Shown here piece after piece: positions 1-64,000 of a stretch of 64,000 nucleotides of DNA. The notes below the pieces were generated by a model, which saw only the letters and a program-made list of their open reading frames with translations, was not told where the DNA came from and ran no database searches. The translations under genes were made by a program, and so were the position numbers. The number at the start of each line of letters is the position of its first letter. Positions within the stretch are counted from its first letter, which is position 1. The stretch lies in assembly GCF_056746865.1 (NCBI RefSeq), contig NZ_CM163382.1; one strand, written 5' to 3'.

Positions 1-215
1 TGGATGCGTTACGCTCCTGATGACGTCATTTGACGTTCAACAGCATCACGGGGCCGCGCGACATTTCACGTCAGTCAGTGCTATCGCTCAGGAACAAATT
101 TTCCCGAATTGGGATATGCCCGCAAATTGCTGGTGATGTGGGGAGAATCTGGTTGAGTTCGGTAGAAATGATTTTTAGGCAGAACGCTTAAATTGTGGCG
201 TCCTGAAACGAAAAA

Positions 216-235
216 CGGACCTCCGTGGAGGTCCG
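216..235 (-). terminator. Rho-independent terminator-like hairpin (9-bp stem cggacctcc/ggaggtccg, T-run on minus strand); likely the native terminator downstream of the tRNA-Phe 3' remnant
   Basis: Perfect inverted repeat at 216-224/227-235 followed on the minus strand by TTTTTCGTTT; sits immediately 3' of the tRNA-Phe fragment. Confidence 0.5.
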
Positions 236-247
236 TTTATATGAATT

Positions 248-265
248 TGGTGCCCGGACTCGGAA
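248..265 (-). repeat. Island-junction direct repeat: 18-nt exact copy of the 3' end of tRNA-Phe (TTCCGAGTCCGGGCACCA), attR-like
   Basis: Reverse complement of 248-265 equals the 3' terminus of E. coli tRNA-Phe; only the 3' part of the tRNA is present, as expected for the distal att repeat of a tRNA-integrated island. Confidence 0.6.
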
Positions 266-513
266 TGAAACTGGTTATATAACCAATTGTTTTGTATCGA
301 CTGTTTTATCCTTGTTCTTTTTGGGGCCACCAATGAGGCCCCCATGTGCAATTCGAATTCTTTTGACGCTATAATCCCTCTTTTTTGTGCTTTGTTGTAA
401 TCATTTTGTCTGGTTCGATATGCTGAATCGCGGAATCGAAGTAACAACAAAATACAGAGATTTATAAAATACCTGGCTACCTGTGTTAGGGAGCGTTAAC
501 GCACAGATTTTGT

Positions 514-840
514 TTATGGCTGCCAGAAATGATCTGATGGTTTGTCGTCTGGCTCTGCAAGTACCCTGTTGATATCCCGGGAACCATGAACGATACGTTC
601 GATACGAACTTCAGTATCCAGTACCCTGAACAGCAGAAGGTAACGACCATACGAACAACCTCTGATCCCAGCCCCTAACTCGGGTCTTTCTCTGTAGAGT
701 ACTGGCGATTCGGCTATCAACAGACATTGTTGGTAAAGCTCTTCGGTAAAACTGATTGCACGGACAGGATTATCCTGAGCGATCCAGTCACCTATAGCTT
801 CAAGATCGTGTTCTGCTAATGGTGAAACAGTCAGTTTCAT
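514..840 (-). CDS. parE: Type II toxin, ParE/RelE family
   Basis: 108-aa ORF with ParE-like sequence; 4-bp overlap with the upstream antitoxin ORF. Confidence 0.75.
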   Translation of the reverse strand: MKLTVSPLAEHDLEAIGDWIAQDNPVRAISFTEELYQQCLLIAESPVLYRERPELGAGIRGCSYGRYLLLFRVLDTEVRIERIVHGSRDINRVLAEPDDKPSDHFWQP

Positions 841-1100
841 ATTGGCTGTTCACCTTCTGCCATCTTTTTGTATTTGTGCGTCAGTCGCCCGAATACCTCT
901 TCAGCACTTTTACTTTCACCGCTGTTGATGCCTGCGGTCACGGCGCTCTGGAGTGATTCAAGCTTTATCTGCTGTTCCCGTTCTTCCAGAGCACGAAGTC
1001 CGGCACGAATGACTTCACTTGTATTGTTATACCGACCACTTTCTATTTGTTCGCGGATAAACGTTTCAAAGTAAGGACTGAGGGATACACTGGTAGGCAT
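837..1100 (-). CDS. parD: Type II antitoxin, ParD family (ribbon-helix-helix)
   Basis: 87-aa ORF, ParD-like N-terminus (MPTSVSLSPYFETFIREQIESGRYNNTSEVIRAGLRALEE); translationally coupled to parE. Confidence 0.75.
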   Translation of the reverse strand: MPTSVSLSPYFETFIREQIESGRYNNTSEVIRAGLRALEEREQQIKLESLQSAVTAGINSGESKSAEEVFGRLTHKYKKMAEGEQPI

Positions 1101-1171
1101 GGTGATTTTCTCGCCGATTGATTACTATCAATTAATAATAGTTAATATTCGCGAATTGTAAAATACCTCTT

Positions 1172-2038
1172 TTATGCCTTGCGGCTTTTGTTCACTGTGC
1201 TTGCCAGGGCTTCCGAGTAGTGTCTGGCAATAATATCATTAAGCCTGTCAACCAGTTCTGGTTTCCTGAACGTGATGTGCGCGGAGCCCTTCTTAAAGTA
1301 TCTGATGCTGAACATCTCATCTTCATAGTCCTCTTTACCCTGAACAGACTGGATGTGGTCATCCAGATGAATGGTGATGTTTTCCCGGTTGTCGGGGATC
1401 GGTTTGCCGCTGAACAGATACAGCATTCTTTCCAGGTCGGCAAGTCGATCTGCCTGTTGCCCGGTGATAAGATGAAACCCCCACCGGTCCCACCTCACCA
1501 GGTTGTTGACGATAATTTTACTGCCAAATTTACAGGGTGAATTGTTTTCGTAATTCCAGCTCAGTCCCCTGAAAACATTGATCACCCCACGCTCAAACAC
1601 TTCATCTTTGTTCTGGTGCAGTTGTTCAAATGTGCTCAGAATGTTCGCTTCACTGATTTCCGGAAAATTATCGTATTCCAGTGACCGGTACCATGTATCA
1701 CGGGCCTGCGCATCCATTAATGACAGCATCCCGGAACGTTGCATCAGGTCACGCCAGATTTCGCGATCGAGATTGCGGGTGATGGCTTTCATTGCTGTTT
1801 CCGGTTTATCCATCAGCCAGCAGCCACAGCGAAAATCCTGTTTCATGGCCCAGTCCCGGGCGGTTTTACCTCCAATGCTTTCCGTCAGAACTGAGATTTC
1901 AGTCAGTTGCCGGATAAGTGTGTCGATTTGCAGCAGTGTACTCTTTCGTACAGCCAGAATGTGGCGGATACTGGTTGAGCAGATAACGTCCGTATGCCCG
2001 TTGACCACTTCCGGACGGGAGGCTGTGATATCAGACAT
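1172..2038 (-). CDS. DUF4942-like protein typical of CP4-type integrative elements
   Basis: 288-aa ORF; family recognised by memory of CP4-44/CP4-57 gene content; synteny downstream of the cbtA module. Confidence 0.55.
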   Translation of the reverse strand: MSDITASRPEVVNGHTDVICSTSIRHILAVRKSTLLQIDTLIRQLTEISVLTESIGGKTARDWAMKQDFRCGCWLMDKPETAMKAITRNLDREIWRDLMQRSGMLSLMDAQARDTWYRSLEYDNFPEISEANILSTFEQLHQNKDEVFERGVINVFRGLSWNYENNSPCKFGSKIIVNNLVRWDRWGFHLITGQQADRLADLERMLYLFSGKPIPDNRENITIHLDDHIQSVQGKEDYEDEMFSIRYFKKGSAHITFRKPELVDRLNDIIARHYSEALASTVNKSRKA

Positions 2039-2122
2039 AATCGATATTCCTTTTTGCAGATAAATGAAAACGCCAGCCCTGTTCAGGCTGGCGTCAGTGG
2101 AATGAAGTCTGGTGAGTAATAT

Positions 2123-2320
2123 TTACCGGTTCTGGTGCAGAAGCTGCAGATGACGAAGAGTACGGACATCCTCCCGGGCCCGTTCGATACAGGGCAACAG
2201 TGCTGCCGAATCCGTTTTATCCTCATCGTTGTCAAAGATAATTCCCGATTCGCAGTCGATATTGTCCTGCAGCCACACAATCAGAATATCCAGTGCTGTT
2301 TCCGTGGTTAATGATTTCAT
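2123..2320 (-). CDS. Small hypothetical protein, YeeW-like position
   Basis: 65-aa ORF between DUF4942 and the cbtA-associated ORF; overlapped by alternative frames, so coding status is uncertain. Confidence 0.3.
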   Translation of the reverse strand: MKSLTTETALDILIVWLQDNIDCESGIIFDNDEDKTDSAALLPCIERAREDVRTLRHLQLLHQNR

Positions 2321-2331
2321 GTTGTTCCTGG

Positions 2332-2820
2332 TTACCAGTCGAAAGTGGGCAGGTCAGGCAGGCATTCAGCGCTGGCATCCAGATGAATGAGACTGACGCC
2401 ATAACGCCGGATAAGAGTGACAACCAGACGGCGGAACGTTTTTGACAGTCCCAGGCGTTTAAGTCGCAGAACCGGGTATGACCACGCATCGGTACGTAAC
2501 AGATATCCGCTACCTGTAAAATGAATCCATTCTGATTCGCCGGTGTCATTCGTCTGATGTGACAGCGAGTACAACCAGGCATTGTCCGTTTCCGTGATAT
2601 GTGCGGTACTGCAGCGTATGCCGGTAAGGGCCGCAGATGGTGGCGTGCGCTCTGCTGATGCCCGGTCAGATTCATCAACAACACGAAGGGAGTAACCGTT
2701 ATCGCAGACCACGTTAATCAGTTCAGCGAGAGTAACACCATCGACGTCAACGACAATGCGCCCCATGTTCAGTGCCTGCACGTTAATGCTGTCGGCTTCC
2801 AGCGTCAGGGCCAGTTTCAT
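2332..2820 (-). CDS. Hypothetical protein translationally coupled to cbtA
   Basis: 162-aa ORF; its start overlaps the cbtA stop by 4 bp (2817-2820); no family recognised. Confidence 0.45.
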   Translation of the reverse strand: MKLALTLEADSINVQALNMGRIVVDVDGVTLAELINVVCDNGYSLRVVDESDRASAERTPPSAALTGIRCSTAHITETDNAWLYSLSHQTNDTGESEWIHFTGSGYLLRTDAWSYPVLRLKRLGLSKTFRRLVVTLIRRYGVSLIHLDASAECLPDLPTFDW

Positions 2821-3194
2821 TGTTTCGCCCCCGGATGTTTACCCAAGGTAATGTTATTTACCGTTCTGTAATTGTCGCGGGCCATCAGGCCGGTTGCCCG
2901 GCGGGCCCGGAGGATATCAATACTGTTTATTAACTGAGAACGGGTACAGGCGCTGAATCCCGGCTGGTCGGTACGTACCAGTGCGTATTTTTCAACGAGA
3001 AAGTTCACCGCATCGCACAGTGAAATGCCTGCCTCAATATGCTGCTCAATCACACGTTCATCAGCGAACGGTGTGTCATTCAGTGTGAGGCCGTAATGCT
3101 GGTCCAACAGTCGGGTGAGCAGTGTCTGCCAGATGGTGACGGGAGACGGGCAGCGCGATGCCTCCCGTACGTGTGTGTCAGGTAATGTTTTCAT
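2817..3194 (-). CDS. cbtA: Type IV toxin CbtA/YeeV family (cytoskeleton-binding toxin)
   Basis: Near-identity by eye to YeeV/CbtA from the internal Met (MKTLPD...HYGLTLNDTPFADERVIEQHIEAGISLCDAVNFLVEKYALVRTDQPGFSAC...); start placed at ATG 3192-3194 rather than the upstream in-frame ORF start. Confidence 0.85.
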   Translation of the reverse strand: MKTLPDTHVREASRCPSPVTIWQTLLTRLLDQHYGLTLNDTPFADERVIEQHIEAGISLCDAVNFLVEKYALVRTDQPGFSACTRSQLINSIDILRARRATGLMARDNYRTVNNITLGKHPGAKQ

Positions 3195-3240
3195 CTTAAG
3201 TTCTCTGTAACTGGTAGTGCTAAAGGTGAGATATTCGGGG

Positions 3241-3615
3241 TTATGAGGTGGTTGCGGGTGCCAGTGTCGGATAAACAGCCATATAAACGTAACCACAGCT
3301 GCCGAGGGTGTCGGCTTCGCAGGTCAGCCCTCTGGCATACAGCGTGACGGTATGCTGATGGCGGGGATTCAGTTCACCGCTGGTGAGCATGAGTTCCAGT
3401 TGTTTCATCAGCAGCGGAAAGGCCTGGTCCAGATGATACGCATCCGCGTCGCTAAACTGCCCCCTGATACCGGCGCGGTCGGCAAGGTAATGCAACTGAT
3501 TGCCCTCCTGCACCAGACGTGCCCCGAAACAGGGCGTCACGGTGCAGGGGAGCCCCCACCAGGGGCGGTCGTTGTTGTTGTCGGGATGCGTTGTCCCGGG
3601 GTGTGTGTCTGACAC
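3241..3615 (-). CDS. cbeA: Type IV antitoxin CbeA/YeeU family
   Basis: MSDTHPGTT...DRPWWGLPCTVTPCFGARLVQEGN..LHYLADRAGIRG.FSDADAYHLDQAFPLLMKQLELMLTSGELNPRHQHTVTLYA matches YeeU; immediately upstream of cbtA. Confidence 0.85.
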   Translation of the reverse strand: MSDTHPGTTHPDNNNDRPWWGLPCTVTPCFGARLVQEGNQLHYLADRAGIRGQFSDADAYHLDQAFPLLMKQLELMLTSGELNPRHQHTVTLYARGLTCEADTLGSCGYVYMAVYPTLAPATTS

Positions 3616-3694
3616 GATAAAATCCTCACAGAAAATCGGTTAAGAATGCTCCGATGGTGGCGATAATTCGGCTCATCAGAATGCCCTTTCTGAT

Positions 3695-3916
3695 TCAGTT
3701 CAGGGTAACGCTCATCAGACGGACATACGGACCAAAACTGTCCTTACGGCGTTCAGCAAACACGGCCAGCACACCGGGAATATCCTGCACTTCACGGCCG
3801 GTATACGTATCCGTGCTACCGTGCCAGCGGTATTTACCGGTACAGAACGGAAAAAGACGGGATGCAGGATGCTGTTGGTGAATACGCATGGCTTCACCAC
3901 GGGTGATGATTTTCAT
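3695..3916 (-). CDS. yeeT: YeeT-like DUF987 protein
   Basis: 73-aa ORF MKIITRGEAMRIHQQHP.SRLFPFCTGKYRWHGS...VRLMSVTLN, canonical CP4 synteny. Confidence 0.75.
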   Translation of the reverse strand: MKIITRGEAMRIHQQHPASRLFPFCTGKYRWHGSTDTYTGREVQDIPGVLAVFAERRKDSFGPYVRLMSVTLN

Positions 3917-3978
3917 AATGGGATACCTCTGAAGACAGAAGATAAAAGTGAAAACAGGTGTGATGTGGTTGTGACGGG

Positions 3979-4470
3979 TTAAAGCAGACCGTGTTCGGCA
4001 AAGGAGAATACCTGGTTGCCACCGACTATCAGATGGTCCGGCACCCGGATATCCACCAGGGCCAGCGCCTGTACCAGACGTTCAGTGATAAGCCGGTCTG
4101 CCTTACTGGGGGTGACTTCACCGGACGGGTGATTGTGCGCCAGCACCACGGCAGCGGCATTGTGGTACAGGGCACGTTTAATCACCTCCCGGGGATGGAC
4201 TTCTGTGCGGTTGATGGTGCCTGTGAAGAGGGTTTCACCCGCAATCAGCTGATTCTGGTTGTTCAGATACAGCACCCGGAACTCTTCCCGCTCCAGTCCT
4301 GCCATGTTCAGAATCAGCCATTCCCGTGCCGCATGCGTGGAGGTGAAGGCCACGCCGGGCTCATGAAGATGACGGTCCAGGGTTTTCAGGGCCCGCTGAA
4401 TGAGGCTGCGCTCGCCGGGCGTCATCGCTCCGGGCAGAAAGGAAAGCTGTTGCATTATGCTTCTCTCCAT
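3979..4470 (-). CDS. yeeS: RadC-like JAB-domain protein (YeeS/YfjY family)
   Basis: HNHPSGEVTPSKADRLITERL motif (JAMM-like HNHPSG); the start could instead be the internal ATG at 4453-4455. Confidence 0.75.
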   Translation of the reverse strand: MERSIMQQLSFLPGAMTPGERSLIQRALKTLDRHLHEPGVAFTSTHAAREWLILNMAGLEREEFRVLYLNNQNQLIAGETLFTGTINRTEVHPREVIKRALYHNAAAVVLAHNHPSGEVTPSKADRLITERLVQALALVDIRVPDHLIVGGNQVFSFAEHGLL

Positions 4471-4950
4471 TCAGTCGATGATGCGCATAATGGCGCTGCA
4501 TTCCGGATGCTGCAGGGCGTAATCCCGCAACCGATAATAATGGACCGTCATGGCATAATTCTCCGTACGACAGGCGTGATGACTGTACGTCATCAGACAG
4601 GCGGCAATGCCGGCGGCTTCCGGGCTCATTTCAGCGCGGTTACCGTTCATGACGTTAAACAGCACCCATGTTTCGTCATCATCGTCATCCGGTTCGGGTG
4701 CCATAAATGCGCCACCGTTGTTCAGGGTGTACAGATTCCAGATACCACCGCAGTAGTCTTCACACAGACGGTCCATCCAGCCGAAGACACGGGGCTCCAG
4801 GGTCACCCACTGTGGAATGAGGCCAAAATGCTGCGGCCAAAAGCTGATGCGCTGTTCATCAGGGACGAGGCTGGCAACCAACTGAGGCGGATTATTCTCT
4901 GGTGTTGTAGCTGAATAAATTGTGGGGGTATTCTGAGAAACGCTTTTCAT
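4471..4950 (-). CDS. Antirestriction protein (ArdB/KlcA-like, YfjX/YafX family)
   Basis: 159-aa ORF with acidic DDDDDE stretch; conserved position next to radC-like gene. Confidence 0.65.
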   Translation of the reverse strand: MKSVSQNTPTIYSATTPENNPPQLVASLVPDEQRISFWPQHFGLIPQWVTLEPRVFGWMDRLCEDYCGGIWNLYTLNNGGAFMAPEPDDDDDETWVLFNVMNGNRAEMSPEAAGIAACLMTYSHHACRTENYAMTVHYYRLRDYALQHPECSAIMRIID

Positions 4951-5031
4951 GAGATAACTCCTTAAATAACAAATAAAAGTGTGTTTTTCAGGAACGAAAG
5001 CTGAATGATTCCCTCACTCAGGGAAACGGCA

Positions 5032-5850
5032 TCAGCGCAGGCTCTCCAGCATCGTTTCTGCCATCACCCACAATGCGCGGTTGAGTTTAATATCGGTGTC
5101 GATGCTGTGAATGGCCCGGGTATGGATACGTTTTCCTTTTGCACTGCGACCGGAAATCCCGCCTTTCAGCATATTCTCCTGGATGGTCTGATATGCGCTC
5201 CACAGGTCCTTACCGTAATCCTCCCGGCGTCGCGGCGTCAGAATGTCGGCGGTGGTGACGGGCTGATGTTCGTCACCATAACGGTAAGTCAGTGCCGCCT
5301 GTGCCAGCGCCTGGCGTGCCGGTGGCGGCAGGACCAGCGACTGCATGGCATCACGCTTCTCCTCTATCCGGTCAAACACGCCCACCACTTCGTAAGCCCC
5401 TTCAATGACTCTGTCCACCACATTTCCCCGGTGCGGAACACGCACTTCCCCCAGAGACTGGCCACAGACGCACCCGTTCTGGCAGACGAACCTGAAGTAA
5501 CCCGGCAGCATCTGGTAGCTGGAGGTACCGTCATGAGAGTTGAGCAGAATAATTTCAGGGACATGTTCTCCGTTTATCTCTCCGGCCCGCCGCAGACGCA
5601 GCATGTGTTTGGTATATTCCCGGCGGCTCTGGTCGCGCACACGGGTCTGGCAGGCGAAGAACGGCTGAAAGCCTTCCCGCTGCAGATTTTCCAGGACGGT
5701 AATGGTGGGAATGTACGCATACCGTTCACTGCGGGAGGTGTGCCGGTCTTCTCCAAAAATACTCGGGACGTGGTACATCAGTTCTTCGCGTGTCAGTGGG
5801 CGCTCCCGACGGATCTGATTTACATGACCAAAACGACTGGCTAATTGCAT
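5032..5850 (-). CDS. DUF932 protein (YafZ/YfjQ-neighbour family)
   Basis: 272-aa ORF; family recognised by sequence memory and synteny. Confidence 0.55.
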   Translation of the reverse strand: MQLASRFGHVNQIRRERPLTREELMYHVPSIFGEDRHTSRSERYAYIPTITVLENLQREGFQPFFACQTRVRDQSRREYTKHMLRLRRAGEINGEHVPEIILLNSHDGTSSYQMLPGYFRFVCQNGCVCGQSLGEVRVPHRGNVVDRVIEGAYEVVGVFDRIEEKRDAMQSLVLPPPARQALAQAALTYRYGDEHQPVTTADILTPRRREDYGKDLWSAYQTIQENMLKGGISGRSAKGKRIHTRAIHSIDTDIKLNRALWVMAETMLESLR

Positions 5851-5939
5851 ACTTTGCTCCTTATGAATGAATTAGCGGTATAAACGAAAAAGCCGCGTCT
5901 CCCGGAGAAGACGCGGCCTGATGGATGAAATGAAGACGT

Positions 5940-6173
5940 TTATTGCCTGAGAATTCCCTCACTGGCGAGATACGAATTTAGCTGTTTTCCGGCATCAGGT
6001 TCAAAATTCCAGCACCGCCAGCGTAGCTGCCCTTCGGCATTGCGGATAACCAGCCGGAAATGCGTTCCCTGGTCATCTTCAATAAGCACATTGCGGTAAG
6101 CTGTTGTGACGGCAACCGCCTGTTCGCGTGAGAAAGGGCCTTCGGGCAATAAAACAGGGTGGCAGTCCGACAT
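5940..6173 (-). CDS. DUF905-like small protein (YkfF family)
   Basis: 77-aa ORF in the conserved CP4 slot. Confidence 0.5.
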
Positions 6174-6178
6174 ACCGA

Positions 6179-6856
6179 CTATTTTCCGATAAATTCAACG
6201 CTGGCGCTGGTGGCATTACCGTCAGCACCAACCGTGACGGTCACTTTGTCGTACGCACGGTCTTCAGGATTGAATACTTCAAACTCAACCTTATTGCCTT
6301 TTACTTCGTAAGAGCCAAAATCAGCGGTTTCTGTTGTTTCCTCGTCATATTCCCGGGCGTATGCCTGCCGGGCAGCCTGCAGGACGGAATCTTTATTAAT
6401 AGTGGTCGTCTGTTTCGGGGAAAAACCGGCAAGTGATGTGACAAATTTCGGACAGACCTTCAGCATATCACCGCGGGTGAATTCCATTCGTACACCAAAT
6501 GCCTGTAAAACGGACACATCACGCTCTGCTATGGAGTGAACGGCTTTTTTGACCATTTCCGGCGCCTGTCCGATTTCCACCTCAACAGCCCTGAATCCCG
6601 TCTGCTGATTACACATTTGTGATGTGGGGATCAGGTTACCGTTAATACTGATACGGCTGCCCAGGAGCGTCTGTACACCATTCGGGCATCCCTGCATCAG
6701 GCCAGTAATACCAATCGTGCCATTTTTCAGCATTACCAGCGCCTGACCATCTTCCGTCATGGTCTGACACCAGCCGTTTTTGACAGCCCAGTTGCCGGCG
6801 GAGGCGGAGAATGATGCCACAGTGAACAGCAGGGGAAAAAGAGCTCTGGTATTCAT
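6179..6856 (-). CDS. Exported hypothetical protein with signal peptide
   Basis: Start placed at internal Met ([20 protein letters not shown]...), a classic signal peptide; upstream in-frame extension lacks signal-peptide character. Confidence 0.5.
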
Positions 6857-7003
6857 GACTGACCTCTGAAATGAACGTACGGTGTTATTGATAATGATGG
6901 AAGGTATGCAGTGACTGTTCAGGGAATGACGTAGCCGTATATTTAGTTTTCTGTTCAACATATTGTCTCCATACCTGTCGGGACGGCTTTGGCAGGCCGG
7001 CGA

Positions 7004-7684
7004 TCACAGGTTAAAGGTGTTGATAAGTTTATGGATGAAAGAGAAATGTGGCAGGGCGGAGATAAAACGCTCTTCAGCGACCAGACTGTGGATGTGGCCT
7101 CTCCGTTCAAACCGTTCTGATGTCAGGCTGACTGATTTGATATCTGCCAGAGGAAAGACCTGCAGTTTTCCCTTCTGTAACGCGATCAGATACCAGCTAC
7201 CGCTGTAATAAATGAGCCGGCAGGGCTCCAGTGACGGATACCATCGCTCAGTCATCAGAGAGATGTGGATACACTGTCTTATTGCCAGGATGAGTTGCGA
7301 GAAACACTCGGGGAACGTTGCAGTGATATCCGGCGCCGGTAGCCAGATAAGGCAGGGAGAGGGCTCCTGGTTGTCGGTAAGACAGGTTATCAGTCGTCCG
7401 TTCCGGAGCGGAAGTATCCGTGCGATCCCGGTATTCTGTATAAAAGAAAGCATTTCAGGGATCGCACCTGGGCTGCTCTGTCGTCTGAGACTGTACCGGC
7501 CATTTCTGTACTCTAAGTCCAGGTGAACCAGACGCTGATGAAAATCGCGCTGTAAAGTACGTTCTGTAACGCCAAATTCATCTGACAGTGTTTTTAGTGA
7601 CAGAGATTCTCCGGCCATCAGTCGGCTGATAATGAGTGATAAGCGAACCGCCAGGCGATCATGCCGGGAACGATTATCAGACAT
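7004..7684 (-). CDS. HTH/WYL-domain transcriptional regulator (YfjR-like)
   Basis: 226-aa ORF with N-terminal HTH (LSLKTLSDEFGVTERTLQRDF) and C-terminal WYL-like region (YYSGSWYLIA). Confidence 0.6.
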   Translation of the reverse strand: MSDNRSRHDRLAVRLSLIISRLMAGESLSLKTLSDEFGVTERTLQRDFHQRLVHLDLEYRNGRYSLRRQSSPGAIPEMLSFIQNTGIARILPLRNGRLITCLTDNQEPSPCLIWLPAPDITATFPECFSQLILAIRQCIHISLMTERWYPSLEPCRLIYYSGSWYLIALQKGKLQVFPLADIKSVSLTSERFERRGHIHSLVAEERFISALPHFSFIHKLINTFNL

Positions 7685-7886
7685 AGATGTGCACTCCGTA
7701 AGAAAACATCTTTTATTTCATGATGTTATTATGCATCATGATGTTGAAAGGATGTGTCGCATCCGGATAATCAGGAATAAAATGCAGCAGAAAAAATATT
7801 CTTTTAATTATCTGATTTTTAAGCATGATTTCATAAAAAGAAGAATGCTTGTTAATCCAGCGACACATCCTGTCGGCGTGAGTGTG

Positions 7887-8771
7887 TCAGAACAGACGAT
7901 CCCACAGTGTGACCAGCAAGTGGATAATGCGGTCCCGGGCCTTACGCAGAAGCTGTAACATCCAGGCCGGAAAGCTGAATTGGGCAACGGCAGCGTCAAA
8001 GCTTTTCCCGATGGCGTCACCAAAAGTTTGTTGTGCGTGTTTCCGGGCCTGTTCAGAGCGGTTTTCCCCCCGGATATGTGAATAAACTGCGCTGGTTGCC
8101 TGTGGTGGCAGTGCGTGGATCATCAGCGACACCAGTGCCGGAAGATTCCAGCCGACAGGTGCGGCAACGGAGAGTACCGGAAATGATGACGGGAACAGGG
8201 TTGCCACCCGGGCTGTTACTGTCGCCAGTGAGAGTTCCTGCTGACGGGACGGGCATTTTTCTGTGTCGTTCCATTCTTCAGCAGGAAACACGCGATCGGC
8301 ATGGCTGAGAACAAACAGAAAACGCGAGGGATCTGCACCTTCATTCAGTAAAAACTGATGCATGGCAATATCAGCAGCATACGCACGTTCATCAGCCCGC
8401 AGGATCCAGATAATCAGATCCAGTTCCGGCAGTAACTGACGGTAAAGCTCCCGGTATTCCTGATCATGCTGCGGTGTCTCACCAATGCCGGGCATATCGA
8501 CCAGCGTCATTCTGCGTTCACCGAGCTGCAGGGTAAGACGATGAGCCTGGCGGGTGCAGCCGTTCAGGGGATGCGTGGCGCAGATACGGGACTGAAAAAT
8601 GGCATTACACAGACTGCTTTTGCCGGTGCCGGATTTACCCATAATGCCAATTACGGGCTCGTAATGAATAACACCGTGGAGATGTTCAAGGATTTTCTGG
8701 CGAATTTCTTCAGGAAGAAACGTCAGATATGATTTTACTTGTGCAGAGAGGGAAGAATGGCTGAATGACAT
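7887..8771 (-). CDS. YfjP/YeeP-family GTPase
   Basis: P-loop GIMGKSGTGKSS and G3-like motif DMPGIGE in a 294-aa ORF. Confidence 0.75.
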   Translation of the reverse strand: MSFSHSSLSAQVKSYLTFLPEEIRQKILEHLHGVIHYEPVIGIMGKSGTGKSSLCNAIFQSRICATHPLNGCTRQAHRLTLQLGERRMTLVDMPGIGETPQHDQEYRELYRQLLPELDLIIWILRADERAYAADIAMHQFLLNEGADPSRFLFVLSHADRVFPAEEWNDTEKCPSRQQELSLATVTARVATLFPSSFPVLSVAAPVGWNLPALVSLMIHALPPQATSAVYSHIRGENRSEQARKHAQQTFGDAIGKSFDAAVAQFSFPAWMLQLLRKARDRIIHLLVTLWDRLF

Positions 8772-8955
8772 ACCGGTATCCTGTTGATTTCGCTGAACCG
8801 GATCACACTAATCCGGTTTATCATTCAGGTAATATGGACGTGAAAAATGATGGAATGTCTGAATTACGGACATGATTGTTAAAGTGTAATGGAGTATGAA
8901 GTGAGTTTTTCCGAACGGGAACTAATGACATACTGCGGTTTCAGGAGATGAGAGG

Positions 8956-10086
8956 ATGACCGGACGTAAAAACAAATGTGTCAGAAAAAATTGTAACAAT
9001 CAGGTTTTCTCAGTAAAAATGGCAGTGGAGAAAAGACTGTGCAGAAAACATTATGAGAGGTTTTGTGAGCTCAAAAAAAGAAGAGAGCAAAATCCTGTTC
9101 ACAGATTAAATGAAGCATTGCCAAGAAAGATAAAAGGACCAAAAAGTAAGAAAAAATTAGTAAAAGAAAGAGAAATCATTAACAGCAGAAAAAAACATAA
9201 ACAGGAGCAGGGACCATCGCTGACTGAACTTAATAAAAAAGTTCGTGAGATACTGAAAACTCCTGCATGGAGAACGCTGGAAACGAGAATTCGAAGAAAC
9301 GGAATCACATTTAAGTCAAAAGCAGAGTTAGATGCGCTTTCTGAACTTTATGCAATTTATTCATGGGTTTCATATTGCAAACGGGGCGATAATTATTCTG
9401 TGTGGTTTTTGAATTGTCCGGATGTAAATATAAACCTTCATGTGTGCGAATGCCGGTCTTCTGAAAGCGATTGTTATCTGCCATCTCGTTTTATTATTCT
9501 TCCAGCTCCATTAAGGCAAAAAGTAAAAAGAAAATACTCGGCTAATTCGTCTGGGGTACCAGGACATAATGATTCAAAAAGTCTTTATAAGACAGTTTTG
9601 TCTGTTTGTGGTGGGAAAAGAGAAACCGAATTGTTCTTTTATTCACTGCCAGTAAAGACTAATCATCATCCTTACTGGATTAAAAGTGGTGTGGTTAAAA
9701 GATTTCCTCCTGTTTTTGGTTTGTTGTTTTATGAACAGGAAAGATTAACAGGAGGTGTTTTTCGTTATGTGTTGATAAGGTTTTATAATACTTTTAAGGA
9801 GAATTTGTTTTTTGTTGAGATTGTCTCGTGCTGTTTTCTTGTTGAGCTTTTTCATGATATTGATTCGTTTTTTATAAATCAACGATTAAGTAAGCTGGAA
9901 AGTTTTATAGATAAGTGGAGGGAGGGTAAAGAAATCTGGATAAAAGCATATCTACAACTGATACATAATACATTGGGAATAACTGAAACAGAAAAACTCG
10001 TCAATCTATATAATTCATTTTTTACTGATAAAGTGGTTATCTGGGATGAATCAGTAAAAAAAGTTAAGTGGATTTATGAGAAATAG
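8956..10086 (+). CDS. Hypothetical protein, 376 aa, Cys/Lys-rich N-terminus, no recognisable family; visibly AT-rich foreign gene
   Basis: Long stop-free ORF in AT-rich DNA (unlikely by chance), RBS aggag upstream of ATG; N-terminal C-x6-C...C-x2-H-x4-C and a lysine-rich tract; aromatic-rich C-terminal half. Confidence 0.55.
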   Translation: MTGRKNKCVRKNCNNQVFSVKMAVEKRLCRKHYERFCELKKRREQNPVHRLNEALPRKIKGPKSKKKLVKEREIINSRKKHKQEQGPSLTELNKKVREILKTPAWRTLETRIRRNGITFKSKAELDALSELYAIYSWVSYCKRGDNYSVWFLNCPDVNINLHVCECRSSESDCYLPSRFIILPAPLRQKVKRKYSANSSGVPGHNDSKSLYKTVLSVCGGKRETELFFYSLPVKTNHHPYWIKSGVVKRFPPVFGLLFYEQERLTGGVFRYVLIRFYNTFKENLFFVEIVSCCFLVELFHDIDSFFINQRLSKLESFIDKWREGKEIWIKAYLQLIHNTLGITETEKLVNLYNSFFTDKVVIWDESVKKVKWIYEK

Positions 10087-10619
10087 TACCATTTAACTGA
10101 AAGCCACCATAACGTCTTTTTGACTACATCCATGATAATGAGTCTCATTTTGATTTCGTTTTTTTTGTTTCGGGAAATTTTCCGAACATCAGTGATAATG
10201 AGGGTTTTGTTGTTTTTGTTTCTGCAATGTTTGAGGGCTGTTCCTGGAGATGATTCGTTGCTTGTGAGCAAGAGGTGGTCCGCTTTACTGGACAAGTTTT
10301 GCATTTGTTGAGTGGTGAAATGGAAGTAAAAAGAGCCCCTTTCTGGCAATGACTGAAAAAGTCAGTAGCGTGTGACAGTAAAAACTAACATAAAGTGATT
10401 ATCGTATGATTATGACAATGACTTATAACTTTTATGAAAAGAACAACAGAAACTATGAAACCATAGCAGATTCCTGAGACCATGTTTTCTGAGGTAGAGA
10501 AAATAATTCAAGAGTAAACCAGTTTGTTTTTTGGTCAGTAAAGAACCATGCCTGATGTGAAAACGGGTAATCAACATTCAGTCTGCATGAATGTCTGAGA
10601 ATGTTGCTAATGTCGGTAT

Positions 10620-10760
10620 GATACTATATACACGTATTTTACTAAGTATTTTTACTAAGCATTTCAGTAAGTGTTTTACCAGACATACACGTGTTTTCAT
10701 AAACAGCCCTATAAGTGTTTTCATTAAGCATTGCTGTACACATTGCTTTGTCTGAAACAC
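10620..10760. repeat. Iteron-like short direct repeats (ACACGTATTTT / AGTAAGTGTTTT / ACACGTGTTTTC / ATAAGTGTTTTC) in AT-rich noncoding DNA
   Basis: At least four closely spaced copies of a TGTTTT/TATTTT-cored motif read directly in the sequence. Confidence 0.4.
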
Positions 10761-11601
10761 ATCCAGTTTAGTAAATCTTTACGTTAGCTAAAATCAGTTT
10801 AAAGCTGCTGTAAAACCTTTCTGTTTAAGCAATCAATCTGCTATTCGATTTTACTGATGTTGCGTTTAACCTTTTCTGAGTTTTTGTGTTTTTAGTCGTT
10901 AACCTGAGACAAGTGTCTTTACGTAAAAACGCAAATCCGACTGAGATAACCTGGTGTGATTTACGGTGTGCTTGCGACGATTTTGTTAAATGGTTCTATG
11001 GATGATTTTGTGACGATGAGATTGATGAGATGATTAACTGGCCCTGGTGTTTTTTCTCAGTGCAAGGTGATTATCTTCATCATAAGGCTCTTTTCAGAAA
11101 AAGCGTGATGATTGGTTCTGGTGTTTTGATTCAGATGAGATTTACGTTATCGATGGTTAATCGTTTTTATGGTGTGTTGAAAAGTAACGTTTTCACGATA
11201 AGAAAATCGATTCTGATATTGGTGAACTTTGTTCTTGTGGCAGGGTTATCTGTAAACAGGTTTTAAGTGCGCTATTCGGCTCTGTGATTGAGTTGTGTGG
11301 TTAAGCTGTAGGTTTTGGTGTTGTTGTTGATTTACAGCGCCAGAAAGCGTTCTGATTGCGTTTTTGATGTTTTGTTTGCACGTTCTGTTGATCCGTTTCC
11401 CTTCAGGCTTTGTAGTTTTTAAAAACCATTTATGCCGTTGTTGTGTGTTTTATCCTGCGTGTAGGTTTATCTTTTCTTCGTGGGGGATTCATTCTGTTTT
11501 AATCAGGAGCCATTGGCGTTGCTCAATGGCGGGATGCCGTAAAGTTTTACCGCAGTGATTAATGATGTGAAGTCAATCCAAATCAACGGAGATCTCTCAT
11601 C

Positions 11602-12333
11602 ATGAATCAACCAATACACAATGCTTACTGGTTATCCCGTTTTGAAAGTATTCTCAACAGTGCCCTGGCGCAACACCGTGCCGTCTCGTTAATCCGGGTG
11701 GATTTACGTTTCCCTGAGTATATGCCTGCCACCATCATGGATACCGATTTAGATTCAGCGGTGATTTCTCGTTTTTTTGCATCCCTGAAAGCAAAAATTC
11801 AGGCTTACCAGCGACATAAACGACGTGCCAACAAGCGTGTGCGTGCAACCACTCTGCGTTATTTCTGGTGTCGGGAGTTTGGCAAGGAAAAAGGCAGGAA
11901 ACATTATCACGTGATATTACTGCTCAACAAAGATACCTGGTGCTCGCCAGGGGATTTCACCGTTCCTTCTTCGCTGGCGACACTGATCAAGCTGGCATGG
12001 TGTAGTGCTCTGCATCTTGAGCCCTGGCAGGGTAATGGACTGGTTCATTTTTCCAGGCGGACGCCTTTCCGTAAACCGACATCATCTGATGCTCGCCCTT
12101 CTTCCGATGATACGCCTTTGTCGGGTGGATGTTCTGATACCAGGAAGGCTTCAGACAAAAAGCCGGGTGAAGCCGCTGTTCTCTGGATCAAGCGTGGTGA
12201 TGTGGAAGCGCTGCAGAAAGCCCGGAACAGAGCCAGTTATCTCGTGAAATATGAGACGAAGCAGCATGACGGTTCCGGGCAACGTAATTATGGTTGCAGT
12301 CGTGGGCCGGGGCGTCTGCTGGATGGCAGGTGA
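11602..12333 (+). CDS. Inovirus Gp2-like protein (YagK/YfjJ family) of CP4-type elements
   Basis: N-terminus MNQPIHNAYWLSRFESILNSALAQHRAVSLIRVDLRFPE recognised from memory of the YagK family; RBS ggag 12 nt upstream. Confidence 0.55.
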   Translation: MNQPIHNAYWLSRFESILNSALAQHRAVSLIRVDLRFPEYMPATIMDTDLDSAVISRFFASLKAKIQAYQRHKRRANKRVRATTLRYFWCREFGKEKGRKHYHVILLLNKDTWCSPGDFTVPSSLATLIKLAWCSALHLEPWQGNGLVHFSRRTPFRKPTSSDARPSSDDTPLSGGCSDTRKASDKKPGEAAVLWIKRGDVEALQKARNRASYLVKYETKQHDGSGQRNYGCSRGPGRLLDGR

Positions 12334-12689
12334 GCCCTGTAAAACGACATCCGGTGTCTGAGCTTATGCTACAGGACGTTGGCTGACGCCCTTAGCTCGT
12401 TTTCTGAAAAAGTCGTCCTGAAGTCATGCAACGGTATTTTTCTCTGCTTTCGCTCCTGGAAACACTCCGTCGGTAAAACCTTACTGTCCTGCTTAATGAT
12501 GTGAACCGAAGTCAACGGAGAGCATTCATTCTGAACCTGCATCCGGTGTTCTGTCCCTTGTCGGTTACCTGATCTTCCCGTTCTGCCGCGGTTTTTCACT
12601 TATTCCATCAACCCCATACGCAAGCCATAACACGTCAGCGCATCCACGGGCAGGACGCGTTGTGGGCTGCGTATAACGGAACATATCTT

Positions 12690-13262
12690 ATGAATGCTAT
12701 CCCTTATTTCGACTATAGCATGGCGCCCTTCTGGCCATCTTATCAGAACAAAATCATCGGCGTTCTCAACCGTGTGTTGCGCGAGCAGTCCTGCTCCCGA
12801 ATACGGCGGATCCTGCTTCGTCTGCCGGGGGAACATGGCAACATCTTCAGCGACAGAAAAACCTGGTTCGGTATGGCCTTTATCGAAACCGTCAGTGCGC
12901 TGATGAATGCAACACCCGGACGCGACCTCTGCTGGCTCCTGACACGTCATCCTGAAAAACCGGAATACCACGTGGTGCTGTGCGTCAGACAGGAATATTT
13001 CGACGGCCCTGAGCTGGACCGGTTGATTCTGGATGCCTGGAGCAACGTACTGGGCTTCGCGTCACCGGGTGAAGCAGCACCGTACCAGAAACAGATAACC
13101 CGGGATGTGGTGCTGGACAGTTGTTCACCGGACTGCGAAGAGAGACTCAAAGAGCTGATATGGGCGTTCAGTGATTTCGCCCGCGATCGTCGTGGTGTGC
13201 GCGATCCGGAAGCCCGTTACCTCGCCGGTAATCCCTGGTATCCCGTAGCAGGCCAGCTCTGA
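12690..13262 (+). CDS. Second YagK/YfjJ-family-like protein (paralogous module)
   Basis: 190-aa ORF from ATG 12690; similar leader element upstream (TTAATGATGTGAA...CAACGGAGA); family call is tentative. Confidence 0.4.
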   Translation: MNAIPYFDYSMAPFWPSYQNKIIGVLNRVLREQSCSRIRRILLRLPGEHGNIFSDRKTWFGMAFIETVSALMNATPGRDLCWLLTRHPEKPEYHVVLCVRQEYFDGPELDRLILDAWSNVLGFASPGEAAPYQKQITRDVVLDSCSPDCEERLKELIWAFSDFARDRRGVRDPEARYLAGNPWYPVAGQL

Positions 13263-13330
13263 AAGCTCAGCTCAGCAGATTCACCCGCATTTGCCCAACA
13301 TTCATAAATCTCACAGAGGACATTCTGACC

Positions 13331-13567
13331 ATGTTGACCTCAATGACAGGTCACGACAGCGTATTGCTGCGTGCCGACGATCCCCTGATCGACATGAACT
13401 ACATCACCAGCTTCACTGGTATGACCGACAAATGGTTTTACAAGCTGATCAGTGAAGGCCATTTCCCTAAACCCATCAAACTGGGGCGCAGCAGCCGCTG
13501 GTACAAAAGTGAAGTGGAGCAGTGGATGCAGCAACGAATCGAGGCATCACGAGGGGCAGCAGCATGA
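13331..13567 (+). CDS. alpA: AlpA-family phage/integrative-element transcriptional regulator
   Basis: 78-aa ORF with AlpA-like core (YITSFTGMTDKWFYKLISEGHFPKPIKLGRSSRWYKSEVEQWM). Confidence 0.8.
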   Translation: MLTSMTGHDSVLLRADDPLIDMNYITSFTGMTDKWFYKLISEGHFPKPIKLGRSSRWYKSEVEQWMQQRIEASRGAAA

Positions 13568-13767
13568 AACGTGTTGTAATGCCGGTACGCTGGCAATGTG
13601 CAAAATACCAGCGTTGGTATTGTGGAAATCAGCCCTGTCCCTGGTGCTGGCGACCTGCTGCCCCCGTCTGTCATTCCTCGTTCTTCGCTGTAACAGGCAT
13701 CGTACCGGTCTCGGCGTGCTTTCCTGCGTACCGACACCGGTTCAGCAACATTCAAGGGGATCAAATC

Positions 13768-14304
13768 GTGCAAATAACCGAAACCGTACTTTCAGAGCCG
13801 GTGGAAATCCGGCGTTTTATTCAGCAGGCGGTGGATCACTGGCCGCGTCTGCTGGCCGTCCACTTCACACTCCATTCGGCAGAAGGAAACATCAACGGAC
13901 AACAGATTCATGCATTCTGTACTTCCTTTTATGAACGTATTACTGAGCGTAATCACACGACCAGTCCATCATCGCCGGTGGTATTACGCTGGTTGCGGGA
14001 ACAACATGGAGGAGCAACAATGCGATGCCTGTTGCTGCTCAGCCAGACGAGTATTTGTCACCCGCGAGCCAGTGTCACAGTTGATGAACAATGTTCGCAA
14101 GTGGTGGATTTACTGCAGCAGACCTGGCGGGGGATGGATACGGGCGGACAATGTCGGGTGGAAAGGTGTTTTCAGGCTGCCCGGGGTGATACATCCGGCC
14201 AGTATATTGCGTTAAAAACAGTTGCATTGTCTCTGGGGTTACCGGTTGTGACCGGTATTACCCATCGCCCGGTACAGCGCTGTACATTGATTACAGCTCA
14301 GTGA
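13768..14304 (+). CDS. Hypothetical protein (GTG start) downstream of alpA; a degenerate paralog lies at 42410-43010
   Basis: RBS agggga plus GTG conserved in both copies, while the upstream DNA differs by indels (so the longer 13522 ORF is unlikely to be the real start). Confidence 0.45.
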   Translation: MQITETVLSEPVEIRRFIQQAVDHWPRLLAVHFTLHSAEGNINGQQIHAFCTSFYERITERNHTTSPSSPVVLRWLREQHGGATMRCLLLLSQTSICHPRASVTVDEQCSQVVDLLQQTWRGMDTGGQCRVERCFQAARGDTSGQYIALKTVALSLGLPVVTGITHRPVQRCTLITAQ

Positions 14305-14321
14305 ACAGCGCTGTTGTGCAG

Positions 14322-14833
14322 TCAACGAGGTTTTCTGTCTTTTCGTCGGTCATTCAGCATCATTAAACGGGTCTCTGCCTCTTTCTGTTCCTGTGGTGTC
14401 ACTTCCCCGCACGGCTGACCGTTCAGGTTGTAACGGGCGCCACCTGCTATTAACGCACGGTAATAGCGCGGAGACTGCACATAAGACGCCACTGCTGCAT
14501 GTAATGTACCAGCGCCAAACGCCAGTTCTCGGATGGCGATATCCTGTATCAGGTCGTCAGGTATCCCCACTTTAAGTGGTTTTGTTTTTTTCCCGGTTGA
14601 ATGACTCAGGCCAGAGTTCCACAAGACGAATAATGCGCTTACGGTTTTTGCTCTGGCGTTTTGTCATGTCGCCACGGTGTTTTATCAGCAGGTTTCTGTT
14701 TATCGTTCAACTGTGGTATCTGGTCACCGGCCTTCATTTTGTATGCTGTGTCCGTTTTATCCTGCAGCGGCGTTGCCGGTGATTTACTGAAAATACCCTG
14801 CGGTTTACGGTTAATGGTCAGAGTTACCATCAA
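14322..14833 (-). other. Two short minus-strand ORFs (100 aa and 64 aa), possibly one frameshifted gene; unknown function
   Basis: ORFs 14322-14624 and 14639-14833 in different frames; no family recognised. Confidence 0.2.
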
Positions 14834-15188
14834 TTTTGTTACCTCGCGCTGTCAATGGAAGTAGTACCTCATCCGATATCTGAAAATGTTTTCCGGTGGA
14901 TGTTACAGCGAATTTCATGTAAGACATGTTGTTGTCGGTATTGTTCAGTACTGTGCGTTGTGAGCGTATTCGTTATCAGACAGAGGGGCAGGGAACAAAT
15001 GGCGTAAACGGACATCTCAGTGCCTGAGAAACAGTACAGGTCAGGCCATCATGGCCTGCAAACAGAGCCCTGGCGACCCCGTGGCCGAAAACGAAACAAT
15101 AACCCGCGCGCAGTGCGAGGAATCCGGATGTGAAGCAATCAGCAGGTAATATTAATGGCAGGACCAGCAGGTTCTTTAAACAAACGAA

Positions 15189-15952
15189 GGTGGTGACTCC
15201 AATTAGTAGAACATATATTTTTCGATAAAGGCACCGATGACTTTTTCATGAAGTTCTACAGAGCGCGAGAAACAGATAGTTCTGCGGGCCAGACGTTTGA
15301 TTCGGGTTCTCAGAGGTAGATGTTGCGCTCAATGCGCTGAGTAAAAATCTTACCAGTCAGATGCTTCTCCTTCGGTAACTCTCTGGTGTAACTACCCCAT
15401 TCGTCAGTGGTCAACATACCGATGGTAAAAGGGCAAGCAGCGCCAGCAATTCACGACAGGTTTAATCAGTCCGTAGGCCAAAAGTGTAGGCCAGAACGCC
15501 ACCAGTTTTCGTGTTGTACGTGTACCAGAGCCAGTGCTGTCGCGCTTTACTGCCGACAAAACTCCATTGCTCATCAAGTTCGCAGATGAGTGCCATATCA
15601 GCATGAGCGACCGGGTATGACGTTATTCTTCGTGGCGAGAGTTTTTTAAAGTCCGGATGACAGTATTAATGCCGATTTTCAGCGTACGGGCAGTATCGCG
15701 AACTCCGGCACCGTTGAAAGCCATTTCAGTGATTTGCTCTTTAACTCCCGGTTTACGGGCCTCGTAACGGTAAGTGAGCTGAAGCACTCGATGACAGTCA
15801 CGGCAGCGAAATCGATCATGTCCTTTGGGTTCTTCCCGTGACGGTAAACCTGAACGGACTGGCAACAGGAGCAATGAAGGTTAACTGTGACCATGAAAGA
15901 ACCTTAAAAGTGGCTATTATACTCCTAATTCAACTAATTGGAGTCATTACCG
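15189..15952 (-). mobile_element. insA: IS1-family element (divergent), full length with about 23-bp terminal inverted repeats; insA recognisable, insB degraded
   Basis: IRs GGTGGTGACTCCAATTAGTAGAA (15189) and reverse complement of ...TTCAACTAATTGGAGTCATTACC (15952); InsA-like ORF 15623-15874 (QLTYRYEARKPGVKEQITEMAFNGAGVRDTARTLKIGINTVIRTLKNS). Confidence 0.7.
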
Positions 15953-15962
15953 TATTCATAAT

Positions 15963-16130
15963 GGATTAGGTTCAGCAGTTGCTGAAGTGCTTGTAGAAAC
16001 TTGTCCTGTGCCCATGCGTCGGGTGGGGGTTAAAGAGCGGTATGGCCAGGTTGAAACTCAGGACTTTTTACAGAGAGAGTACGGGTTAACCGCGCAAGCT
16101 ATTGTGGCGGCAGCCAGAGAGCTATTGTAA
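15963..16130 (+). pseudogene. 3'-terminal fragment of a gene, possibly transketolase-family C-terminal region, truncated by the IS1 element
   Basis: In-frame peptide GLGSAVAEVLVETCPVPMRRVGVKERYGQVETQDFLQREYGLTAQAIVAAARELL ending at TAA 16128-16130, with no upstream start. Confidence 0.3.
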
Positions 16131-16394
16131 TTCATGGAGTTTGTTTACCATTCTGTTTTTCTTAAAAGTGAGTGTCTGTGCGGTCACTAAACTCGGTAAT
16201 AAAGCAGTTCATTGCAGGATAAGAAGCGTTTGGTTGTGTCGTTTTACCGTAAGAACCGACCGCCGTATGTATCCATTAAGCCAGTATTGGTAACGTAGGT
16301 GCCCACCTTTTCAAACTGGTGGGCGCCTGTTATGGAGCAAAAACATTATCCGCAGAACCCCGCAGATCATTTTCAAATGAGTTAAACTTCAAAT

Positions 16395-16506
16395 GGTTAA
16401 ACTGGCTTTGCAACCAGGAGCCTCTGTTGCCCGTATTGCCCGGGAACACGATATCAATGATAACCTCCTGTTCAAATGGCTCAGACTCTGGCAGAACGTA
16501 AGGTAA
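16395..16506 (+). pseudogene. IS3-family transposase OrfA fragment
   Basis: Peptide KLALQPGASVARIAREHDINDNLLFKWLRLW is the conserved IS3-family OrfA HTH region. Confidence 0.45.
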
Positions 16507-17329
16507 AGGGAGATGAAAAAGGCAATAGCAGAACTGAGTGACAGTGAAACCATTCTGGCGTACAGGGTTGGATGGTGAAACTGATAAAAAAACCCTCTGA
16601 AAATTCTGTCAGAGGGTGTAGTCAAAAATGGTAGATATTTACGATGCAGTAATGCTTTCACTCCGGTAATTAATTTCCGTGATTAACTGCTTTCGATCAA
16701 TAAAGGAATTGCAAAAGTGTGATCTTGTTCACGACATCGTGGATGATAATATGCCTGATGTCTGAATCCGGAAACAGTGCTCTGGCGGGTTTCATGTGAA
16801 GTTGACGGATAAAAAATCCGCACGACCAGACAGACGTGCGGTTTACGAAATTCGTAACAAGAGGCTTTTCTACGGATCACGTGGTGCGTGCCACGTGAAA
16901 TTTTTGTAGCGCAAAATGTGCAATGTGTAAATACAAGGAAGGAAAAAAGTTAAATTGGTAGAAGTCCATGCCTGCCACATGTACGTCTGCATTCCTCGTT
17001 TTGAACAGAATTCTCACCAGACATCGTGAATTTCTCATTCAATCATCAGAGATATTAACCAGGATTTTTATTGTTTTGTGATATCAGCAGTGCAGGTATA
17101 CAGACGTTAAAGTAATCAGGTTTATTATAACCACCTTTACAAAGTTGTATATGTTTATAATTTAATGATTTTAATGCCAGTCGTTTTCTGCTGCTTAAAT
17201 TGAGGTCGCATATTATACACAATAATATTCTTAGCATTATTAAATTAATAAGAGAGGATTCTTATCACTGTATTTTTGCTCCGCACTACCGTTCTGGCTG
17301 GTGAAGTAATAATACAGGAGAATAACAGA

Positions 17330-18871
17330 ATGCTTAAAAGACGTGATGCTTTTTTAAAGAAAAGCGCGCTGGCAGTGAGTGTGGCCCTGCTGCTCTCGGC
17401 TCAGGCTCAGGCTGTTTTGACAGGGCCTGTTGATGGTAATTCTTCCAGCTTACTGATTGGAGAAAACTCTTTTATTACGAATTTAACTGGTACAGTTAAT
17501 AACACTTTCCTTTTGGGAGGTGGCGCTTTTAACCTGGATTCACCAGGAAGTCTTCAGTTTGGCTCTTTTTCGGAAGTGTATAATTCTCCACACAGTGTCA
17601 CCCTGGGAAGGGATGCCGGTCAGGCTGAGTCAAAATATGGTGTTGCCATAGGTAAGAGCGCTGAGGTATTTAATTCACAGCATAGTGTTGCTATTGGGGG
17701 ATGGGCTGGAATAGAAAATTCTTCAGGCTCTGTAGCTCTGGGCCATGGCTCACAGGTGTCGGGAGAAAATAACGTGGTATCTGTTGGTGCCGGGCCTGAG
17801 GGATATGGAAAGAGTGTCAAAGGAGCACCGGAAACCCGCCGGATTATAAATGTGTCTGATGGTATCAATAACACAGATGCAGCGACGGTAGGGCAACTGA
17901 ATGAACGATTTGATGATGCACAGGTCTTTTTGTTGCAGACGAATGAAAGAATTGACGAGACAGATAAACGTCTTTCAACAGTTCATGCTGAACTCAGCAG
18001 GGATATTATTGCAGGCACATCGGCAGCGGTGACGTATACAGATGTAACAGCGCTTGCACTTCAGGATGAGATAAAGGATGGGACGAACAAAGTACGTGAT
18101 GAGTTGAAATCACAGGGAGACAGTCTGCGTGGTGAGATAGGCGGTGTATACAGAGATGCCCGTGCTCATACTGACAGTCAGGTCACAGCAGTACGTGATG
18201 AACTGAAGGCAGAGGGAGACAGTCTGCGCGGTGAGATAGGCGGTGTATACAGAGATGCCCGTGCTCATACTGACAGTCAGGTCACAGCAGTACGTGATGA
18301 ACTCAGCAGGGATATTATTGCAGGCACATCGGCAGCGGTGGCGTATACGGATGCATCTTCTCTTGCTCTTCAGGATGAAATAAAAGAAAAAGCGGATGAA
18401 ACAGTTCAGGTTTCCCGGGCTTATACAGATAAAAGTGTACGGGATGCCCGTAAAGAAGCGAAAAGCCAGGCAGAACATCTCAGCGATGTGCTTGTGAAGA
18501 ACAGGGCGCAGACGGATGCAGCAATAGCCTCAAATACAGCAGCGATAAGGAATAACAGTCATCGTCTGGATTTGACGGAAGCCTGGCAGAAGATGGCGAC
18601 AGAGAGAATGAATAATATGCAGGAGCAGATTAAAGAGAACCGGAAGGAGTTAAGGGAGAGTGCAGCCCAGAGCGCGGCACTGGCCGGTCTTTTCCAGCCA
18701 TACAGTGTTGGAAAATTTAACGCGACAGCAGCCGTTGGTGGTTACCGTGATGAGCAGGCCATTGCGGTGGGCGTGGGCTACCGTTTCACAGAGAATGTGG
18801 CAGGAAAAGTTGCAGTTGCTGCAGGTGGGTCATCCGCATCGTGGAATGCTGGTGTGAATTTTGAGTTCTGA
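17330..18871 (+). CDS. Trimeric autotransporter adhesin, YadA-like (possibly Eib/Saa-like), 513 aa
   Basis: Signal peptide ([28 protein letters not shown]), head repeats (GVAIG, SVAIGG, SVALGH), neck motif [11 protein letters not shown], coiled-coil stalk with repeats, C-terminal anchor ending NAGVNFEF. Confidence 0.8.
18092..18289 (+). repeat. Two near-identical 99-bp tandem repeats within the adhesin stalk (33-aa units), plus a third partial unit
   Basis: Units start at 18092 and 18191 and differ at only a few positions; a further roughly 45-bp direct repeat at 17984-18036 and 18296-18348. Confidence 0.85.
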
Positions 18872-18892
18872 CAGGTCAGGATTTAGATATCT

Positions 18893-20265
18893 GTCCCGGG
18901 GGGAGTCCCCATAAGCGCTAACTTAAGGGTTGTGGTATTACGCCTGATATGATTTAACGTGCCGATGAATTACTCTCACGATAACTGGTCAGCAATTCTG
19001 GCCCATATTGGTAAGCCCGAAGAACTGGATACTTCGGCACGTAATGCCGGGGCTCTAACCCGCCGCCGCGAAATTCGTGATGCTGCAACTCTGCTACGTC
19101 TGGGGCTGGCTTACGGCCCCGGGGGGATGTCATTACGTGAAGTCACTGCATGGGCTCAGCTCCATGACGTTGCAACATTATCTGACGTGGCTCTCCTGAA
19201 GCGGCTGCGGAATGCCGCCGACTGGTTTGGCATACTTGCCGCACAAACACTTGCTGTACGCGCCGCAGTTACGGGTTGTACAAGCGGAAAGAGATTGCGT
19301 CTTGTCGATGGAACAGCAATCAGTGCGCCCGGGGGCGGCAGCGCTGAATGGCGACTACATATGGGATATGATCCTCATACCTGTCAGTTCACTGATTTTG
19401 AGCTAACCGACAGCAGAGACGCTGAACGGCTGGACCGATTTGCGCAAACGGCAGACGAGATACGCATTGCTGACCGGGGATTCGGTTCGCGTCCCGAATG
19501 TATCCGCTCACTTGCTTTTGGAGAAGCTGATTATATCGTCCGGGTTCACTGGCGAGGATTGCGCTGGTTAACTGCAGAAGGAATGCGCTTTGACATGATG
19601 GGTTTTCTGCGCGGGCTGGATTGCGGTAAGAACGGTGAAACCACTGTAATGATAGGCAATTCAGGTAATAAAAAAGCCGGAGCTCCTTTTCCGGCACGTC
19701 TCATTGCCGTATCACTTCCTCCCGAAAAAGCATTAATCAGTAAAACCCGACTGCTCAGCGAGAATCGTCGAAAAGGACGAGTAGTTCAGGCGGAAACGCT
19801 GGAAGCAGCGGGCCATGTGCTATTGCTAACATCATTACCGGAAGATGAATATTCAGCAGAGCAAGTGGCTGATTGTTACCGTCTGCGATGGCAAATTGAA
19901 CTGGCTTTTAAGCGGCTCAAAAGTTTGCTGCACCTGGATGCTTTGCGTGCAAAGGAACCTGAACTCGCGAAAGCGTGGATATTTGCTAATCTACTCGCCG
20001 CATTTTTAATTGACGACATAATCCAGCCATCGCTGGATTTCCCCCCCAGAAGTGCCGGATCCGAAAAGAAGAACTAACTCGTTGTGGAGAATAACAAAAA
20101 TGGTCATCTGGAGCTTACAGGTGGCCATTCGTGGGACAGTATCCCTGACAGCCTACAAAACGCAATTGAAGAACGCGAGGCATCGTCTTAACGAGGCACC
20201 GAGGCGTCGCATTCTTCAGATGGTTCAACCCTTAAGTTAGCGCTTATGGGGGAGTCCCCCGGGAT
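18893..20265 (+). mobile_element. IS4-family insertion sequence with about 38-bp terminal inverted repeats
   Basis: IRL cccggggggagtccccataagcgctaacttaagggttg (18893-) and IRR caacccttaagttagcgcttatgggggagtcccccggg (-20265); transposase ORF 18959-20077 has the IS4 YREK signature (Y-RL-R-WQI-E-LAFKRL-K). Confidence 0.7.
18959..20077 (+). CDS. IS4-family DDE transposase
   Basis: 372-aa ORF, YREK motif, bounded by the element IRs. Confidence 0.7.
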   Translation: MPMNYSHDNWSAILAHIGKPEELDTSARNAGALTRRREIRDAATLLRLGLAYGPGGMSLREVTAWAQLHDVATLSDVALLKRLRNAADWFGILAAQTLAVRAAVTGCTSGKRLRLVDGTAISAPGGGSAEWRLHMGYDPHTCQFTDFELTDSRDAERLDRFAQTADEIRIADRGFGSRPECIRSLAFGEADYIVRVHWRGLRWLTAEGMRFDMMGFLRGLDCGKNGETTVMIGNSGNKKAGAPFPARLIAVSLPPEKALISKTRLLSENRRKGRVVQAETLEAAGHVLLLTSLPEDEYSAEQVADCYRLRWQIELAFKRLKSLLHLDALRAKEPELAKAWIFANLLAAFLIDDIIQPSLDFPPRSAGSEKKN

Positions 20266-20281
20266 ATAATGAGGTACAGAG

Positions 20282-20737
20282 ATGCTGGATATAATCCTGG
20301 CGACGAGAGATATTTATTTTGAAAAAGCCCTGCGAGAGGTATTTGGAACCGTAAGCAGTCGAATCAGATATATAGAAGATGCCATATCAGACAGAAGAAG
20401 GGTGCAGTCAGGCAGGTCATTCAGATATTATTTTGTATTCTGTGATGATGAGTATACAGATATTGTTCGTATTCTTTTTACCGGAGAGGCCTGCTGTATT
20501 CTGAATAAGTCGATGCTGAATCTGAGAGCGGCCGGAGGTGTGTTGACGCTGGAAGAGCGCAGAGCGGTACTGAACCGGTATTACAGAGGTTTAAGTATTG
20601 CGGAGATTACAGAAGAGACGGGGCAGAATGACAAGACGGTATACGGTCATCTTCGTCGTGCACTGCAGCGGTCTGGATTCCGGAAGGGGCGTTTTATAAA
20701 GGGGAGAGAAGCGGCGGGGGATTCAGGTGTTGAATAA
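20282..20737 (+). CDS. Orphan LuxR/GerE-type HTH regulator with atypical N-terminus
   Basis: C-terminal LTLEERRAVLNRYYRGLSIAEITEETGQNDKTVYGHLRRALQR resembles a LuxR-type HTH; RBS gaggt upstream. Confidence 0.5.
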   Translation: MLDIILATRDIYFEKALREVFGTVSSRIRYIEDAISDRRRVQSGRSFRYYFVFCDDEYTDIVRILFTGEACCILNKSMLNLRAAGGVLTLEERRAVLNRYYRGLSIAEITEETGQNDKTVYGHLRRALQRSGFRKGRFIKGREAAGDSGVE

Positions 20738-21011
20738 TGTATCTTATATTGTGATATCGGTGCTGCTGCTGTTATTTTTTGTTGTATTTGTGACGAATGG
20801 TTAAGAATAAAACATGAGTTGGTGATTATCAGGACAGGTTGCTTGTATATGAAGATAACAAAGGCGGCATTTATTTTTGCGCTGTCAGTGTGGAGTGTTG
20901 CTGTGATATGTCTTTTATTATTTGTACTGGTTGTTCTGGGATAGCCATAGTGAAATAAAAAGCTGTCTGAATTAAATTATTTTGAACACATATTTTAATT
21001 CTGCACTAAAT

Positions 21012-22329
21012 TCAGAATGACCCTGTAAATAATTCTGTGTAACTGCCGCCGTATTAAAGGTGCTCGCTAAGGCGGTCACCGAACTCGATAATAAAACGGC
21101 TCATTGCCAGCCGCCAGTTCTGGATTGGCATACTCCATTTTTTGACGCCGACTGTATCGCCAGATAAATCACTTTTCGCACCGAGTCGTCCGTTGGGAAC
21201 ACCTTGCGCTTCTTTATCGCCTGCCGAATGACACTGTTCAGCGATTCGATGGCATTCGTCGTGTAGATGGCCTTGCGGATATCCGGTGGGTAACCGAAGA
21301 AGGTGTTGAGATTTTCCCAGTGTGTGCGCCAGCTCTTGCTGATTTGCGGGTATTTTTCATCCCAGACGCCTGCAAACTTATCCAACGCCATCAACGCCGT
21401 TTCCTCTGTCGGGGCCTGATATACCGCTTTCAGCCCGCTGGTGACGGCTTTGTAATCCTTCCACGACACGAATTTCAGGCTGTTGCGCACCATATGGATG
21501 ATGCAGAGCTGAATATGCGTCTGCGGGTACACGCTATTTATCGCTTCCGGGAAGCCTTTCAGGCCGTCCACGAAGGCGATAAGGATATCGTTCAGGCCGC
21601 GATTTTTCAGTTCCGTCAGTACATTCAGCCAGAACTTTGCACCTTCATTTTCGGCCAGCCACATATCCAGCAGCTCTTTCTGACCGTCGGTATTGATGCC
21701 CAGCGCGAGGAACACCGCTTTGTTAATGACACTCCCGCTGTGACGAACCTTAACCACAATACAGTCAAGATAAACAATGGGATACAGTGCATCCAACGGT
21801 CGGTTTTGCCATTCAGAGACCTGTTCTTTAACCGCATCGGTCACTTTGGATATCAGCGTGGGCGAGACATCGGCGTCGTACATTTCTTTGAAGGCTGAGG
21901 TAATTTCGCGGGTAGTCATCCCTCTGGCATACAGCGCCAGGATCTGGTTGTCCATGCCGGTAATGCGGGTCTGATTTTTCTTCACCAGTTGTGGTTCGAA
22001 GGTATTTTCACGGTCACGCGGCGTGTTAAGTTCGATCTCGCCATCATCGCACAATACCGTTTTTGACGAGTAGCCATTACGGGTATTAGAGCCTGATTTA
22101 GGAGCATTTTTCTCATGACCTAGATGGTCAGTCAGTTCTGCATTGAGCGCCGTTTCGACGGTAAGCTTTGTCAACATGCGTGAAAACTGGTTGAGGTCGG
22201 CTTCGGTTTTAAGGCCTTTGGCCAGTTCAGCCGCAAGGACTTTAAGTTTCTTTTCGTCCATCGTTTGCCTGTCTCCGTTGTTGGAGTGAACATATCAAAA
22301 ACAGGCAATTACACAATTTTAATTACAGT
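21012..22329 (-). mobile_element. IS256-family insertion sequence with imperfect terminal IRs and 9-bp target duplication (ttcagaatg)
   Basis: IRs ACCCTGTAAATAATTCTGTGTAACTGCC (left) and reverse complement of GGCAATTACACAATTTTAATTACAGTCTC (right); flanks recreate a sequence found uninterrupted at 46537-46690. Confidence 0.65.
21047..22261 (-). pseudogene. IS256-family (mutator-type) transposase, frameshifted near its 3' end
   Basis: Protein is IS256-like throughout; the expected C-terminus (SKKWSMPIQNWRLAMSRFIIEFGDRL...) is readable in another frame after a poly-A tract at about 21140. Confidence 0.65.
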
Positions 22330-22469
22330 CTCTTCAGAATGGGTAATCAGTGACCGTCCTGACGGTCACTTTAAAGAAAATGCATATTACACAGAATGGT
22401 AAACAGGCTCAACATAGAGCTTGAAGGTAGTTGTTGCCTTGTAATAAAATGTGTGATTCATAGACATCG

Positions 22470-23058
22470 TTTCAATTTTCTCAGTTCAAGTTCAGGCTTG
22501 TAATTCTGTTCCTGTATATGCTCTTCATTGGGCTGATAGTTTGCATGAACGGCATCGGAGTATGGTGTTTTCTCAGCAAGTTCAAAGTAGCGTTCCATCG
22601 GAGTTTTACCGTTGTGAGCGCTATGAGGACGTTCCCTGTTATAGTAATGCTACCATTCTGCTAGCAATCCCTTCAGGTCATCAGCAGAAAGATCTACGGT
22701 AGCGTAAAACTCAGCTTTGTCTGTCTTTTGGGAACGTCCAACCTTTATTACATCAGGCGACAACTACCTTGAAAAACGCCGTTACTCACCGATCCCCTTC
22801 ACGGTAATACGCACTATTGCCAGTGAGATTGAATGAAGTCGTTTTAACTCGCTTTGAATACGTCTTGCACCCAGATTTCGCTGAGAACGTAACTTCCAGA
22901 ATCAGAGCGACTTCGCAAGTGCTGGTTTTCGTTGATGGTGAACGCTTGGAGCGACGGCTGTAGCTTTCCAGACCAGCGATGCCCTGAGCCAGATATCTGC
23001 GCCACCATTTACACAATGTGGGCCGAGAAGTGCCACAGTGACGGCATACAAATGTCAA
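22470..23058 (-). pseudogene. IS481/IS3-like transposase remnant (HTH fragment plus integrase-core C-terminus with in-frame TAG)
   Basis: N-terminal fragment CKWWRRYLAQGIAGLESYSRRSKRSP and C-terminal fragment HYYNRERPHSAHNGKTPMERY separated by stops. Confidence 0.4.
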
Positions 23059-23101
23059 CGACGGATGAAAAGTGGCTCTTACGCAACCTGGATGGAGATT
23101 T

Positions 23102-24119
23102 TCATGCCAGTGGACTCATGACCCTCTGCCTGAGTAGTTCAAATCCGGCTCGACCATACATCTGGCCTTTCAGCATTTTTAGTCGATTTACATGACTTTC
23201 GACAACCCCCATTATTCCAGCGACTGCTGATTGCCTCACATATAGCCGCAGCATCAGCTGCCATCCTTGCAGCCACGCGCCGAAGTTACCACTTTCTCGT
23301 TGCTCTTTTAACCACTCCCTCCATGGGGCCAGAAGTCCTCGCTCTGGAGGCCGGGTTGACATTTCAGGGAATGTTCCTGAACACACCCAGAGACTGACTG
23401 TCACACGTGATAAGCCTGTAATACGGGATATTTCCCCTGAACCCACATCCCTTGTTATGTAGTGCCATAACCTCTGTCCAACGCTGATGCCGTTTTTGGC
23501 GGGTTTGCTGTTTAAGGCGTTCCGGACGACGGAGCGATGCTACAGGCACAGACAGTACTGGCTTAGGTGATTTCTTTGGTGACAACCCACTGGCAACAAG
23601 ACGTATCAGAGGCATCTGTCTGTACATCATTCGTTCAGGCGCATCGCCAATATTTTTTAGCAGGTGCCATCGATCAGCTATCTGTCTGGCCTGAGGTGCA
23701 CCTTCACGTGCTGCTGTCGCATAGACTCCGCCACGGTCACGTGAGACAACCTGTATTTCCGGATATTTTCTGAACCAGGTCGCCAGCGTACTCTGATCGC
23801 AACCGGGAAGCAGGACGAGGGGACGGTGAGTATCAAGATTGACGATTAACGTGCCGTAATGGTGGCCCCGATGCCACGCCCACTCATCAATACCGACATG
23901 AGGCGCGCCCGACTGTTTCGTCTCCGGGGTATTAATAACCCTGCGAAGAAGAGTATCAGCACTGCAACGTAGCCCCACTGCCGTTGCTGCCTGTTTCCCG
24001 GCCTCACCTCCGGCTATTAATCCCGGTTGACGTTGTAAATTTTGTAACGCCTGTGAATACTGCTGATGTGAACTGTGAAGGGAGGCTGAGACTCGGCAAA
24101 ATTTTTCGTTAACAGGCAA
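23102..24119 (-). pseudogene. DDE transposase remnant, ISL3-like, in two overlapping frames
   Basis: Motifs DRWHLLKNIGDA and VNRLKMLKGQMYGRAGFELLRQRV; frameshift between ORFs 23102-23446 and 23364-24119. Confidence 0.45.
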
Positions 24120-24545
24120 GGGTTATGGCAGCACCAGAGTAAGATGCGTCTGGGCTGAGCAGGGTAAGTGCTGTATCTGGAGGCGATGGCATCTATGAAC
24201 TGAGTAGCTGTGCTTAAGGTATTCAACACATAGTGCTGTTTTGCATTTTCCGGGGAGATGGAGGGTTATATACCGTCAGAGCTAATAACTTCTTGACCGT
24301 ATTGCCATCAGCAAAGTAACCGTAGAAATCTCTTAAGTGAGTGTATTAAGTTACCCATAACTTAAAACGGCTTCACTGGTAAGCCTCATACATTTTCTTT
24401 CACTCAAGTTGTGGAAGCCCTCTTTCGTCGAACCGTTCGTTATAAATGCAAAAGATGTATGCTGACCCTCTCAAAGCCGAAATCATACAGAGTTTATGGA
24501 AAAGTGGTGAACCAGTCGCGTCGAAAGTAGATTGAGCTCATATCA

Positions 24546-25739
24546 TTACTTGCTTTTGCAGCAGCGCCAGATAAATACAGTCACCATGCTAAATAATACA
24601 GCGGCAAATAATGCCATCACAATCAGTGCTATTGCGACACCTGTTTTCGACACCAATGGTACCAACAACGCGCAAAGCCCATAGCCAAGTGTGTGACTGC
24701 AAGCGAGCCAGCCCGCGCCTGCGCCGTCGGCCAGCTTATCATTCAGTAAAAGTTGATAAGCGGGGGTTGCCAGAGCAGCTCCAAATGACAGCACTGCACA
24801 GCCTAGGTAAAACAACCATAGCTGTTCAGCGAGCATGATAGCCAGACCACTACTCATCAACACCCCGGCACTCAGGAGCAGAGCCACTGGAGTCAGGCGC
24901 TGTGGACGGAGTACCACGAACTGCGCGATAAGCGCAGCTATTGCGGACAGCCCCAACAACCACGCTACCTGTTGGCTAATAGTGGTGGTATCAGTGGCGA
25001 ACTGGCGAGTAAGGGCTGGAGAAAGTCCAAGCTGCATCATGCTCATTGCCGCAGCCAGTAACATTGCGCAAAGCAGATAAGGCAGGAAATCCCGCTTCAG
25101 GCTGACGCTCTTGCGCTCCGGTGTGGGCTGTGGTGGTGTGCCGGGCAACCGCAGAAGCATCACCAGTGCCAGCGCTGGCGCTGCCATCAGCATCCACACT
25201 GGCGCCAGAGGGTGAATGACCAACATTGCCGCCGCGCACAGCGGCCCGAATAGCCTGCCGCAGCTCAGGCCGGAGCTGATGGTTGCCAGAGCGGCCATGC
25301 GATTCCCATCTCCCGCTCTCTGCAATGCCCAGACCTGACAGGCTGGCACCATTGCTGACACGGTCAGACCGTAGACGATCCGGGCGATGATTAATATTCC
25401 CAACCCCACCGCTTTTGTTACGGCACCGGTAGCCATCAGCACGCTTCCCAGCCCAAGCAGGGTAAAGCTTACGCCATATCCTCCCAGAGCCCACAGCACC
25501 ACAGTCTTACTGCCAGTAAGGGAAATTTGCTTTCCCCACCATGGGGAAGATGGCAGAAACAGCATTGAGCCCAGCATCAGCAGGGCAGCCCATACAGACA
25601 GACTCAGATTTGTCTGTATGACCAGAACAGGGAGTACAACCAGCAGACCGTTCTGTCCGATACCGAGAAGACCGGCACTGAACGCCAGTGGCCAGCAGGA
25701 CAGGGTTTTTTGGGGCGTATCTTCGATCTTAGATGACAT
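24546..25739 (-). CDS. shiF: MFS transporter ShiF (aerobactin-locus associated)
   Basis: 397-aa multi-TM ORF divergently placed upstream of iucA, as in known aerobactin loci. Confidence 0.8.
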   Translation of the reverse strand: MSSKIEDTPQKTLSCWPLAFSAGLLGIGQNGLLVVLPVLVIQTNLSLSVWAALLMLGSMLFLPSSPWWGKQISLTGSKTVVLWALGGYGVSFTLLGLGSVLMATGAVTKAVGLGILIIARIVYGLTVSAMVPACQVWALQRAGDGNRMAALATISSGLSCGRLFGPLCAAAMLVIHPLAPVWMLMAAPALALVMLLRLPGTPPQPTPERKSVSLKRDFLPYLLCAMLLAAAMSMMQLGLSPALTRQFATDTTTISQQVAWLLGLSAIAALIAQFVVLRPQRLTPVALLLSAGVLMSSGLAIMLAEQLWLFYLGCAVLSFGAALATPAYQLLLNDKLADGAGAGWLACSHTLGYGLCALLVPLVSKTGVAIALIVMALFAAVLFSMVTVFIWRCCKSK

Positions 25740-25813
25740 TGTAATGTTTCAACACCATGTATTAATTGTGTTTATTTGTAAAATTAATTTTTCTGACAAT
25801 AACATTTCTCATT

Positions 25814-25832
25814 GATAATGATAATCATTATT
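25814..25832 (+). promoter_or_regulatory. Fur box in the iucA promoter
   Basis: GATAATGATAATCATTATT matches the Fur consensus GATAATGATAATCATTATC at 18 of 19 positions, about 40 bp upstream of iucA. Confidence 0.85.
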
Positions 25833-25874
25833 GACATAATTGTTATTATTTTACTGTGTAGGAGCTGTTTGATT

Positions 25875-27599
25875 ATGATCCTGCCCTCTGAAAAATCCGC
25901 CACAGATGTGGCTGCGCAGTGCTTCCTGAATGCCTTGATTCGTGAAACCAAAGACTGGCAACTGGCGGAATACCCGCCAGACGAATTGATTATCCCGCTG
26001 GACGAACAGAAGTCGCTCCATTTCAGAGTGGCTTATTTCTCCCCAACCCAGCATCACTGCTTTGCATTTCCTGCTCATCTGGTCACGGCATCAGGCAGTT
26101 ATCCTGTCGATTTTACCACTCTCTCCCGGCTTATTATTGACAAGCTCCGGCATCAACTTTTTCTGCCAGTTCCCCTCTGCGAAACTTTCCACCAACGCGT
26201 GCTGGAAAGCTACGCCCATACGCAACAGACAATTGATGCCCGCCATGACTGGGCCATCCTGCGTGAGAAAGCGTTGAATTTTGGCGAGGCTGAGCAGGCA
26301 CTGCTGACAGGACACGCTTTCCACCCTGCACCTAAGTCTCATGAACCGTTTAACCGCCAGGAAGCTGAACGATACCTGCCTGACATGGCACCTCACTTCC
26401 CGCTGCGGTGGTTTTCGGTGGATAAAACGCAAATCGCTGGTGAAAGTCTGCATCTTAACCTTCAACAGCGGTTGACGCGATTTGCCGCAGAAAATGCGCC
26501 CCAGTTACTCAACGAATTAAGTGACAATCAATGGCTGTTCCCGCTGCACCCGTGGCAGGGAGAATATCTTTTGCAGCAGGTGTGGTGCCAGGCACTTTTT
26601 GCTAAAGGACTTATCAGAGACTTAGGCGAGGCCGGCACGTCGTGGCTGCCGACCACCTCTTCCCGCTCCCTCTACTGTGCTACCAGCCGCGATATGATCA
26701 AGTTCTCCCTGAGCGTTCGGCTGACCAACTCCGTCCGTACTCTGTCTGTGAAAGAGGTGGAGCGAGGAATGCGCCTGGCACGTCTGGCGCAAACCGACGG
26801 CTGGCAGATGCTACAGGCCCGCTTCCCTACTTTCCGGGTAATGCAGGAGGACGGCTGGGCCGGGCTGCGCGATCTTAACGGCAACATCATGCAGGAAAGT
26901 TTGTTTTCCCTGCGTGAAAACCTGCTGCTGGAGCAGCCGCAAAGCCAGACCAACGTTCTGGTTTCCCTGACTCAGGCCGCACCGGATGGCGGTGATTCGC
27001 TGCTGGTTTCGGCGGTAAAACGCCTGAGCGATCGCCTCGGTATCACTGTGCAACAGGCCGCCCACGCATGGGTCGATGCTTACTGTCAGCAGGTGCTGAA
27101 GCCTCTGTTTACGGCTGAAGCGGATTACGGCCTGGTGCTGCTGGCGCATCAGCAAAATATTCTTGTGCAGATGCTTGGGGATCTGCCGGTCGGATTTATT
27201 TACCGTGACTGCCAGGGCAGCGCGTTTATGCCTCACGCGACAGAGTGGCTCGATACCATTGACGAGGCGCAGGCGGAAAATATTTTCACCCGTGAGCAGT
27301 TGCTGCGCTATTTCCCTTATTACCTGCTGGTTAACTCCACTTTTGCCGTAACTGCTGCGCTGGGTGCTGCCGGGCTGGACAGCGAAGCGAATCTGATGGC
27401 TCGTGTACGAACATTGCTGGCTGAAGTGCGTGACCAGGTGACTCATAAAACCTGTCTCAACTATGTTCTGGAAAGTCCGTACTGGAACGTAAAAGGTAAC
27501 TTTTTCTGTTATCTGAACGATCATAACGAGAACACCATCGTTGACCCTTCGGTGATCTATTTTGATTTCGCTAACCCGCTGCAGGCTCAGGAGGTCTGA
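25875..27599 (+). CDS. iucA: Aerobactin synthetase IucA
   Basis: IucA/IucC-family protein; start at ATG 25875 with RBS ggag (the upstream in-frame extension is AT-rich leader). Confidence 0.9.
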   Translation: MILPSEKSATDVAAQCFLNALIRETKDWQLAEYPPDELIIPLDEQKSLHFRVAYFSPTQHHCFAFPAHLVTASGSYPVDFTTLSRLIIDKLRHQLFLPVPLCETFHQRVLESYAHTQQTIDARHDWAILREKALNFGEAEQALLTGHAFHPAPKSHEPFNRQEAERYLPDMAPHFPLRWFSVDKTQIAGESLHLNLQQRLTRFAAENAPQLLNELSDNQWLFPLHPWQGEYLLQQVWCQALFAKGLIRDLGEAGTSWLPTTSSRSLYCATSRDMIKFSLSVRLTNSVRTLSVKEVERGMRLARLAQTDGWQMLQARFPTFRVMQEDGWAGLRDLNGNIMQESLFSLRENLLLEQPQSQTNVLVSLTQAAPDGGDSLLVSAVKRLSDRLGITVQQAAHAWVDAYCQQVLKPLFTAEADYGLVLLAHQQNILVQMLGDLPVGFIYRDCQGSAFMPHATEWLDTIDEAQAENIFTREQLLRYFPYYLLVNSTFAVTAALGAAGLDSEANLMARVRTLLAEVRDQVTHKTCLNYVLESPYWNVKGNFFCYLNDHNENTIVDPSVIYFDFANPLQAQEV

Positions 27600-28547
27600 A
27601 TGTCTGGGGCAAACATTGTTCACAGCGGATATGGACTGCGCTGTGAAAAACTCGACAAGCCTCTGAATCTTGGCTGGGGGCTGGACAATAGCGCGGTGTT
27701 GCACTGGCCCGGGGAGCTGCCAACAGGATGGCTGTGCGACGCGCTGGATCAGATATTTATCGCCGCACCACAACTTTCAGCAGTGGTTCTTCCCTGGTCC
27801 GAATGGTGTGAGGAGCCACAGGCGCTGACGCTTTTCGGACAGGTACAAAGCGACATTATCCATCGTTCCGCTTTCTGGCAGTTACCGTTATGGCTGAGTT
27901 CTCCGGCAAACCGGGCCTCCGGTGAAATGGTTTTTGATGCAGAGCGTGAGATTTATTTCCCGCAGCGCCCCCCCCGTCCGCAGGGTGAAGTTTATCGTCG
28001 TTACGATCCACGCATTCGCAGGATGCTGAGTTTCCGCATTGCCGATCCCGTTTCTGATGCAGAACGTTTCACTCGCTGGATGAACGATCCGCGCGTTGAG
28101 TATTTCTGGGAGCAAAGTGGCTCACTGGAGGTACAGATCGCCTATCTGGAACGCCAGCTCACCAGTAAACATGCATTCCCGCTGATTGGTTGTTTCGACG
28201 ATCGGCCGTTCAGTTATTTCGAAATCTACTGGGCGGCGGAAGACCGCATTGGTCGCCACTATTCGTGGCAGCCCTTTGACCGTGGCCTGCATCTGCTGGT
28301 TGGTGAACAGCAATGGCGCGGAGCCCACTATGTGCAAAGCTGGCTGCGCGGGGTGACACATTACCTGCTGCTGAATGAGCCACGTACGCAGCGCACAGTA
28401 CTGGAGCCACGCACCGATAACCAGCGCCTGTTCCGCCATCTTGAGCCTGCGGGATACCGGACAATTAAAGAGTTCGACTTCCCACATAAACGCTCGCGCA
28501 TGGTGATGGCGGATCGTCATCACTTCTTCACGGAGGTCGGTCTGTAA
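27600..28547 (+). CDS. iucB: N6-hydroxylysine acetyltransferase IucB
   Basis: 315-aa ORF in canonical operon position. Confidence 0.9.
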   Translation: MSGANIVHSGYGLRCEKLDKPLNLGWGLDNSAVLHWPGELPTGWLCDALDQIFIAAPQLSAVVLPWSEWCEEPQALTLFGQVQSDIIHRSAFWQLPLWLSSPANRASGEMVFDAEREIYFPQRPPRPQGEVYRRYDPRIRRMLSFRIADPVSDAERFTRWMNDPRVEYFWEQSGSLEVQIAYLERQLTSKHAFPLIGCFDDRPFSYFEIYWAAEDRIGRHYSWQPFDRGLHLLVGEQQWRGAHYVQSWLRGVTHYLLLNEPRTQRTVLEPRTDNQRLFRHLEPAGYRTIKEFDFPHKRSRMVMADRHHFFTEVGL

Positions 28548-30289
28548 TGAATCACAAAGACTGGGATTTGGTCAACCGCCGCTTGGTGGCAAAAATGTTG
28601 TCTGAGCTGGAGTATGAGCAGGTTTTCCACGCGGAATCTCAGGGCGATGACCGCTACTGCATTAACCTGCCGGGAGCACAATGGCGCTTCATCGCTGAAC
28701 GTGGTATCTGGGGCTGGCTCTGGATTGATGCTCAAACTCTGCGCTGCGCGGACGAGCCAGTACTGGCTCAGACGCTGCTGATGCAGCTAAAGCAGGTACT
28801 GTCAATGAGCGATGCAACCGTTGCTGAGCATATGCAGGATTTGTATTCCACGCTGCTGGGCGACCTGCAACTGCTGAAAGCCCGTCGCGGGCTGAGCGCC
28901 AGTGACCTGATTAATCTTAGTGCCGACCGCCTGCAATGCCTGCTGAGCGGTCATCCTAAATTCGTTTTTAATAAAGGTCGCCGTGGCTGGGGTAAAGAGG
29001 CGCTGGAACGATATGCGCCAGAGTATGCCAACACCTTTAGACTGCACTGGCTGGCGGTAAAACGTGAACATATGATCTGGCGCTGTGATAACGAGATGGA
29101 TATTCATCAGTTGTTGACGGCCGCAATGGATCCGCAGGAGTTTGCCCGCTTCAGTCAGGTCTGGCAGGAAAACGGACTGGATCATAACTGGCTGCCGCTG
29201 CCTGTACATCCGTGGCAGTGGCAGCAAAAAATCGCCACCGACTTCATCGCTGATTTTGCCGAAGGCAGGATGGTGTCTCTCGGCGAGTTTGGCGACCAGT
29301 GGCTCGCCCAGCAGTCGCTGCGTACCCTGACCAACGCCAGTCGCCGGGGTGGGCTGGATATCAAGCTGCCGCTGACCATCTACAACACCTCATGCTACCG
29401 GGGGATTCCTGGCAGATACATCGCTGCCGGACCACTGGCTTCACGCTGGCTACAACAGGTTTTTGCGACCGACGCTACCCTGGTGCAAAGCGGTGCAGTG
29501 ATCCTTGGTGAACCGGCTGCAGGCTATGTCTCCCATGAAGGCTATGCCGCGCTTGCCCGGGCTCCCTATCGCTACCAGGAAATGCTTGGTGTTATCTGGC
29601 GGGAGAATCCGTGCCGCTGGCTGAAACCGGATGAAAGTCCGGTTCTGATGGCAACACTGATGGAGTGCGACGAAAACGATCAGCCGCTGGCAGGCGCATA
29701 TATAGACCGCTCCGGGCTGGACGCTGAAACCTGGCTTACGCAACTGTTCCGGGTGGTCGTGGTTCCTCTGTATCACCTGCTTTGCCGCTACGGTGTCGCG
29801 CTTATTGCACATGGACAAAATATAACGCTCGCCATGAAAAAGGGGGTTCCACAGCGTGTTCTGCTGAAAGACTTCCAGGGCGATATGCGGCTGGTGAAAG
29901 AAGAGTTCCCCGAAATGGACTCTTTGCCTCAGGAGGTTCGTGATGTTACATCCCGCCTGAGTGCGGACTACTTAATCCATGATTTGCAGACGGGTCACTT
30001 CGTGACAGTACTGCGTTTTATTTCGCCACTGATGGTTCGTCTTGGCGTACCTGAACGGCGATTTTATCAACTGCTGGCAGCAGTGTTGAGTGATTACATG
30101 AAAAAACATCCACAAATGTCAGAGCGTTTTGCGCTTTTCTCACTTTTCAGGCCACAAATCATTCGCGTGGTGCTGAACCCGGTAAAACTGACCTGGCCTG
30201 ATCTGGATGGCGGCAGCCGCATGCTGCCGAATTACCTTGAGGATCTGCAAAATCCGCTGTGGCTGGTAACTCAGGAATATGAATCATGA
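28547..30289 (+). CDS. iucC: Aerobactin synthetase IucC
   Basis: 580-aa IucA/IucC-family ORF; overlapping start/stop with neighbours. Confidence 0.9.
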   Translation: MNHKDWDLVNRRLVAKMLSELEYEQVFHAESQGDDRYCINLPGAQWRFIAERGIWGWLWIDAQTLRCADEPVLAQTLLMQLKQVLSMSDATVAEHMQDLYSTLLGDLQLLKARRGLSASDLINLSADRLQCLLSGHPKFVFNKGRRGWGKEALERYAPEYANTFRLHWLAVKREHMIWRCDNEMDIHQLLTAAMDPQEFARFSQVWQENGLDHNWLPLPVHPWQWQQKIATDFIADFAEGRMVSLGEFGDQWLAQQSLRTLTNASRRGGLDIKLPLTIYNTSCYRGIPGRYIAAGPLASRWLQQVFATDATLVQSGAVILGEPAAGYVSHEGYAALARAPYRYQEMLGVIWRENPCRWLKPDESPVLMATLMECDENDQPLAGAYIDRSGLDAETWLTQLFRVVVVPLYHLLCRYGVALIAHGQNITLAMKKGVPQRVLLKDFQGDMRLVKEEFPEMDSLPQEVRDVTSRLSADYLIHDLQTGHFVTVLRFISPLMVRLGVPERRFYQLLAAVLSDYMKKHPQMSERFALFSLFRPQIIRVVLNPVKLTWPDLDGGSRMLPNYLEDLQNPLWLVTQEYES

Positions 30290-31563
30290 AAAAAAGTGTC
30301 GATTTTATTGGTGTAGGGACAGGGCCATTTAATCTCAGCATTGCTGCGTTGTCACATCAGATCGAAGAACTGGACTGTCTCTTCTTTGATGAACATCCTC
30401 ATTTTTCCTGGCATCCGGGTATGCTGGTACCGGATTGTCATATGCAGACCGTCTTTCTGAAAGATCTGGTCAGTGCTGTTGCACCTACAAATCCCTACAG
30501 CTTTGTTAACTATCTGGTGAAGCACAAAAAGTTCTATCGCTTCCTTACAAGCAGACTACGTACAGTATCCCGTGAAGAGTTTTCTGACTACCTCCGCTGG
30601 GCTGCTGAAGATATGAATAACCTGTATTTCAGTCATACCGTTGAAAACATTGATTTCGATAAAAAACGTCGATTGTTTCTGGTGCAAACCAGCCGGGGAG
30701 AATATTTTGCCCACAATATCTGCCTTGGTACAGGAAAACAACCTTATTTACCACCCTGTGTGAAGCATATGACACAATCCTGTTTCCATGCCAGTGAAAT
30801 GAATCTTCGTCGGCCGGACCTTAGTGAAAAACGGGTAACCGTGGTTGGTGGAGGACAGAGTGGTGCAGACCTGTTCCTTAATGCATTACGCGGGGAATGG
30901 GGAGAAGCGGCGGAAATAAACTGGATCTCCCGGCGGAATAATTTTAACGCACTGGATGAGGCTGCTTTTGCTGATGAGTATTTTACACCTGAATATATTT
31001 CAGGCTTCTCCGGACTGGAGGAAGATATTCGCCATCAGTTACTGGATGAGCAGAAAATGACATCGGATGGCATCACTGCCGATTCTTTACTGACCATTTA
31101 TCGTGAGTTGTACCACCGTTTTGAAGTTCTGAGAAAACCAAGAAATATCCGTCTGCTACCCAGCCGCTCGGTAACAACTCTGGAAAGTAGTGGTCCTGGC
31201 TGGAAGTTGCTGATGGAGCATCATCTGGATCAGGGCAGGGAGAGCCTGGAAAGTGATGTGGTGATTTTCGCCACAGGTTACCGTTCTGCGTTGCCACAAA
31301 TACTTCCCTCACTGATGCCGCTGATCACCATGCACGATAAGAACACCTTTAAAGTGCGTGATGACTTCACTCTGGAATGGAGTGGCCCGAAAGAGAACAA
31401 CATCTTCGTGGTCAACGCCAGTATGCAAACCCATGGCATCGCCGAACCTCAGCTCAGCCTGATGGCATGGAGATCTGCACGTATTCTTAATCGTGTAATG
31501 GGACGTGATTTATTCGATCTCAGTATGCCGCCCGCCCTGATTCAGTGGCGCAGCGGCACCTAG
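30286..31563 (+). CDS. iucD: L-lysine N6-monooxygenase IucD
   Basis: 425-aa ORF with N-terminal FAD-binding motif GVGTGPFN. Confidence 0.9.
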   Translation: MKKSVDFIGVGTGPFNLSIAALSHQIEELDCLFFDEHPHFSWHPGMLVPDCHMQTVFLKDLVSAVAPTNPYSFVNYLVKHKKFYRFLTSRLRTVSREEFSDYLRWAAEDMNNLYFSHTVENIDFDKKRRLFLVQTSRGEYFAHNICLGTGKQPYLPPCVKHMTQSCFHASEMNLRRPDLSEKRVTVVGGGQSGADLFLNALRGEWGEAAEINWISRRNNFNALDEAAFADEYFTPEYISGFSGLEEDIRHQLLDEQKMTSDGITADSLLTIYRELYHRFEVLRKPRNIRLLPSRSVTTLESSGPGWKLLMEHHLDQGRESLESDVVIFATGYRSALPQILPSLMPLITMHDKNTFKVRDDFTLEWSGPKENNIFVVNASMQTHGIAEPQLSLMAWRSARILNRVMGRDLFDLSMPPALIQWRSGT

Positions 31564-31644
31564 GGAAAACGCAGCCGGAGGCTGCTTCTTTAACTCGCTA
31601 CACAGCATCTTTGGGCTGATTTTTTCCGCCCGTGTGGAGGAATA

Positions 31645-33846
31645 ATGATGATAAGCAAAAAGTATACGCTTTGGGCTCTCAACCCACTGCTTCTTACCAT
31701 GATGGCGCCAGCAGTCGCTCAACAAACCGATGATGAAACGTTCGTGGTGTCTGCCAACCGCAGCAATCGCACCGTAGCGGAGATGGCACAAACCACCTGG
31801 GTTATCGAAAACGCCGAACTGGAACAGCAGATTCAGGGCGGCAAAGAGCTTAAGGACGCACTGGCTCAGCTGATCCCTGGCCTTGACGTCAGCAGCCGGA
31901 GCCGCACCAACTACGGTATGAATGTGCGTGGCCGCCCGCTGGTCGTGCTGGTTGACGGCGTGCGTCTCAACTCTTCACGTACCGACAGCCGACAACTGGA
32001 CTCTATAGATCCTTTTAATATCGACCATATTGAAGTGATCTCCGGTGCGACGTCCCTGTATGGCGGCGGCAGTACCGGTGGCCTGATCAACATCGTGAGC
32101 AAAAAAGGCCAGCCGGAAACCATGAAGGAGTTTGAGGCTGGCACCAAAAGTGGCTTTAGCAGCAGTAAAGATCACGATGAACGCATTGCCGGAGCTGTCT
32201 CCGGCGGAAATGAGCATATCTCCGGACGTCTTTCCGTGGCATATCAGAAATTTGGCGGCTGGTTTGACGGTAACGGCGATGCCACCCTGCTTGATAACAC
32301 CCAGACCGGCCTGCAGTACTCCGATCGGCTGGACATCATGGGAACTGGAACGTTGAACATCGATGAATCCCGGCAGCTTCAGTTGATCACACAGTACTAT
32401 AAAAGCCAGGGCGACGACGATTACGGGCTTAATCTCGGGAAAGGCTTCTCTGCCATCAGAGGGACCAGCACGCCCTTCGTCAGTAACGGGCTGAATTCCG
32501 ACCGTATTCCCGGCACTGAGCGGCATTTGATCAGCCTGCAGTACTCTGACAGCGCTTTCCTGGGACAGGAGCTGGTCGGTCAGGTTTACTACCGCGATGA
32601 GTCGTTGCGATTCTACCCGTTCCCGACGGTAAATGCGAACAAACAGGTGACGGCTTTCTCTTCGTCACAGCAGGACACCGACCAGTACGGCATGAAACTG
32701 ACTCTGAACAGCAAACCGATGGACGGCTGGCAAATCACCTGGGGGCTGGATGCTGATCATGAGCGCTTTACCTCCAACCAGATGTTCTTCGACCTGGCTC
32801 AGGCAAGCGCTTCCGGAGGGCTGAACAACAAGAAGATTTACACCACCGGGCGCTATCCGTCGTATGACATCACCAACCTGGCGGTCTTCCTGCAATCAGG
32901 CTATGACATCAATAATCTCTTTACCCTCAACGGTGGCGTACGCTATCAGTACACTGAAAACAAGATTGATGATTTCATCGGCTACGCGCAGCAACGGCAG
33001 ATTGCCGCCGGGAAGGCTATATCCGCCGACGCCATTCCTGGCGGCTCAGTCGATTACGACAACTTCCTGTTCAACGCTGGTCTGCTGATGCATATCACCG
33101 AACGCCAGCAGGCATGGCTCAACTTCTCCCAGGGCGTGGAGCTGCCGGACCCGGGTAAATACTATGGTCGCGGCATCTATGGTGCTGCAGTGAACGGCCA
33201 TCTTCCTCTAACAAAGAGTGTGAACGTCAGCGACAGCAAGCTGGAAGGCGTGAAAGTCGATTCTTATGAGCTGGGCTGGCGCTTTACTGGCAATAATCTG
33301 CGCACCCAAATCGCGGCCTACTATTCGATTTCTGATAAGAGCGTGGTGGCGAATAAAGATCTGACCATCAGTGTGGTGGACGACAAACGCCGTATTTACG
33401 GCGTGGAAGGTGCGGTGGACTACCTGATTCCTGATACTGACTGGAGTACCGGAGTGAACTTCAACGTGCTGAAAACTGAGTCGAAAGTGAACGGTACCTG
33501 GCAGAAATACGATGTGAAGACAGCAAGCCCATCAAAAGCGACAGCCTACATTGGCTGGGCACCGGACCCGTGGAGTCTGCGAGTGCAGAGCACCACCTCC
33601 TTTGACGTGAGCGACGCGCAGGGCTACAAGGTCGATGGCTATACCATCGTCGATTTGCTTGGCAGTTATCAGCTTCCGGTGGGTACACTCAGCTTCAGCA
33701 TTGAAAACCTCTTCGACCGTGACTACACCACTGTCTGGGGGCAGCGTGCGCCACTGTACTACAGCCCGGGTTACGGCCCTGCTTCACTGTACGGCTACAA
33801 AGGCAGGGGCCGCACCTTTGGTCTGAGTTACTCAGTATTATTCTGA
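31645..33846 (+). CDS. iutA: Ferric aerobactin TonB-dependent outer-membrane receptor IutA
   Basis: 733-aa ORF, signal peptide, TonB-dependent receptor features, C-terminal aromatic residue; operon context. Confidence 0.9.
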   Translation: MMISKKYTLWALNPLLLTMMAPAVAQQTDDETFVVSANRSNRTVAEMAQTTWVIENAELEQQIQGGKELKDALAQLIPGLDVSSRSRTNYGMNVRGRPLVVLVDGVRLNSSRTDSRQLDSIDPFNIDHIEVISGATSLYGGGSTGGLINIVSKKGQPETMKEFEAGTKSGFSSSKDHDERIAGAVSGGNEHISGRLSVAYQKFGGWFDGNGDATLLDNTQTGLQYSDRLDIMGTGTLNIDESRQLQLITQYYKSQGDDDYGLNLGKGFSAIRGTSTPFVSNGLNSDRIPGTERHLISLQYSDSAFLGQELVGQVYYRDESLRFYPFPTVNANKQVTAFSSSQQDTDQYGMKLTLNSKPMDGWQITWGLDADHERFTSNQMFFDLAQASASGGLNNKKIYTTGRYPSYDITNLAVFLQSGYDINNLFTLNGGVRYQYTENKIDDFIGYAQQRQIAAGKAISADAIPGGSVDYDNFLFNAGLLMHITERQQAWLNFSQGVELPDPGKYYGRGIYGAAVNGHLPLTKSVNVSDSKLEGVKVDSYELGWRFTGNNLRTQIAAYYSISDKSVVANKDLTISVVDDKRRIYGVEGAVDYLIPDTDWSTGVNFNVLKTESKVNGTWQKYDVKTASPSKATAYIGWAPDPWSLRVQSTTSFDVSDAQGYKVDGYTIVDLLGSYQLPVGTLSFSIENLFDRDYTTVWGQRAPLYYSPGYGPASLYGYKGRGRTFGLSYSVLF

Positions 33847-33910
33847 CAGGAATTCTTTGGAAACAAAGGTATGTTGATATAAGGGCCTTCCCTGATCATG
33901 GTGGGAAGGC

Positions 33911-35145
33911 TCAAAACGCCATATTCAGTTTCCCGTAGTGGAACATCACGCCCAGCTTAAAGCGTTCCCGATTGCGGTATCCCCTGGCTTTTATCCTCAG
34001 CAGCCTGAGCTTACTGTTAAGCGCCTCCGCGTTTCCGTTTGAGACACGGTGTCGCATGGCATTCAGGATCCCATACAGCCTTTTTCCTATCGTTTTCGTG
34101 GCGTTTTTCATCATAGTAATGTCACTGTTGGCCGCCAGAGCCAGCAATCTCTCCCACTCATTACGTCTTTCCTCACTTCATGGCCTGTTCCAGATATTCT
34201 TTGCCAGCTCTTTCAGCGCCCAGCACAGGCTTGTCAGCTTCATCTGTGCACGCAGCCATATCAGCTTTTCCTGCCTGGATTCGGTCATCCATTTATCGTT
34301 GTACTGCCACAGGAAGCGGGTCCCCTTTGCCTGACGCCGACTTTCAACAGGGAGGTGTGGATGTTCATCCTGACGGATTTTATCAACTACTTCACCAAGT
34401 TGCTTTGCTACATGGAAGCGGTCGAAGGCGATTTTCTCAACCGCACAGGGTAAGTGGATACGCGCTGCTCTTATACAGCCTGCATTCATGTCCATTGAGA
34501 GCGTTTTGATAGCCAGCAACTGCCCGTCAGTAAGCGTGCGAAGATAGCCGGCGAGGCTCTCTGTGCCACGATCGTCCGTTAAGGCCAGTGCACGACCATC
34601 GCGATCGGAGATCACAGTTATATAACAATGTCCTTTTTTAAAGGCGACCTCATCCACATTCATATGACGGGCGGATAATGGCTTTTTTATCCGGGCAAGA
34701 CCTCGCTTAACTGCCCGGGTCATAATGCCGTCAACCGCATTCCAGCTGAGCTTAAGTTGTTTCCTTACAGCATCAACAGTGCTGATTTTCAGCCATGAGA
34801 GAACGAGTCGAACAGCAGCGTATACCGCCTTCCGGGGCCAGCCCAGGGAACTAGCAACGTCTGGCAGCCATGCTCCGGGCACATAATGCGGGGCACATCG
34901 GCTTCGACAATAGTGGTGAACTGGCAGATATCAAGATGACGCCATTTACGATGACGGTGATCGTGAACAGAACAGGATTTACCGCAGGTCGGACAGGCTA
35001 ACCGGGCATTTTTAGCGATTCCAACTGTGACGGTAACAGAACCGGCGTTTTCATCGAGAGAAAGATATTTAACCTGCCATGGAGCGGTCAGGTTGATAAT
35101 ATGAGCGTAGAGGGACCTTTCGTCCATGGCGGTGACCTTTGGCAA
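33911..35145 (-). pseudogene. ISL3-family transposase, split into three frames by frameshifts
   Basis: N-terminal zinc-finger (CPTCGKSCSVHDHRHRKW...CPEHGC), core DRFHVAKQLGE, C-terminal GYRNRERFKLGVMFHYG; ORFs 34789-35145, 34178-34882 and 33911-34147. Confidence 0.65.
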
Positions 35146-35430
35146 TTAAAACACCATCATCATGCCTTCAGCCACCATAACAAGGGAAAACCCTGATATA
35201 CGGCCTTAAAAAGATATTCCGTCTCCGGAACGGACTGCTCACCACTGAATAACATTATGCCTGTTTTATGTATCTTTGACTGAAATTTATCGCATATCCT
35301 CATTTCATTGCCCGTATGAAAAGGTAAGCGAAAACCTACTGCCGTAGTAGCCATTGAGTAGTATTGGTAACATAGGTGCCAACATTTCAACTGATCTGCG
35401 CTAAGATCTTGGGTATTCTATGAAAAATGT

Positions 35431-36100
35431 GGTAGTGCTTCCAATCAGTAGAACATGTTCTTTTCAATGACGGAACCGATGACTTTTTCGTTGATTTTCA
35501 CGGAACGCGAGAAGCAGATTGTTTTACGTGCCAGCCGCTTGATGCGGGTGCGGAGGGGCAGGTTGTTAAGTTCAATAGGTTGCGTGAATATTTTACCGGT
35601 CAGGTATTTCTCCTTCGTCACTTCTCTGACGTTGCAGCCCCTGTCATTGCTGGTCACTATGCCGATATAGAACGAAGTCAACAGGGCTAACAGTTCCCGA
35701 CAGGTCTCATCATTCCGTGGCCCGAAAGAATAAGCCAACACACCGCAGTTTTAGTGTTGTAAGCAGACCAGTGTTGTTGCGCCTTGCTGCCAACGAAATT
35801 TAACTGCTCATCAAGTTTCAAAGATAAGGGCAACATCAGCGTGAACGACTGGCGTAGATGTTATCCGCCGGGGCGAAAACATTTTTAATGTCCGTATGAC
35901 GGTATTGATGCCGATTTTCAGTGTTCATGGGTATCACGGACACCTGCGCCGTTATGTGCCATTTCAACGATCTGCTCCTTAACGCCGGGTTTCCTGACTT
36001 CACCAAGAGTAAGTGAGCTGGAAAACATGTTTTACATGAGCGACAACGGAAACGCTCATCTCGGGAACGTGTTCTTAACGGTTAGACTGGCCCCCCTGAA
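35431..36100 (-). mobile_element. Second IS1-family copy (degraded; one terminus unclear)
   Basis: End sequence ggtagtgcttccaatcagtagaacat parallels the IS1 copy at 15189; InsB-like ORF 35445-35741 and degraded InsA-like reading near 35900-36060. Confidence 0.55.
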
Positions 36101-36435
36101 TCACCTGCAGTTGAAGGACAGTAACAGGTTAAGTGATAACAGATGTCTGGAAATATAGAGGTAAATCCAAGGAAGTGCCACTTTTCATCCGTTGTTGACA
36201 ATACAGCAAAACTTGATGCTATTCGTACGCCCACAATGGAATGTGGATTCAAACTGAATATTCCGTTTGTTGATATGAGTGATTTGGGCAACGGTGGCAA
36301 CAAATAACTTTATACAGGAGCTGACGGTGTTTTCCTGATCATGCCGCCCATATTTTCTTCGGAGGTCGGGGACTTTCAATACCTTCCCCCGACACTCTAT
36401 GACTTCACAAGATTGTCTCCATGACTGCTATGTGC

Positions 36436-37314
36436 CTACAGATGTTGCTCTCTGGTTGTTGTACTAGTCGGGAGATCCTGTGGATCGACATTTTCCTTCG
36501 CGTGAGCATTGATGCTGGAAGCGGTAAACGTCAGGATGAATACAACCGTGAATAAGATAACAATCGTTGGTGCTGGTGCGCTGTCTATAAAAAAGGAGAG
36601 CCATACACCAGTCATTGAGACCATTACCGATATACCGAGCGCCAGCAGGAGCGCAATATGAAAGCGTTGCGTCAGGAGTACCGCAATGGCGCCAGGCGCA
36701 ATGAGCAGAGAAATGGAGAGAATGATACCTACCGCTTTCAGCGTCGCCACAATGGTCAGAGAGACCATGCACAGCAGCCCATAATGCAGCCATCTCGTAT
36801 GCAAACCGCTTACCTGCGCCTGTTGATAATCAAAGCTGAACAGCAAAAAATCCCGCCATTTTACGCTAATAACAAGTGTAACCAGCCCGGCAATAATCAC
36901 CGTCTGGATTATATCGCCGATGGTTACCCCGAGCATGTCGCCGAAAAGAATATGGTCAAGATGTACGTCGGGTTTGACTGCAATATACAAGATCAGACCT
37001 GCGGCAAACATGCCAGAAAAAACAATCCCCATCACTGTATCTTGCTTGATTCGGCTGTTGTCTTTCAGGTATCCCGTCGCCACCGCGCAGAATACTCCGG
37101 CGACGAATGCTCCTCCCGCCAGAGGAAAACCCAGTATCCACGCAAGCACGATACCAGGAAAAACCGCATGACTCATCGCGTCTCCCATCAGTGCCCAACC
37201 TTTCAGGACCAGAAAGACCGACAGCAGCGCACAGGGTATGGAAACTACCAGTGAAATCAGCAGTGCGTGACTCATAAAGGTGAACTGCAGTGGCTCCAGT
37301 AATAATGCCATCAT
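36436..37314 (-). CDS. sitD: Mn/Fe ABC transporter permease SitD
   Basis: Multi-TM permease, last gene of sitABCD. Confidence 0.85.
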   Translation of the reverse strand: MMALLLEPLQFTFMSHALLISLVVSIPCALLSVFLVLKGWALMGDAMSHAVFPGIVLAWILGFPLAGGAFVAGVFCAVATGYLKDNSRIKQDTVMGIVFSGMFAAGLILYIAVKPDVHLDHILFGDMLGVTIGDIIQTVIIAGLVTLVISVKWRDFLLFSFDYQQAQVSGLHTRWLHYGLLCMVSLTIVATLKAVGIILSISLLIAPGAIAVLLTQRFHIALLLALGISVMVSMTGVWLSFFIDSAPAPTIVILFTVVFILTFTASSINAHAKENVDPQDLPTSTTTREQHL

Positions 37315-38168
37315 GAGCGATCCTCCAGCACCTTATGCGCACGCTGACGATTTGCCAAAAGCCCATGGGTGGGTGCAAAGACAAATGCTAAAAGAAACAG
37401 CAGTGTCTGCGCCACCACGATGATTCCACCTGTCGCTCCGTCCAGAAAGTAACTGACCCACGCGCCGAGGAAACTGGTTACACTGCCAATAGTTACAGCA
37501 ATCACGAGCAGGCGGGGAAAACGATCGGTTAACAACCATGCTGTTGCGCCAGGGGTCACTACCAGACAGATCACCAGAAAAGCCCCAACCGTTTGCAATG
37601 CTGCAACGGTCGATACCGCCAGCAGTGTGAAGAAGAGGATTTTTAATCTTCCTGGATATAATCCAATAGCACGGGCGTGATTTTCGTCGAAAAAGGTCAC
37701 CATAAGATCTTTCCATTTGAAAAAGAGCACTATGACTGAGACAATGCCAATGATAGTGAGTTGCAGGATATCCGCCGGAGCGATTGCCAGAATATTGCCC
37801 AGGACGATGGTCTGAATATTTACGGATGTCGGGTTTAATGACACCATAAACAGCCCCAGGCCAAAAAAGGACGAGAAGATCAGGCCGATGATGGCATCTT
37901 CTTTTAAGCGAGTGCGTTGGTTAAGAAACAGCATGCTGCCCGCAGCCAGTCCACCGGAAAAGAAGGCCCCCAGAGAAAACGGAAGCCCCAGCATATATGC
38001 CCCCGCAACACCCGGGACGATAGAGTGCGACAGCGCATCGCCAATCAGCGACCAGCCTTTTAGCATCAGATAGCATGACAGGAAAGCGCAGAGACCGCCG
38101 ACCATCGCCGCGACCCACATCGCATTGAGCATATATTCATAGCTGAAGGGTTCCAGTAGCACGTTCAT
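37311..38168 (-). CDS. sitC: Mn/Fe ABC transporter permease SitC
   Basis: 285-aa multi-TM permease; overlapping stops/starts. Confidence 0.85.
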
Positions 38169-38992
38169 CTTTCTTCCCTCTGCACCGCTGATGGTCGATA
38201 AGCCACAAAGGGGCGTTCATCGTCAGTAATAATGCTTTCTTCCGAGCCTTTAAGTGTGACATGGCGTAGTACGCCGCTAAAAGCCAGCTCCAGGTTCTCG
38301 GCTGTAAAAGTGGTGTCTGTCGGCCCGCTTGCCAGGACGGTGCCTTTGACCATGACCGTATAATCGCAAAATGTCGTGACGGATCCGAGATTGTGCGTTG
38401 AGACAAGCATCGTTTTGCCTTCCGCGCGTAACTCCCTCAACAGGCTGATGATTTTGGCTTCGGTTTTCACATCAACGCCGGTAAAAGGTTCATCCAGCAG
38501 GATCACATCACCCTGCTGTGCAATCGCTCTCGCCAGAAAGACGCGTTTCTTTTGTCCACCGGAAAGCTCGCCGATTTGTCGATGGCGAAAATCTACCATA
38601 TCGACACGTTCCAGCGCATCGGTGACAACCTGACGATCCCTCTTATTGGCTATACGCAACATACCCATATGCCCATAGCGGCCCATCATCACCACATCTT
38701 CCACCAGTACAGGAAAGGACCAGTCCACTTCTTCTGACTGCGGGACGTAGGCAATCAGGTTTTTCTGCAGAGCCTGCCGCGTGGGAATACCCAGAACAGA
38801 TATCTTTCCGGTAGTCAGACGCACGAATCCCATAATCGCTTTAAATAACGTCGATTTTCCGGAACCGTTTACCCCAACCAGAGCGGCAATAGATCCGCCT
38901 GGTACTGTGAAGGATGCATCGCGCAGTGCTGTGTGCCCGTTACGCCAGGTGACAGTAACGCCATTAACGACAATACCCGCAGATTGCATCAT
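38165..38992 (-). CDS. sitB: Mn/Fe ABC transporter ATP-binding protein SitB
   Basis: Walker [10 protein letters not shown] and ABC signature LSGGQKKRV. Confidence 0.9.
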
Positions 38993-39906
38993 TACTTCTC
39001 CCTTTTCCCGGCTTTAATTCCCTGCACCAGCGTACTGGTAGTAACCTTCAGAAGGTCGATATACGTAGGTACCGGGCCGTTTTCTGTGCTCAGGGAATCG
39101 ACATAGAGCACACCGCCGTAGTGTGCGCCGGTTTCACGCGCAACCTGACGCGCTGGTTTATCGGAAACCGTACTCTCACTAAATACCGCTGGGATATTAT
39201 TTTTCTTCACTATATCAACCACTTTACGTACCTGCTGGGGTGTTCCTTGTTGATCGGCATTTATCGGCCACAGATAAAGCTCTTTTAGCCCCAAATCGCG
39301 TGCGAGATAAGAAAAAGCCCCTTCACTGGTGACCATCCATCTTTTATTCTCAGGGAGTTCAGCAATCTGCTTACGCAGGGGGGCAAGGGTTTGGGTAATC
39401 TTGGCTTTATAAGTATCGGCATTACGTTGGTATGTTTTTGCATTTGCCGGATCGTATTTTATCAACGCATCACGAATATTATCGACGTAAATCAAAGCAT
39501 TATCTGGTGACATCCAGGCATGAGGGTTAGGTTTTCCCTCGTAGGGGCCTTCGGTGATCCCTACTGGCGTCACACCCGAAGAGACAATCACTTCTGGAAC
39601 ACCATTGAGATGCTGGTAAAAGCGCTGGAACCACAATTCCAGATTCATTCCATTGGCGAGAATCAGTTGTGCCCCCTGCGCACGTTTAATATCGCCAGGG
39701 GTAGGCTGATACTCATGAATTTCCGCACCGGGCTTGGTTATGGATGAGACTTCTGCAACATCTCCAGCCACGTTTTTGGCCATATCTGCGATGATGGTAA
39801 ATGTTGTAATGACCTTGAATTTTTCAGTTGCACTCGCCTGAAATGCGATCGAGCAGGTGAGGGCGAGGAACCCCAAGAGCATGGTTAATTTTTTTATTGA
39901 GTGCAT
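38992..39906 (-). CDS. sitA: Mn/Fe ABC transporter periplasmic binding protein SitA
   Basis: 304-aa ORF with signal peptide; first gene of the operon. Confidence 0.9.
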
Positions 39907-39938
39907 AATTCAGTACCTATAGTGAGCAAAATTAGAAC

Positions 39939-39960
39939 AAACATAGCAACGGCTATGTTT
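39939..39960 (-). promoter_or_regulatory. MntR-box-like palindrome upstream of sitA
   Basis: AAACATAGC-aacg-GCTATGTTT inverted repeat about 30 bp upstream of the sitA start. Confidence 0.6.
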
Positions 39961-39982
39961 TATAGCATAATCTATACAAATG

Positions 39983-40000
39983 CAAATGGTTATCATTAAT
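39983..40000 (-). promoter_or_regulatory. Fur-box-like sequence upstream of sitA
   Basis: AAATGGTTATCATTAATG has partial match to the Fur consensus; weaker than the iucA box. Confidence 0.4.
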
Positions 40001-40239
40001 GTATTTGTTTGTAAGTGATGAGATGCTCTTCCTCTCCTTCACGACAGCCTTCAATTACGCCATGATGGATAAACTGTAACCATAAAAGGAGAAATGTACT
40101 GAACACATCCTGCCCTGTTAAGAGAGGTGCACTGTGATGGATGAAGGGTAAAATTGTCTGCTGTGGAGCCTCTCAGATTTCCGGCATCATAGTGCCCAAT
40201 ACGGGATGCAAAAGCGCCCTCAGACTGGCGACTCCACAA

Positions 40240-41287
40240 ATGAAATATACACCGGTTGGCGTTGATATCGCAAAGTATCTGATTCAGGTTCACTTCATCA
40301 ATGAGTACACGGGCGAAGTGGTGGACAAGCAGCTACGTAGCAAGGATTTTCTGACGTTCTTCAGCAACCGGGAACCCTGTCTGATAGGTATGGAGGCTTG
40401 TGGAGGCTCCCAACATTGGGCGAGGGAACTGGAAAAAACTGGGACACAAAGTTCGGCTGTTGCAAGCTCGCTTCGTTAAAGCATTCGTCATGGGCAACAA
40501 AAATGATGTGATGGATGCGCGTGCTATCTGGATGGCGGTACAGCAGCCCAGTAAAGATATCGCTGTTAAAACGGAAGAGAAGCAGTCAGTTCTGGTCCTG
40601 CACCGTTCGCGCAGACAACTGGTGAAGTTCAGAACCTCGCATATTAATACCCTTGGCACGCTCCTCGAGTTTGGTGAAATCCTCCACAAAGATTGGACAG
40701 CGATGGACAGAAAGCTACCGACAGCCCTAGAGCGAATGAAGACGAACCTGCCGCCGTATCTCATCACTGTGCTTGAATACCAGTACAACAGACTGAGTGA
40801 GCTGGGCATGCAGATAGATGGCCTTGATAAACAGATTAACAGCGTGGCACGGCAGAGCGAAAACTGTAAGCGCCTAATGGAAATCCCCGGTGTGGGGCCG
40901 TTAATCGCTACGGCGGTGGTCGCCACCATGGGCGAGGCCTCAGCATTTAAATCCGGACGTGAGTTTGACGCTTATGTCTGTCTGGTGCCGAAGCAGACGG
41001 GGTCCGCTGGGAAGGTTCGCATGCTGGGGATAAGCAAACGTGGGGATACCTACCACCGGACATTATTTATCCATGGGGCAAGGGCGGCAGCATTGCTTAC
41101 CAAAGAACCCGGCCCATGGATCACGGAGCTGAAAAAACGGCAGCCGACAGGTGTAATGCCGATCAGTTTAGGAGCAGTTGACCGATCCAGGGTCTGTTTA
41201 AGAATCCTGAAACGCTCACTCGTTTCCGGATTTTTGTGCACAGAAAAACCCCAGCTAGGCTGGGGGCCGGAAAGCTTTCAGCTTTGA
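40240..41287 (+). pseudogene. IS110-family transposase, frameshifted
   Basis: N-terminal MKYTPVGVDIAKY... in ORF 40141-40479 continues in ORF 40400-41287 after a frame change; the C-terminal part is IS110-like. Confidence 0.6.
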
Positions 41288-41376
41288 GCCAGTTATTAAA
41301 ACCCCTTTTGATTTGTTAAAACACCTTGCGGTCTGGCAACTGCAAGTGTCAAACAAGAAATCAAAAGGGGGTCCCA

Positions 41377-41616
41377 ATGGGGAACGAAAAGAGCTTAGCG
41401 CATACCCGATGGAACTGTAAATATCACATAGTTTTTGCGCCAAAATACCGAAGAAAAGTGTTCTACAGAGAGAAGCGTAAAGCAACAGGCAGTATTTTGA
41501 GAAAGCTGTGTGAGTGGAAAAGTGTACGGATTCTTGAAGCTGAGTGCTGTGCAGATCATATCCATATGCTTGTGGAGATCCCGCCCAAAATGAGCGTATC
41601 CGGCTTTATGGGATAG
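41377..41616 (+). pseudogene. tnpA: IS200 TnpA (Y1 HUH transposase) 5' fragment, truncated
   Basis: MGNEKSLAHTRWNCKYHIVFAPKYRR.VFYREKR...ILEAECCADHIHMLVEIPPKMSVS, then abrupt junction with IS256-like sequence. Confidence 0.75.
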
Positions 41617-42347
41617 ACGGCATTAATCGCTTCCGGGAAGCCTTTCAGGCCGTCCACGAAGGCGATAAGGATATCGTTCAGGCCGCGATTTTTCAGTTCC
41701 GTCAGTACATTCAGCCAGAACTTTGCACCTTCATTTTCGGCCAGCCACATATCCAGCAGCTCTTTCTGACCGTCGGTATTGATGCCCAGCGCGAGGAACA
41801 CCGCTTTGTTAATGACACTCCCGCTGTGACGAACCTTAACCACAATACAGTCAAGATAAACAATGGGATACAGTGCATCCAACGGTCGGTTTTGCCATTC
41901 AGAGACCTGTTCTTTAACCGCATCGGTCACTTTGGATATCAGCGTGGGCGAGACATCGGCGTCGTACATTTCTTTGAAGGCTGAGGTAATTTCGCGGGTA
42001 GTCATCCCTCTGGCATACAGCGCCAGGATCTGGTTGTCCATGCCGGTAATGCGGGTCTGATTTTTCTTCACCAGTTGTGGTTCGAAGGAACCATCACGAT
42101 CAGGTGGAGTACGTAATTCCATCGGCCCGTCGGTAGTGGTGACGGTTTTCGTGGAATAGCCATTACGGAAGTTGGTTCCCGATTTGGTCTGATTTTTTTC
42201 ATGTCCCAGATGGTGAGTCAGTTCAGCGTTGAGAGCTGCCTCAACACTTATTTTCTTGAGCAGGCGATCGAACTGACTGAGATCTTCAGGGGTTTTGAGA
42301 TTTTTGGCCAGTTCGTTAGCCAGAGCCTGCAATTGTGTGTCGTCCAT
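41617..42347 (-). pseudogene. Truncated IS256-family transposase copy with a divergent N-terminal 100 aa
   Basis: Identical to the 21047-22261 copy from QLVKKNQTRITGMDNQ onward but divergent before it; 3' end cut at the IS200 junction. Confidence 0.6.
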
Positions 42348-42409
42348 AATTTAGCTTTCATTTGATGTTGAATTGAACAGATCAAAATCAGGCAATTACA
42401 TAAATCTAT

Positions 42410-43010
42410 GTACAGGCTCAATGCCGGCGCTGGTATTGTAGAAATCAATCCTGCCCCTGATGTCGGAGATACTCTCGTTAACCTTCCTGATTGTATCCTC
42501 TGCTCAGTCAATGGGTTGCCAATGGGGGCACCCTTTCCTGACTGATTCGTCATTTCATTCTTATTGTATGTTACTGGCATTACACCAGTGCTGGCATACT
42601 TTCCTGCGTGTCTGCACCGGTTTGACAAAATTCAACAGGGATAAAATAGTGCAGGAAACTGAAGCATTACTTGCAGAGCCGGGAGACATCCGGCGTTTTA
42701 TTCAACAGGCAGTGGATCACTGGCCGCATTTTCTGATTGTCCACTTCACACACAATTCGACAGAAGGAAACATCAACGGACAACAGATTCATGCATTCTG
42801 AACTTCCTTTTATGAACGTATTACTGAACGTAATCACACTGACAGTCCATCCTCGCCGGTGGTATTACGCTGGTTGCGTGAACAACATGAAGGAACAACA
42901 ATACCTGTTGCTGCTCAGCCATGTGGTGGCATGCAGCGGCACTTTAAGCAGCACAGGGCACTTTGAACTGCTCCGGGAATCCTGGAGACTAAACTCCCTG
43001 AGAAAGAGGT
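42410..43010 (+). pseudogene. Degenerate paralog of the alpA-downstream gene (13600-14304), frameshifted
   Basis: DNA and peptide similarity (DIRRFIQQAVDHWP, HFT...TEGNINGQQIHAF, LPFMNVLL, RRWYYAGC) with frame changes. Confidence 0.5.
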
Positions 43011-43267
43011 AAACAGGATGAGTATGATTCACAATTGGGGTAATTTGTTCCATTGCCTCAAATGCTGGCTGTACGCCACAGACTCTGCGTGTCTGGGTTA
43101 GCCAGTATGAGCGGGATACAGGGGCGCTTCACACATAACATTCCTTCTAATTTGCATAATTAATTACACTGATAGTCACATTCAATAACTATCATAAGCT
43201 ATCATCTGGCTGACTGTTATTTCGCAACAGTTATTGAGTAAATCTTTAACCTGTTAACAGAGGGTTT

Positions 43268-43792
43268 ATGAAACGTAAACTTATTGCCTTTGTGATTCTG
43301 GCTACATCATCCTGTGGATATGCAGCCACCAAAGATGTAACAATGAATCTTGTTGATAGTGACGGAAAAGAGCGAAATATTGGTAAAATAACCATCCAGA
43401 AGACACCCTACGGGCTGCTGTTCACCCCTGATCTTCACTCCTTACCCGCCGGCATTCATGGTTTTCATGTACATGAAAACGCAAGTTGTGCTCCTGCCCT
43501 GAAAGATGGAAAAACTGTCGCTGCTTTATCTGCAGGTGGTCACTTTGACCCGGAAAAAACAGGGAAGCATCTCGGTCCATGGTCTCCTGATGGCCACCTA
43601 GGTGATCTCCCTGCGCTTTATGTCACTCATGACGGAAAAGCAACCTACCCGGTGCTTGCGCCAAGACTATCTGAATTAAAGGAGCTCGATGGCCGTTCGC
43701 TAATGCTCCACGCAGGAGGTGATAATCATGATGACCATCCTGAACCTCTAGGTGGCGGTGGTGCAAGAATTGCCTGTGGTATCATCCCATAA
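43268..43792 (+). CDS. sodC: Periplasmic Cu,Zn superoxide dismutase SodC
   Basis: Signal peptide plus Cu/Zn-binding histidine cluster (GFHVHE, GGHFDP) and C-terminal [12 protein letters not shown]. Confidence 0.85.
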
Positions 43793-43920
43793 TCAATCAG
43801 GTAAGGGATATCCTCCCTTACCCTTAATCTTCCCTGGCGGCATGTGCATATCTTTCAGTTACTGTGAGATACCTGTATTACGGTGTCTTTTTAGCTCACA
43901 GAAATATCAGACAGCCCGTT

Positions 43921-44145
43921 TCAGTGTTTTATTACCTTAATCTTTTTACGGCATTCTTCAGCTCTTGCGCATGCTATTTTTTCACCTGTTTCATAACATT
44001 GCTGGCAGCCTAATCCAAATTTCATCGCCATATCATAACCTTCCCGAAAACCTCGGAACCACGCGTTACGAAGGTATTCATCATATTCCCCGTAGTCAAT
44101 AATAACCATTTTATTTTCATGGGATTTTCCGGTATTCTCACTCAT
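43921..44145 (-). CDS. Small hypothetical protein, 74 aa, Cys-containing
   Basis: ATG at 44143-44145 preceded by RBS gaggt; sequence MSENTGKSHENKMVIIDYGEYDEYLRNAWFRGFREGYDMAMKFGLGCQQCYETGEKIACARAEECRKKIKVIKH; no family recognised. Confidence 0.4.
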   Translation of the reverse strand: MSENTGKSHENKMVIIDYGEYDEYLRNAWFRGFREGYDMAMKFGLGCQQCYETGEKIACARAEECRKKIKVIKH

Positions 44146-44959
44146 TTTCGATACCTCAATGCTTACAACAGAAAAGTATACTTTTACGAAGTTCGCCTTT
44201 GCAGGACTATATAAAGTTATCACTGGATGCAAGAGCCGGAAATCATGTATATCAGGATCAACTTTGTAATTCAATAACATATTATCCAGTGAAAAAGTAA
44301 GTATATTTAAGCTGGGGAAGGAGAAGGGGGACTTAATTTGATATTTTCATCAATAATATTATTTTACCTCCTCCATTATTCATTCAGGCCTGGTTCCGGG
44401 CGTAATTCCGATTTCTCTGTTGAAGCGATGCATTTATATTTAAATATTCACCTGTCATTGAATTTTATTTGAAATAGGAGAAAATCTCCTCCTGTACTAC
44501 AGATAACCCGGAATGTTCCTCGAAAGAAAATTCTGGCGCAGAATTCACGCCCGGTTCTGTTCAACATCATGCAGGATAACGATACCGAAACGTTAAACTC
44601 TGGCAATTCTCGTGTTATACACAGGCAGGAGTGATTACTACGGTAAGAATTGCTGAAAAGGGGAGAACACTGAAGGCCTTATTCGCGAAGAATAAAGGAG
44701 ACATTTCATGTAAATTATTATCAGAGATAACCTTCTCCAGGCGCTTTTGTTCGCTTCCTGAATTGCTACCTGATACATATTTACGGGATGCCAGCCTGGT
44801 GACTATAACTCCGAAAAGACCGATTATTGTATTGCGTGCATCCGGCATGTTTACAATGTACGCTGGTATCTAACGGAGTCTGACACAGATGCACGCAGGT
44901 GTATATTTTAACGTAATTATCCGGAAGGAACAGTATATTTTAATGCGGGAGTTGCATGA

Positions 44960-45734
<775 letters not shown>

Positions 45735-45740
45735 CTAGCT

Positions 45741-45777
<37 letters not shown>

Positions 45778-46149
45778 TAATTACACTGTGGGTTGACGCC
45801 GGAAGAATCAGAGAACAGATACCGTTCTTACTGTAAAACGTGGCTAATATTAATTGAGCACTGCAGTGTTCAGAGCACAAAGAAGAAAAAAGATGTGTGC
45901 GAATGCCTGTAATGTGTTAAAAGAATGTTCCGCGTTTCCGGTACGCTTTTCGTAACTAACAATGCAGGGTGACGTAACGCTGGTTGTGCCGGAAACGCGT
46001 CCCTCCCCCTATCTTTCCTGTTTGGATTTGCCCCTATATTTCTGGATTATCCGACAAAACCGGCGTGAAGTATTACTCTCGTCGCCCAGCACCATAAGGA
46101 TAACGCCCATAAAATCATGAAACTTTTCTTCCAGATTGGATACAATCAG

Positions 46150-46482
46150 GCCGTATCCCGTATTACAGGCTTATCACGTGTGACAGTCAGTCTCTGGGTG
46201 TGTTCAGGAACATTCCCTGAAATGTCAACCCGGCCTCCAGAGCGAGGACTTCTGGCCCCATGGAGGGAGTGGTTAAAAGAGCAACGAGAAAGTGGTAACT
46301 TCGGCGCGTGGCTGCAAGGATGGCAGCTGATGCTGCGGCTATATGTGAGGCAATCGGCAGTCGCTGGAATAATGGGGGTTGTCGAAAGTCATGTAAATAG
46401 ACTAAAAATGCTGAAAGGCCAGATGTATGGTCGAGCCGGATTTGAACTACTCAGACAGAGGGTCATGAGTCCACTGGCATGA
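46150..46482 (+). pseudogene. Duplicate of the ISL3-like transposase C-terminal fragment seen at 23102-23446
   Basis: Identical peptide ...SRITGLSRVTVSLWVCSGTFPEMSTRPPERG...VNRLKMLKGQMYGRAGFELLRQRVMSPLA. Confidence 0.5.
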
Positions 46483-46536
46483 AAATCTCCATCCAGGTTG
46501 CGTAAGAGCCACTTTTCATCCGTCGTCGATATCTGG

Positions 46537-46690
46537 GATAGCCATAGTGAAATAAAAAGCTGTCTGAATTAAATTATTTTGCACATATATTTTAATCCTG
46601 CACTGAATTAAGAATGGGTAATCAGTGACTGCTTGGACGGTCACTTTTAAGAGAAGGCATTAACAGAGAATGGTAAACAGGCTCAATATA
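46537..46690 (+). repeat. Uninterrupted copy of the sequence that flanks both sides of the IS256-family element at 21012-22329
   Basis: 46537-46602 matches 20936-21011 and 46603-46690 matches 22330-22420 with few mismatches. Confidence 0.7.
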
Positions 46691-47143
46691 TTATGTTGTT
46701 GGCACTACAGATGAATGATGGGATGATATTTTCCAATCCTTTCCATCCCACTCATAAGCGAAACTATAGCGTGCTGAAACTTGTTTTTTATCTTCAAAAG
46801 TAAACGTGTAATTCCCTGTATCAAGAGCCATATTGCATCCAATGCGAATAGTTCTGAAGTTTATTTCTCCAACAGGTTTTTTTTTCAAAAAATGCTCAAA
46901 ATAGTCAACTCTTTCTGCATCTGTAATCCTAATTTTTTTTGATACTGTGGGCAGTAAGATCGCATCACTTAAATAGTTATCAGCAACCTTCTTGGCATCA
47001 CCTGTTTTTAATGATTCATTCCAGCGATCGAATAACCTTTCAATGTCTTTACTATCTACCCGAATACACTTAACATTATCTACGTCACTTGCCCACGACG
47101 CTCCAGAAAACAGACACAGAATTAAAATATTTATTTTTTTCAT
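46691..47143 (-). CDS. Secreted hypothetical protein, possibly NTF2/SnoaL-like fold; AT-rich gene
   Basis: Signal peptide MKKINILILCLFSGASWA; 150 aa; fold guess is from general sequence character only. Confidence 0.4.
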   Translation of the reverse strand: MKKINILILCLFSGASWASDVDNVKCIRVDSKDIERLFDRWNESLKTGDAKKVADNYLSDAILLPTVSKKIRITDAERVDYFEHFLKKKPVGEINFRTIRIGCNMALDTGNYTFTFEDKKQVSARYSFAYEWDGKDWKISSHHSSVVPTT

Positions 47144-47385
47144 AACTCCTCCTGATCAGCCTGAAACTTTTTTAAAGTTTAATCATATTAATACAGTGCA
47201 ACTATTTGATAGTAAAAACGATGTTCTCTATTTTGTTAATAGATACTTCCTATTGTGTATATATTATGAGATTATTAAGAATAATACTCTCTGGGTCGTA
47301 GAGACAGGGTATAAGTCACAGGCTGGTGTGGTTCGGATGTTCTTGCCCCCTCAATATCAGACTGCTATTGTATCTTAAGTTAACG

Positions 47386-47739
47386 TTATCCGCTGACGTC
47401 GATATTCCCGTGGTGAGAGATAACCTAACGCACTATGCGGATGGTTTTCATTGTAATGCTCGAACGCCTCTGCAAGGTTATGCAATGCCGTTATTACATT
47501 CAGTTTCGGCATGAACGCGATGTAGTCTTCATTCACGTTTTCACGAACCTTTCTGCCATTCTATTGCTCTGAGGGCTACTGACTGCCGTCGTGCAGGGCT
47601 CCAGATTCAACTCTCTGGCGAATTGCCGTGTTTCATGAGCCGTATAAGCCGAACCGTTATCCGTCCGCCACTGGATTGCTCGTTCCGGTCCTTTATCGCC
47701 AAAGCGTTTTTCTATCGCTCCTAACATCACATCCTGCAC
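47386..47739 (-). pseudogene. IS3-family OrfB (integrase core) C-terminal fragment
   Basis: [45 protein letters not shown] and downstream [14 protein letters not shown]. Confidence 0.55.
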
Positions 47740-48503
47740 TGTCGGCTTTATCGTAACCTCCCGTACTGGTCACGGGCAGACTGTTCATCATGTTAAACCC
47801 AGCCGCTGTCAGATCATGCACCGGCCGGATGGCGGGCTGACCTGCCCCGCCGCGCTGCTGCCCGCCAATCCATTTCTTACCTTCCTTCCCGGTGGCCTGA
47901 CGTCCGGCCTCGTCCCCTTTCACCGCATCACCGTCACCGCTGTTCACCACCTTCTTGTACTCTTCCAGCATCGCTGGCCTGCGTCCATTTGCTGCGATCA
48001 GAAAAGTCCATCATCCGTTTTGCCATGTTCTGGCAGTTCAGTTACGCCTTGTCGAAAGCCACATTCGCCTGCAGCACACCGTTGGTGATCATGTCGTACA
48101 GGCCGGGGTTGGCACGCTGTATCACCATCGCCGGCAGACTGGCAGCGGCGCCGGTCGCCCCCTAAATCACATCCCCCATCAGATTTTTAAAGCCGTCGGT
48201 CAATCCGTTAAGATGATTACCCACCGTGGTCTTCAGGTCAAAGTTGCCGCACATCAGATCGCTGCTCCAGCCCAGGTCCATACCCAGCTTCTGCATGTTG
48301 CTGCGCGTGGCCAACTGTGAGATCACCGAGCCGCCACCCAGCGTATAGAACAGTTTGTCGGATACGGCGCCATCCACGGATTTCCCGTAACCGAACGTGC
48401 TGTCATTCAGTTTCGGCAGGGAAAGAAGATCAGCCATCGCCGGAATACTGCAGTACAGCATCACACTCAGTGCCACCATACCTGTTTTCATCTTCATCAT
48501 CAT
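47740..48503 (-). pseudogene. Exported protein of a conjugative-element operon (weak TraH-like guess), interrupted by in-frame TAG at 48159-48161 and truncated by the IS3 fragment
   Basis: Signal peptide MMMKMKTGMVALSVMLYCSIPAMA; reading frame continues past TAG (GATGAAASLPAMVIQRANPGLYDMITNGVLQANVAFDKA); family assignment is weak. Confidence 0.3.
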
Positions 48504-48509
48504 GGTTCC

Positions 48510-48872
48510 TTAAAAATTCGTACTGCCAAGGAATCGCTGCCCGCGCTTTTCGAAGCAGCTGTAAGGCTGCCACAGTGCAAAGGCTGCATTACCGTTCTCC
48601 GCCGCCTGGTGTTCACCATCCGGGAAAACGGCACAGGAACGCGACACTGACGGCGTCAGTCGCTGCCATTTGTGATTGCGGGTGCCGGTGTTTTCCTCCA
48701 CCGCCTCCGGGGGCCAGTAGCCGTCACGTTTCACGCCCTTAACCTCCCTGTAGACATGCGACTCCCCCATCCGCGTGATAATGTCGGCCACCCGCTGAGC
48801 CCCCACCGCCGCGGCCCGGTCATCATCGCTCTGCATCACAAAACCACTCCGGTGATAAACGCTCCCCCACAT
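48510..48872 (-). CDS. Hypothetical protein in the same operon remnant
   Basis: 120-aa ORF between two signal-peptide genes; no family recognised. Confidence 0.3.
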   Translation of the reverse strand: MWGSVYHRSGFVMQSDDDRAAAVGAQRVADIITRMGESHVYREVKGVKRDGYWPPEAVEENTGTRNHKWQRLTPSVSRSCAVFPDGEHQAAENGNAAFALWQPYSCFEKRGQRFLGSTNF

Positions 48873-48953
48873 GTTTTTATCGGCCTAGCTGCCAATCTCG
48901 CGTTTGCCGGGAACCTGTGCCTCTGGATACAGGGATTCAGGTAATCCCGTTCG

Positions 48954-49484
48954 CTAGACGATGCTGTCCAGGGTACTGAGGAAATAGGCCATGGCCGGTG
49001 TCACCGGTGAATCACAGCTGAATCCGGGTACCATCCCGCCGATAAGCTGTGTGGCCGGATGACCCAGCGCATCTGCATATTTGAAACGAATTGCTGAACG
49101 GCGCTTCCCCTGTATTTTCATATCCGCCGGATTTCCCCCGCCGGCACTCAGCCCGGACAGGCCGTCAGTGATGGCATTCTCCGGGCCACCTGCGGTCCGG
49201 CTGACCAGCGACATCTCTTTCCAGGGATTACCACCCGGTGCCGTATAGGTGGAAATAACCACTTCCGGGATGAAATGTGTCACCTTCACGGAAATTCTGA
49301 CCGTACAGCCAGACGCGCTGCAGTAAAGCCAGTAACAAATCCCGCTGACACGCCAGCTGATATAGTCCGGTGCCGCAGTACTGGCGATAATGCTGGCGGT
49401 GTTCAGTGATACAGACGCCAGGGGCAGTGATGCCACACTCAGTAACAGCACGCCGGTACGCAGACGACATTTCAGGGACATCAT
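48954..49484 (-). CDS. Exported hypothetical protein, cysteine-containing, conjugative-element-like
   Basis: Signal peptide; start ATG overlaps the upstream gene stop (ATGA coupling at 49481-49484). Confidence 0.4.
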   Translation of the reverse strand: MMSLKCRLRTGVLLLSVASLPLASVSLNTASIIASTAAPDYISWRVSGICYWLYCSASGCTVRISVKVTHFIPEVVISTYTAPGGNPWKEMSLVSRTAGGPENAITDGLSGLSAGGGNPADMKIQGKRRSAIRFKYADALGHPATQLIGGMVPGFSCDSPVTPAMAYFLSTLDSIV

Positions 49485-49876
49485 GGCTGCACTCCTCCCT
49501 CAGCACGGATTTTCCCGGCCATCACCACATCCATGGTGCCGTAAACCACCTCACTGTCATCAAACACCACGGCAGGGTATTTCTTCACGCCCAGCGACTA
49601 GGCATGTGCCACATCGCGGTAATGACCGGCCAGTTCCGCCTGCATCGTCTGCCATTCGGGAGACTTCATACGTACCCTGACCACCGATTCAGCCTCACCC
49701 GCATCAGCAGGCAACAGGCCCCAAAAGCGGCTCTGAAGCTGCTCAGGCGCATCCAGCAGAACCACCCTGACACCATCAGGAGGATTAACGGGAAGATGCT
49801 GAGAATCGGTATAAATTGTTGTGCCGGCAGACGCTGCCAGCGGCAGGAAAAACAGGGAACAGAAAATCCGGTACAT
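49481..49876 (-). pseudogene. Exported thioredoxin-fold-like protein (TrbB/DsbA-like guess) with in-frame TAG at 49598-49600
   Basis: Signal peptide MYRIFCSLFFLPLAASA; frame continues after TAG for 39 codons to a TGA that overlaps the next start. Confidence 0.35.
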
Positions 49877-50071
49877 CGTACACCTCAGTCAGATATTATC
49901 TGACTGACAGCGTGCGAAGAAAGCGCTCATTTATCAGCAATAAATTAAAAACGGGATTAAAAAATTACGGTGGGATCCGGGGAAGTGTATCTGCCAAGCA
50001 TAACAGACAGTCTGTGATTATACCCGGCCTTTCACAAAGCCGGGGAACTGATTCATACCAAGTGGTGATTT

Positions 50072-50323
50072 TCAACAATAAGTATAATGAGGTTGTCCCG
50101 GCACCGGTGGCAGTGGTTCGAGATAGACGTCATCAACAAAAACACAGGGGAATTTTTCAACTGCACATCCAGCACGCTCAGACATTACCTTCAGACTGAT
50201 ACCATGTTTCTCAGCATCAATAAAGAGGACATCTGCCCCTGTTTCATCCCGGAGATTTGTCGCATGATGCATGATCCGGTGTACTGAAGGACATGTTTTG
50301 TAACCAAAAACACATATACGCAT
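50072..50323 (-). CDS. Small glutaredoxin/thioredoxin-like protein (tentative)
   Basis: MRICVFGYKTCPSV... resembles a glutaredoxin-type N-terminus; start taken at internal Met. Confidence 0.35.
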   Translation of the reverse strand: MRICVFGYKTCPSVHRIMHHATNLRDETGADVLFIDAEKHGISLKVMSERAGCAVEKFPCVFVDDVYLEPLPPVPGQPHYTYC

Positions 50324-50809
50324 GTTGCACCTCCTGATCACTGGTTGACGCCGATAATAAAACAATAATGTGAGCGTAAAAAATGCACCTCATACCACAT
50401 TTCTGTAAAAGGCTCTGGCTATCACTGCAAAAAGCAAAATCTTAATTCCAGCATCACTTGTTACTCTCATTCCGTCACTTATATTTACCCACATGGCGAT
50501 GTATTTAATTACTGCCCATAAGAATAAAAGCCGCTGGCGGATTATTTCTTTATTACCCGGATGCGGTCACAAGCCCACACATCGTCAACTACCTGCCGGT
50601 AATATTAACTGTCAGAAGAACGCATACATCCGGATGTTTACAGAGTCGCGCGCCTGGTCACAGGTGACAACAGAAGTATGCCATACTAAAGGAGTAAACG
50701 GCGGGTCACTGGTGATCAAACACCTGCATCGTGTGTTGCTGCCACTGCCCTCAGGTGACAGAGGCAGCATCTTTACGTATTATAATGCGTTATATCGGGT
50801 TTGTTGTTA

Positions 50810-52897
50810 TCAGAACTGATAGTTCAGCGACATCCAGTAATTTCTCTCAGGTATCACATAACCCGTTGTCGATGCCCCCGTCTGGAAGTAATCACCCGCA
50901 TAAAGCGTACCACTGCCGGCACGATACAGACTTACGTCACTGTAATCCTTGTTAAGCACATTATTCACCGCTGCATTCAGCATCAGTGCATCCGTCACTT
51001 TCCACGACATGCCCGCATCCAGTACCGTCCAGGCTTTCAGATATTCACCTTTCTCATCATACACTTTCTTCTGTACAGCTGAGAGTGACGAATAATTCTG
51101 GGTGAAACGTGGCGTTTTCCCGCGGTAACGGGCACCCAGCCATGATGTCACCTCTTCAGTAATCTGCCAGTTCAGTTTCGCATTCACCATATGCTCAGGG
51201 GTGTAACTCAGTGGTGCACCTTTATTATCCCCATCCCGTTGTTCACTCTGCGTCCAGGTATAATTCAGAGACAGAGTCACATCCTCTGACAACAGAGGCA
51301 GTGTGCCGGCAAATTCCACGCCCTGAGTCCTAGCCTTTCCGCTGTTTGTGTAGCTGCGGGTATTATCATCAATGGAATAAGATACGATCTTGTTGGAGAA
51401 TTCTGTCATAAAGCCCGTGATATTGGCGTTCAGACCGGCATGATTATCGTAATACACGCCCGCTTCATAACTGACACTCTCCTCCGGCTTCAGGTCCGGG
51501 TTACCGAGAAGATTCGTACGCCCCTGACCGGACACACCGCTGATCCCCTTATGTAACTGCCCCATGCTGGGCGCCTTATATCCCGTGGTCACCCCACCTT
51601 TCAGCGTCCACGCATCAGTCACATCCCAGACCATATATGCCCGGGGACTGAAGTGTCCTCCGAACACCTCATAGCGTTCATAGCGGCTACCCGCAGTCAG
51701 TGCAAATGCATCCGTGATATACCACTCATCCTCAACAAATGCCGACCAGCTTTTCTGACGGAAGGTTTCACCAGTACTGGCGAGAACAACCCCGTCTTTC
51801 ATGGAGGAGTTCTGATACTCACCACCGACGGTAACCTTGTGTGATTCCCCCAGAGGTGCAAACAGTAATGAGCTCAGGATAAGATTCGACTCCTTAAGCT
51901 CCCTCGGCTGGCCGGCAAGCCCCCATTTATCACGCTGCAGTACGCTACGTACAAGCTGACGGCCTTTATTTTCCGTCTCATTCCAGTTCAGAGATGACTT
52001 CCAGGCTCCGAAGGTGAATGTATGATCATAGCCTGCTGAAATTTTATTACGCTCATAGCGCAGGGTGCGATCATAACCGCCCGTCAGACTGCCCAGCTGG
52101 CCATCTCGGTTATCATAACGCTGCCGGGCGATATCCATATCAATCCAGAGTACATCCTTGTCCGTCGCTTTCCAGTCAAGACGACCACCTGCATTATAAT
52201 TCTGTGATTCCGTGGGATAAGGGATACGCGTAGCTGAGGTGTCGCTCAGTGATGTGACCGATGAGCCCTGACGCTGCTGTGTGCTGCCACGTACCTGAAG
52301 GCTGAGTGAATCATCCACAAGGGGACCGCTGCTCCAGAAATTAAACTGGCTGCTGTTCCCCCATTTGTTACTTTCCTGCAGGTTCAGCCCGGCATTAACC
52401 GAAGAGCGCCATTTGTCTGCATTCTTTTTGGTGATGATATTCACCACGCCCCCCATGGCATCAGAGCCGTACAGAGTGGACATGGGGCCCCTGATAATCT
52501 CAATACGTTCGATGGCGGCCAGAGGTGGCATAAAACCCGTATTCATGGCAGCATAACCGTTTGGGGTTACGTCACTGCTCCCGCCCTGACGGACACCATC
52601 GATCAGTATCAGCGTATAACTGGCAGGCATTCCGCGGATGCTGATTTCGAGCCCACCTGTTTTACCCGTACCGCTTTCAACATCCACCCCCTCTACGGAT
52701 CTCAGTGCCTCCCCCAGATCATGATACTGGCTGGATCGCAAATCCTCCTGGCTGATCACTGAAACACTCGCAGCTGCACTGGTTAATTTTTTTTCATAGC
52801 CAGACGCCGTGACTACCATCACATCTTCCGCAGCCATACTGCTGACTGAAAACCCGAGACAAGGGATGGCTACTGAAGCCAGAGTGGTTACTCGCAT
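50810..52897 (-). CDS. iha: TonB-dependent outer-membrane receptor/adhesin, Iha-like (IrgA homolog adhesin)
   Basis: 695-aa ORF, signal peptide, plug and barrel features, C-terminal ...WMSLNYQF; close resemblance by memory to Iha; RBS ggagag. Confidence 0.75.
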   Translation of the reverse strand: MRVTTLASVAIPCLGFSVSSMAAEDVMVVTASGYEKKLTSAAASVSVISQEDLRSSQYHDLGEALRSVEGVDVESGTGKTGGLEISIRGMPASYTLILIDGVRQGGSSDVTPNGYAAMNTGFMPPLAAIERIEIIRGPMSTLYGSDAMGGVVNIITKKNADKWRSSVNAGLNLQESNKWGNSSQFNFWSSGPLVDDSLSLQVRGSTQQRQGSSVTSLSDTSATRIPYPTESQNYNAGGRLDWKATDKDVLWIDMDIARQRYDNRDGQLGSLTGGYDRTLRYERNKISAGYDHTFTFGAWKSSLNWNETENKGRQLVRSVLQRDKWGLAGQPRELKESNLILSSLLFAPLGESHKVTVGGEYQNSSMKDGVVLASTGETFRQKSWSAFVEDEWYITDAFALTAGSRYERYEVFGGHFSPRAYMVWDVTDAWTLKGGVTTGYKAPSMGQLHKGISGVSGQGRTNLLGNPDLKPEESVSYEAGVYYDNHAGLNANITGFMTEFSNKIVSYSIDDNTRSYTNSGKARTQGVEFAGTLPLLSEDVTLSLNYTWTQSEQRDGDNKGAPLSYTPEHMVNAKLNWQITEEVTSWLGARYRGKTPRFTQNYSSLSAVQKKVYDEKGEYLKAWTVLDAGMSWKVTDALMLNAAVNNVLNKDYSDVSLYRAGSGTLYAGDYFQTGASTTGYVIPERNYWMSLNYQF

Positions 52898-52946
52898 ATC
52901 TTCTCTCCGATTATATTAATCAGAGAGAAGATAAACAAACGCAAGA

Positions 52947-52963
52947 GATAATGAGAATGATTT
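52947..52963 (-). promoter_or_regulatory. Fur-box-like sequence upstream of iha
   Basis: GATAATGAGAATGATTT about 50 bp upstream of the iha start. Confidence 0.55.
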
Positions 52964-53221
52964 GCTTTTGGTTTTTACATAAAAAAGCAAAAAATTACAA
53001 AATATTACATAAGGTTCTACTATACCCCGAATTTCAGTTGAGGACGTTCTTTTCTCTAGGGGAAAGTAACGGATAGCAATCGTTGACGATCCATATCGGA
53101 TTTTTGCACTATGGGTATTTATCCAATCTTTATCAGTTTCTTGTCCTTGGATATGTTAATCATACACTATCGGATATTTCGTACATCAGACAGGTGAATA
53201 TAATTAATAATGAGGAGTTTT

Positions 53222-53494
53222 ATGGACAATAGAACAATTACTCTGCAGGAATTACTCGAGTACATGTCAATGCTTCGAGACGACATGAATGCTCTCACGG
53301 TTGCATTTTCATATCTGGCTTCATCGCTTCCTAAGGAACAGATGATACAAATACTGGCATTCATTCATTTTGAATCAAATAATTCCAGATGGTCTTCAGA
53401 ACAGCAGAAATCTTTCAAATGGCTAGCATCACTACTGGAGGGCTGTTATACAGTTCACACAAACATTTTTGATATACCATCAAAGAACCACTAG
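53222..53494 (+). CDS. Hypothetical protein, 90 aa, AT-rich
   Basis: RBS aggag 5 nt upstream of ATG 53222; no family recognised. Confidence 0.35.
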   Translation: MDNRTITLQELLEYMSMLRDDMNALTVAFSYLASSLPKEQMIQILAFIHFESNNSRWSSEQQKSFKWLASLLEGCYTVHTNIFDIPSKNH

Positions 53495-53817
53495 TACATT
53501 ATGATACATTCCCTCTGAAATATATTTCTACTTTGAGCGCCTCTGACTTTATGAGGCGCTTTGTCCAGCAAACCAAACATACTCGCTGGAAACAGAGTAA
53601 AGTATTATTATCCCCGATACATCTATATTTTACAACAGCGCATCCATATATTAATTAACGATGCAGTTAAGTTCCCCATTCTACCCAATTTACTGTTTTT
53701 GTTGTTTGAAAGAAGACTCTCATTAAGTGAGAGCCATCTGTAAGTATCCCGCATAATCGCTCCATTCATATTTAGAGATCATCCGGAATAATCAATCTGA
53801 TAACGAAGAAAATCGCT

Positions 53818-53943
53818 ATGCGTAAAGCCCGTATTACTGAGTATTAGATCATCGCTGTAATTAAATCGGTTGAAACCGGACGAACAATTAAAGATGTTTG
53901 TCGGGAAGCCGGTATTTCTGAAGCCACTTACTACATCTATTGA
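53818..53943 (+). pseudogene. IS3-family OrfA fragment with in-frame TAG
   Basis: MRKARITEY-stop-IIAVIKSVETGRTIKDVCREAGISEATYYIY is an HTH OrfA-like peptide. Confidence 0.45.
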
Positions 53944-54158
53944 CTACCTCAGTTTTGCAAGCACTGATTCTGGTTTTGGATTGTTGCTTACATCTATCCG
54001 GCATCAGGAAAACCTGTGCCCAAATAGGGAATCCACACACAATCGCCTCTACAACTGGACGACCTCTGAGGCCAGTACAAAAATCAGGTTCCGATTGTGC
54101 AGGTGCAACCCGTCACCATTTCTCAGTACGCTGCAACTTTTGCTGAAAGAGATTAACT

Positions 54159-54386
54159 TCACACTGCCTGATATTCTGTATCATTTATCAGCATCGACCA
54201 GATTATTCTCGCGTATTTGTTAGCAATCTCCACAGTAGTTTTATTAAATTCGCGACTCTCCTTTAACTGCTTAACCCACTGATTTAGGTATACATCATTA
54301 TTATTCGTAGCAACTCTAACGACAGCACGGACGCCATGAATAAAAAGTGTTTGCAGATGCTTGTCGCCTTTTTTCGTTATATTCAT
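54159..54386 (-). pseudogene. IS110-family transposase C-terminal fragment
   Basis: GDKHLQTLFIHGVRAVV...ANKYARIIWSML matches the IS110-family C-terminal region. Confidence 0.45.
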
Positions 54387-54627
54387 GAGAACTTACCTGC
54401 AGCAACTCTAGTGCAGGCATGGAAGCAGACCAAGCCATGCAGCACAGTGACGATCATTCTTAAATTCAGTGCCTTTGCCAATAATAACAGCAACAACGCT
54501 CGTGACAATTTCAGGACCAATGCCTTTAGCTTTTGCAATACGCTGACAGCATTCAGATTGCCTGGACAGGTCTCTATTTATTTATCAAAAAAGTTTATAC
54601 TACGACCGAGATCGTTAAAGAGATCAT

Positions 54628-55786
54628 CTAAATAGCTGCGCCTAATACCACTACACTTTTGCCAGCCCATGTTTGCCTCCGGGGAACGGGCTGATGGTTT
54701 CCATAAAATGGCGAATTTTTTTCAACAGTTGCCACATTGAGCGGCACTGATGATTACGCGTTATTGTGTCGTGAAGTGCCTGCCATAGCCGTTCAACATG
54801 ATTCACCCATGGCAAGTAAACCGGCTGATAAATGACCCTGAACTTCGGGTTCTCCTTCAACCAGCGCTGTGTTTCCCGGCTTTTGTGGATAATGTAGTTG
54901 TCCACGATCAGTGTGATGGTTTTCACCCGAAGGTATGTCGCTTTAAGCCGCTTCAGCAGGCTGATGAACAGCGCCGAACTTTTGCTGTTGCCGCCCACAT
55001 AGCTGACTTTACCTGTCCCGCTGTGCAGCGCTCCGGCCAGATCATATTTTTCATTCTGTCCCGGCGTGACCACCCGTTTTTGCTGTCCGCGCAGTTGCCA
55101 GTCCGCACCGATTTTGGGATTAAGATGGATATCCACTTCATCTTCATAAAAGACCGGATGCTCTGTGCTGCATTCGTCCAGTGCTTTATGGATTGCTGCC
55201 ATCTTTTCATCTTTATGCGGGTCACGGATACGCAGAGTTGGCGCAGCCCTTCGCCACACAATCCCCGCAGACGGCAACCAGCGGCGAACGGTTCCGGCAT
55301 TTAACTGGCAATCGGTTATCTCATTGATTTTTATTGCCAGCAGTTCTGTACTCCAGCGTGAACGCTGGTAGCCAAAGTCGCCGGGAGAATGTTTTACCAG
55401 CTCACGTAACAGTGTGCAGATATGCTCAAACGACCAGAGACGGGCTCGCCCGGCAGGTAATGATTTCAGTCCCTCAACACCCGACTGCGTGAACCAGTTA
55501 ATCCAACATCCAACAGAGGAACGGGCGCAGCAGAGCGTTCTGGCAACGTCGCTGACACGGTCGCCCCGGTGCAGCATCAGCATGGCAGTCAGTCTGCGGG
55601 CATAATTTTTATCGTGTGTTTTATGGATGGCTTTCTGCATCAGGCGTCGTTCGTCACGGGAAATTGGTGCTATGATCGGCATTGCTCAGTCCGGTTGGTG
55701 ATTTGTTTTGATTTGGCGATTGATCAGATCGCACAATCCAGGCTGAGCTCCCTCAAAGTGATCTACTATTCCGCGCAGCTATTTAG
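54628..55786 (-). mobile_element. IS630-family insertion sequence (about 1.16 kb) with terminal inverted repeats
   Basis: Ends CTAAATAGCTGCGC (54628) and GCGCAGCTATTTAG (55786); intact 343-aa transposase inside. Confidence 0.8.
54651..55682 (-). CDS. IS630-family transposase
   Basis: 343-aa ORF with IS630-like N-terminal HTH and DDE region. Confidence 0.8.
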   Translation of the reverse strand: MPIIAPISRDERRLMQKAIHKTHDKNYARRLTAMLMLHRGDRVSDVARTLCCARSSVGCWINWFTQSGVEGLKSLPAGRARLWSFEHICTLLRELVKHSPGDFGYQRSRWSTELLAIKINEITDCQLNAGTVRRWLPSAGIVWRRAAPTLRIRDPHKDEKMAAIHKALDECSTEHPVFYEDEVDIHLNPKIGADWQLRGQQKRVVTPGQNEKYDLAGALHSGTGKVSYVGGNSKSSALFISLLKRLKATYLRVKTITLIVDNYIIHKSRETQRWLKENPKFRVIYQPVYLPWVNHVERLWQALHDTITRNHQCRSMWQLLKKIRHFMETISPFPGGKHGLAKV

Positions 55787-56027
55787 TTCCGCTATCGTTC
55801 TGCACATACAAGCTCTTAACCCGTTTATGCATCCTCAAGGCTCAGCAGAATAGCTGTCAGCGCCAATGATATAAGACAGTAATGGGGATGCGGACGATTT
55901 CCTGGACTCTCAGGAGATGAAACATGTTTACTGAAGAAGAAAAAATCCGCGCCATTGAGCTTTATTTCAAATATGTGACCCGTCCTGAATAGCGTTGACA
56001 CGTTCCTACTTAAATCCGGAGAACGTA

Positions 56028-57017
56028 ATGATGACTTAGCTCAAACGCACCCAACGTGATTATCCTCTATCCTTTAAAATAGCTGTTGTTGAGCAGGTTG
56101 AAAAAGGCGAGATGACTTATAAACAGGCCCAGCAGCGGTATGGCATTCAGGGGCGCTCCACCGTTCTTGTCTGGTTACGTAAATATCCTGGACTTCCTGA
56201 GCTGGTGAAGAGGAAACTGCCTGTGACTCAGACAACTATCCCGCTCACACCCGAGCAAAGAATCAGGGAACTTGAAACGTAGCTTGAGCTGGCGAACCAG
56301 AAAGCTACGTTTTTTGAGTCAGTTATCAATGTCCTGAAAAATGATTACGGGGTGAGTATCGTAAAAAGCGGCCCGGCAAGTCCTCGCGCAAAGTCCGGTC
56401 CCCAAAATAACTGTGACGCGTGCAGTCTGTTCCTGGGACACAGCAGACAGGCATGGTATCAGGACAATGCAAGGCGCAGAAAACGGCAGGAACATCATGC
56501 TCAGGTTCTTGATTTTGTTGCCCGTGTCAGATGTCGTCAGCCCCGAATCGGTGCGCGTAAGCTGCACTATCTGCTGAACACTCAGGCCGATAAAAGGCTG
56601 AATATCGGGCGAGACCGCCTGTTTAACCTGCCCGATGAATACCGACTCCTGGTGCCAGTAAAACGGTCATATCACAAAACTACCAACAGCCATCATCGCT
56701 TCTACCGACATCCAAACCTGCTTAAACCAGGCCCTGAACAGGTTACTGCTCTTGAACCAGAACAGGTCCGGGTCGCCGATATTACTTACCTTCCACTGCG
56801 CAATAGTTCGGCCTATCTGAGTCTGGTCACCGATGCCTGCTCCAGAAAAATTATGGGCTACCATGTTGGGGAAAACCTGCAGACAGAAAATGTGGTAAAA
56901 GCGTTCAGACAGGTGCTGAAGCTGAGAAAAACGACGAGTCCCCTGGTGCATCATTCTGGCAGGGGCTGCAATACTGTTCAGCGCTCTATCAGTCAGTTCA
57001 TGAAAGAAATGAAATAA
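56028..57017 (+). pseudogene. IS3-family transposase remnant with in-frame TAG stops and a 3' frameshift
   Basis: TAG at 56037 and 56280 inside an otherwise continuous frame; OrfB-like core (DITYLPLRNSSAYLSLVTDACSRKIMGYHVG...LVHHSGRG); C-terminus (AIYNHERPHLALKYKTPYDVHQAFY) in another frame to about 57245. Confidence 0.55.
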
Positions 57018-57485
57018 CCTGTTCAATGACTGATGGTTATGACTGCTACCAGCATTGGCTGAGTGAATAAATGGTACCCTGAAAAATGAGTTTTTACTCT
57101 CGCGTCCTGCAGACCTGGCTCAGGCCCGGGAAATGGTCCAAGAGTCCGTGGCAATTTATAACCATGAGCGGCCACACCTGGCTCTGAAATACAAAACGCC
57201 CTATGACGTTCATCAGGCGTTTTACAGACAGAAAAGTGTCAACTTATACCAAGACTAGTCAATGGTAAGAAGCTGGCTCCCGTCGTACGCGAACTGGGCT
57301 ACCCTTCGAAAAGAAATCTGCGGCGTTGGATCCGTTCATAGGAATCAGGTGGCGGAGCAAAAGAATCCATTCGCCATAAGCCCCGTTACACAGATGAGCA
57401 AAAACAAGTTGCCGTTGAACATTATCTTAACCACGGCTGCTGCCTAGCGTTTACCAGTAGAACTCTGGGTTATCCCTGTACCGAT

Positions 57486-57878
57486 GTGCTCGCTCGCTGG
57501 GTTAATGAACGTTACCCCGGCAGACGACGTATATTTACCAGTAAGACCAGTCCGGTTGCGCCCTTTGAACCAGAAGTCAAACGTCAGGCTGTCATGGCAT
57601 TCTGTACACGACAAATATCAGCCAGTGAAATCTCTAGGCGTATTGGTGTCAGTCGTGCGGTATTGTATAAATGGAAAGATGAAATTATCGGCAACAGTGC
57701 TTACCAGACTATGCGTAAACATAACGAACCTTCCCTAGAGGCAGAACGCGATGCGTTGCGGGAGGAAGTCGCCCGACTGAATCAGGAAATACGCCGCCGG
57801 CAGATGGAACTGGATATTCTGAAAAAAGCGGAGAAAATCATAAAAAATCTATGGTCACCCCCGTTTTTGCTACACTGA
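57486..57878 (+). pseudogene. IS3-family OrfA-like fragment
   Basis: HTH (SASEISRRIGVSRAVLYKWKDE) followed by leucine-zipper-like REEVARLNQEIRRRQMELDILKKAEKI. Confidence 0.45.
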
Positions 57879-58122
57879 TTTTTGATTAATGGTGGGCTTG
57901 CTTAAATCTATCCGGCGTCTCTGTGGACAAGGAGACCCGCGCCTCGATGAGTTCCGCACCTGATAATCCTAAAAAGACCCTCGGCTTCAGTGAGCCATTT
58001 TTTCTGTCAGGTTTTTAATCAGGTCTATTTGCCGTTCATGTCATCAATAATCAGTCTTCGCAAAACCAGACAGGTAACTTGTATCGTAAGCGTGCAGCAA
58101 GAACCGTATTGACGGGGATGTG

Positions 58123-59661
58123 TTATTCAGTCGGCAGTGCTACGCGCCAGGGGAGCAGTTCGCCGACCCGGTTTATCGGCCAGTCGGCTATGACGTCAAG
58201 GACATAGCGGAGGTAGCTTTCTGGCTCCACTCCGTTCAGTTTGCACGTCCCGATCAGGCTGTACAGCAGCGCTCCCCGCTCTCCTCCATGATCCGAACCG
58301 AAGAACAGGTAGTTTTTGCGGCCCAGACTGACCATCCGCAACGCATTTTCAGCGATGTTATTGTCCGCCTCAGCCCAGCCATCATCTGCATAGTACGTCA
58401 GCGCCGGCCACTGGTTCAGGGCGTATGCGAACGCTTTCGCCAGTTCTGAGTGTCGCGACAGGGTTTTCATCTTTTCACGCAGCCAGCTTTCCAGGGATTT
58501 CAGCAGCGGTTTCGTTTTCAACTGACGTTCGGCAAGGCGCTGCTCCGCCGTCATTCCCCTTATCTCTGCCTCGATGGCGTACAGTTCGCCGATCCGTTTC
58601 AGCGCTTCCTCCGTCAGGGCTGACGGGGTGCGAACGTGCACATCGTGGATTTTACGGCGGGCGTGAGCCCAACAGGCGGCTTCCGTTATCCGGCCATCCC
58701 GGTACAGCTCGTTGAACCCGGCGTATGCATCCGCCTGCAGTACACCACTGAACCCCGCAAGATGGGTCTGCGGATGGATGCCTTTTCTGTCCGGGCTGTA
58801 AGCGAACCACACCGCCGGCGCCAGCGTTGACCCGGCGTTACGGTCGTCACGAACGTAGGTCCATAACCGCCCGGTCTTCGTTTTCTTATTGCCTGGCAAC
58901 AGCACCGGGACAGGCGTGTCATCAGCATGGAGCTTACCGTCAGTCAGCACATAGTCCTGAAGCGCTTCTTCCAGCGGTGACAGTAGCCGGCAGCATGCAT
59001 CCACCCAGCCCGACAGCAGTGAACGACTCAGCTCCACGCCCTGGCGGCCGTACATTTCAGACTGGCGGTACAGCGGGGTGTGCTCTGCATACTTTGAGAT
59101 CAGCACGCGGGCCAGCAGCCCCGGTCCTGCGATACCCCGCTCGATGGGCCGTGAAGGCGCGGGGGCCTGCACGATGGCATCGCACTGAGTACAGGCATGC
59201 TTTTCACGTACAGTCCGGATAACCCGGAAGGCGCTGCGCATCAGCTCCAGCTGTTCGGCGGCATCCTCACCCAGATAGCTCAGCGAGCCTCCACATTCCG
59301 GGCAGCATGACGCTGCCGGCAGCAGCCGTTTTTCATCGCGGGGGAGTGATTCGGGGAACGGTTTGCGGGTGCGGGTTTGACGCAGCGGGCGCTGCACGGC
59401 CGGGTCGTCAACCCGACCGGTAAGGGTATCACTTTCTTTCTGAAGTGCCTTCAGGTCAGCTTCCATCTGTGCGATACGACGGGAGACTTTTTCCGAGCGG
59501 CTGCCGAAGTTCATCCGGCGCAGCTTATCCAGCTGTGCCTGCAGATGGTCTATTTCGCGTTCACGCTCGTTCAGCTTTTCCTGCAGGGCACGGTTCAGCG
59601 CCTCCTGTTCGGCAAGGAGACGTTTCAGTGCATTGATATCGTCAGGAAGTGAGCTGCTCAT
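58123..59661 (-). CDS. tnpC: IS66-family transposase TnpC
   Basis: 512-aa ORF with N-terminal coiled coil, zinc-finger CPECGG...CTQC and DDE region. Confidence 0.85.
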
Positions 59662-59709
59662 ACCGGGTATATTACCAGGCTCATTCAGCGTCGACCAGGA
59701 TAAAGAGGC

Positions 59710-60057
59710 TTACAACATAGTCAGGGACGTAAGCAGTCTTTTAGGCTGCCGCCAGTCGATACCTTCCAGCAGCATCGCCAGCTGTGCCGGTGTGAGGAAC
59801 ACTTTGCCATCCCGGGCTGACGGCCAGGCGAAGCGGCCGCGCTCCAGCCGTTTGGTCAGCAGACACAGTCCATCGCCGGTAGACCAGAGGAGCTTTACCT
59901 GACTGCCATTACGCCCACGGAAGATAAAAACGTGACCTGACATCGGATCGTCTTTCAGCGTCGTCTGCACCTTTGCCGCCAGGCCGTTGAAGCCGTTTCT
60001 CATATCGGTGATGCCAGCGACCAGCCAGATCTTTGTCCCTGATGGTAATGGGATCAA
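59710..60057 (-). CDS. tnpB: IS66-family accessory protein TnpB
   Basis: 115-aa ORF in canonical position. Confidence 0.8.
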   Translation of the reverse strand: MIPLPSGTKIWLVAGITDMRNGFNGLAAKVQTTLKDDPMSGHVFIFRGRNGSQVKLLWSTGDGLCLLTKRLERGRFAWPSARDGKVFLTPAQLAMLLEGIDWRQPKRLLTSLTML

Positions 60058-60458
60058 CGTTTGAGCTCCCGTATCAGCAGGTTCAGGATATTTTCACTGA
60101 TGGCACCATTCAGACGGAGTGATCCGTGCCGGAACGTCACTTCACAGCTGATATTGAGTGATTCAGGTGTCGCAGTAGCTACAGGTTGTGACCGGGGGGA
60201 GGTTGTAGGGACAACATCTTCGGCATCAAGTGTTATCGGGAGCAGCTCAGGCACGTTGTTTTCTGTTGTTGAAGGAGGACGTAGTTTTCCTTCGCGCCAG
60301 TACTGGCGCCACTTGAACAGCAAATTATCGTTGATCCCATGCTCACGAGCGAGTTGCGCTACGGAGATCTCTGGTCGATGCGAGAGTTCAACCATTTTGA
60401 TTTTGAACTCAACGGGATAATTAGGGCTTTTTTTACGCACTGCGGTTAATGATTTCAT
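60054..60458 (-). CDS. tnpA: IS66-family OrfA (TnpA, HTH)
   Basis: 134-aa ORF; 4-bp overlap with tnpB. Confidence 0.8.
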   Translation of the reverse strand: MKSLTAVRKKSPNYPVEFKIKMVELSHRPEISVAQLAREHGINDNLLFKWRQYWREGKLRPPSTTENNVPELLPITLDAEDVVPTTSPRSQPVATATPESLNISCEVTFRHGSLRLNGAISENILNLLIRELKR

Positions 60459-60569
60459 GGATAGCGTCCACCATATTTGGTGTCCACTATTCTCTCAGGA
60501 ATTTCAGGATCTGCCAGACGGTGCTGAGACGACGCTTACCTTGTATCTTATTTTTTAAAATAAGCTAAT

Positions 60570-61556
60570 TGAGTTTTGTCAGTATCTATATCAGGCCTGA
60601 TATTCTTTGTGCAGAGCAGTGATTGCCCAGGCTATTCGGGCCAGTTTATTTGCCAGAGCGCAGGCGACAATATTTGAATGCTTATTGTCGAGTTGCTTTT
60701 GAACCCATTCAGCAACTCTGCCCTATTGATGCTCCAGCCGCATCATGAACGAGCGGGCGTACAGAACAAGTAACCGACTCGTTTGCTGATCCCCAGCAGC
60801 ATTGATTTACCACCGGTACTGTATTGTCGGGGAACAAGTCCTGTGGATGCTGCAAAATCCCTACTGCACGAAAATTGTTTACCATCACCAAGCTGGGATG
60901 ATAGCAGGCTGGCCGTCATCGGCCCAACACCGGGGATTGTCATGATTCGTTGCACAGTAGCGTCAGCTTTGATTGACTGGTTTAACTCTGATTCCAGTTC
61001 TGTTATTTGCTCAATACGATAAAGATAGTGAGCATGTAATTTCATCAGCAAGCGACTCAGATATTCAGGTATTTCGTGTTCAGCTAACGCCAGAGATAAC
61101 CATTTTATTGCGGCATCCCCTGTCGGCAGTCTGATTCCAAATTCCAGCAAGAAACCGTGGATCTGGTTGTTTTTTTTCACCTTATCTCTGATGAGCGATT
61201 CTCTGACCCGATGTAATGCCCTCATTGCCTGCTGGGTTTCTGTTCTGGGCTGGACAAAACGCATTGATGGTCGTGAAGCCGCTTTGCATATGGCTTCTGC
61301 ATCAATAAAATCATTCTTATTACCTTTGACAAACGGACGCACGAATTACGGAGAGATAAGTTTTTCTTCATGACCGATGTCGCTGATACGCCGGGCCATA
61401 AAATGCGTACCAGCGCAGGCTTCCATAACAACTACTGAGGATGGACATGTTGCCAGAAACTGCATCAGCTTCGTACGCGTAAACTTTTTACGCAAAAGCG
61501 CATTGCCAGATTTATCTTGACAATGAATATGGAAAGAATGTTTACCGAGATCGATA
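60570..61556 (-). pseudogene. IS110-family transposase with nonsense codons (TAA at codon 2 and near 61347) and a C-terminal frameshift; IS66 inserted at its end
   Basis: N-terminal ...NVALIGIDLGKHSFHIHCQDKSGN; central VKGNKNDFIDAEAICKAASRPSMRFV; C-terminal VACALANKLARIAWAITAL in another frame. Confidence 0.55.
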
Positions 61557-61627
61557 CCAATAAGCGCAACGTTTTACATGATGGTGCCCTCTAAAATAAC
61601 CCACCCTGTCAGCGTACCGCTCACAGG

Positions 61628-62532
61628 GTGGGGGTGACCATCTCATTAGACCCGGGCATCAGTATCAGTCACCTAAACAACAGAGAAAAAACAAATATCG
61701 CTGATGCCCTGAGACAAACATATCCCCTGACAGAATTACTGCATGTTCTGGGGCTTGCCCGTAGCAGTTATTTTTATCACCGGGCTGCACTGAAAGCCGG
61801 TGATAAATACGCCACGATACGTACGATGCTGACAGATATAGTTAACAGTAATTACCAGTGTTATGGCTATCGTCGCCTGCATGCGATGCTCAGGCATGAG
61901 GGGGTCAGCTATCAGAAAAGGTTGTAAGCAGACTTATGGTGAAGGAACAGCTTGTCGTCAGCCGTAACCGTCGTCGCCGCTACAGCTCATATTGCGGAGA
62001 AATCGGACCGGATCCGGATAACCTTATCGCCAGAGATTTTAAGGAGGACCAACCTAATCAGAAATGGCTGACAGATATAACGGAGTTCCAGCTTCCTGCA
62101 GGAAAAGTCTGGCTGTCACAGGTGGTGGACTGCTTCGATGGAAAAGTTGTGAGCTGGTCTCTCAGTACACGCCCCGACGCAGAACTGGTTAACGCTATGC
62201 TGGATAACGCTGTCAAAACGTTAAATGCTGGCGAACGACCGATGATACACAGTGGCAGAGGTGGGCATTATCGCTGGCCAGGCTGGCTGGAAAGAGTTAA
62301 TGCCGCAGGTCTTATTCACTCAATGTCCCGTAAGGATGATGCCGCATGCGAAGGCTTTTTCGGCAGACTGAAAACGGAAATGTATTATGGGCGTAAATGG
62401 TCGGGCATCATGCCGGAAAAGTTCATGCAGCATGTGGATGCTTACATCAGAGGGTATAACGAGCGGCGTATAAAATTATCGCTGGGTGAAGACAGCCCTG
62501 AAATGTACCGCCAACAATGTAGGCTGGAATAA
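61628..62532 (+). pseudogene. IS3-family OrfB (integrase core) in two frames
   Basis: ORFs 61628-61927 and 61936-62532 with DDE-region motifs (WLTDITEF, HSGRGGHY, MYRQQCRLE). Confidence 0.55.
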
Positions 62533-63049
62533 TAAAGAAGTCCAGGAAATCGTCCGCATCCCCAAAACGGCCAATAATCTTGGCGTTGACATAGCACGAC
62601 GATCTCTTGAAACTACCGCGCCGATAGTTATTCCCCAATCAAGCAACAGTCCCCTGATTTGACAAACGGTCACATTAACAATATGCTGCCTTGCCCGGTG
62701 CAAAGCGTAGATATCCTGTTGTTCCGAGCTTTTTGGAGGCATGAACAGCATTGTCGGTTACATCAGAAGCACTGCGATGGCCTGTGCATCATTACCGTCA
62801 TTTTTTGCCCACAGACAAAGGGAGTTACATACTGTGGGTTGAGGACCTTTACGTTATGCCCCAGTTTTTTAAATTCACTCTGCCAGTAAAATTCCCATGT
62901 GGATGCCCTACATCAATTAGGAAGGCCGGAATATTCGCCACTATTTGGAGTAATTCTTTTCGGCCAATACGTTTTGAATAAACCGGATTACCGACCTAAT
63001 TTAACCCGCAGAGCTGAAAGATATTTTTATCCAGATCAATACCTAGGAA

Positions 63050-63830
63050 TACGATATTCATTGTGATTCCCCTGCTGAGTGAGTGCATTTCGTACAGTTA
63101 ACCGCAAAAGGAGGGGGTACTCCATTCCATGAACTGGAAGCCCAGATACGATGCATAGAGTCACCTGATATTAAAAAGAACGAGGATCTTGAGGACGAGA
63201 ACCGACGTCCAAAACAGATGCTTGCCGACCTTAGCCTAGAGAACCGGCATTGAAAGACATTATCGAAAAAAGCTTTAAAACCAGCCTGTAAGCGTGAGCT
63301 TGTTACTCATCAGATAACGACATTTGGACTCAGTGTCCATCAGGCCTGCCGGAGTCTGAACCAGAGCAGAACGGTTTCCCATTACCGTCCGGATACCACG
63401 TGGTACGACCCCGTTATTGTGGTGGTGCAGGCAGTGGACGAGCGATATCCTCGATACGGTTTTTCAAAACTTTTTCAGGTTCTGAGGCAGCAGGTTCGCG
63501 GCAAATCGCAGTTATCCGGTCATGCTGCGCATAGATAATGGTTCGGAATTTATCTCTCTAACGCTGGCTGAATGGGCTGATATACACGCAGTAAAACGGG
63601 AGTTTATCCAGCCGGGTAAGCTGACGTAGAACGCTTTTATTGGGCGTTTTAACAGGACACACCGTACAGAAATACTCGATTTTTATCTGTTCAGAACGCT
63701 GAATGAAGTTCTAGAAATTACGGAGAAATGGTTATCAGAATATAGCTATGAACGCACACATGAATCACTGAACAATAAGACGCTGGAAGAATATCGACGA
63801 CACCATTATTTGACCAAGATATAAAAATGC
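63050..63830 (+). pseudogene. IS3-family transposase debris
   Basis: Fragments PKQMLADLSLENRH and LNEVLEITEKWLSEYSYERTHESLNNKTLEEYRR in multiple frames. Confidence 0.45.
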
Positions 63831-64000
63831 ATGGAATTAAAACGGGGCATATTTATATATGAATAACACAACTATATCGCTAAGGTAAAGGTGTATCCAA
63901 ACGGAGAATACAGCACTAACAGCATATATTCATCCAAATTAATAAAATATGACCGAGAACATAGAATATTAAACATTTTTAAATTATGCTTTTCTCGCTA

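Follow-up and report, generated by a model that had tools for sequence, protein, structure and literature searches.

The gene at positions 17330..18871 of the window (the whole 64,000-nucleotide stretch analysed here, from contig NZ_CM163382.1 of NCBI RefSeq assembly GCF_056746865.1) encodes a predicted surface protein of variable size, with an in-frame tandem-repeat polymorphism whose unit is 99 nt. The protein is built from discrete modules along a trimeric autotransporter adhesin (TAA) architecture, and the number of its tandem modules has changed recurrently and recently among E. coli alleles. In-frame repeat polymorphism in TAA stalks is already well known (Saa, YadA); the behaviour is real but ordinary, and current understanding of the class is unchanged by it. 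The gene belongs to a class which includes adhesins, serum-resistance factors and vaccine candidates.

Judged from its sequence, the gene is an intact and uncharacterised candidate for an E. coli surface adhesin of the YadA type. It lies on the + strand, as do all features of the locus given with coordinates below, and it codes for 513 aa plus a stop, as delimited by the open reading frame and the RefSeq annotation. The ATG at 17330 is the start annotated by RefSeq, and a Shine-Dalgarno sequence AGGAG, read directly off the sequence, is found 9 nt before it (17316..17320); the reading frame ends at 18871. The protein is identical to WP_000919995.1, named "YadA-like family protein", from E. coli PK8276, which was isolated from chicken in Pakistan, and the PK8276 chromosome matches the 2 kb around the gene with 100% identity. 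This exact protein has been recorded from 66 contigs.

Domain organization of the protein

The predicted protein displays the canonical lollipop layout of TAAs, and it presumably trimerises and is displayed at the cell surface. An AlphaFold2 (AF2) model of the monomer was used, which supports only secondary structure and the anchor fold (mean pLDDT 74, pTM 0.36). Residues 1-28 (17330..17413) form a signal peptide with a basic n-region, a hydrophobic core which AF2 models as a helix at 5-22, and an AQA motif at 26-28; these features were recognized by reading, and the cleavage site was placed by eye. The head follows (residues ~29-160, 17414..17809) and consists of short repeated beta strands, modelled at 40-152. 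We take it as a probable divergent form of the YadA-type left-handed beta-roll. The Pfam YadA_head model scores under its threshold there (18.7 vs 25 bits); BLAST aligns residues 103-208 with the head and neck of EibE and EibG at 34-36% identity (E 1e-7 to 3e-8), the SadA fragment 2YO0 is matched at E 4e-8, and SadA head-neck fragments match residues 131-201.

The neck (residues ~161-192, 17810..17905) is non-regular in the AF2 model, and positions 1-22 of Pfam YadA_stalk, i.e. its neck part, align with residues 171-192 under the cut-off (24.8 vs 28.4 bits). The coiled-coil stalk extends over residues ~193-454 (17906..18691), on the basis of hydrophobic periodicity and of AF2 helices at 187-232, 241-363 and 368-453, which amount to about 260 helical residues within 187-453. 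The protein ends with a YadA-type membrane anchor of four beta strands (residues 455-513, 18692..18868; AF2 strands within 463-511). Pfam YadA_anchor (PF03895) covers exactly these residues over its cut-off (E 3.5e-16), and the structure of the YadA anchor, 2LME, matches residues 438-512 at E 1.9e-17. When the AF2 model was submitted to Foldseek, the 2LME anchor was recovered with a TM score of 0.74 and an rmsd of 1.4 A, together with the anchors of Hia and AtaA; with this monomer, significant structural matches were obtained for the anchor only and the head fold was not recovered. The YadA-type architecture claimed in the preliminary description of this DNA is thus borne out by the anchor matches to Pfam and 2LME, the neck motif, the modelled head, stalk and strands, and the Foldseek result.

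The N-terminus resembles a twin-arginine signal. Export by the Tat pathway was considered and rejected, as TIGR01409, with a cut-off of 16.7 bits, scores 7.6 and Pfam gives no match. Some truncated copies of the gene carry the annotation of a Tat-signal protein.

Repeated modules of the stalk

The middle of the stalk is made of two kinds of repeated modules. The first, A, is an outer repeat of 103 nt found by a repeat search at 17976..18078 (residues 221-249) and again, as A', at 18285..18387 (residues 324-352). The two copies lie 309 nt apart, are 86% identical in DNA and differ at 4 of 29 residues. They bracket an array of the second module, B, detected by both the repeat search and Tandem Repeats Finder: B1 at 18091..18189 (residues 255-287) and B2 at 18190..18288 (residues 288-320, beginning VRDELKAE), each of 99 nt, followed by a partial third unit of 15 nt encoding VRDEL (18289..18303, residues 321-325; Tandem Repeats Finder), which is fused to A'. 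The order in the protein is therefore A, a five-residue linker, B, B, and VRDEL running into A'. Tandem Repeats Finder describes the array as 18091-18303, period 99, 2.2 copies, 94% matches, no indels and a score of 384. B1 and B2 are 94% identical, their 6 mismatches all falling within the first 40 nt while the final 59 nt are identical, and at an offset of 99 nt a perfect match of 71 nt runs across the B units. At the protein level 2 of 33 residues differ (KSQ vs KAE). The numbers given earlier for two near-identical 33-aa units, a partial third and a more distant repeat pair are all correct, the "near-perfect" identity being 94% at the DNA level.

Both modules bear Y-x-D motifs (VYRD, TYTD, AYTD), which reportedly mark the non-heptad, right-handed segments of YadA-type stalks. 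Over residues 221-352 the hydrophobic periodicity is 3.67, a power reached by 1.6% of shuffled sequences, this peak being partly forced by the 33-residue repeat itself. Thirty-three residues correspond to three hendecads, or nine helical turns, so that gain or loss of a unit keeps the register of the coiled coil.

Variation of repeat number among alleles

The size of the gene was compared at the island locus of the window, i.e. between the IS1/transketolase remnants and the gene for a helix-turn-helix (HTH) protein. Most genomes carry there a gene of 1542 bp, as in the window. Seven complete genomes, e.g. AR13438, have a form of 1443 bp (99 bp shorter), and strain Ch1 one of 1233 bp (309 bp shorter). 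In strain F374 the gene lies in a prophage and reaches 1641 bp (99 bp longer). Relatives of 410, 480, 513 and 546 aa contain respectively 0, 1, 2 and 3 tandem B units, and alleles with two arrays contain up to four B units in total. With the neck type of the window, the module maps are A-B-A', A-B-B-A' and A-B-B-B-A'; with a second neck type they are B'-A', B'-B-A', B'-A-B-B-A', B'-B-A-B-B-A' and B'-B-B-A-B-A'. The 410-aa allele (L003) retains A' alone and is an A/A' recombinant: it aligns in two BLAST segments, and their overlap is precisely the 103-nt repeat.

The clearest cases are those in which nothing else differs. Among 100 full-length relatives, part of them from draft assemblies that may collapse tandem repeats (complete genomes being unaffected), 14 backbones without a single residue difference beyond the array were each found with two or three different numbers of units. 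The backbone of the window is itself found with one and with two units: its DNA and that of the AR13438 allele (L002) differ by one synonymous substitution and by one 99-bp unit, missing in AR13438. Where a single unit survives it may be KSQ or KAE, and there are also arrays of the form KAE-KAE-KAE, a pattern expected of slippage or unequal exchange. Within a single lineage, no pair differing in copy number was seen; the few resequenced or clonal sets all have the 1542-bp form. The preliminary description had proposed that repeat number varies between isolates. When checked across alleles it was not invariant: complete genomes hold 0, 1, 2 or 3 tandem units, and identical backbones hold differing numbers.

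Differences of this kind could in principle be created by assembly, through collapse or expansion of tandem repeats. Many members of the protein cluster come from short contigs, and perfect identities of 59-71 nt are collapsible by short-read assemblers. Such an artefact is nonetheless a very improbable source of the variation, as alleles with 0, 1, 2 and 3 units are all found in closed chromosomes, seven complete genomes share the 1443-bp form, and every length difference is a whole multiple of 99, or 309. In the most direct comparison, that of the window and AR13438 alleles, both chromosomes are closed, and a collapse during assembly therefore does not account for the difference. The gene was also considered as a phase-variable contingency gene switched ON and OFF, and this was rejected because every observed repeat change is in frame: changes by multiples of 99 or 309 nt vary the size of the protein and do not switch its expression.

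Exchange of heads and proposed mode of diversification

A second kind of variation affects the head. All alleles share their DNA up to position 17413, the end of the signal peptide, and head divergence begins directly after it. Homology resumes at about 18214-18224 and continues to the stop with more than 99% identity. Between these conserved ends we distinguished at least three head types, 39-50% identical to each other. Heads thus appear to have been swapped between the conserved signal-peptide region and the conserved 3' half of the gene. Some pairs of heads show 9 nonsynonymous vs 0-2 synonymous differences; we do not claim positive selection on the head, the counts being too small and recombination too likely.

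Taken as a whole, we regard it as very probable that the gene specifies a TAA which is displayed at the surface and whose stalk grows or shrinks by about 5 nm at a time, through slippage or unequal recombination on the 99-bp unit and through recombination between A and A', combined with exchange of heads. As a type Vc adhesin, the protein would be exported by Sec, after which three C-terminal segments of four strands would assemble in the outer membrane into a barrel of 12 strands. Next, the passenger would come out in trimeric form, its coiled-coil stalk (about 40 nm) bearing a neck and a small head of the beta-roll type. Its middle part being composed of 29-aa A and 33-aa B modules, each B gained or lost would shift the length by about 5 nm while register and reading frame were kept. 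The number of B units would change by replication slippage or by unequal homologous exchange at the 71-nt perfect match, recombination between the 103-bp A copies would delete the whole block, and whole heads would be replaced through recombination in the conserved DNA on either side, that of the signal peptide and that of the 3' half. We infer this molecular route of gain and loss from the allele patterns, as well as any benefit that length variation might confer, such as an extension beyond O-antigen or capsule, or a change of antigenicity. By analogy with the family, it is somewhat probable that the protein mediates adhesion or autoaggregation.

The alleles constitute a natural series in which the number of modules ranges from 0 to 3 while the rest of the protein is identical, and in which one stalk bears at least three types of head. 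This series would be well suited to testing the effects of stalk length and of head type on adhesion, aggregation and immune recognition.

Downstream region and possible mobility of the locus

The TAA gene of the window is separated from its usual downstream partner by an insertion sequence. The left part of a GC hairpin, CCCGGGGGGAGTCCCCCGGG, is present 3' of the gene at 18895..18910. IS421 (IS4/IS186 type, 1337 bp; 18911..20247, + strand) is inserted in this hairpin and is flanked by a 12-bp target duplication, GGGGGAGTCCCC, with its first copy at 18899-18910 and its second at 20248-20259. The insertion is apparent from comparison with AR13438, in which the spacer is uninterrupted. Beyond it lies the gene for the 151-aa HTH protein (20282..20737, + strand), which has a sigma-70 region 4-like domain (Pfam Sigma70_r4_2, E 2.2e-7) and is a putative regulator. 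In all uninterrupted loci the order is the same: TAA stop codon, GC hairpin, a spacer of 61 nt (5444-5504 in L002), then the 151-aa HTH gene. Downstream of the eib genes there are also a hairpin and ORF-156; the HTH protein is about 21% identical to ORF-156 over its full length, and the flanking DNA is non-homologous.

The comparison with F374 suggests that this arrangement travels. In F374 the 546-aa allele occupies the eib slot of a lambdoid prophage, behind the genes for Lom, a tail fibre and a DUF4376 protein, and the DNA shared with the window extends from ~16499 to ~20956. From the prophage slot and the shared DNA, the TAA and HTH genes look like a mobile two-gene moron, located in the window within a degraded island that also carries aerobactin and sit genes.

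Relationship to known adhesins

Which family the gene belongs to (Eib-like, Saa-like or other) had been left to a database search. The search narrowed the choice, the protein being neither Saa-like nor a canonical Eib; it did not provide a named family. Saa, the autoagglutinating adhesin of STEC encoded by pO113, is a TAA of similar length and shares with the window protein the general lollipop architecture as well as repeat-number size variation. Its repeats, 37-aa units near the C-terminus, differ from those described here in sequence and position. The saa gene varies in size among strains according to the number of its C-terminal direct repeats (PMC4060028). Saa is however plasmid-borne, and its identity to the window protein is 25.6% over residues 124-490 (375 aligned positions). 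Yersinia YadA is the prototype of lollipop TAAs, and in the fold alignment its anchor shares 48% identity with that of the window protein. It possesses a right-handed stalk segment with Y-x-D motifs and short repeats. It differs from the window protein by an overall identity of about 24%, by a repeat unit of 15 instead of 33 aa and by its head, the one found here being shorter and under the Pfam threshold; the NCBIfam YadA model (NF033478) scores 77.5 bits against a cut-off of 750. That the gene is a Saa-type adhesin or a YadA ortholog is refuted at the sequence level and extremely improbable.

The Eibs (EibA, C, D, E, F, G and H) deserve closer attention, since they come from the same species, are of about the same size, and are closely similar in the anchor and the last coiled-coil segment. 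Identity reaches 57% with EibA over residues 396-513 (118 aa), 40% with EibD over residues 299-513 (225 aa), 41% with EibE over residues 340-513 and 42% with EibG of JNEC-KY208 over residues 329-513 (about 214 aa, C-terminal only). The likeness to EibE and EibG concerns a head and neck of the LPBR type. The locus grammar is also the same, i.e. in some strains a moron placed after the tail-fibre and DUF4376 genes of lambdoid prophages, with a hairpin and a gene for some 150 aa behind it. A true Eib would be a prophage-borne TAA that binds IgG Fc via its C-terminal left-handed coiled coil in a non-immune manner, as well as IgA, and such an identity would agree with the position of the 546-aa allele in the prophage slot of eibA/D/E/G, with the small HTH-like gene that follows it as ORF-156 does, and with an IbrB-like gene fragment in the same island. 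Many database relatives moreover bear the older NCBI name "immunoglobulin-binding protein"; these labels are no evidence of Eib function.

Several observations weigh against membership of the Eib family. Overall identity is below 45% to every Eib and is confined to the C-terminal part, in agreement with a tblastn search of phage records in which eibA, C, D and E were matched only by the C-terminal part of the query. The Eibs share a saddle and an N-terminal domain (PMC12511318). Neither is present in the window protein: no similarity to the Eib N-terminal domain was found, and the saddle (TTVGV.SDG.LTRAEGA) is absent and replaced by a continuous predicted helix. The signal peptide is MLKRRDAF here and MSKKFT in Eibs, and the Eibs are devoid of the A and B stalk modules. 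Three published eibG primers had no match within 3 mismatches, which rejects an identity with eibG. The crystal fragment of EibD, 2XQH, gave no match even at E<=10, and 2XZR was matched at E 0.18 only.

The segment responsible for Fc binding was examined separately. In EibG, the mutation D391A, which removes the Asp of the GRTDRID[Y/A]AVG motif, abolishes IgG Fc binding (bioRxiv 10.64898/2025.12.25.695649). An HMM of Eib C-termini aligns the window protein from residue 394 only, i.e. just past this motif, and MAFFT places a 10-residue gap at the motif, leaving the Asp segment unaligned. By eye, however, QTDAAIAS (residues 394-401) can be paired with the RIDAAVGS of Eibs, which holds the critical Asp, so that T395-D396-A397-A398 of the window protein stands opposite I-D-A-A; the Asp may thus be retained according to this visual alignment. 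ClaA and ClaB show in addition that Eib-like TAAs may lack Fc binding. We therefore consider it unlikely that the protein is a true Eib, and immunoglobulin binding is unlikely to the same degree.

ClaA, ClaB and the "Yal" proteins are newly described Eib-like TAAs of E. coli which are devoid of the N-terminal domain typical of Eibs; the saddle, too, is missing from the Yal proteins, for which no function is known (bioRxiv 10.64898/2025.12.25.695649). ClaA and ClaB were rejected as candidates: the gene ends encoded by their primers (MKNNDRKY.../...VGVNFEF and MKINRHGI.../...VGVNWEF) are unlike those of the window gene and, with up to 4 mismatches allowed, were found neither in the window nor in any of the alleles retrieved. 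A locus with a claA start (L017) contains a decayed pseudogene beside a fimbrial operon, with a different signal peptide and context. Together, the comparisons with Saa, YadA, the Eibs and ClaA/ClaB point to an unnamed lineage which shares with the Eibs an anchor-proximal module and an Eib-like locus layout. It may correspond to the Yal clades. A broader reading, which we offer tentatively and hold to be rather improbable, is that this lineage, perhaps a Yal clade, forms a two-gene mobile cassette equipped with a sigma-70-region-4-like regulator of its own. It would move between prophage tail-fibre slots and pathogenicity islands and diversify along two independent axes, the register-neutral 33-aa (three-hendecad) stalk modules and head replacement, the length of the stalk being tuned to the thickness of the O-antigen or capsule layer, or serving antigenic escape.

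Distribution and maintenance of the gene

Of 5,426 complete E. coli genomes, 407 matched the gene or parts of it, in every case on the chromosome, and 39 of these cover at least 80% of it. The lineage is found mostly in poultry and human extra-intestinal isolates and adjoins the aerobactin and sit iron-uptake genes. A literature search on APEC and ExPEC islands gave nothing specific to it. About half of the matching genomes have kept only the first 508 nt of the gene: in these other strains a GIsul2-like (sul2) island cuts it in the neck, with a breakpoint at 17835-17837. This 5' remnant indicates that the gene is dispensable, and in the strain of the window it may be dispensable or only poorly expressed.

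An alternative is that in this strain the gene rides along, silent or decaying, in a degraded island, its repeat variation reflecting neutral drift in a dispensable gene. The island is crowded with IS fragments and pseudogenes, IS421 stands between the gene and its partner, and the 1543-bp gene of H108 and H109 implies a frameshift. The upstream region is AT-rich, and a scan of its + strand gave no sigma-70 consensus promoter, a result that is uninformative. Against this reading, the frame is intact in the window and in at least 39 complete genomes, and unit changes are all in frame. The conserved C-terminal half shows a pN/pS ratio of about 0.2, i.e. purifying selection, which argues that the TAA family is functional. 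On balance a silent passenger appears doubtful, though less so than a true Eib, and a functional adhesin is preferred; the same protein is found unchanged in isolates from differing hosts and countries.

Probable disruption of the adhesin gene by a sul2 element

The frequency of intact and truncated copies of the trimeric autotransporter adhesin (TAA) gene was examined on 45 evenly spaced rows sampled from the E. coli genomes matching this gene. In about half of them (21/45) the gene is reduced to its nucleotides 1-508. The break lies in the neck-coding region, at window 17835-17837, and the corresponding stretches in other loci are L019 (5001-7850) and L011 (420-4001). In APEC E123 the gene ends after ...GGAAACCC and is followed by sul2, a glmM fragment and ISCR2. 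The complementary 3' part is found in ABW_A19, where it begins at CCCGCCGG and adjoins a tyrosine integrase, an HTH gene, repA and repC. The two parts overlap by 3 nt, CCC. Considered together with the gene content, this overlap points to the insertion of a GIsul2-type integrative element in the neck-coding region. GIsul2 has been described as inserting at the 3' end of guaA (PMC5704250), so the neck-coding region of the TAA gene would be a secondary site, spreading a sul2-disrupted allele.

Some records label truncated TAA copies "Tat pathway signal sequence protein". The N-terminus (window 17330-17413) is similar to a twin-arginine motif, but it reaches only 7.6 bits with the Tat-signal HMM, whose cut-off is 16.7, and on this score the label looks unsupported.

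Downstream gene and surrounding island

In the loci compared, the TAA gene of this lineage is always followed by a gene (window 20282-20737, 3' of the TAA gene) whose 151-aa protein product contains an HTH resembling sigma-70 region 4. This protein is distantly similar (~21% identity) to the uncharacterised ORF-156 located downstream of eib genes, and may be a dedicated regulator for this class of adhesin cassettes. Between the two genes, within window 18895-20259, an IS421 (IS4/IS186 type, 1337 bp) is inserted in a GC-rich hairpin and flanked by a 12-bp target duplication, GGGGGAGTCCCC. Strain GF4 (locus L004) carries the same insertion.

According to the annotation of loci L001 and L018, window 1-64000 is a pathogenicity island dense in IS. 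Its cargo comprises CP4-type toxin-antitoxin and antirestriction genes, iucABCD-iutA, sitABCD and sodC, together with a group II intron and numerous IS fragments. The island also contains an IbrB-like gene fragment (window ~49295-49822), annotated as a pseudogene and missing its N-terminus; IbrAB are reportedly known activators of eib expression. CDS flagged as frameshifted, iucD among them, are unusually numerous in the window annotation and may be partly due to indel errors in the assembly.

Gene starts of claA and claB

Exact 25-nt matches to the start of claA or claB were found in ~380 complete genomes. The start of claA, an adhesin gene named only recently, matches a copy in locus L017 (4001-5900), from the UTI isolate E. 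coli 4/0 (NZ_CP023849.1); this copy is decayed, with several frameshifts, and adjoins a fimbrial usher operon.

Follow-up and report, generated by a model that had tools for sequence, protein, structure and literature searches.

A TosE/ORF-156-family regulator native to an Eib-like adhesin cassette and probably uncoupled from its adhesin gene by IS186

The small regulator encoded at 20282..20737 (+) of the 64,000-nucleotide stretch of DNA analysed here (contig NZ_CM163382.1 of assembly GCF_056746865.1, referred to below as the window) is probably an adhesin-coupled DNA-binding protein of the TosE/ORF-156 family that has been uncoupled from its partner in this genome by an insertion of IS186. 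Regulators of this kind are already known, if poorly characterised, and the protein in the window is a newly assigned member. Existing annotations name TosE, ORF-156, and the sigma factor-like gene of the window only generically, and no paper was found that links all three.

The regulator gene begins with an ATG 7 nt downstream of a GAGG Shine-Dalgarno sequence and encodes 151 aa. RefSeq holds the identical protein as WP_000884155.1, a "sigma factor-like helix-turn-helix DNA-binding protein," confirming that the 151-aa open reading frame proposed in an earlier, sequence-only reading of this DNA is real. That reading placed the end of the locus at 20944, 207 nt too far downstream, so that a second, hydrophobic ORF of 31 to 41 aa was included. 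A literature search with WP_000884155 or its RefSeq product name retrieved no paper. The gene is carried by about 3% of complete Escherichia coli genomes, many of them from avian and human extraintestinal isolates. Database proteins of 74 aa labelled "sigma-70 family" were considered as truncations of the regulator and rejected, as they reflect the choice of start codon (M78) on intact DNA. Variants of 173, 220, and 225 aa are best read as homopolymer errors or rare alleles.

Sequence comparison places the regulator in the family that includes TosE and prophage ORF-156 (PHROG 6585). This assignment was reached by candidate-driven comparison with TosE, followed by tblastn of TosE against phages and plasmids. 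BLASTP aligned residues 2 to 132 of the regulator with residues 1 to 143 of the CFT073 TosE protein at 22% identity (37.7 bits, pairwise E 9e-9), and hhalign of the regulator against the TosE clade returned a probability of 92% (E 6.4e-7) over 128 columns. Permutation z scores against TosE were 12.7 for the full-length protein and 5.0 for the N-terminal domain alone, whose score against the TosE N terminus was reached by 2 of 2,000 shuffles. The same permutation test detected no similarity of this domain to the N termini of TosF or HyxR. The profile phrog_6585 matches aa 3 to 75 of the regulator (E 4e-4), and TosE matches the same profile with 105 bits. A family HMM built from the TosE, plasmid, and Eib-prophage ORF-156 clades, with the regulator left out, scored the regulator at 40.5 bits over residues 3 to 133; the maximum for shuffled sequences was 7.9 (n = 2,000). 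TosE also has a similar Pfam signature, with Sigma70_r4_2 as the best match (27.1 bits) and GerE (19.7 bits) below threshold.

Identity of the regulator to TosE and ORF-156 is only 21 to 27%. An exhaustive phmmer search of 1.84 billion representatives recovered only near-identical E. coli copies and generic helix-turn-helix matches at E<=1e-3, and word-indexed searches with the single regulator protein and with a joint profile likewise gave near-identical E. coli sequences and generic helix-turn-helix proteins only. However, a match needs about 36 bits in a database of that size, so true relatives scoring 25 to 40 bits are invisible to such a search. One tblastn match, to "Bacteriophage sp." MT836610 (95% coverage, E = 3), was discarded because the ORF concerned is unrelated and belongs to a mobilisation region of plasmid type. 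PHROG 6585 carries the annotation "unknown function."

The native position of the regulator gene is directly behind an adhesin gene. The gene at 17330..18871 (+) encodes a YadA-like, Eib-related trimeric autotransporter adhesin (Pfam YadA_head, YadA_stalk, and YadA_anchor; RefSeq name "YadA-like family protein") that shares 57% identity with EibA over its C-terminal 118 aa and 40% identity with EibD over 225 aa. The junction of the two co-oriented genes, with a gap of 61 nt, is intact in 164 of the 183 complete E. coli genomes that have the regulator, as at loci L001, L018, and L019. Thus, the regulator, which had been described as an orphan, is not one by nature, and synteny supports the suggested link to the adhesin close by. 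Two other adhesins were examined as possible parallels and set aside. An adhesin on an Enterobacter plasmid (43% identity) has no regulator downstream, and the avian-pathogenic E. coli (APEC) adhesin "eYadA" described in 2026 lies at another locus (cueR-ybbJ) with unrelated downstream genes. The eYadA paper reported that deletion of that adhesin increased motility, with incomplete complementation.

In the window the spacer is split into two parts. The left part (18872..18909, +) carries the left arm of a GC-rich hairpin and the left copy of a target duplication; the right part (20249..20281, +) carries the right copy of the duplication, the remainder of the hairpin, a TATAAT hexamer, and the GAGG. 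At L001, which is IS-free, the spacer is predicted to fold into an 11-bp GC stem (-32 kcal/mol over 81 nt, z -2.9) that is not followed by a U-tract. The TATAAT (20265..20270) has no -35 partner, and a search of the spacer for a plus-strand promoter-like site found none. A search of positions 18800 to 22500 against Rfam also found nothing.

The element that splits the spacer, at 18910..20248 with its transposase gene on the plus strand, is an IS186/IS421 element of the IS4 family (NCBIfam IS4 transposase, 133 bits; RefSeq "IS4-like element IS421 family"). IS186 is known to end in inverted repeats of 23 bp, to duplicate about 10 bp of its target, and to insert where a G-run and a C-run are separated by 3 to 6 nt. 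The copy in the window conforms to this hot-spot pattern in its repeats, its duplication, and its target. Its ends are the inverted repeats CATAAGCGCTAACTTAAGGGTTG, beginning at 18910, with the complement ending at 20248. A 10-bp duplication, ggggagtccc, flanks it at 18900..18909 and 20249..20258, and the native target is GGGGGG-AGT-CCCCC. The element begins 38 nt beyond the end of the adhesin gene, is absent from L001, and has clean breakpoints. It occurs in this orientation in only 6 complete genomes, and strain 98232 has IS186 at the same site in the opposite orientation. This copy of IS186 is a recent insertion. As had been proposed, the regulator does lie between an IS4-family element and an IS256-family element (21020..22332). 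It is also true that in the window it is stranded without an operon, but the lack of an adjacent operon is due solely to the insertion of IS186, and "decoupled" is an apt label.

These features suggest how the cassette may work. The native unit consists of an Eib-like adhesin gene, a GC hairpin, the regulator gene, and a small membrane ORF. In the IS-free state the regulator gene would be transcribed with the adhesin gene or just after it, and a regulator made alongside the adhesin could then adjust other surface programmes in trans. The most likely target, by analogy with TosE and TosF, would be flagellar motility, which the regulator may repress; TosE and TosF, when overproduced, are reported to suppress motility or fliC expression as an effect of the two together (PMC5956150, PMC7545054, PMC10392849). 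In the Eib cassettes a T-run comes after the stem-loop, and simple co-transcription of the adhesin gene with the gene behind it may therefore not hold there, whereas the hairpin in the window lacks the T-run seen in P-EibD. IS186 has entered its preferred G-run/C-run target in the hairpin that separates the two genes. With IS186 in this position the regulator is physically, and probably transcriptionally, uncoupled, and after the insertion it would be expressed at best by read-through from the co-oriented transposase gene.

An alternative is that the regulator is a dedicated controller of its own adhesin gene, binding the adhesin promoter to activate or repress it and not acting on motility. 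The tight and conserved physical linkage to the adhesin would fit such a role, and there is precedent in the LuxR-type proteins AutA and AutR, which bind the upaB promoter (PMC4844996). However, what the regulator shares with HyxR (AutR) is limited to the helix-turn-helix (23.5 bits), with no similarity in the N-terminal domain (z -0.2). Furthermore, its true homologue TosE does not regulate tosA, because that is done by TosR, and a position 3' of the target fits an output or cross-talk role equally well. We therefore regard control of the adhesin gene as unlikely to be the regulator's dedicated role, although it is compatible with the explanation preferred here and the two are not mutually exclusive.

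It is also possible, though somewhat less probable again, that the regulator has no function and is the decaying relic of a moron cassette of prophage origin, kept only because it hitch-hikes with the adhesin. Several observations would be expected of a relic. The search of 1.84 billion representatives yielded no more than the near-identical copies and generic matches described above. In other strains the gene has been struck by several independent IS insertions (loci L009, L010, and L012, and locus L005 in Salmonella), and insertions in the gene or its leader have occurred in at least five lineages. Across 11 loci the coding sequence shows five substitutions, four of them amino-acid-changing and the fifth at a third codon position, and with four of five changing the protein there is no positive sign of recent purifying selection. 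The putative ORF-60 counterpart next to the regulator appears to be frameshifted, and for tosE and tosF themselves RNA-seq reads were too few to call. On the other hand, about 180 complete genomes, with differing chromosomal contexts, retain the ORF undisrupted and with at least 99% identity. Invariant residues are shared with the TosE clade in both domains even though the GC contents are 46% and 28%, which indicates long-term constraint on the protein.

Downstream of the regulator, a small ORF with a C-terminal transmembrane segment (20849..20944, +; 31 aa from an ATG, or 41 aa from a TTG at 20819) holds the position that orf-60 has in eib cassettes. RefSeq has no annotation for it. Its ungapped alignment with the ORF-60 tail covers 29 aa at 34% identity, with both sequences ending one residue before the C terminus, but the alignment is weak (z = 2.8; 47 of 3,000 block shuffles reach the score). 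It is possible, and at this level of similarity only suggestive, that the small ORF is a decayed ORF-60 counterpart whose 5' part is apparently frameshifted.

The region between the regulator and this ORF also bears on whether the regulator is the 5' part of a larger, frameshift-broken gene for a membrane-anchored regulator of about 220 aa, with a helix-turn-helix and two transmembrane segments. Frame 2 is open from the regulator stop codon to 20944, and one assembly (L006, P0002), with G4 and T7 at the proposed frameshift sites (the G-run at 20717-20721 and the T-run at about 20774-20779), encodes a continuous 220-aa protein. However, the combination G4/T7 is confined to that assembly: T6 is found in 12 of 13 readable loci, and G5 in all 10 of the other readable loci. 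The other long variants (P0023 and P0049) come from assemblies with further homopolymer errors. TosE and ORF-156 have no membrane extension, and Eib cassettes put the hydrophobic segment on a separate, translationally coupled 60-aa ORF. The alignment with TosE begins at residue 2 and runs through the whole helix-turn-helix, so the regulator is not the fragment of a larger disrupted gene that had been considered earlier. A broken larger gene is accordingly very improbable.

Beyond the small ORF lies the IS256-family element (21020..22332, minus strand; Pfam Transposase_mut, 382 bits), whose transposase gene is frameshifted and whose breakpoints were set against an uninterrupted second copy at 46532..46690. 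Its 9-bp target duplication is at 21011..21019 and 22333..22341. On the far side of this element are the aerobactin genes, and it had been suggested that the regulator might control them. Such control of shiF and iucABCD-iutA has in its favour proximity in this island only, with shiF about 3.8 kb downstream of the regulator, and three IS elements stand between the two. The junction on the IS256/aerobactin side is present in only about 64 of the 183 genomes. The adhesin-regulator module also occurs without aerobactin genes in a PTS-transketolase/MliC/nanE locus and beside YaiO/glycosyltransferase genes, and control of aerobactin is unsupported because the module occurs without iuc. A 3' fragment of a transketolase gene upstream of the island copy shows that this copy was imported from the other locus. 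We thus give the aerobactin explanation hardly any credence.

The domain composition of the regulator accounts for its various labels. Its C-terminal helix-turn-helix (aa 87 to 131; 20540..20674, +) matches Pfam Sigma70_r4_2 over aa 87 to 130 with 30.9 bits against a gathering score of 25.7 (E 2.2e-7). In an AF2 model based on a seven-sequence alignment this region forms three helices (pLDDT 82 to 89) that superpose on region 4 structures of ECF sigma factors at 0.6 to 1.0 A over 42 to 46 residues; a single-sequence AlphaFold model was uninformative (pLDDT 37). Foldseek of the model against the PDB listed sigma-4 matches, none of them at E<=0.001. Neither GerE/LuxR (PF00196) nor Response_reg (PF00072) is among the Pfam matches of the regulator at E<=1, and the sole LuxR-type trace is to a UhpA model (E 0.034; 13.9 bits against a 258-bit cut-off). 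The regulator can be called LuxR-type only as loosely as TosE is assigned to the LuxR family in the literature; the score of its helix-turn-helix is for sigma-70 region 4 and not for GerE.

The N-terminal domain (aa 1 to 78; 20282..20515, +) is predicted to have a beta-alpha-beta-alpha-beta arrangement, and model confidence for this domain, from the same seven-sequence alignment, is low to moderate. It is predicted to be receiver-like but degenerate. At about 78 aa it would be too short for the receiver strands beta-4 and beta-5, which bear a conserved Thr and Lys, and beta-1 is followed by T8-R9-D10 instead of the DD pair of receivers; D55, after predicted beta-3, where receivers have their phospho-acceptor Asp, is invariant with TosE. 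The domain had been described as unlike a normal receiver, and this was borne out by the absence of a Response_reg match and its non-canonical make-up. Searches specific to this part of the protein gave no Pfam family for the N-terminal 86 aa, no Foldseek match in the PDB for the domain, and only chance phmmer matches among PDB sequences (BIRC6, E 1.6). The least credible of the explanations considered would make the regulator a minimal ECF-type sigma factor, or a piece of one: although Pfam and NCBIfam match it best to models of sigma-70 region 4 and of ECF sigma factors and its helix-turn-helix superposes on sigma-4 domains, it matches region 4 and not region 2, TIGR02937 scores 19 bits against a cut-off of 42.9 and other ECF models about 14 to 21 bits against 125 to 226, the predicted N-terminal domain has beta strands where the sigma-2 fold is all-helical, and the true homologues are TosE and ORF-156.

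For the island, the outcome is that the regulator is no orphan and has no tie to aerobactin. More speculatively, and with little confidence, TosE/ORF-156-like proteins, either alone or together with a small membrane protein, might form a portable module that travels with unrelated adhesins and couples the adhesin to a motility or surface switch, from which IS186 insertion in the hairpin would uncouple it. The adhesins concerned are of type I (RTX) and type Vc (Eib-like), and the carriers are phages, plasmids, and islands. Because the GC hairpin is a recurrent IS186 target, hit in both orientations, insertions there would be an evolutionary switch that uncouples adhesion. If the proteins of this family share the motility effect reported for TosE, mobile adhesin cassettes would generally carry a private regulator of motility or of surface programmes, and natural IS186 insertions would be ready-made uncoupling mutants.

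The closest known counterpart is the tos operon of uropathogenic E. coli, tosRCBDAEF. TosE (WP_001024300.1 in CFT073; 160 aa) is similar in size to the regulator, the similarity is collinear over both domains with a shared Pfam signature, and RefSeq gives the regulator and TosE relatives the same generic name. The gene order is also alike, with tosE 120 nt after the adhesin gene tosA on the same strand and the regulator gene natively 61 nt after its adhesin gene. Both proteins are restricted to Escherichia and are found on islands, plasmids, and phages. However, they are only 22 to 27% identical and differ in GC content (46% for the regulator, 28% for TosE), and the regulator has its N-terminal domain joined to the helix-turn-helix by a linker about 15 residues shorter. 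TosE is paired with TosA, an RTX adhesin secreted by a type I system, whereas the partner of the regulator is a type Vc trimeric autotransporter. Unlike the tos operon, the regulator locus lacks a second regulator resembling TosF, and no gene of the TosR/PapB type lies near it.

The architecture of the locus is most like that of the Eib prophages of E. coli ECOR-9 (P-EibA, P-EibC, P-EibD, and P-EibE), in which the order is adhesin gene, stem-loop, orf-156, and orf-60. Behind eibA and eibD, orf-156 follows an annotated stem-loop, with orf-60 next, and the gap from eibD to orf156D is 88 nt. Phage GER2 has the same arrangement, and the cassette is also found in Stx and related phages. The adhesin C termini of the Eib prophages and the window are 40 to 57% identical. 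ORF-156-like genes encode about 155 aa in Eib cassettes and are followed by a small ORF with a C-terminal transmembrane segment; an overlapping stop/start precedes the small ORF in both settings (TGATG in one and TAATG in the other). The N termini of the regulator and ORF-156 are alike (MKVILATRNRYLEYGL versus MLDIILATRDIYFEKAL), with about 22% identity and 25 bits in pairwise comparison. In contrast to ORF-156, which lies in a prophage tail-fibre region, the regulator is found on a chromosomal island or in a metabolic locus, and the counterpart of ORF-60 here is apparently 5'-degraded. No reported function was found for ORF-156 or ORF-60, and this resemblance therefore provides context rather than mechanism.

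Similar logic is found in regulators of other families. AutA and AutR (HyxA and HyxR), which control upaB (hyxB) and have global effects in APEC (PMC4844996), resemble the regulator in having a LuxR-like helix-turn-helix, no cognate kinase, and a position adjoining an autotransporter adhesin gene. Unlike the regulator, they are about 255 aa long and are divergently organised rather than 3' of the adhesin gene. PapX/SfaX/FocX, VatX (MarR family), MrpJ, PefI-SrgD, and EcpR/MatA are adhesin-linked regulators that act reciprocally on motility. These PapX-type proteins belong to other families (MarR, XRE, GerE) and are unrelated to the regulator in sequence beyond a generic helix-turn-helix. Nevertheless, they follow the same logic, in which an adhesin or autotransporter gene has beside it, or at its 3' end, the gene for a small regulator that acts in trans, an arrangement visible in the vat-vatX pair at locus L015.

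The regulator (20282..20737, plus strand) is a helix-turn-helix (HTH) protein of the TosE/ORF-156 family that natively is the 3' neighbor of an Eib-like adhesin gene, from which it is split in the window by IS186. Its 151-aa open reading frame is real, with an ATG start preceded at 7 nt by a GAGG ribosome-binding site. The sequence-only reading gave the same start; its end, at 20944, lies past the stop codon at 20737 and takes in a separate small hydrophobic ORF (20849..20944). RefSeq names the identical protein WP_000884155.1 "sigma factor-like helix-turn-helix DNA-binding protein." Residues 87 to 130 match Pfam Sigma70_r4_2 (30.9 bits versus a gathering score of 25.7), and NCBIfam gave only weak matches to ECF-sigma region 4, far under the cut-offs. 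GerE/LuxR and Response_reg were absent from the Pfam matches, and residues 1 to 86 had no Pfam match. These results uphold the earlier proposal of a small HTH regulator with an atypical N terminus, but the HTH is sigma-4-like, not GerE-like.

The AlphaFold model, computed from a 7-sequence family alignment, had a pLDDT of 62 overall. The HTH was modelled confidently as three helices (residues 90 to 131, pLDDT 82 to 89), which Foldseek superposed on ECF sigma region-4 domains at 0.6 to 1.0 Å, with none reaching an E value of 0.001. The N-terminal domain, where model confidence was low, was predicted to fold as beta-alpha-beta-alpha-beta and resembles a degenerate, truncated receiver. T8-R9-D10 stand at the place of the acidic pair that receivers have after beta-1, D55 after predicted beta-3 is invariant with TosE, and the predicted domain has no space for beta-4 and beta-5.

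Apart from generic HTH matches and one Salmonella fragment, large-scale searches with the regulator returned only near-identical Escherichia coli sequences. Significance in a database of 1.8 billion sequences needs about 36 bits, and thus distant relatives could not surface. The first lead was a weak PHROGs match to the N-terminal domain (phrog_6585, E value of 4e-4, amino acids 3 to 75 against profile positions 2 to 72 of 156). Comparison with TosE was prompted by analogy with adhesin-linked regulators, with the tos operon of uropathogenic E. coli CFT073 taken as the candidate. BLASTP aligned residues 2 to 132 of the regulator with residues 1 to 143 of TosE (22% identity, 37.7 bits, pairwise E value of 9e-9), and hhalign against the TosE clade gave 92% probability (E value of 6.4e-7). 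In shuffling tests z was 12.7 for the full-length proteins and 5.0 for the N-terminal domains alone, versus near 0 when the N-terminal domain was compared with the N termini of TosF and HyxR. TosE has the same Pfam signature as the regulator and matches phrog_6585 at 105 bits. A phage search with TosE led to ORF-156A, -C, -D, and -E of the ECOR-9 Eib prophages and to many Stx and related phages, and plasmid-borne relatives were also found. A family HMM trained on members of the TosE, plasmid, and ORF-156 clades but not on the window protein scored the regulator at 40.5 bits over residues 3 to 133, whereas the best of 2000 shuffles reached 7.9 bits. Because of this score and the TosE alignments, membership of the regulator in the TosE/ORF-156 family is well supported; identity with its relatives is low. 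The TosE-like genes of two plasmids, p118 of E. coli O22:H8 (L022) and plasmid A of strain M8 (L023), are 37% and 62% identical to TosE, respectively, and come after very large "hypothetical" or hemolysin-type proteins. The tos-like cluster of the M8 plasmid adjoins both a PapB-family gene and a gene for an autotransporter.

The regulator had been described as an orphan with no adjacent operon, lying between IS4-family and IS256-family elements. Both flanks were confirmed, and comparison with complete E. coli genomes identified the upstream element (18910..20248) as an IS186/IS421 copy. The gene is not an orphan by nature. In the IS-free arrangement it starts 61 nt past the stop codon of a co-oriented gene for a YadA-like trimeric autotransporter (17330..18871). 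Of the 183 complete genomes carrying the locus, 164 keep this native junction intact. The suggestion that the regulator is decoupled and linked to the adhesin therefore holds. Terminal repeats of 23 bp bound the window copy of IS186, and its 10-bp target duplication is ggggagtccc (18900-18909 and 20249-20258). The IS186 junction occurs in the window orientation in 6 complete genomes; in strain 98232 (L017) IS186 occupies this site in the reverse orientation. Therefore, the site was struck at least twice, and the GC hairpin separating the two genes (18893-18909/20249-20264) is a recurrent IS186 insertion hot spot. This target, GGGGGG-AGT-CCCCC, matches the IS186 hot-spot consensus. In strain 98232 an IS66-family element has truncated the IS186 copy.

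The native spacer folds as an 11-bp GC stem that lacks a U-tract, and no promoter-like site was found in the spacer, which makes it plausible that the regulator would be cotranscribed with the adhesin in the IS-free arrangement. The adhesin stalk (17976-18384) has tandem repeats whose number varies by strain; the annotated or called products have 369, 388, 392, 452, 480, or 513 aa in otherwise near-identical loci.

The module of adhesin and regulator and some 350 nt after it share at least 99% identity across all contexts examined. These are the aerobactin island (the window, SMS-3-5, and XDL), a PTS-transketolase/MliC/nanE-PTS/MurR locus with no aerobactin genes (APEC O2-211 and other strains), and a site beside YaiO and glycosyltransferase genes. 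Upstream of the adhesin lie a transketolase 3' fragment and a transposase fragment (about 15950-16130 in the window, 7727-7902 and 6480-6665 in comparison loci L002 and L018). The transketolase fragment kept in the island copy marks the module as an import from the PTS-transketolase locus. This origin, and the presence of the module in loci without aerobactin genes, count against any dedicated control of iuc or shiF, and the earlier suggestion of a tie to aerobactin is wrong. The window iucD ORF (30286-31563) has 425 aa; RefSeq calls iucD "frameshifted" in two near-identical records, CP043033 and CP080146, with an annotated pseudogene span of 1334 nt.

Downstream, the IS256-family element (21020..22332) has a 9-bp duplication, and its junction was found in 64 of 183 genomes. 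It divides a roughly 160-nt segment just 3' of the small ORF (20935-21019 plus 22342-22416), and a second, unbroken copy with 85 to 94% identity lies at 46532-46690 beside the end of an ISL3 element. The segment, which includes the small ORF's stop codon, may mark the edge of a module or be a scar left by recombination.

We infer that the regulator would be expressed together with the adhesin and may act in trans on other surface programs. In the window it might be reached at best if transcription of the co-oriented IS186 transposase gene reads through, and with only this route left, expression of adhesin and regulator is probably uncoupled. No TosF-like partner was found at the window locus. 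One main rival is autoregulation, with the regulator controlling its own adhesin gene. The other is that the regulator is a functionless relic. Several lineages (loci L009, L010, and L012 and a Salmonella contig, L005) have IS insertions inside the gene, and the coding sequence shows five substitutions, four of them amino acid changes and the fifth at a third codon position. That the regulator is a fragment of a larger, disrupted, membrane-anchored gene is not favored, because the 12 loci examined besides L006 have T6, and G5 wherever that run was readable, and because the long variants other than that of L006 are tied to error-bearing assemblies.

The two homopolymers are G5 (20717-20721) and T6 (about 20774-20779). 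Length-altered variants (L006 and database proteins P0002, P0049, and P0023) join the regulator to hydrophobic segments in products of 173, 220, and 225 aa and are probably long-read errors. The G4/T7 allele of L006 (P0002), a single 220-aa ORF, comes from an otherwise clean-looking assembly; the remaining long variants stem from assemblies with further homopolymer errors. In other strains, independent insertions within the first 150 nt of the gene, given here at equivalent window positions, comprise an IS3-family element (about 20291-20296), an uncharacterized insertion (about 20317-20324), and IS21 plus IS4 (about 20398-20403). In the Salmonella enterica contig, which carries the island, the gene is interrupted at the equivalent of 20429.

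In prophage P-EibD the order is eibD, for a YadA-like immunoglobulin-binding trimeric autotransporter, then an annotated stem-loop, orf-156D, and orf-60D; this order recurs in P-EibA and phage GER2. The window adhesin matches EibA at 57% identity over its C-terminal 118 residues; against EibD the identity is 40% over 225 residues. This likeness and the matching order indicate that the window locus repeats the eib cassette of Eib-like adhesin, hairpin, and ORF-156-like gene. ORF-60 has 60 aa with a C-terminal transmembrane segment, and its start overlaps the orf-156 stop (TGATG in P-EibD). The window counterpart is a TAATG overlap (20735-20739) whose ATG frame ends after five codons (20735-20754), an early closure consistent with a frameshifted ORF-60-like gene; frame 2 is open up to 20944. 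An ungapped alignment places the small ORF's final 29 residues against the ORF-60 tail with 34% identity, both stopping one residue short of the C terminus. The alignment score (z = 2.8, reached by 47 of 3000 block shuffles) is suggestive only, and the small ORF is probably a decayed ORF-60 counterpart. The regulator joins a known but barely characterized family, and the comparison links TosE, prophage ORF-156 (PHROG 6585), and this island gene, all behind large adhesin genes.

Follow-up and report, generated by a model that had tools for sequence, protein, structure and literature searches.

The window, that is, the whole 64-kb stretch of DNA analysed here, belongs to a virulence island in the E. 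coli chromosome. This island encodes aerobactin, sit, sodC and iha and is full of insertion sequence (IS) debris. The colinear region in strain PK8276 contains a YadA-like adhesin gene, a sigma-factor-like HTH gene, iucABCD-iutA, sitABCD and sodC, together with many IS pseudogenes (IS1, IS3, IS4/IS421, IS110, IS200, IS256, ISL3). Colinearity with the window extends up to ~45.8 kb in PK8276 and holds from ~43.0 kb on in EC6563; no complete E. coli genome was found to be colinear across 40–52 kb. In PK8276, PGAP annotates the counterpart of 21054–22261 as "IS256 family transposase, frameshifted" and that of 41609–42346 as an incomplete IS256 family transposase. A promoter and terminator scan of the region revealed nothing that exceeds the shuffled background. 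The two IS256-family copies, called copy 1 and copy 2 below, and the features around them are as follows (coordinates of the window, strand where there is one):

20819/20849–20944: small hydrophobic ORF, the last codons of which overlap the left part of X1
20935–21010: left part of X1 (the occupied insertion site), up to the target; 94% identical to 46532–46607 and directly followed by the right part of X in EC974 and G12
21011–21018: left copy of the target-site duplication, TTCAGAAT
21019–22332, minus strand: copy 1, a 1314-bp ISEc39-type insertion sequence of the IS256 family, assigned by its identity to ISEc39, Pfam and NCBIfam matches and PGAP
21019–21048, minus strand: IRR, the terminal inverted repeat far from the transposase start, GACCCTGTAAATAATTCTGTGTAACTGCC..., matching the other end at 22 of 30 positions
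21101–22261, minus strand: transposase ORF as now read, 386 aa, of which 374 are in frame with the ISEc39 transposase and the following 12 are out of frame
21138–21143, minus strand: T6 run (A6 on the coding strand), which is T7 in all three ISEc39 references
22303–22332, minus strand: IRL, the terminal inverted repeat near the transposase start; reverse complement GAGACTGTAATTAAAATTGTGTAATTGCC...
22333–22340: right copy of the target-site duplication, TTCAGAAT
22347–22410, plus strand: right-end relic left by an older IS256-family element resembling IS1414, with hairpin GTGACCGTC..GACGGTCAC and terminus ...ACAGGCTC
41377–41615, plus strand: IS200-family tnpA fragment, first 79 codons (Pfam Y1_Tnp, NCBIfam IS200)
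41616–42419, minus strand: copy 2, a truncated IS256-family element comprising IRL and the first ~244 codons, with a B-type backbone and an A-type core at 41754–41961 (lineages A and B are defined below)
46532–46684: X2, the uninterrupted paralogue of the insertion site, with the unoccupied target TTAAGAAT at 46608–46615 and an IS1414-like relic at 46622–46684

Both copies match the Pfam family PF00872 (Transposase_mut), copy 1 with E 3.4e-114 over profile positions 12–373 of 379 and copy 2 with E 5.4e-74. The NCBIfam model NF033543, "IS256 family transposase" (cut-off 150), is matched with 418 bits (E 2e-125) and 255 bits, respectively. Copy 1 has the size and layout of the family, a single long transposase ORF nearly filling its 1314 bp. 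Its left junction reads aaaTTCAGAATG/ACCCTGTAAAT... and its right junction ...ATTACAGTCTC/TTCAGAATGggtaatc. The inverted repeats are imperfect and both ends are intact. The motif TGTAAA occurs at 21024–21029 and TGTAAT at the opposite end; a subterminal TGTAAA motif has been described for the IS256 family (PMC7780238). The first-pass annotation had recognised an IS256-family element here, and the Pfam and NCBIfam matches, the inverted repeats and the direct repeats confirm this.

Three NCBI-annotated copies of ISEc39 (L007, LF82 and 13P477T) were taken as the reference, as a proxy for the ISfinder sequence. Copy 1 is 96% identical to them overall and 98.8–99.1% identical at the nucleotide level outside two patches, inside which the identity is only 84% and 72%. 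ISEc39, as seen in LF82 and on plasmid pRHB09-C15_2, shares with copy 1 the length of 1314 bp, the inverted repeats and G as the first base, as well as one ~402-codon Mutator-type transposase gene and an 8-bp A/T-rich target duplication. Unlike ISEc39, copy 1 contains the two patches (~76 and ~100 bp) of another lineage and a frameshift 28 codons before the transposase end. A literature search turned up ISEc39 only in brief mentions within genome surveys.

The transposase ORF of copy 1 starts at 22261 on the minus strand and ends at 21101, or at 21054 in the frameshifted PGAP annotation. Residues 1–374 align without gaps to the intact ISEc39 transposase. At codon 374, a 1-nt deletion in the homopolymer (the T6 run) shifts the frame, so that 12 unrelated residues stand in place of the final 28 of the 402-aa protein. 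Because its transposase lacks these residues, copy 1 is probably non-autonomous, though it retains intact inverted repeats at both ends. Some full-length transposase could still be made through slippage on the A-run.

IS1414, another member of the IS256 family, is a carrier of astA/EAST1 (McVeigh et al. 2000, PMC12585946), and its decay is frequent in E. coli (PMC12585946). The window copies belong to the same family and have the same architecture as IS1414, and copy 2 is 83% identical to it. However, neither copy is IS1414, and copy 2 is truncated about where astA would begin. An embedded astA/EAST1 gene as in IS1414 was also considered for copy 1 and rejected, since the astA-like frame (21436–21525) is degenerate, with a stop codon inside.

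Copy 1 is flanked by the direct repeats TTCAGAAT(G) at 21011–21018/9 and 22333–22340/1. Target-site duplications in the IS256 family are 8 bp long, sometimes 9. Here, 8 bp (TTCAGAAT) and 9 bp (TTCAGAATG) both fit, as a G follows the target and the IS may also begin with G. ISEc39 in L007 (plasmid pRHB09-C15_2) reads AACTGGCG/G ACCCTG...GTCTC/AACTGGCG/T, and ISEc39 in LF82 reads TTTTATTG/G ACCCTG...GTCTC/TTTTATTG/T, which is an 8-bp duplication in both cases. Because these two independent copies have G as the first IS base, the duplication of copy 1 is most likely 8 bp long, which would place the element at 21019–22332 (1314 bp). The repeat had been noticed before as a duplication of 9 bp; the repeat itself stands, while that length is disfavoured by the 8 bp and terminal G of L007 and LF82. 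Duplications of 8 bp that are A/T-rich have been reported for the family (PMC7780238).

The target of copy 1 lies in a ~154-bp intergenic sequence, X, located downstream of the sigma-factor-like HTH gene. In a self-BLAST of the window, 20935–21019 matches 46532–46616 (94%, E 2e-30) and 22333–22416 matches 46608–46690 (86%, E 1e-17). Both matches include the target, where they overlap, so the flanks form one continuous stretch at 46532–46690. With the IS and one repeat removed, X1 is 90.3% identical to X2 over 154/153 bp. The flank similarity is therefore not confined to the IS termini; it lies outside the inserted IS and reconstitutes the unoccupied site. An orthologous empty site is present in EC974 and G12, in the context of the YadA-like gene, the HTH gene, X and mliC (the c-type lysozyme inhibitor gene). 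In both strains X is uninterrupted and contains a single TTCAGAAT; X1 is 96.7% identical to X of EC974 and 93.5% identical to X of G12. The EC974 and G12 loci are the real empty site, whereas X2 in the window is a 90%-identical paralogue at another locus. The first-pass claim of an insertion into a sequence found uninterrupted elsewhere is thus borne out by X2 and more strongly by the orthologous sites. As for the in-window empty-site reference that it had proposed, the flanks are indeed continuous there, but the locus is not the same. The locus provides a clean worked example of how an IS insertion can be checked against empty sites, here both in the window and in other strains.

The right part of X is itself derived from an IS. 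Compared with intact IS1414 (L002), the relics at 22347–22410 and 46622–46684 are 84% identical to its right end (E 1e-12 and 2e-11, respectively), and the similarity to the IS end exceeds z = 20 against shuffles. They correspond to the final ~64 bp of an IS1414-like element, with the hairpin in the transposase C-terminal codons and the terminal repeat ...ACAGGCTC. Copy 1 inserted 6 bp away from the inner edge of this much older relic, and the two are in opposite orientation. When X2 was used in a sensitive search, full-length X turned up in two contexts only, the HTH/mliC locus and a site beside an SgcJ/EcaC-family gene, along with thousands of ~81–85% matches to the right-hand third under IS256/IS1414 transposase annotations. 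The left ~90–95 bp of X show no significant similarity to the left or right IS ends on either strand (z<3). The idea that X is a MITE-like miniature derived from IS256 and retaining two ends was rejected: only the right 64 bp are IS-like, the left part is without detectable IS ancestry, and X occurs in two contexts, not many.

A second family member lies beside the same relic in another strain. At the paralogous site, NRZ14408 carries an intact IS1414, with the duplication TGTTGTTG, which lies outside the relic at a distance of 14 bp. Two independent members of the family, the ISEc39-type element (6 bp inside) and IS1414 (14 bp outside), have inserted within ~15 bp of the same 64-bp relic. It is known that IS30 and IS21 favour their own ends as targets. 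That relic ends of the IS256 family may likewise be preferred landing sites for related elements seems improbable to us, because two landings in an A/T-rich, IS-ridden island are well within chance and too few to establish a target preference.

The outer end of copy 2 is intact at 42419 (...GTACAGGCTC). At 41615/41616 the copy is joined to codon 79 of the IS200-family tnpA. The junction is internal to both elements, with no IS terminus on either side, and only TA is shared. Neither the rest of copy 2 nor the rest of the IS200 element was found elsewhere in the window, and an inversion that separated the halves was rejected for this reason. The simplest reading of the truncation is an illegitimate deletion with 2-bp (TA) microhomology. 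A truncated second copy had been reported at 41617–42415. Its truncation is confirmed, and its bounds are corrected to 41616–42419, with fusion to the IS200 fragment.

Both copies were aligned with ISEc39 (lineage A), with the chromosomal elements L005 (strain 730V1) and L006 (NCTC11476) of a second lineage (B) and with IS1414. Two more A references and one more B-like reference (L013) were added; the three A and the three B-like references agree. The A and B lineages are 66–75% identical in most segments. The B-type lineage, which is unnamed, has ~66–75% identity to ISEc39 and 80–85% identity to IS1414. In coordinates of copy 1, the parentage of the two copies is as follows:

21019–21539: A in copy 1; in copy 2, B at 21530–21539 and absent left of the truncation
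21540–22002 (41626–42088 in copy 2), minus strand: shared identical tract of 463 bp, composed of a B-type patch, an A-type core and a B-type patch
21578–21653 (minimal), minus strand: patch P1, B in both copies; breakpoints in 21540–21577 and 21654–21667
21668–21875: core, A in both copies
21893–21992 (minimal), minus strand: patch P2, B in both copies; breakpoints in 21876–21892 and 21993–22002
22003 to the transposase-proximal end (22332 in copy 1, 42419 in copy 2): A in copy 1, B in copy 2

The divergence between the two copies is not uniform. They are 100% identical over the 463 bp and diverge on both sides, with 64% identity in the 5′ part of the transposase gene. In copy 1, P1 has 84.2% identity to the three ISEc39 references vs. 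98.7–100% to the B-type references, and P2 has 72% identity to the ISEc39 references vs. 99% to the B-type L005 and L013. The core at 21668–21875 is 99% identical to A and 75% identical to B, and in copy 2, too, it is 99% identical to ISEc39. In the 5′ part (22003–22332), copy 1 is 99% identical to A and copy 2 is ~97% identical to B (96.7% to L005). All four breakpoints fall between lineage-informative sites, in blocks without A/B-informative differences. Site 21894, at the start of P2, is in the A state.

Both copies are mosaic: copy 1 is ISEc39 carrying two B patches, and in copy 2 an A core is set in a B-type element. The first-pass annotation had described copy 2 as chimeric, with a divergent first 100 codons and identity thereafter, and had suggested recombination between two related IS256-family elements. 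The recombination is upheld by reference elements of both lineages, but copy 1 is mosaic as well. The divergence of the first codons is also real; it covers ~86 codons, and the identity that follows does not run on unbroken but stops at 21530–21539. This return of copy 2 to the B type comprises only 3–4 informative sites before the truncation.

Formation of mosaic ISs by gene conversion between diverged copies is known for enterobacterial IS1, IS3, IS30 and others. As in those cases, sharp tracts of ~100% identity occur here in elements that are 66–75% identical, and the breakpoints lie in non-informative blocks. The tracts are discrete, as expected of gene conversion: the switches between parents are sharp, both parental lineages are identified, and copy 1 is in the B state at 43 of its 329 informative sites, with a longest run of 27, a length reached in none of 100000 permutations. 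Unlike the known mosaic ISs, both partners are found inside one 64-kb window and each has a tract from the other, and the likely donor–recipient pair can therefore be named.

The distribution of the two copies in the population was also determined. A 2.9-kb query around copy 1 found matches covering at least 80% of it in 62 complete E. coli genomes, and the 25 best of these 62 are 99.6–100% identical. The copy-1 mosaic at an identity of at least 99% occurs in 68 records only, which is about the number carrying this island insertion (62–68). Ordinary ISEc39, present in 213 records, is 92–93.5% identical over the same segment. When a synthetic unpatched copy 1 in its native flanks was searched against 5426 complete E. 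coli genomes, the 30 best full-length matches were all 96.7% identical and patched, and none came near 100%. A synthetic pure-B copy 2 recovered only the mosaic from the same 5426 genomes; 57 genomes had a near-full-length match, and the 30 best were all 94.2% identical. The unconverted ancestral state was found at neither locus in this set. Both mosaics are fixed across the ~57–68 sequenced carrier genomes. Since all carriers have the mosaics and no intermediate is seen, the exchanges predate the spread of this form of the island. A few copy-1 carriers (e.g., 2020N21-246) have a single matching place in the record, which means that some present-day carriers lack copy 2.

Taken as a whole, the data show the insertion of an ISEc39-type element beside the relic, its empty sites, its frameshift and two mosaic copies that are fixed in the carriers; it is quite probable that the mosaics arose by ectopic gene conversion between the resident copies. 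The element transposed into the A/T-rich target TTCAGAAT, most likely 8 bp long. Judging by family membership, the route may have been copy-out/paste-in via a circular intermediate; such a pathway, with a double-stranded circle, is known for IS256 and ISCth4 (PMC7780238). Copy 1 later lost one base of the A7 run. Copy 2, of the separate B-type lineage, was presumably truncated by the illegitimate deletion that fused it to the IS200 fragment. The resident copies share the same orientation at a distance of 20 kb and would have exchanged sequence by ectopic homologous recombination (gene conversion). In the first conversion, the A-type core of ~210–240 bp would have been copied from copy 1 into the B-type copy 2. 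In the second, the 463-bp tract (the core and flanking B sequence), centred on the homology that the copies had just come to share, would have been copied from copy 2 back into copy 1. This two-conversion order requires the fewest events and is the most parsimonious. The alternative order would take three events, namely the transfer of two separate B patches into copy 1 and a subsequent conversion of copy 2. The population data cannot decide between these orders, because no carrier with an intermediate has been seen. With an A/B identity of only ~66–75%, RecA-dependent exchange would need to start in short conserved blocks.

The mosaics could also have been made elsewhere, with copy 1 recombinant before it landed, copy 2 decayed from a related recombinant pool and the 463-bp identity being shared ancestry. 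We regard this as unlikely. It agrees with the lack of an unpatched intermediate at either locus among the 5426 complete genomes, B-like lineages with P1 and P2 at 99–100% are widespread (L005, L006, L013), and mosaic ISs are common in enterobacteria. However, the number of records with the copy-1 mosaic is close to that of the island carriers, and no independent insertions of it were seen. Within the 463 bp that are 100% identical, copies 1 and 2 have in common two private core substitutions, 21739T and 21803G, that are absent from the three ISEc39 references, which ties the core of copy 2 to the lineage of copy 1. Moreover, both copies lie 20 kb apart within one island.

A simpler version, in which copy 1 is pure and copy 2 alone is a one-crossover hybrid with a second IS256-family element, would explain why copy 2 equals copy 1 for 463 bp and is then of the other lineage for its first 86 codons. 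It appears very unlikely, since the departures of copy 1 from the three ISEc39 references are confined to two patches (84% and 72%) that are 99–100% B-type, and copy 2 is B-type again at 21530–21539, to the left of the identical tract. The shared tract is itself a B/A/B mosaic, and one crossover therefore cannot yield it. IS copies are classic sites of assembly error, but the chance that the identical tract or the insertion results from misassembly with collapsed repeated IS reads is negligible, as the same junctions and mosaics are found full-length in 57–68 E. coli genomes finished independently in different laboratories.

In the favoured reading, that of gene conversion between resident copies, a 463-bp tract has become homogenised between two diverged copies of the IS256 family within a single pathogenicity island. 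The case is one of ordinary IS decay and homogenisation within well-described categories, among them nested or adjacent IS insertions in pathogenicity islands; it represents no new system and is already annotated in dozens of public genomes. Only two points are mildly unusual, namely the presence of both conversion partners in one window and the second family member beside the same relic. The case matters little beyond bookkeeping, where it calls for caution when ISs are typed, or reads mapped or assembled, in the aerobactin/sit islands that extraintestinal E. coli carry. That the island is rearranged differently between strains is explained by its IS debris, including the ISL3 inverted repeats and copy 1, which is frameshifted but has intact ends.

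In its arrangement, the window looks like a recombinant of two island forms. The match of PK8276-type islands to the window ends at ~45.8 kb, and that of EC6563-type islands starts at ~42.96 kb and continues onward. Over window 40000-52000, colinearity was seen in none of 5426 complete E. coli genomes. The aerobactin-sit-sodC segment (~23 kb) is flanked on both sides by ISL3-family transposase fragments, two in all, which are inverted relative to each other and 99.2% identical:

23058-23430, ISL3-family transposase fragment
46154-46526, ISL3-family transposase fragment, inverted relative to the first

This pair could be a substrate for inversion. Just 5 bp lie between one of the fragments and X2, the uninterrupted paralogue of X1, the intergenic sequence split by the ISEc39-type element (copy 1). 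A direct repeat of 360 bp (84% identity) joins a hypothetical gene (13728-14276) to its decayed counterpart immediately downstream of copy 2, the truncated IS256-family element:

13689-14045, first unit of the direct repeat
42569-42921, second unit of the direct repeat

In other strains, the X2 locus itself carries an intact IS1414, inserted 14 bp past the end of the IS1414-like relic. The example in strain NRZ14408 has an 8-bp duplication, TGTTGTTG, and interrupts the final codons of an SgcJ/EcaC-family gene:

NZ_CP158426.1 2581-3896, IS1414 insertion, corresponding to window ~46699

It is a second IS256-family insertion adjoining the same relic. A further IS1414-like right-end relic of ~59 bp (80% identical) is located at 16157-16215 on the minus strand, with an annotated fragment of a transposase and a transketolase pseudogene close by. 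At 21436-21525 (minus strand), copy 1 retains a degenerate counterpart of astA, the EAST1 enterotoxin frame, with 67% identity across 30 residues and a stop codon breaking the frame; in the intact IS1414 reference, the embedded astA is intact and encodes 38 aa.

The stretch from the sigma-like HTH gene to X1 contains a very hydrophobic small ORF:

20819-20944, plus strand, small hydrophobic ORF

Its product, read from 20849, is MKITKAAFIFALSVWSVAVICLLLFVLVVLG. The ORF is conserved in EC974 and G12, strains with an empty X1 site, and the X1/X2 homology begins within its final codons, which supply 10 bp. Between the HTH gene and the YadA-like adhesin gene there is a frameshifted copy of the IS4-family element IS421, absent from EC974 and G12, with 40-bp inverted repeats (92.5% identity) at its edges:

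18894-18932, inverted repeat at one edge of IS421
20226-20264, inverted repeat at the other edge

The YadA-like gene varies in size by strain: PK8276, which is colinear with the window here, has 1542 nt, EC974 1359 nt and G12 1260 nt. It contains tandem repeats of ~100 bp (17976-18384), 87-95% identical.

The iucD reading frame of the aerobactin operon stops short of 31619, the PGAP gene end in the colinear strain, where the gene is annotated as frameshifted:

30286-31563, plus strand, iucD ORF, 425 codons

The operon's iucD may be damaged at its C-terminus.

What the first reader, a model, noticed from the sequence alone, without database searches (positions are those of the whole stretch)
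22470..61556. Recurrent in-frame TAG/TAA nonsense codons, rather than frameshifts, in many IS and conjugation genes
At least eight otherwise continuous reading frames are interrupted by single nonsense codons (TAG near 22650, 45224, 48159, 49598, 53845, 56037 and 56280; TAA near 61347), several at positions where IS3-family OrfA proteins usually have Gln. This bias toward C-to-T type nonsense changes could reflect a mutational process (for example deamination) or selection to silence transposases. Only one of the sites I checked (49598) has a CCWGG-derived context consistent with Dcm.
Basis: partly seen in the sequence, partly recalled or inferred. Interest (0 to 1): 0.3.

Follow-up and report, generated by a model that had tools for sequence, protein, structure and literature searches.

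The report
Ordinary mutational decay of IS relics
The stop codons are real, but they are the expected debris of neutral decay in dead insertion sequences and a dead conjugative-element fragment in an E. coli genomic island, where frameshifts are at least as common, so nothing unusual is needed to explain them.

Summary
All eight stops exist. Each lies in a homology-supported frame and is one base away from a sense codon: six Gln, one Trp and one Glu, the Glu change being a transversion. Three independent E. coli assemblies carry the same stops, so they are not sequencing errors.

The headline claim, "rather than frameshifts", fails. A census of twelve IS and ICE relics between 22.4 and 62.5 kb found about 20 in-frame nonsense codons (12 TAG, 6 TAA, 2 TGA) and at least 24, nominally 29, frameshifting indels. 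The relics also carry large deletions, truncations and nested IS insertions. Only the ICE fragment is nonsense-rich (5 stops, 1 frameshift; not significant).

I modelled expectations from the reference codon content and the local substitution spectrum. That model predicts 43% TAG and 57% transition-derived stops. Observed were 60% and 75% (p about 0.09 and 0.07). The number of stops is no higher than neutral decay predicts.

Every transition that creates a stop is necessarily G:C to A:T. The local spectrum shows the usual bacterial AT bias. No neighbour-base signature of a special deaminase appears. Dcm sites are mildly enriched, and two amber codons, not one, sit at former CCWGG sites. Intact IS630 and IS66 copies nearby argue against transposase silencing. 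The finding is ordinary and already explained.

The parts
22458..23052 (-). IS481-like transposase relic. It has an amber codon at 22650-22652 (Gln in all relatives), one frameshift and an internal deletion of the catalytic core.
   Evidence: In alignment A3 the stop falls on the conserved Q of the 'AEWQHYYNW' motif. The N-terminal HSPs lie in two different frames. PGAP note: frameshifted; internal stop; incomplete.
23102..24358 (-). ISEc38-like (ISL3 family) relic. It has 8 frameshifting indel events, a deletion of about 347 nt, and stops GGA>TGA at 24308 and TCA>TAA at 24109, both transversions.
   Evidence: Codon-level alignment to the intact ISEc38 copy in L010, 88% identity.
33911..35127 (-). 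ISKox3-like (ISL3 family) relic. It has a 4-nt deletion and TGG>TGA at 34178-34180.
   Evidence: Alignment to the intact ISKox3 copy in L009, 91% identity.
40240..41139 (+). IS110-family relic. It has one 1-nt frameshift, a 3' truncation and no nonsense codon.
   Evidence: Alignment to the intact IS110 transposase in L012.
45082..45865 (+). ISEc31-like IS3-family relic. It has CAG>TAG at 45224-45226, several frameshifting indels and a large OrfB deletion.
   Evidence: tblastn HSPs fall in three frames, and the stop aligns with Q of 'DQQRIRELEKQ'. Seven frameshifting gaps appear against the L004 copy. The closest E. coli relative outside the identical copies is only 78% identical.
47390..47760 (-). 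IS2-like IS3-family OrfB fragment that truncates the ICE remnant. It has one frameshift and no nonsense codon.
   Evidence: blastn to the L004 and L002 IS3 copies shows one gap. The homologous sequence switches reading frame in the three-frame translation.
47761..49956 (-). Remnant of an integrating conjugative element: TIGR03757, TIGR03756 (TraU-like) and a truncated TIGR03755. It has five nonsense codons: 49598 TGG>TAG at CCTGG, 48954 TGG>TAG, 48885 CAG>TAG at CCAGG, 48162 CAG>TAG and 48042 CAA>TAA. It also has one 1-nt insertion near 47977.
   Evidence: A single 2196-nt HSP, 93.7% identical with one gap, to an intact E. coli ICE (L007). The stops fall on an invariant W and a conserved Q in alignment A1. 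Dcm contexts were checked.
53818..53940 (+). 41-codon IS3-family OrfA stump. It has an amber codon at 53845-53847, which aligns with Gln in relatives.
   Evidence: In alignment A2, 12 of 13 relatives have Q ('FTEHQIIAV'); one near-identical variant has Y.
54159..54627 (-). IS110-family C-terminal fragment. It has stops GAA>TAA at 54578, TCG>TAG at 54408 and CAG>TAA at 54393, plus one 1-nt deletion.
   Evidence: Alignment to an intact IS110 transposase in L011, 84% identity.
55976..57261 (+). IS3-family relic inserted into another IS. It has GAG>TAG at 56037 (a transversion), CAG>TAG at 56280, and four frameshifting deletions at 56368, 56425, 56962 and 57052.
   Evidence: Comparison with a 95%-identical but independently decayed copy in L004. 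No intact close relative was found on plasmids.
57262..57847 (+). Middle piece of an IS3-family element that is split into three pieces (55924-55975, 57262-57847, 61648-62530). It has TGG>TAG at 57339-57341. The 3' piece has deletions of 4, 1 and 11 nt.
   Evidence: Alignment to the intact 511-aa transposase gene at L004 7259-8794.
60537..61700 (-). IS110-like relic. It has CAA>TAA at 61574 and 61346, CAG>TAG at 60723, and a 16-nt deletion.
   Evidence: Comparison with a 94%-identical copy in L006. That copy has two different Gln-to-stop changes of its own.
58086..60536 (-). Intact IS66-family element (tnpA, tnpB, tnpC) with an 8-bp target duplication CTTGTATC. It is absent from otherwise identical islands. 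It serves as a control showing that transposases here are not generally silenced.
   Evidence: The window is collinear with L001 and L002 except for this 2451-bp insertion. Junctions and terminal repeats were read. Its ORFs are intact.
54651..55682 (-). Intact IS630-family transposase gene (343 aa) lying among the relics.
   Evidence: ORF list. PGAP annotates it as intact, WP_001354603.1.

Best explanation
The window is an E. coli chromosomal genomic island. It carries aerobactin iuc/iut, sitABCD, sodC and iha, and its variable part is a graveyard of dead insertion sequences plus a fragment of an integrating conjugative element. Each copy lost function through truncation, a nested IS insertion, a deletion or a first point mutation. 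After that it accumulated mutations without constraint.

Point substitutions and small indels both occurred. About 4% of random substitutions in coding sequence create stops, so stops build up alongside frameshifts at roughly one stop per frameshift. The stops are mostly amber codons derived from Gln and Trp for three reasons. Transitions outnumber transversions. The only transitions that create stops are G:C>A:T (CAG, CAA, CGA, TGG). CAG and TGG are the commonest of those codons here.

Bacterial mutation is AT-biased, mainly through C/G>T/A transitions. Dcm-methylated CCWGG sites add a small hotspot contribution. The stops are old and inherited with the island. They have no function.

Shown directly: the ancestral codons, the indel counts, the substitution spectrum and the sharing among strains. 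Inferred: the order of events and the neutrality of the decay.
For: Ancestral codon or residue for every stop comes.

Census: about 20 stops against at least 24 (nominally 29) frameshifting indels in the same 12 relics. PGAP independently flags 13 of 19 pseudogenes as frameshifted.

The number of stops is at or below the neutral expectation: 12 against 15.6 and 17 against 36.

Stop type and the transition share do not differ significantly from a model built on reference codon content and the local spectrum.

The spectrum from reference to window shows G:C>A:T 163 against A:T>G:C 98. This is the known universal AT bias driven by C/G>T/A transitions (PMC2936535).

Dcm sites are mutated 5/42 against 165/3876 elsewhere. 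This matches the classical amber hotspots at CCAGG (PMC12606429).

Constraint on the ICE genes appears relaxed: 52 codons differ synonymously and 56 non-synonymously.

Identical stops occur in three other assemblies. Parallel decayed copies elsewhere carry their own, different Gln-to-stop changes (L006).
Against: The ICE fragment alone has 5 nonsense codons and 1 frameshift, about p=0.07 against the pooled ratio by my own arithmetic. TAG and transition shares lie above expectation at p about 0.07-0.09, and TGA is somewhat scarce (2 of 20).

Several references are only 78-88% identical or are themselves decayed. As a result some ancestral codons, and the lineage on which some indels arose, are uncertain.

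Differences were not polarised with outgroups.
Confidence: 0.9

Rival explanations
1. A specific cytosine-deamination process acted on these mobile-element genes and generated the stops. Candidates are Dcm-dependent 5-methylcytosine deamination, deamination of single-stranded DNA during conjugative transfer, or a DNA-deaminase toxin.
For: 15 of 20 stops are G:C>A:T. Two ICE amber codons sit at former CCWGG sites. Dcm targets are mutated three times more often than other C/G sites, p=0.03. The ICE fragment has 5 stops and 1 frameshift.
Against: No 5'-neighbour preference among 170 C>T changes, p=0.45. The transition share among stops is not significantly above the model, p=0.07. Dcm sites explain only 2 of 12 TAG codons and 5 of 170 C>T changes. 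A:T>G:C changes and transversions are abundant in the same alignments. Five stops arose by transversion.
Confidence: 0.07
2. Selection favoured nonsense mutations that silence transposases and conjugation genes.
For: Many stops lie early in OrfA-type genes (45224, 53845, 56037, 61574).
Against: The same copies are truncated, internally deleted, split by other IS elements or frameshifted, so the stops add nothing. The number of stops does not exceed the neutral expectation. Stops also occur downstream of frameshifts, for example 34178 and 60723. Intact IS630 and a newly inserted intact IS66 element lie in the same stretch.
Confidence: 0.02
3. The stops are sequencing or assembly errors.
For: None found.
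Against: Identical 43-mers, or a 63-mer with one neighbouring SNP, surround every stop in independent complete genomes from China and Paraguay. In addition, 235 E. coli records match the 45.0-45.8 kb relic at 99% identity or more.
Confidence: 0.005
4. The amber codons are read through, by a suppressor tRNA or by programmed recoding, so the genes remain functional.
For: TAG is the commonest stop among the lesions.
Against: No tRNA gene of any kind lies in the window. TAA and TGA lesions and frameshifts sit in the same genes. The genes are also truncated. Amino-acid divergence looks relaxed.
Confidence: 0.005

Closest known systems
Neutral decay of pseudogenes and IS relics in E. coli and Shigella genomic islands
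   Same: The lesions are a mix of frameshifts, nonsense codons, truncations and nested IS insertions. The relics are shared by descent among strains. PGAP labels them 'frameshifted; internal stop; incomplete'. This is the usual operational definition of a bacterial pseudogene (PMC3218036 methods).
   Different: No difference of kind. The ICE fragment is slightly nonsense-rich (5:1), but the numbers are too small to matter.
Universal AT-biased mutation in bacteria, driven by C/G>T/A transitions (Hershberg and Petrov 2010, PMC2936535)
   Same: From reference to window, G:C>A:T exceeds A:T>G:C by 163 to 98, or 322 to 234 over all eight alignments. Most stops arise from that class.
   Different: The differences here are unpolarised pairwise comparisons, not rooted SNPs.
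Dcm (CCWGG) 5-methylcytosine deamination hotspots for amber mutations (Coulondre et al. 1978, as reviewed in PMC12606429)
   Same: Two amber codons derive from CCTGG (49598) and CCAGG (48885). Dcm targets are mutated about three times more often than other C/G sites.
   Different: The contribution is minor: 2 of 12 TAG codons. The enrichment is about 3-fold, not the roughly 10-fold seen in lacI.
Repeat-induced point mutation (RIP) in fungi, and APOBEC or DddA-type deaminase hypermutation
   Same: C-to-T changes that produce stops in repeated or mobile DNA.
   Different: No dinucleotide context bias. Transversions, A:T>G:C changes and indels are abundant. Divergence is modest. These processes do not apply here.

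Membership tests
Decaying pseudogene (non-functional relic) | Homology to an intact gene family continues across the lesion | tested here: met
   Full-length alignment of the interrupted TIGR03756 gene product to 9 intact proteins. A 2196-nt DNA alignment to an intact ICE. IS relics aligned to intact ISKox3, ISEc38, IS110 and IS3 genes.
Decaying pseudogene (non-functional relic) | Multiple independent disabling lesions of different kinds in the same gene | tested here: met
   Nine of the 12 relics carry both a stop and a frameshift, and most are also deleted or truncated. The other three (40240-41139, 47390-47760 and 53818-53940) carry one of the two point lesions plus a truncation.
Decaying pseudogene (non-functional relic) | Relaxed constraint, with non-synonymous change roughly equal to synonymous change | tested here: inconclusive
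   ICE genes show 52 synonymous against 56 non-synonymous codon differences. This suggests relaxation, but no formal dN/dS was computed and the differences are unpolarised.
Dcm 5-methylcytosine deamination hotspot | The mutated base is the second C of CCWGG, or its partner G, in the ancestral sequence | tested here: met
   Met for 49598 (GCC TGG) and 48885 (AGC CAG G) in the intact reference L007. Not met for the other TAG codons checked.
Dcm 5-methylcytosine deamination hotspot | Raised C>T rate at Dcm targets compared with other C/G sites | tested here: met
   5/42 against 165/3876, odds ratio 3.0, Fisher p=0.034. The effect is weak.
Deaminase-driven hypermutation (RIP-like, APOBEC or DddA-like) | Strong dinucleotide context preference for the mutated C | tested here: not met
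   The 5'-neighbour distribution of 170 C>T changes matches the background, chi-square p=0.45. The 3'-neighbour effect is weak, p=0.035.
Deaminase-driven hypermutation (RIP-like, APOBEC or DddA-like) | C>T overwhelmingly dominates all other substitution classes | tested here: not met
   C>T accounts for 322 of 883 differences (36%). A>G accounts for 234 and transversions for 327.
Programmed recoding or stop-codon readthrough | The stop is conserved at the same position across functional family members | tested here: not met
   Relatives have sense codons (Q, W or E) at every position.
Programmed recoding or stop-codon readthrough | A cognate suppressor tRNA or recoding signal is present | tested here: not met
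   No tRNA gene lies in the window. The only Rfam gathering-score matches are two sRNAs. The rest of the genome could not be tested.

The most novel reading that the evidence does not exclude
The most novel reading the evidence does not exclude concerns the ICE fragment. Its five G:C>A:T nonsense codons against a single indel, two of them at Dcm sites, might be a faint footprint of raised cytosine deamination specific to conjugative or heavily methylated DNA, rather than background mutation. Deamination while the element was transferred as single-stranded DNA would be one route.
Probability: 0.05. Interest if true: 0.3.

Novelty: already known. Interest (0 to 1): 0.07.

Why it matters
It matters little beyond housekeeping. 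The result shows that this IS-rich part of the island is inert debris inherited with the island. It gives a worked example of why amber codons from Gln and Trp dominate the nonsense lesions in E. coli pseudogenes: the structure of the genetic code, transition and AT bias, codon usage and Dcm hotspots. It also warns that a list of stops picked by eye overstates both the TAG bias and the absence of frameshifts.

Tried and rejected
I looked for intact close relatives of the IS3 relic at 55883-57261 on plasmids and found none. Only decayed copies of about 95% identity turned up. The same search for the 45.0-45.8 kb relic in E. coli genomes gave nothing closer than 78% apart from identical copies. 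Ancestral states for those two relics therefore rest on a decayed sister copy and on a distant ISEc31-like element.

IS1A from L009 did not match the IS1 relic at 35.4-36.1 kb by blastn. That relic, the ones at 42649-42903 and 46155-46484, and those beyond 62.5 kb were not analysed at codon level. Only the PGAP flags were used for them.

One apparent stop, AAA>TAA at 62331, sits next to an alignment gap. I treated it as uncertain and left it out of the count of 20.

A first statistical test on 15 stops gave a nominal p=0.005 for excess transitions.

The amber-suppressor idea was rejected because the window has no tRNA gene. Sequencing error was rejected by cross-assembly identity.

Lee et al. 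2012, the E. coli mutation-accumulation spectrum, could not be retrieved. Its indel-to-substitution ratio is not used as evidence.
Full report
What the region is. The window is a chromosomal genomic island of Escherichia coli. Stretches of 12-25 kb recur at 99.9-100% identity in complete genomes from human and poultry isolates. The left end holds the usual island core: a RelE/ParD pair, CbtA/YeeU, an antirestriction gene, DUF932 and a YadA-like adhesin. Next come an MFS transporter with iucABCD-iutA (24.5-33.8 kb), sitABCD (36.4-39.9 kb), sodC (43.3 kb) and iha (50.8-52.9 kb). Transposase fragments fill the gaps between these cargo genes. NCBI's PGAP annotation of the identical DNA in three strains labels 19 features between 22.4 and 61.6 kb as pseudogenes. 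Thirteen are flagged 'frameshifted', ten 'internal stop', and only three have an internal stop without a frameshift.

Checking the observation. All eight stops are present. Their exact positions are 22650-52 (-), 45224-26 (+), 48162-64 (-), 49598-600 (-), 53845-47 (+), 56037-39 (+) and 56280-82 (+), all TAG, and 61346-48 (-), which is TAA. To learn what each codon used to be, I collected relatives.

The ICE genes gave the cleanest case. The interrupted TraU-like TIGR03756 gene has an intact 92%-identical E. coli homologue. The contig encoding it (L007) aligns to window 47761-49956 as a single 2196-nt HSP at 93.7% identity with one gap. At codon level this fragment holds five nonsense codons: TGG>TAG at 49598 and 48954, CAG>TAG at 48885 and 48162, and CAA>TAA at 48042. 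It also has a 1-nt insertion near 47977, and an IS2-like fragment truncates TIGR03755. In an alignment with nine intact proteins, one stop falls on an invariant Trp and another on a conserved Gln.

For the IS relics the results were as follows.
- 45224 aligns with CAG (Gln) of an ISEc31-like element.
- 53845 aligns with Gln in 12 of 13 relatives.
- 22650 aligns with the conserved Gln of the 'AEWQHYYNW' motif in an IS481-like family.
- 56280 aligns with CAG, and 56037 with GAG (a G>T transversion), in a 95%-identical sister copy.
- 61346 aligns with CAA in a 94%-identical sister copy. That sister copy carries two different Gln-to-stop changes of its own.

Every stop is also present in EC6563, EC17CM2 or 1517k. 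The stops are therefore inherited features, not read errors.

The list was a subsample. The same relics and their neighbours hold at least twelve more in-frame stops.
- TAG at 48885, 48954, 54408, 57339 and 60723.
- TAA at 24109, 48042, 54393, 54578 and 61574.
- TGA at 24308 and 34178.

More importantly, the frames are not otherwise continuous. Alignment to intact references shows the following lesions.
- ISEc38-like relic: eight frameshifting indel events and a 347-nt deletion.
- ISKox3-like relic: a 4-nt deletion.
- ISEc31-like relic: seven frameshifting gaps and a missing catalytic core.
- The split IS3 element: deletions of 4, 1 and 11 nt. It is broken into three pieces by two later insertions.
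- IS110-like relic at 60.5-61.7 kb: a 16-nt deletion.
- Relic at 55976-57261: four 1- to 4-nt deletions. Two of them fuse OrfA to OrfB.

Over the eight reference-aligned relics there are 883 substitutions, 25 indel events (23 frameshifting) and 17 in-frame stops. Four further relics were compared with sister copies or protein families. Adding them gives about 20 secure stops against at least 24, nominally 29, frameshifting indels. The claim 'rather than frameshifts' therefore fails. Only the ICE fragment is nonsense-rich (5 to 1). Against the pooled ratio that is about p=0.07 by my own binomial arithmetic.

Is the stop spectrum unusual? Only five single-base transitions turn a sense codon into a stop: CAG>TAG, CAA>TAA, CGA>TGA, TGG>TAG and TGG>TGA. 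All five are G:C>A:T. A 'C-to-T type' bias among transition-derived stops is therefore built into the genetic code.

I built an expectation from the codon content of the reference genes and the six-class substitution spectrum measured in the same alignments. That model predicts 43% TAG, 28.5% TAA, 28.5% TGA and 57% transition-derived stops. Observed were 12, 6 and 2 stops, with 15 of 20 derived from transitions. The chi-square test gives p=0.15, and the one-sided binomial tests give p=0.09 and 0.07.

The number of stops is not excessive either. Twelve were seen against 15.6 expected in five relics, and 17 against 36 in eight relics, if all substitutions were neutral and random.

The overall spectrum from reference to window shows more G:C>A:T than A:T>G:C: 163 against 98, and 322 against 234 in the larger set. 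This is the AT-biased mutation pattern reported for bacteria in general, attributed mainly to C/G>T/A transitions (PMC2936535).

Looking for a special process. Among 170 C>T changes the 5' neighbour matches the background (p=0.45). This argues against a context-specific deaminase. The 3' neighbour effect is weak (p=0.035). Dcm target positions are mutated 5 of 42 times, against 165 of 3876 for other C/G sites (odds ratio 3.0, p=0.034). This is the textbook 5-methylcytosine hotspot that produced the dominant lacI amber mutations (PMC12606429). Here it is a minor contributor.

Selection to silence transposases is unnecessary. The stops sit in copies that are already truncated or frameshifted, and some lie downstream of frameshifts. 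An intact IS630 transposase gene (54651-55682) lies among the relics. An intact 2451-bp IS66-family element (58086-60536) does too. That element has an 8-bp target duplication and is missing from otherwise identical islands. Readthrough is unsupported: the window has no tRNA gene, and the Rfam scan found only two sRNAs and no recoding element.

Verdict. The stops are real, single-base and mostly Gln or Trp to amber. They are the ordinary product of neutral decay in dead mobile-element genes. Frameshifts are at least as frequent. Neither the count nor the type of stop departs significantly from a simple mutational expectation. The phenomenon is already known, so interest is low.

Limits. Several references are distant (78-88% identity) or are themselves decayed. 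Differences were not polarised with outgroups. Some alignment gaps in the most divergent relics may belong to the reference lineage. Five PGAP-flagged relics were not examined at codon level.

Noticed in passing
window 58086-60536: An intact IS66-family element (tnpA, tnpB, tnpC; 2451 bp; terminal repeats starting GTAAGCG) is flanked by an 8-bp direct repeat, CTTGTATC. It is absent from the otherwise identical islands of strains EC6563 and EC17CM2, so it is a recent strain-specific transposition.
   Followed up: partly
window 55924-55975, 57262-57847, 61648-62530: One IS3-family element, whose relative encodes a fused 511-aa transposase, is split into three pieces by two successive insertions. 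This is a nested 'IS within IS' stack.
   Followed up: partly
window 41246-41367 (+) and 63277-63419 (-): Full-length Rfam matches to two Hfq-binding sRNA families first described in Salmonella: STnc490 (129 bits) and isrN (138 bits). Both lie among the IS relics.
   Followed up: no
window 30286-31563: iucD is an open 425-codon frame here, but PGAP marks it 'frameshifted' in the near-identical island of strain 1517k. The single gap between the window and L003 over 20300-45725 may be that lesion.
   Followed up: no
L006 1300-2600 and L004 23485-24890: Sister copies of two of the relics, on E. coli plasmids, have decayed independently. Each has its own Gln-to-stop changes, and one has a probable Arg-to-stop change, at different positions.
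   Followed up: partly
protein P0121 (relative of window 53818-53940): One 98%-identical variant of the OrfA stump has Tyr where the window has TAG and the rest of the family has Gln. That is one base away from TAG, which suggests a later change of the amber codon.
   Followed up: no
window 1-14300: The left end carries the conserved island backbone: a RelE/ParD pair, CbtA/YeeU, DUF4942, an antirestriction gene, DUF932, a GTPase and an inovirus Gp2-family protein. All are intact, in contrast to the decayed IS-rich part.
   Followed up: no

Follow-up and report, generated by a model that had tools for sequence, protein, structure and literature searches.

Between two broken insertion sequences in a 64-kb stretch of E. 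coli chromosome (the window, analysed at its whole length) lies a complete set of aerobactin genes, one of which, iucD, is labelled a frameshifted pseudogene by RefSeq on identical DNA. The locus raises the question of whether it can still make aerobactin and take it up, and of what its state says about selection.

The aerobactin genes and their control region

As shown in Table 1, iucA-iucB-iucC-iucD-iutA are collinear on one strand (+) and shiF is divergent (-), and each of the six open reading frames from shiF to iutA carries a single stop at its end. The initial annotation had described these genes as full length with coupled stops and starts. The coupling was found at the iucA/iucB (TGA directly followed by ATG), iucB/iucC (TAATG) and iucC/iucD (ATGA) junctions, and all six frames are uninterrupted, but the claim of full length fails for iucD, which encodes 425 aa compared to 444-445 aa in its orthologues. 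A TTG at 25812 opens the longest iucA frame, but on identical DNA RefSeq starts the gene with the ATG at 25875. All the proteins span their Pfam domains from end to end: the 574-aa IucA and the 580-aa IucC each match the whole of PF04183 and PF06276, and IutA, a receptor with a plug and a 22-strand barrel, scored 625 bits against TIGR01783 (cut-off 223.5). Since NCBIfam gave no equivalog-level match for IucA-D, with only sub-threshold matches to SbnC/SbnF, AAC(6') and histamine N-monooxygenase, the naming of the genes rests on Pfam and on the RefSeq annotation of identical DNA. Nothing in Rfam matched inside the aerobactin locus.

Table 1. Positions of the aerobactin locus and associated features in the window
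Feature	Position	Strand	Description
IS5-like transposase gene	18959-20077		Intact
ISL3-family transposase pseudogene, left flank	23102-24286	-	RefSeq 'frameshifted' on 99.99%-identical DNA; DDE_Tnp_ISL3 1-137/240 in longest ORF
shiF	24546-25739	-	MFS transporter, auxiliary aerobactin-secretion factor; 397 aa, uninterrupted; Pfam MFS_1; RefSeq 'MFS transporter' on identical DNA
Divergent shiF/iucA control region	25740-25874		Same sequence in ColV plasmids pPK8275 and pCERC14; 7 differences from CFT073
Sigma-70 promoter-like site TTGATA-17-CATAAT	25812-25840	+	10/12, TG extended; overlapped by Fur box
Predicted Fur box GATAATGATAATCATTATT	25814-25832	+	18/19 against 19-bp consensus
iucA	25875-27599	+	NIS synthetase, 574 aa, intact; Pfam IucA_IucC and FhuF, whole profiles covered; RefSeq iucA
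iucB	27600-28547	+	N6-hydroxylysine acetyltransferase, 315 aa, intact; Pfam Acetyltransf_8 (PF13523) 1-145/145, E 7e-53
iucC	28547-30289	+	NIS synthetase, 580 aa, intact; Pfam IucA_IucC and FhuF
iucD	30286-31563	+	Lysine N6-monooxygenase; 425-aa ColV-type allele without 20-residue C-terminal tail; full catalytic fold; RefSeq 'frameshifted'
Out-of-frame remnant of ancestral iucD tail	31564-31619	+	-1 frame reads ...QPEAASLTRYTASLG, then stop; now iucD-iutA spacer; old TGA 31617-31619
iutA	31645-33846	+	TonB-dependent ferric-aerobactin receptor, 733 aa, intact; Pfam Plug (PF07715) and TonB_dep_Rec_b-barrel (PF00593)
ISL3-family transposase pseudogene, right flank	33911-35127	-	RefSeq 'frameshifted; internal stop'; DDE 3-160/240 and Zn-ribbon on separate ORFs
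sitDCBA	36436-39906	-	Iron/manganese ABC transporter; four coupled intact ORFs
Weak Fur-like box	39982-40000		14/19; 76-94 nt upstream of sitA
iha	50810-52897	-	Siderophore receptor/adhesin, 695 aa, uninterrupted; divergent allele, dS 0.61 against CFT073
Fur-like box	52947-52965		15/19; 50-68 nt upstream of iha
IS630 transposase gene	54651-55682		Intact
IS66 tnpC	58123-59661		Intact

According to established pathway knowledge, IucD (FAD/NADPH, O2) would hydroxylate L-lysine at N6 and IucB would acetylate the product, after which IucA would join one N6-acetyl-N6-hydroxylysine to citrate and IucC the second. ShiF, whose role in aerobactin secretion has been described (PMC6918656), would boost export, and IutA together with TonB would carry ferric aerobactin across the outer membrane. 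Import would be finished by the core-genome FhuBCD, which is encoded outside the window, and would need TonB-ExbBD, with TonB likewise outside.

The best promoter-like site, TTGATA-17-CATAAT, is covered across its -35 and -10 by the predicted Fur box. This box is the only site within 3 mismatches of the consensus in 64 kb, where 0.02 would be expected. The near-consensus Fur operator reported from the first reading is upheld by its 18/19 match over the iucA promoter. The corresponding box of pS88 and CFT073 is GATAATGAGAATCATTATT (17/19); position 9 is T in the window, pPK8275 and pCERC14 and G in pS88. When iron is plentiful, Fe2+-Fur on the 18/19 operator over the iucA -35/-10 would be expected to repress both iucA and the divergent shiF. 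The sitABCD genes and the Iha-like receptor gene, which had been called intact, are indeed uninterrupted in all their reading frames, and both have a Fur-like box upstream. Boxes matching at 14/19 or more are expected about 1.4 times per window by chance, and position is the sole argument for the one at sitA. A further 15/19 box at 10134-10152 was set aside, with no iron-related gene near it and its occurrence within chance expectation. Fur ChIP-seq in CFT073 found direct binding at iucABCD-iutA, shiF, sitABCD and iha (PMC7157518).

The 425-residue IucD

The nearest IucD orthologues, at 444-445 aa, end in a common conserved tail, SREKPQPEAASLTRYTASLG, whose sequence is conserved across Klebsiella-, Salmonella-, Enterobacter-, Citrobacter- and Pectobacterium-type orthologues. 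At the 3' end of the window iucD, a small complex change with a net loss of 1 nt makes a TAG after codon 425. A hidden frameshift was the finding that the initial annotation had named beforehand as speaking against an intact locus; it is present here and had been missed at first reading, and it turned out to be harmless on the evidence that follows. A programmed frameshift restoring the tail was considered and rejected, as there is no slippery site before the TAG and the sole slippery-looking heptamer (G GGA AAA) follows it.

The part of IucD that remains covers PF13434 (Lys_Orn_oxgnase) from 2 to 338 of 339 positions and carries the GxGxGxxN (9-16) and GGGQSG (188-193) motifs. N-hydroxylase homologues in the PDB align to residues 5-413 only, and AlphaFold models the last part of a 444-aa orthologue, residues 417-444, with a pLDDT of about 32 and no secondary structure. 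Among 117 aligned IucD sequences (116 orthologue cluster representatives and the window protein), 18 end 3 residues past the conserved WRS motif, as the window allele does. On these models, the tail is predicted to be disordered and is dispensable, and its loss leaves the fold untouched; a net 1-nt deletion at about codon 424 would have taken off a disordered 20-residue tail and spared the fold.

The functional example on record is pS88, whose iucD is identical to that of the window over its last 90 nt, yields a 425-aa product and is also flagged as frameshifted by RefSeq. Strain S88 secretes aerobactin as measured by LC-MS/MS, and the strain cured of pS88 fails to cross-feed an indicator strain (PMC6918656). 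Because the aerobactin-producing pS88 has the 425-aa state, a length of 444-445 aa is not required for IucD function. By analogy, the 425-aa allele of the window is judged to be functional, since pS88 with the same iucD 3' end supports aerobactin in S88. The conserved tail may nevertheless have a non-essential role, as its conservation in other sequences hints; that its loss across the ColV lineage alters IucD regulation or partner association is a much less likely reading.

The shortened form is widespread: the iucD 3' end of the window was found in 1545 of the 1913 E. coli records matching that part of iucD (about 80%). The IucD of pColV-K30 is probably itself about 425 aa long. RefSeq applies 'frameshifted' to all ColV-type loci checked (8/8), whereas the 445-aa loci checked are annotated as intact (4/4), and the label would be a systematic artefact of comparison against 445-aa references. 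A search of titles and abstracts for iucD with 'frameshift' or 'pseudogene' found no paper addressing this annotation problem. The biology is that of a textbook virulence-associated iron-uptake locus and offers little that is new; the practical point lies in the annotation. A pangenome or virulence-gene survey in which pseudogenes are discarded would find too few iucD genes, and strains with ColV-type iucD could be taken for aerobactin-negative by mistake.

The island, selection and alternative readings

The locus sits in a chromosomal island of E. coli that is mosaic in make-up and adjoins cadC, beside which lies a frameshifted integrase remnant. The island cargo also includes sitABCD, sodC, iha and ICE remnants. 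In K-12, cadC is a neighbour of pheU. The 64-kb window was found to hold no tRNA gene, nor did one turn up towards cadC at a related locus; the far end of the island lies beyond the window. Remnants of IS256, an integrase core, ISL3 and IS1 are frameshifted or partial in RefSeq on 99.99%-identical DNA, and many of the IS fragments have been cut short ('partial in the middle of a contig') instead of being point-mutated. The pseudogenised elements that had been reported on both flanks of the locus are real, with the ISL3 DDE profile covered over 137/240 positions on the left and 160/240 on the right. The heavy IS decay reported with them holds for the ISL3, IS256 and IS1 remnants but not for the IS5-like, IS630 and IS66 transposase genes elsewhere in the window. 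The two ISL3 flanks have no repeat of at least 40 bp in common, and aligning one remnant to the other by blastn gave no match. A composite transposon with matching DNA arms was rejected, the ISL3 flanks being unrelated at the DNA level. Bracketing by IS1 is absent as well, with only IS1 fragments at 35445-36057, on one side of the module.

In the comparison with the CFT073 locus, dN/dS was 0.118 for iucA, 0.109 for iucB, 0.090 for iucC, 0.093 for iucD, 0.152 for iutA and 0.241 for shiF, so that iucD is on a par with iucA-C. The 9.3 kb differ by 640 substitutions and only 3 gap openings; two indels were placed by the alignment, one at the 3' end of iucD and one in the spacer before iutA, and the other reading frames are uninterrupted. 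The proposed comparison with IS genes was made by gap openings, of which the two IS256-family remnants in the window have 5 per 104 mismatches in 781 nt. These divergence patterns are clear signs of long-term purifying selection on the locus. The initial annotation had gone further and read intactness as ongoing selection for iron uptake. Its long-term part stands, with dN/dS of 0.09-0.15 for iucA-D and iutA against CFT073, but 'ongoing' does not. More than 20 complete E. coli genomes with chromosomal iuc loci, XDL and NRZ14408 for example, carry the 10.5-kb stretch at 100.0% identity, so that it has hardly had time to decay. On the window branch, two of the non-synonymous changes in iucD fall where none of 116 orthologue cluster representatives has the window residue. 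Intact genes do not in themselves imply that selection is still acting in this genome, and it cannot be shown from them.

Taken together, the sequence comparisons make it very probable that this is a classical aerobactin system of the ColV-plasmid lineage in a chromosomal island, that the 425-aa IucD is its working form and that the 'frameshifted' label is an artefact. The contrary reading is that iucD is a true pseudogene, or a sub-allele crippled by R143H/G181E, so that no aerobactin is made and IutA is kept, if at all, for the aerobactin of neighbours (a 'cheater'). Besides the RefSeq label and the missing conserved tail, it draws on the substitutions of the window branch. Five residues differ between the IucD of the window and that of pS88, R143H and G181E among them; in 116 orthologues, position 143 is R in 94, K in 22 and H in none, and position 181, immediately before the NADPH-binding GGGQSG strand, is G in 107, D in 4, A in 3, N in 2 and E in none. 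Along the window branch, the changes in iucD are evenly split, 4 non-synonymous to 4 synonymous, and iuc-bearing non-producers of E. coli exist, for example ED1a (PMC6918656). Yet the frameshift is common to the aerobactin-making pS88, the entire IucD fold is kept, and both substitutions are semi-conservative, with K at 143 and D at 181 in natural orthologues. In addition, the exact IucD protein of the window is on at least 1000 contigs, and iucA, iucB and iucC are intact and nearly identical to plasmid copies, which would be unexpected after a long-term loss of the first step. We therefore regard the contrary reading as improbable. The window sub-allele was found in 47 of 1854 E. coli records, and the specific proposal that the tail-less R143H/G181E IucD is catalytically impaired, by which about 47 complete genomes would make no aerobactin and keep iutA to pirate siderophores, appears, if anything, a shade more improbable still.

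A different objection grants that the locus functions and attributes its intactness to recent horizontal arrival instead of selection in the lineage, the IS scars having been made in single steps during island assembly and the cargo having yet to decay. A truncated IS copy is the product of a single event, the insertion of one element into another, and not of gradual erosion, and the many fragments that are truncated rather than point-mutated agree with such a history, as does the identity of the 10.5 kb among genomes from humans, chickens, swine and a kite. Both iucA and iucB are identical to one ColV plasmid copy, and a plasmid-type operon on the chromosome fits the plasmid-chromosome exchanges of aer/sit (PMC10282060). 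Against this, the genes have been under strong purifying selection between lineages; aerobactin and sit are among the loci most strongly tied to extra-intestinal virulence, and their repeated gain and virulence association were read as selection by the authors (PMC10282060). Decayed iuc loci also occur in other backgrounds, such as O145 RM9872 with a truncated iucC and S1-CAM-02-A with a 16-nt iucD deletion, and loss therefore does happen where the locus is unneeded. Recent arrival is thus a substantial possibility as the cause of intactness, but one that we incline against. A working ColV-type system remains the preferred reading, and by its sequence the locus is an already known one that looks functional and ordinary apart from the lineage-wide 20-residue shortening of IucD.

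Comparison with known aerobactin loci

The closest relative is the ColV-plasmid module (pColV-K30 type), which was checked through pS88/pECOS88, pPK8275-180kb and pCERC14. Hundreds of ColV-type plasmids have 98.7-98.9% DNA identity to the window, and pS88 has 98.66% with zero gaps over 9343 bp (window 24538-33880). The module has the same order (shiF divergent from iucABCD-iutA), a 425-aa iucD whose 3' end is identical, the 733-aa IutA and the same promoter region. Membership of the ColV iuc lineage is indicated by identity of at least about 98%, the gapless alignment and the common iucD 3' frameshift. In contrast to the plasmid-borne, IS1-flanked module, the window copy is chromosomal and flanked by ISL3 remnants, and the final 5-6 residues of its ShiF are rewritten.

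The PAI-CFT073-pheV locus has equal genes, order and coupling and a likewise placed Fur box, at 92.9% DNA identity over 9.3 kb, and its island also holds iha and an ISL3 remnant, as in the window. It differs in its 445-aa IucD with the tail ...ALTHYTTNIQE, whose gene RefSeq annotates as intact, in a 23-nt deletion that puts iutA 5 nt after iucD, and in a 731-aa IutA compared to 733 aa here (dS 0.37). The CFT073-type aerobactin locus is also found in O104:H4.

In Klebsiella/Salmonella-type iuc, the operon architecture is the same and the 444-aa IucD has its tail in frame. The window iucD 3' end and iutA 5' end are 90-92% identical to this type compared to 74-84% to CFT073, and the out-of-frame tail remnant of the window still spells the Klebsiella/Salmonella-type QPEAASLTRYTASLG; over iucD, DNA identity to this type is 71-82% in 200-nt windows, and the IucD proteins are 79% identical.

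The position of shiF, adjacent and divergent to iucA with a control region in common, has been described before (PMC6918656). The window shares with SHI-2/SHI-3 the divergent shiF by iucA, an island abutting cadC and a heavy IS content, a likeness judged by layout. The name shiF comes from these Shigella islands, of which SHI-3 is reported at pheU. The differences are that no tRNA gene was found in the window or towards cadC at the related locus, and that the window island bears sitABCD, sodC, iha and ICE remnants in addition.

Gene content and predicted Fur sites of the aerobactin locus

Six ORFs are found without interruption within 24546-33846 of the window, and Pfam domains are covered end to end in all six products (see table). 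The iucA start is a TTG at 25812 in the mechanical ORF list, but RefSeq, on identical DNA, has it at an ATG at 25875, which is preceded by AGGAG. The coupled stops and starts claimed in the initial annotation hold for iucA to iucD (TGA directly followed by ATG, TAATG and ATGA, in order), and iutA follows after an 81-nt spacer. The claim that all genes are full length holds for six open ORFs but not for the length of iucD, which encodes 425 aa compared to 444-445 aa in the closest orthologue clusters, where the proteins have a common tail, SREKPQPEAASLTRYTASLG. At the shiF 3′ end, ShiF terminates in IWRCCKSK (24546-24575), compared to IWHYRTIK in both pS88 and CFT073; the length is unchanged, and the substitutions are clustered within ~15 nt near 24538, the limit of ColV-plasmid homology, which may reflect micro-recombination at the module boundary.

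Coordinates of the aerobactin genes, IucD codons and transposase genes in the window
Feature	Position	Strand	Description
ISL3-family transposase pseudogene, left neighbour	23102-24286		longest ORF: 137/240 DDE profile positions
shiF	24546-25739	-	397 aa; MFS_1
iucA	25875-27599	+	574 aa; IucA_IucC, FhuF
iucB	27600-28547	+	315 aa; Acetyltransf_8
iucC	28547-30289	+	580 aa; IucA_IucC, FhuF
iucD	30286-31563	+	425 aa; Lys_Orn_oxgnase
IucD codon 143	30712-30714
IucD codon 181	30826-30828
iutA	31645-33846	+	733 aa; Plug, TonB barrel
ISL3-family transposase pseudogene, right neighbour	33911-35127		longest ORF: 160/240 DDE profile positions
IS5-like transposase gene	18959-20077		intact
IS630 transposase gene	54651-55682		intact
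IS66 tnpC	58123-59661		intact; 512-aa IS66-family transposase

A near-consensus Fur operator had been proposed, and the predicted box (GATAATGATAATCATTATT, 25814-25832) indeed matches 18 of 19 positions of the 19-bp consensus. It is the only site with three or fewer mismatches in the 64 kb (0.02 expected), lies in the 135-bp region common to iucA and the divergent shiF, and overlaps the best sigma-70-like site of the region (TTGATA-17-CATAAT, 25812-25840). The shiF/iucA control region has no differences from two ColV plasmids. In CFT073, iucABCD-iutA, shiF, sitABCD and iha are direct Fur targets by ChIP-seq (PMC7157518). As had been claimed, sitABCD (36436-39906) and iha (50810-52897) are intact by open ORFs, RefSeq and Pfam; sitA has a weaker, 14/19 Fur-like box 76-94 nt upstream and iha a 15/19 one at 50-68 nt, and since ~1.4 sites at ≥14/19 are expected by chance per window, it is only their position that singles them out. 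Another Fur-like box (10134-10152, 15/19), directly 3′ of a 376-aa hypothetical gene, has no iron-related neighbour and is within chance expectation.

The iucD 3′ end and its frameshift label

In the RefSeq (PGAP) annotation, an identical iucD sequence is a "frameshifted" pseudogene that extends over 30286-31619; the initial annotation overlooked this frameshift. We compared the 3′ end by DNA alignment with one Salmonella-type and one CFT073-type locus. Both read GGCAGCCGG[G/A]AAAAACCGCAG, and the window reads GGCACCTAGGGAAAA-CGCAG; the change consists of a few substitutions and a net 1-nt deletion that leads to a TAG after codon 425, with what is left of the tail now read in the -1 frame (ending in QPEAASLTRYTASLG) up to the old stop at 31617-31619. 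Judged from this alignment, iucD is an open 425-codon ORF, yet shorter than the ancestral gene.

Whether the label reflects decay or the length of the reference was weighed on the function, frequency, fold and dN/dS of the allele. The pS88 iucD is identical to that of the window over its last 90 nt and also encodes 425 aa (98.66% identity and zero gaps over the whole module), and LC-MS/MS shows that strain S88 secretes aerobactin, whereas the strain cured of pS88 does not cross-feed an indicator strain (PMC6918656). The same 3′ end occurs in 1545 of the 1913 E. coli records matching that region, and the exact protein is on at least 1000 contigs. In solved N-hydroxylase structures, the alignment is restricted to IucD residues 5-413, and in the AlphaFold model of a 444-aa orthologue the last helix spans 390-405 and residues 417-444 have no secondary structure (pLDDT ~32). 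When the window protein was aligned with 116 orthologue representatives, 18 of the 117 sequences terminated three residues past the conserved WRS motif, as the 425-aa allele does. In addition, the dN/dS of iucD versus CFT073 (0.093) equals that of iucA-C. All eight inspected loci of the 425-aa type are flagged frameshifted (XDL, PK8261, pPK8275, HM670, pS88, an ETEC4091 plasmid, 327_BP0021 and a NIST0056 plasmid), and the four inspected intact loci of the 445-aa type are annotated intact (EC5654, RM9872, CFT073 and O104:H4). The flag is thus a systematic reference-length artefact rather than a sign of decay. The 425-aa allele is not dead, and a useful by-product is that the RefSeq "pseudogene" label is misleading for a common allele.

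Five residues separate the window's IucD from that of pS88; four of these changes arose on the window's branch, and two (R143H and G181E) affect conserved positions. Among the 116 orthologue representatives, position 143 is R in 94 and K in 22, with H in none, and position 181, seven residues ahead of the NADPH-binding GGGQSG, is G in 107, D in 4, A in 3 and N in 2, with E in none. R143H and G181E are found exclusively in this sub-allele, a minority form (47/1854 E. coli records). Both changes are semi-conservative, and the window's IucD is unlikely to have lost its function.

Selection, insertion sequences and the island

Versus CFT073, dN/dS lies between 0.09 and 0.15 for iucA-D and iutA, with shiF at 0.24, and the locus has 640 substitutions with only 3 gap openings; of the two indels placed by alignment, one is at the 3′ end of iucD and the other in the iucD-iutA spacer, and the remaining ORFs are open. 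Two IS256-family remnants of the window have 5 gap openings per 104 mismatches. Sequence divergence thus points to clear long-term constraint on the locus. The initial annotation had gone further, to ongoing selection, but window 24000-34500 recurs at 100.0% identity in more than 20 complete E. coli chromosomes (hosts: humans, poultry, swine and a kite). Such identity across many unrelated isolates points to recent arrival of the segment, so that intactness here carries little information. Truncated IS copies, moreover, arise in single insertion events, and the reading of ongoing selection is thus supported only in part. In other backgrounds iuc has decayed: iucC is truncated in O145 RM9872 (annotated "ferric iron reductase, incomplete"), a 16-nt deletion lies at the iucD 3′ end in S1-CAM-02-A, both being real decay of a 445-aa-type locus, and ED1a, which has an iuc locus, is an aerobactin non-producer (PMC6918656).

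The heavy IS decay that had been claimed applies to part of the island. RefSeq flags both ISL3 neighbours as frameshifted, one with an additional internal stop (99.99%-identical DNA), and beyond them are a frameshifted IS256-family gene, an integrase-core fragment and IS1, IS110, IS200 and IS256 fragments; in contrast, the IS5-like, IS630 and IS66 genes are intact. Relative to strain EC6563, IS66 tnpC sits in a 2.45-kb insertion (58085-60537) that breaks an already decayed IS110/IS3 patch, so the island has seen both old and recent IS activity. No DNA similarity was detected between the two ISL3 pseudogenes, which means that the module lacks a matching pair of flanking arms.

The island is a mosaic. 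In related chromosomes the left end of the window adjoins cadC, behind a decayed integrase; the 64-kb window has no tRNA gene, and no complete genome in the collection has all 64 kb contiguous. The left end (514-8771) is a CP4-like accessory module with RelE/ParE-ParD, DUF4942, a CbtA/YeeU toxin-antitoxin pair, a RadC-like JAB protein, an antirestriction protein, DUF932 and a YeeP-like GTPase, all intact as RefSeq annotates them in PK8261, where the locus is 99% identical. A YadA-like adhesin gene (17276-18871), followed by an intact IS5-like element (18886-20248), varies in length among related strains, with 1443 nt in XDL and 1542 nt in PK8261; the difference apparently stems from the copy number of a ~114-nt internal repeat. 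An intact periplasmic Cu/Zn superoxide dismutase (sodC), an SgcJ/EcaC-like SnoaL-fold protein and decayed integrative-conjugative-element genes, including a TraU/TIGR03756 fragment, are found in 43268-43792 and 46691-49484. Among IS remnants are full-length Rfam matches to the Hfq-binding sRNAs STnc490 (129 bits, 41246-41367, +) and isrN (138 bits, 63277-63419, -).

Comparison with known aerobactin systems

The aerobactin system is already known, and the locus, which holds no new biology, is a member of its ColV-plasmid lineage. It has 98.7-98.9% identity to hundreds of ColV-type plasmids, with homology limits at 24538 and 33880, and every defining feature of the ColV-type system that was tested was found except IS1 bracketing. 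The window copy is chromosomal and carries a handful of private substitutions, and its Fur box, with T at position 9, is one base nearer consensus than that of pS88 (G in pS88 and CFT073, 17/19). The iuc genes occur at ~10 chromosomal sites, and plasmid-type and chromosomal operons occasionally exchange location (PMC10282060), which fits a plasmid-type aer operon in this chromosome. The CFT073/O104:H4 type differs at the iucD-iutA junction, where CFT073 has lost 23 nt and encodes an IucD of 445 aa and an IutA of 731 aa. The Salmonella/Klebsiella type is nearer to the window than CFT073 in this short stretch: 31483-31880 (iucD 3′ end and iutA 5′ end) is 90-92% identical to Salmonella-type iuc and only 74-84% to CFT073, whereas across the rest of iucA-D identity is 92-98% with CFT073 and 71-93% with the Salmonella type, a mosaic signal.
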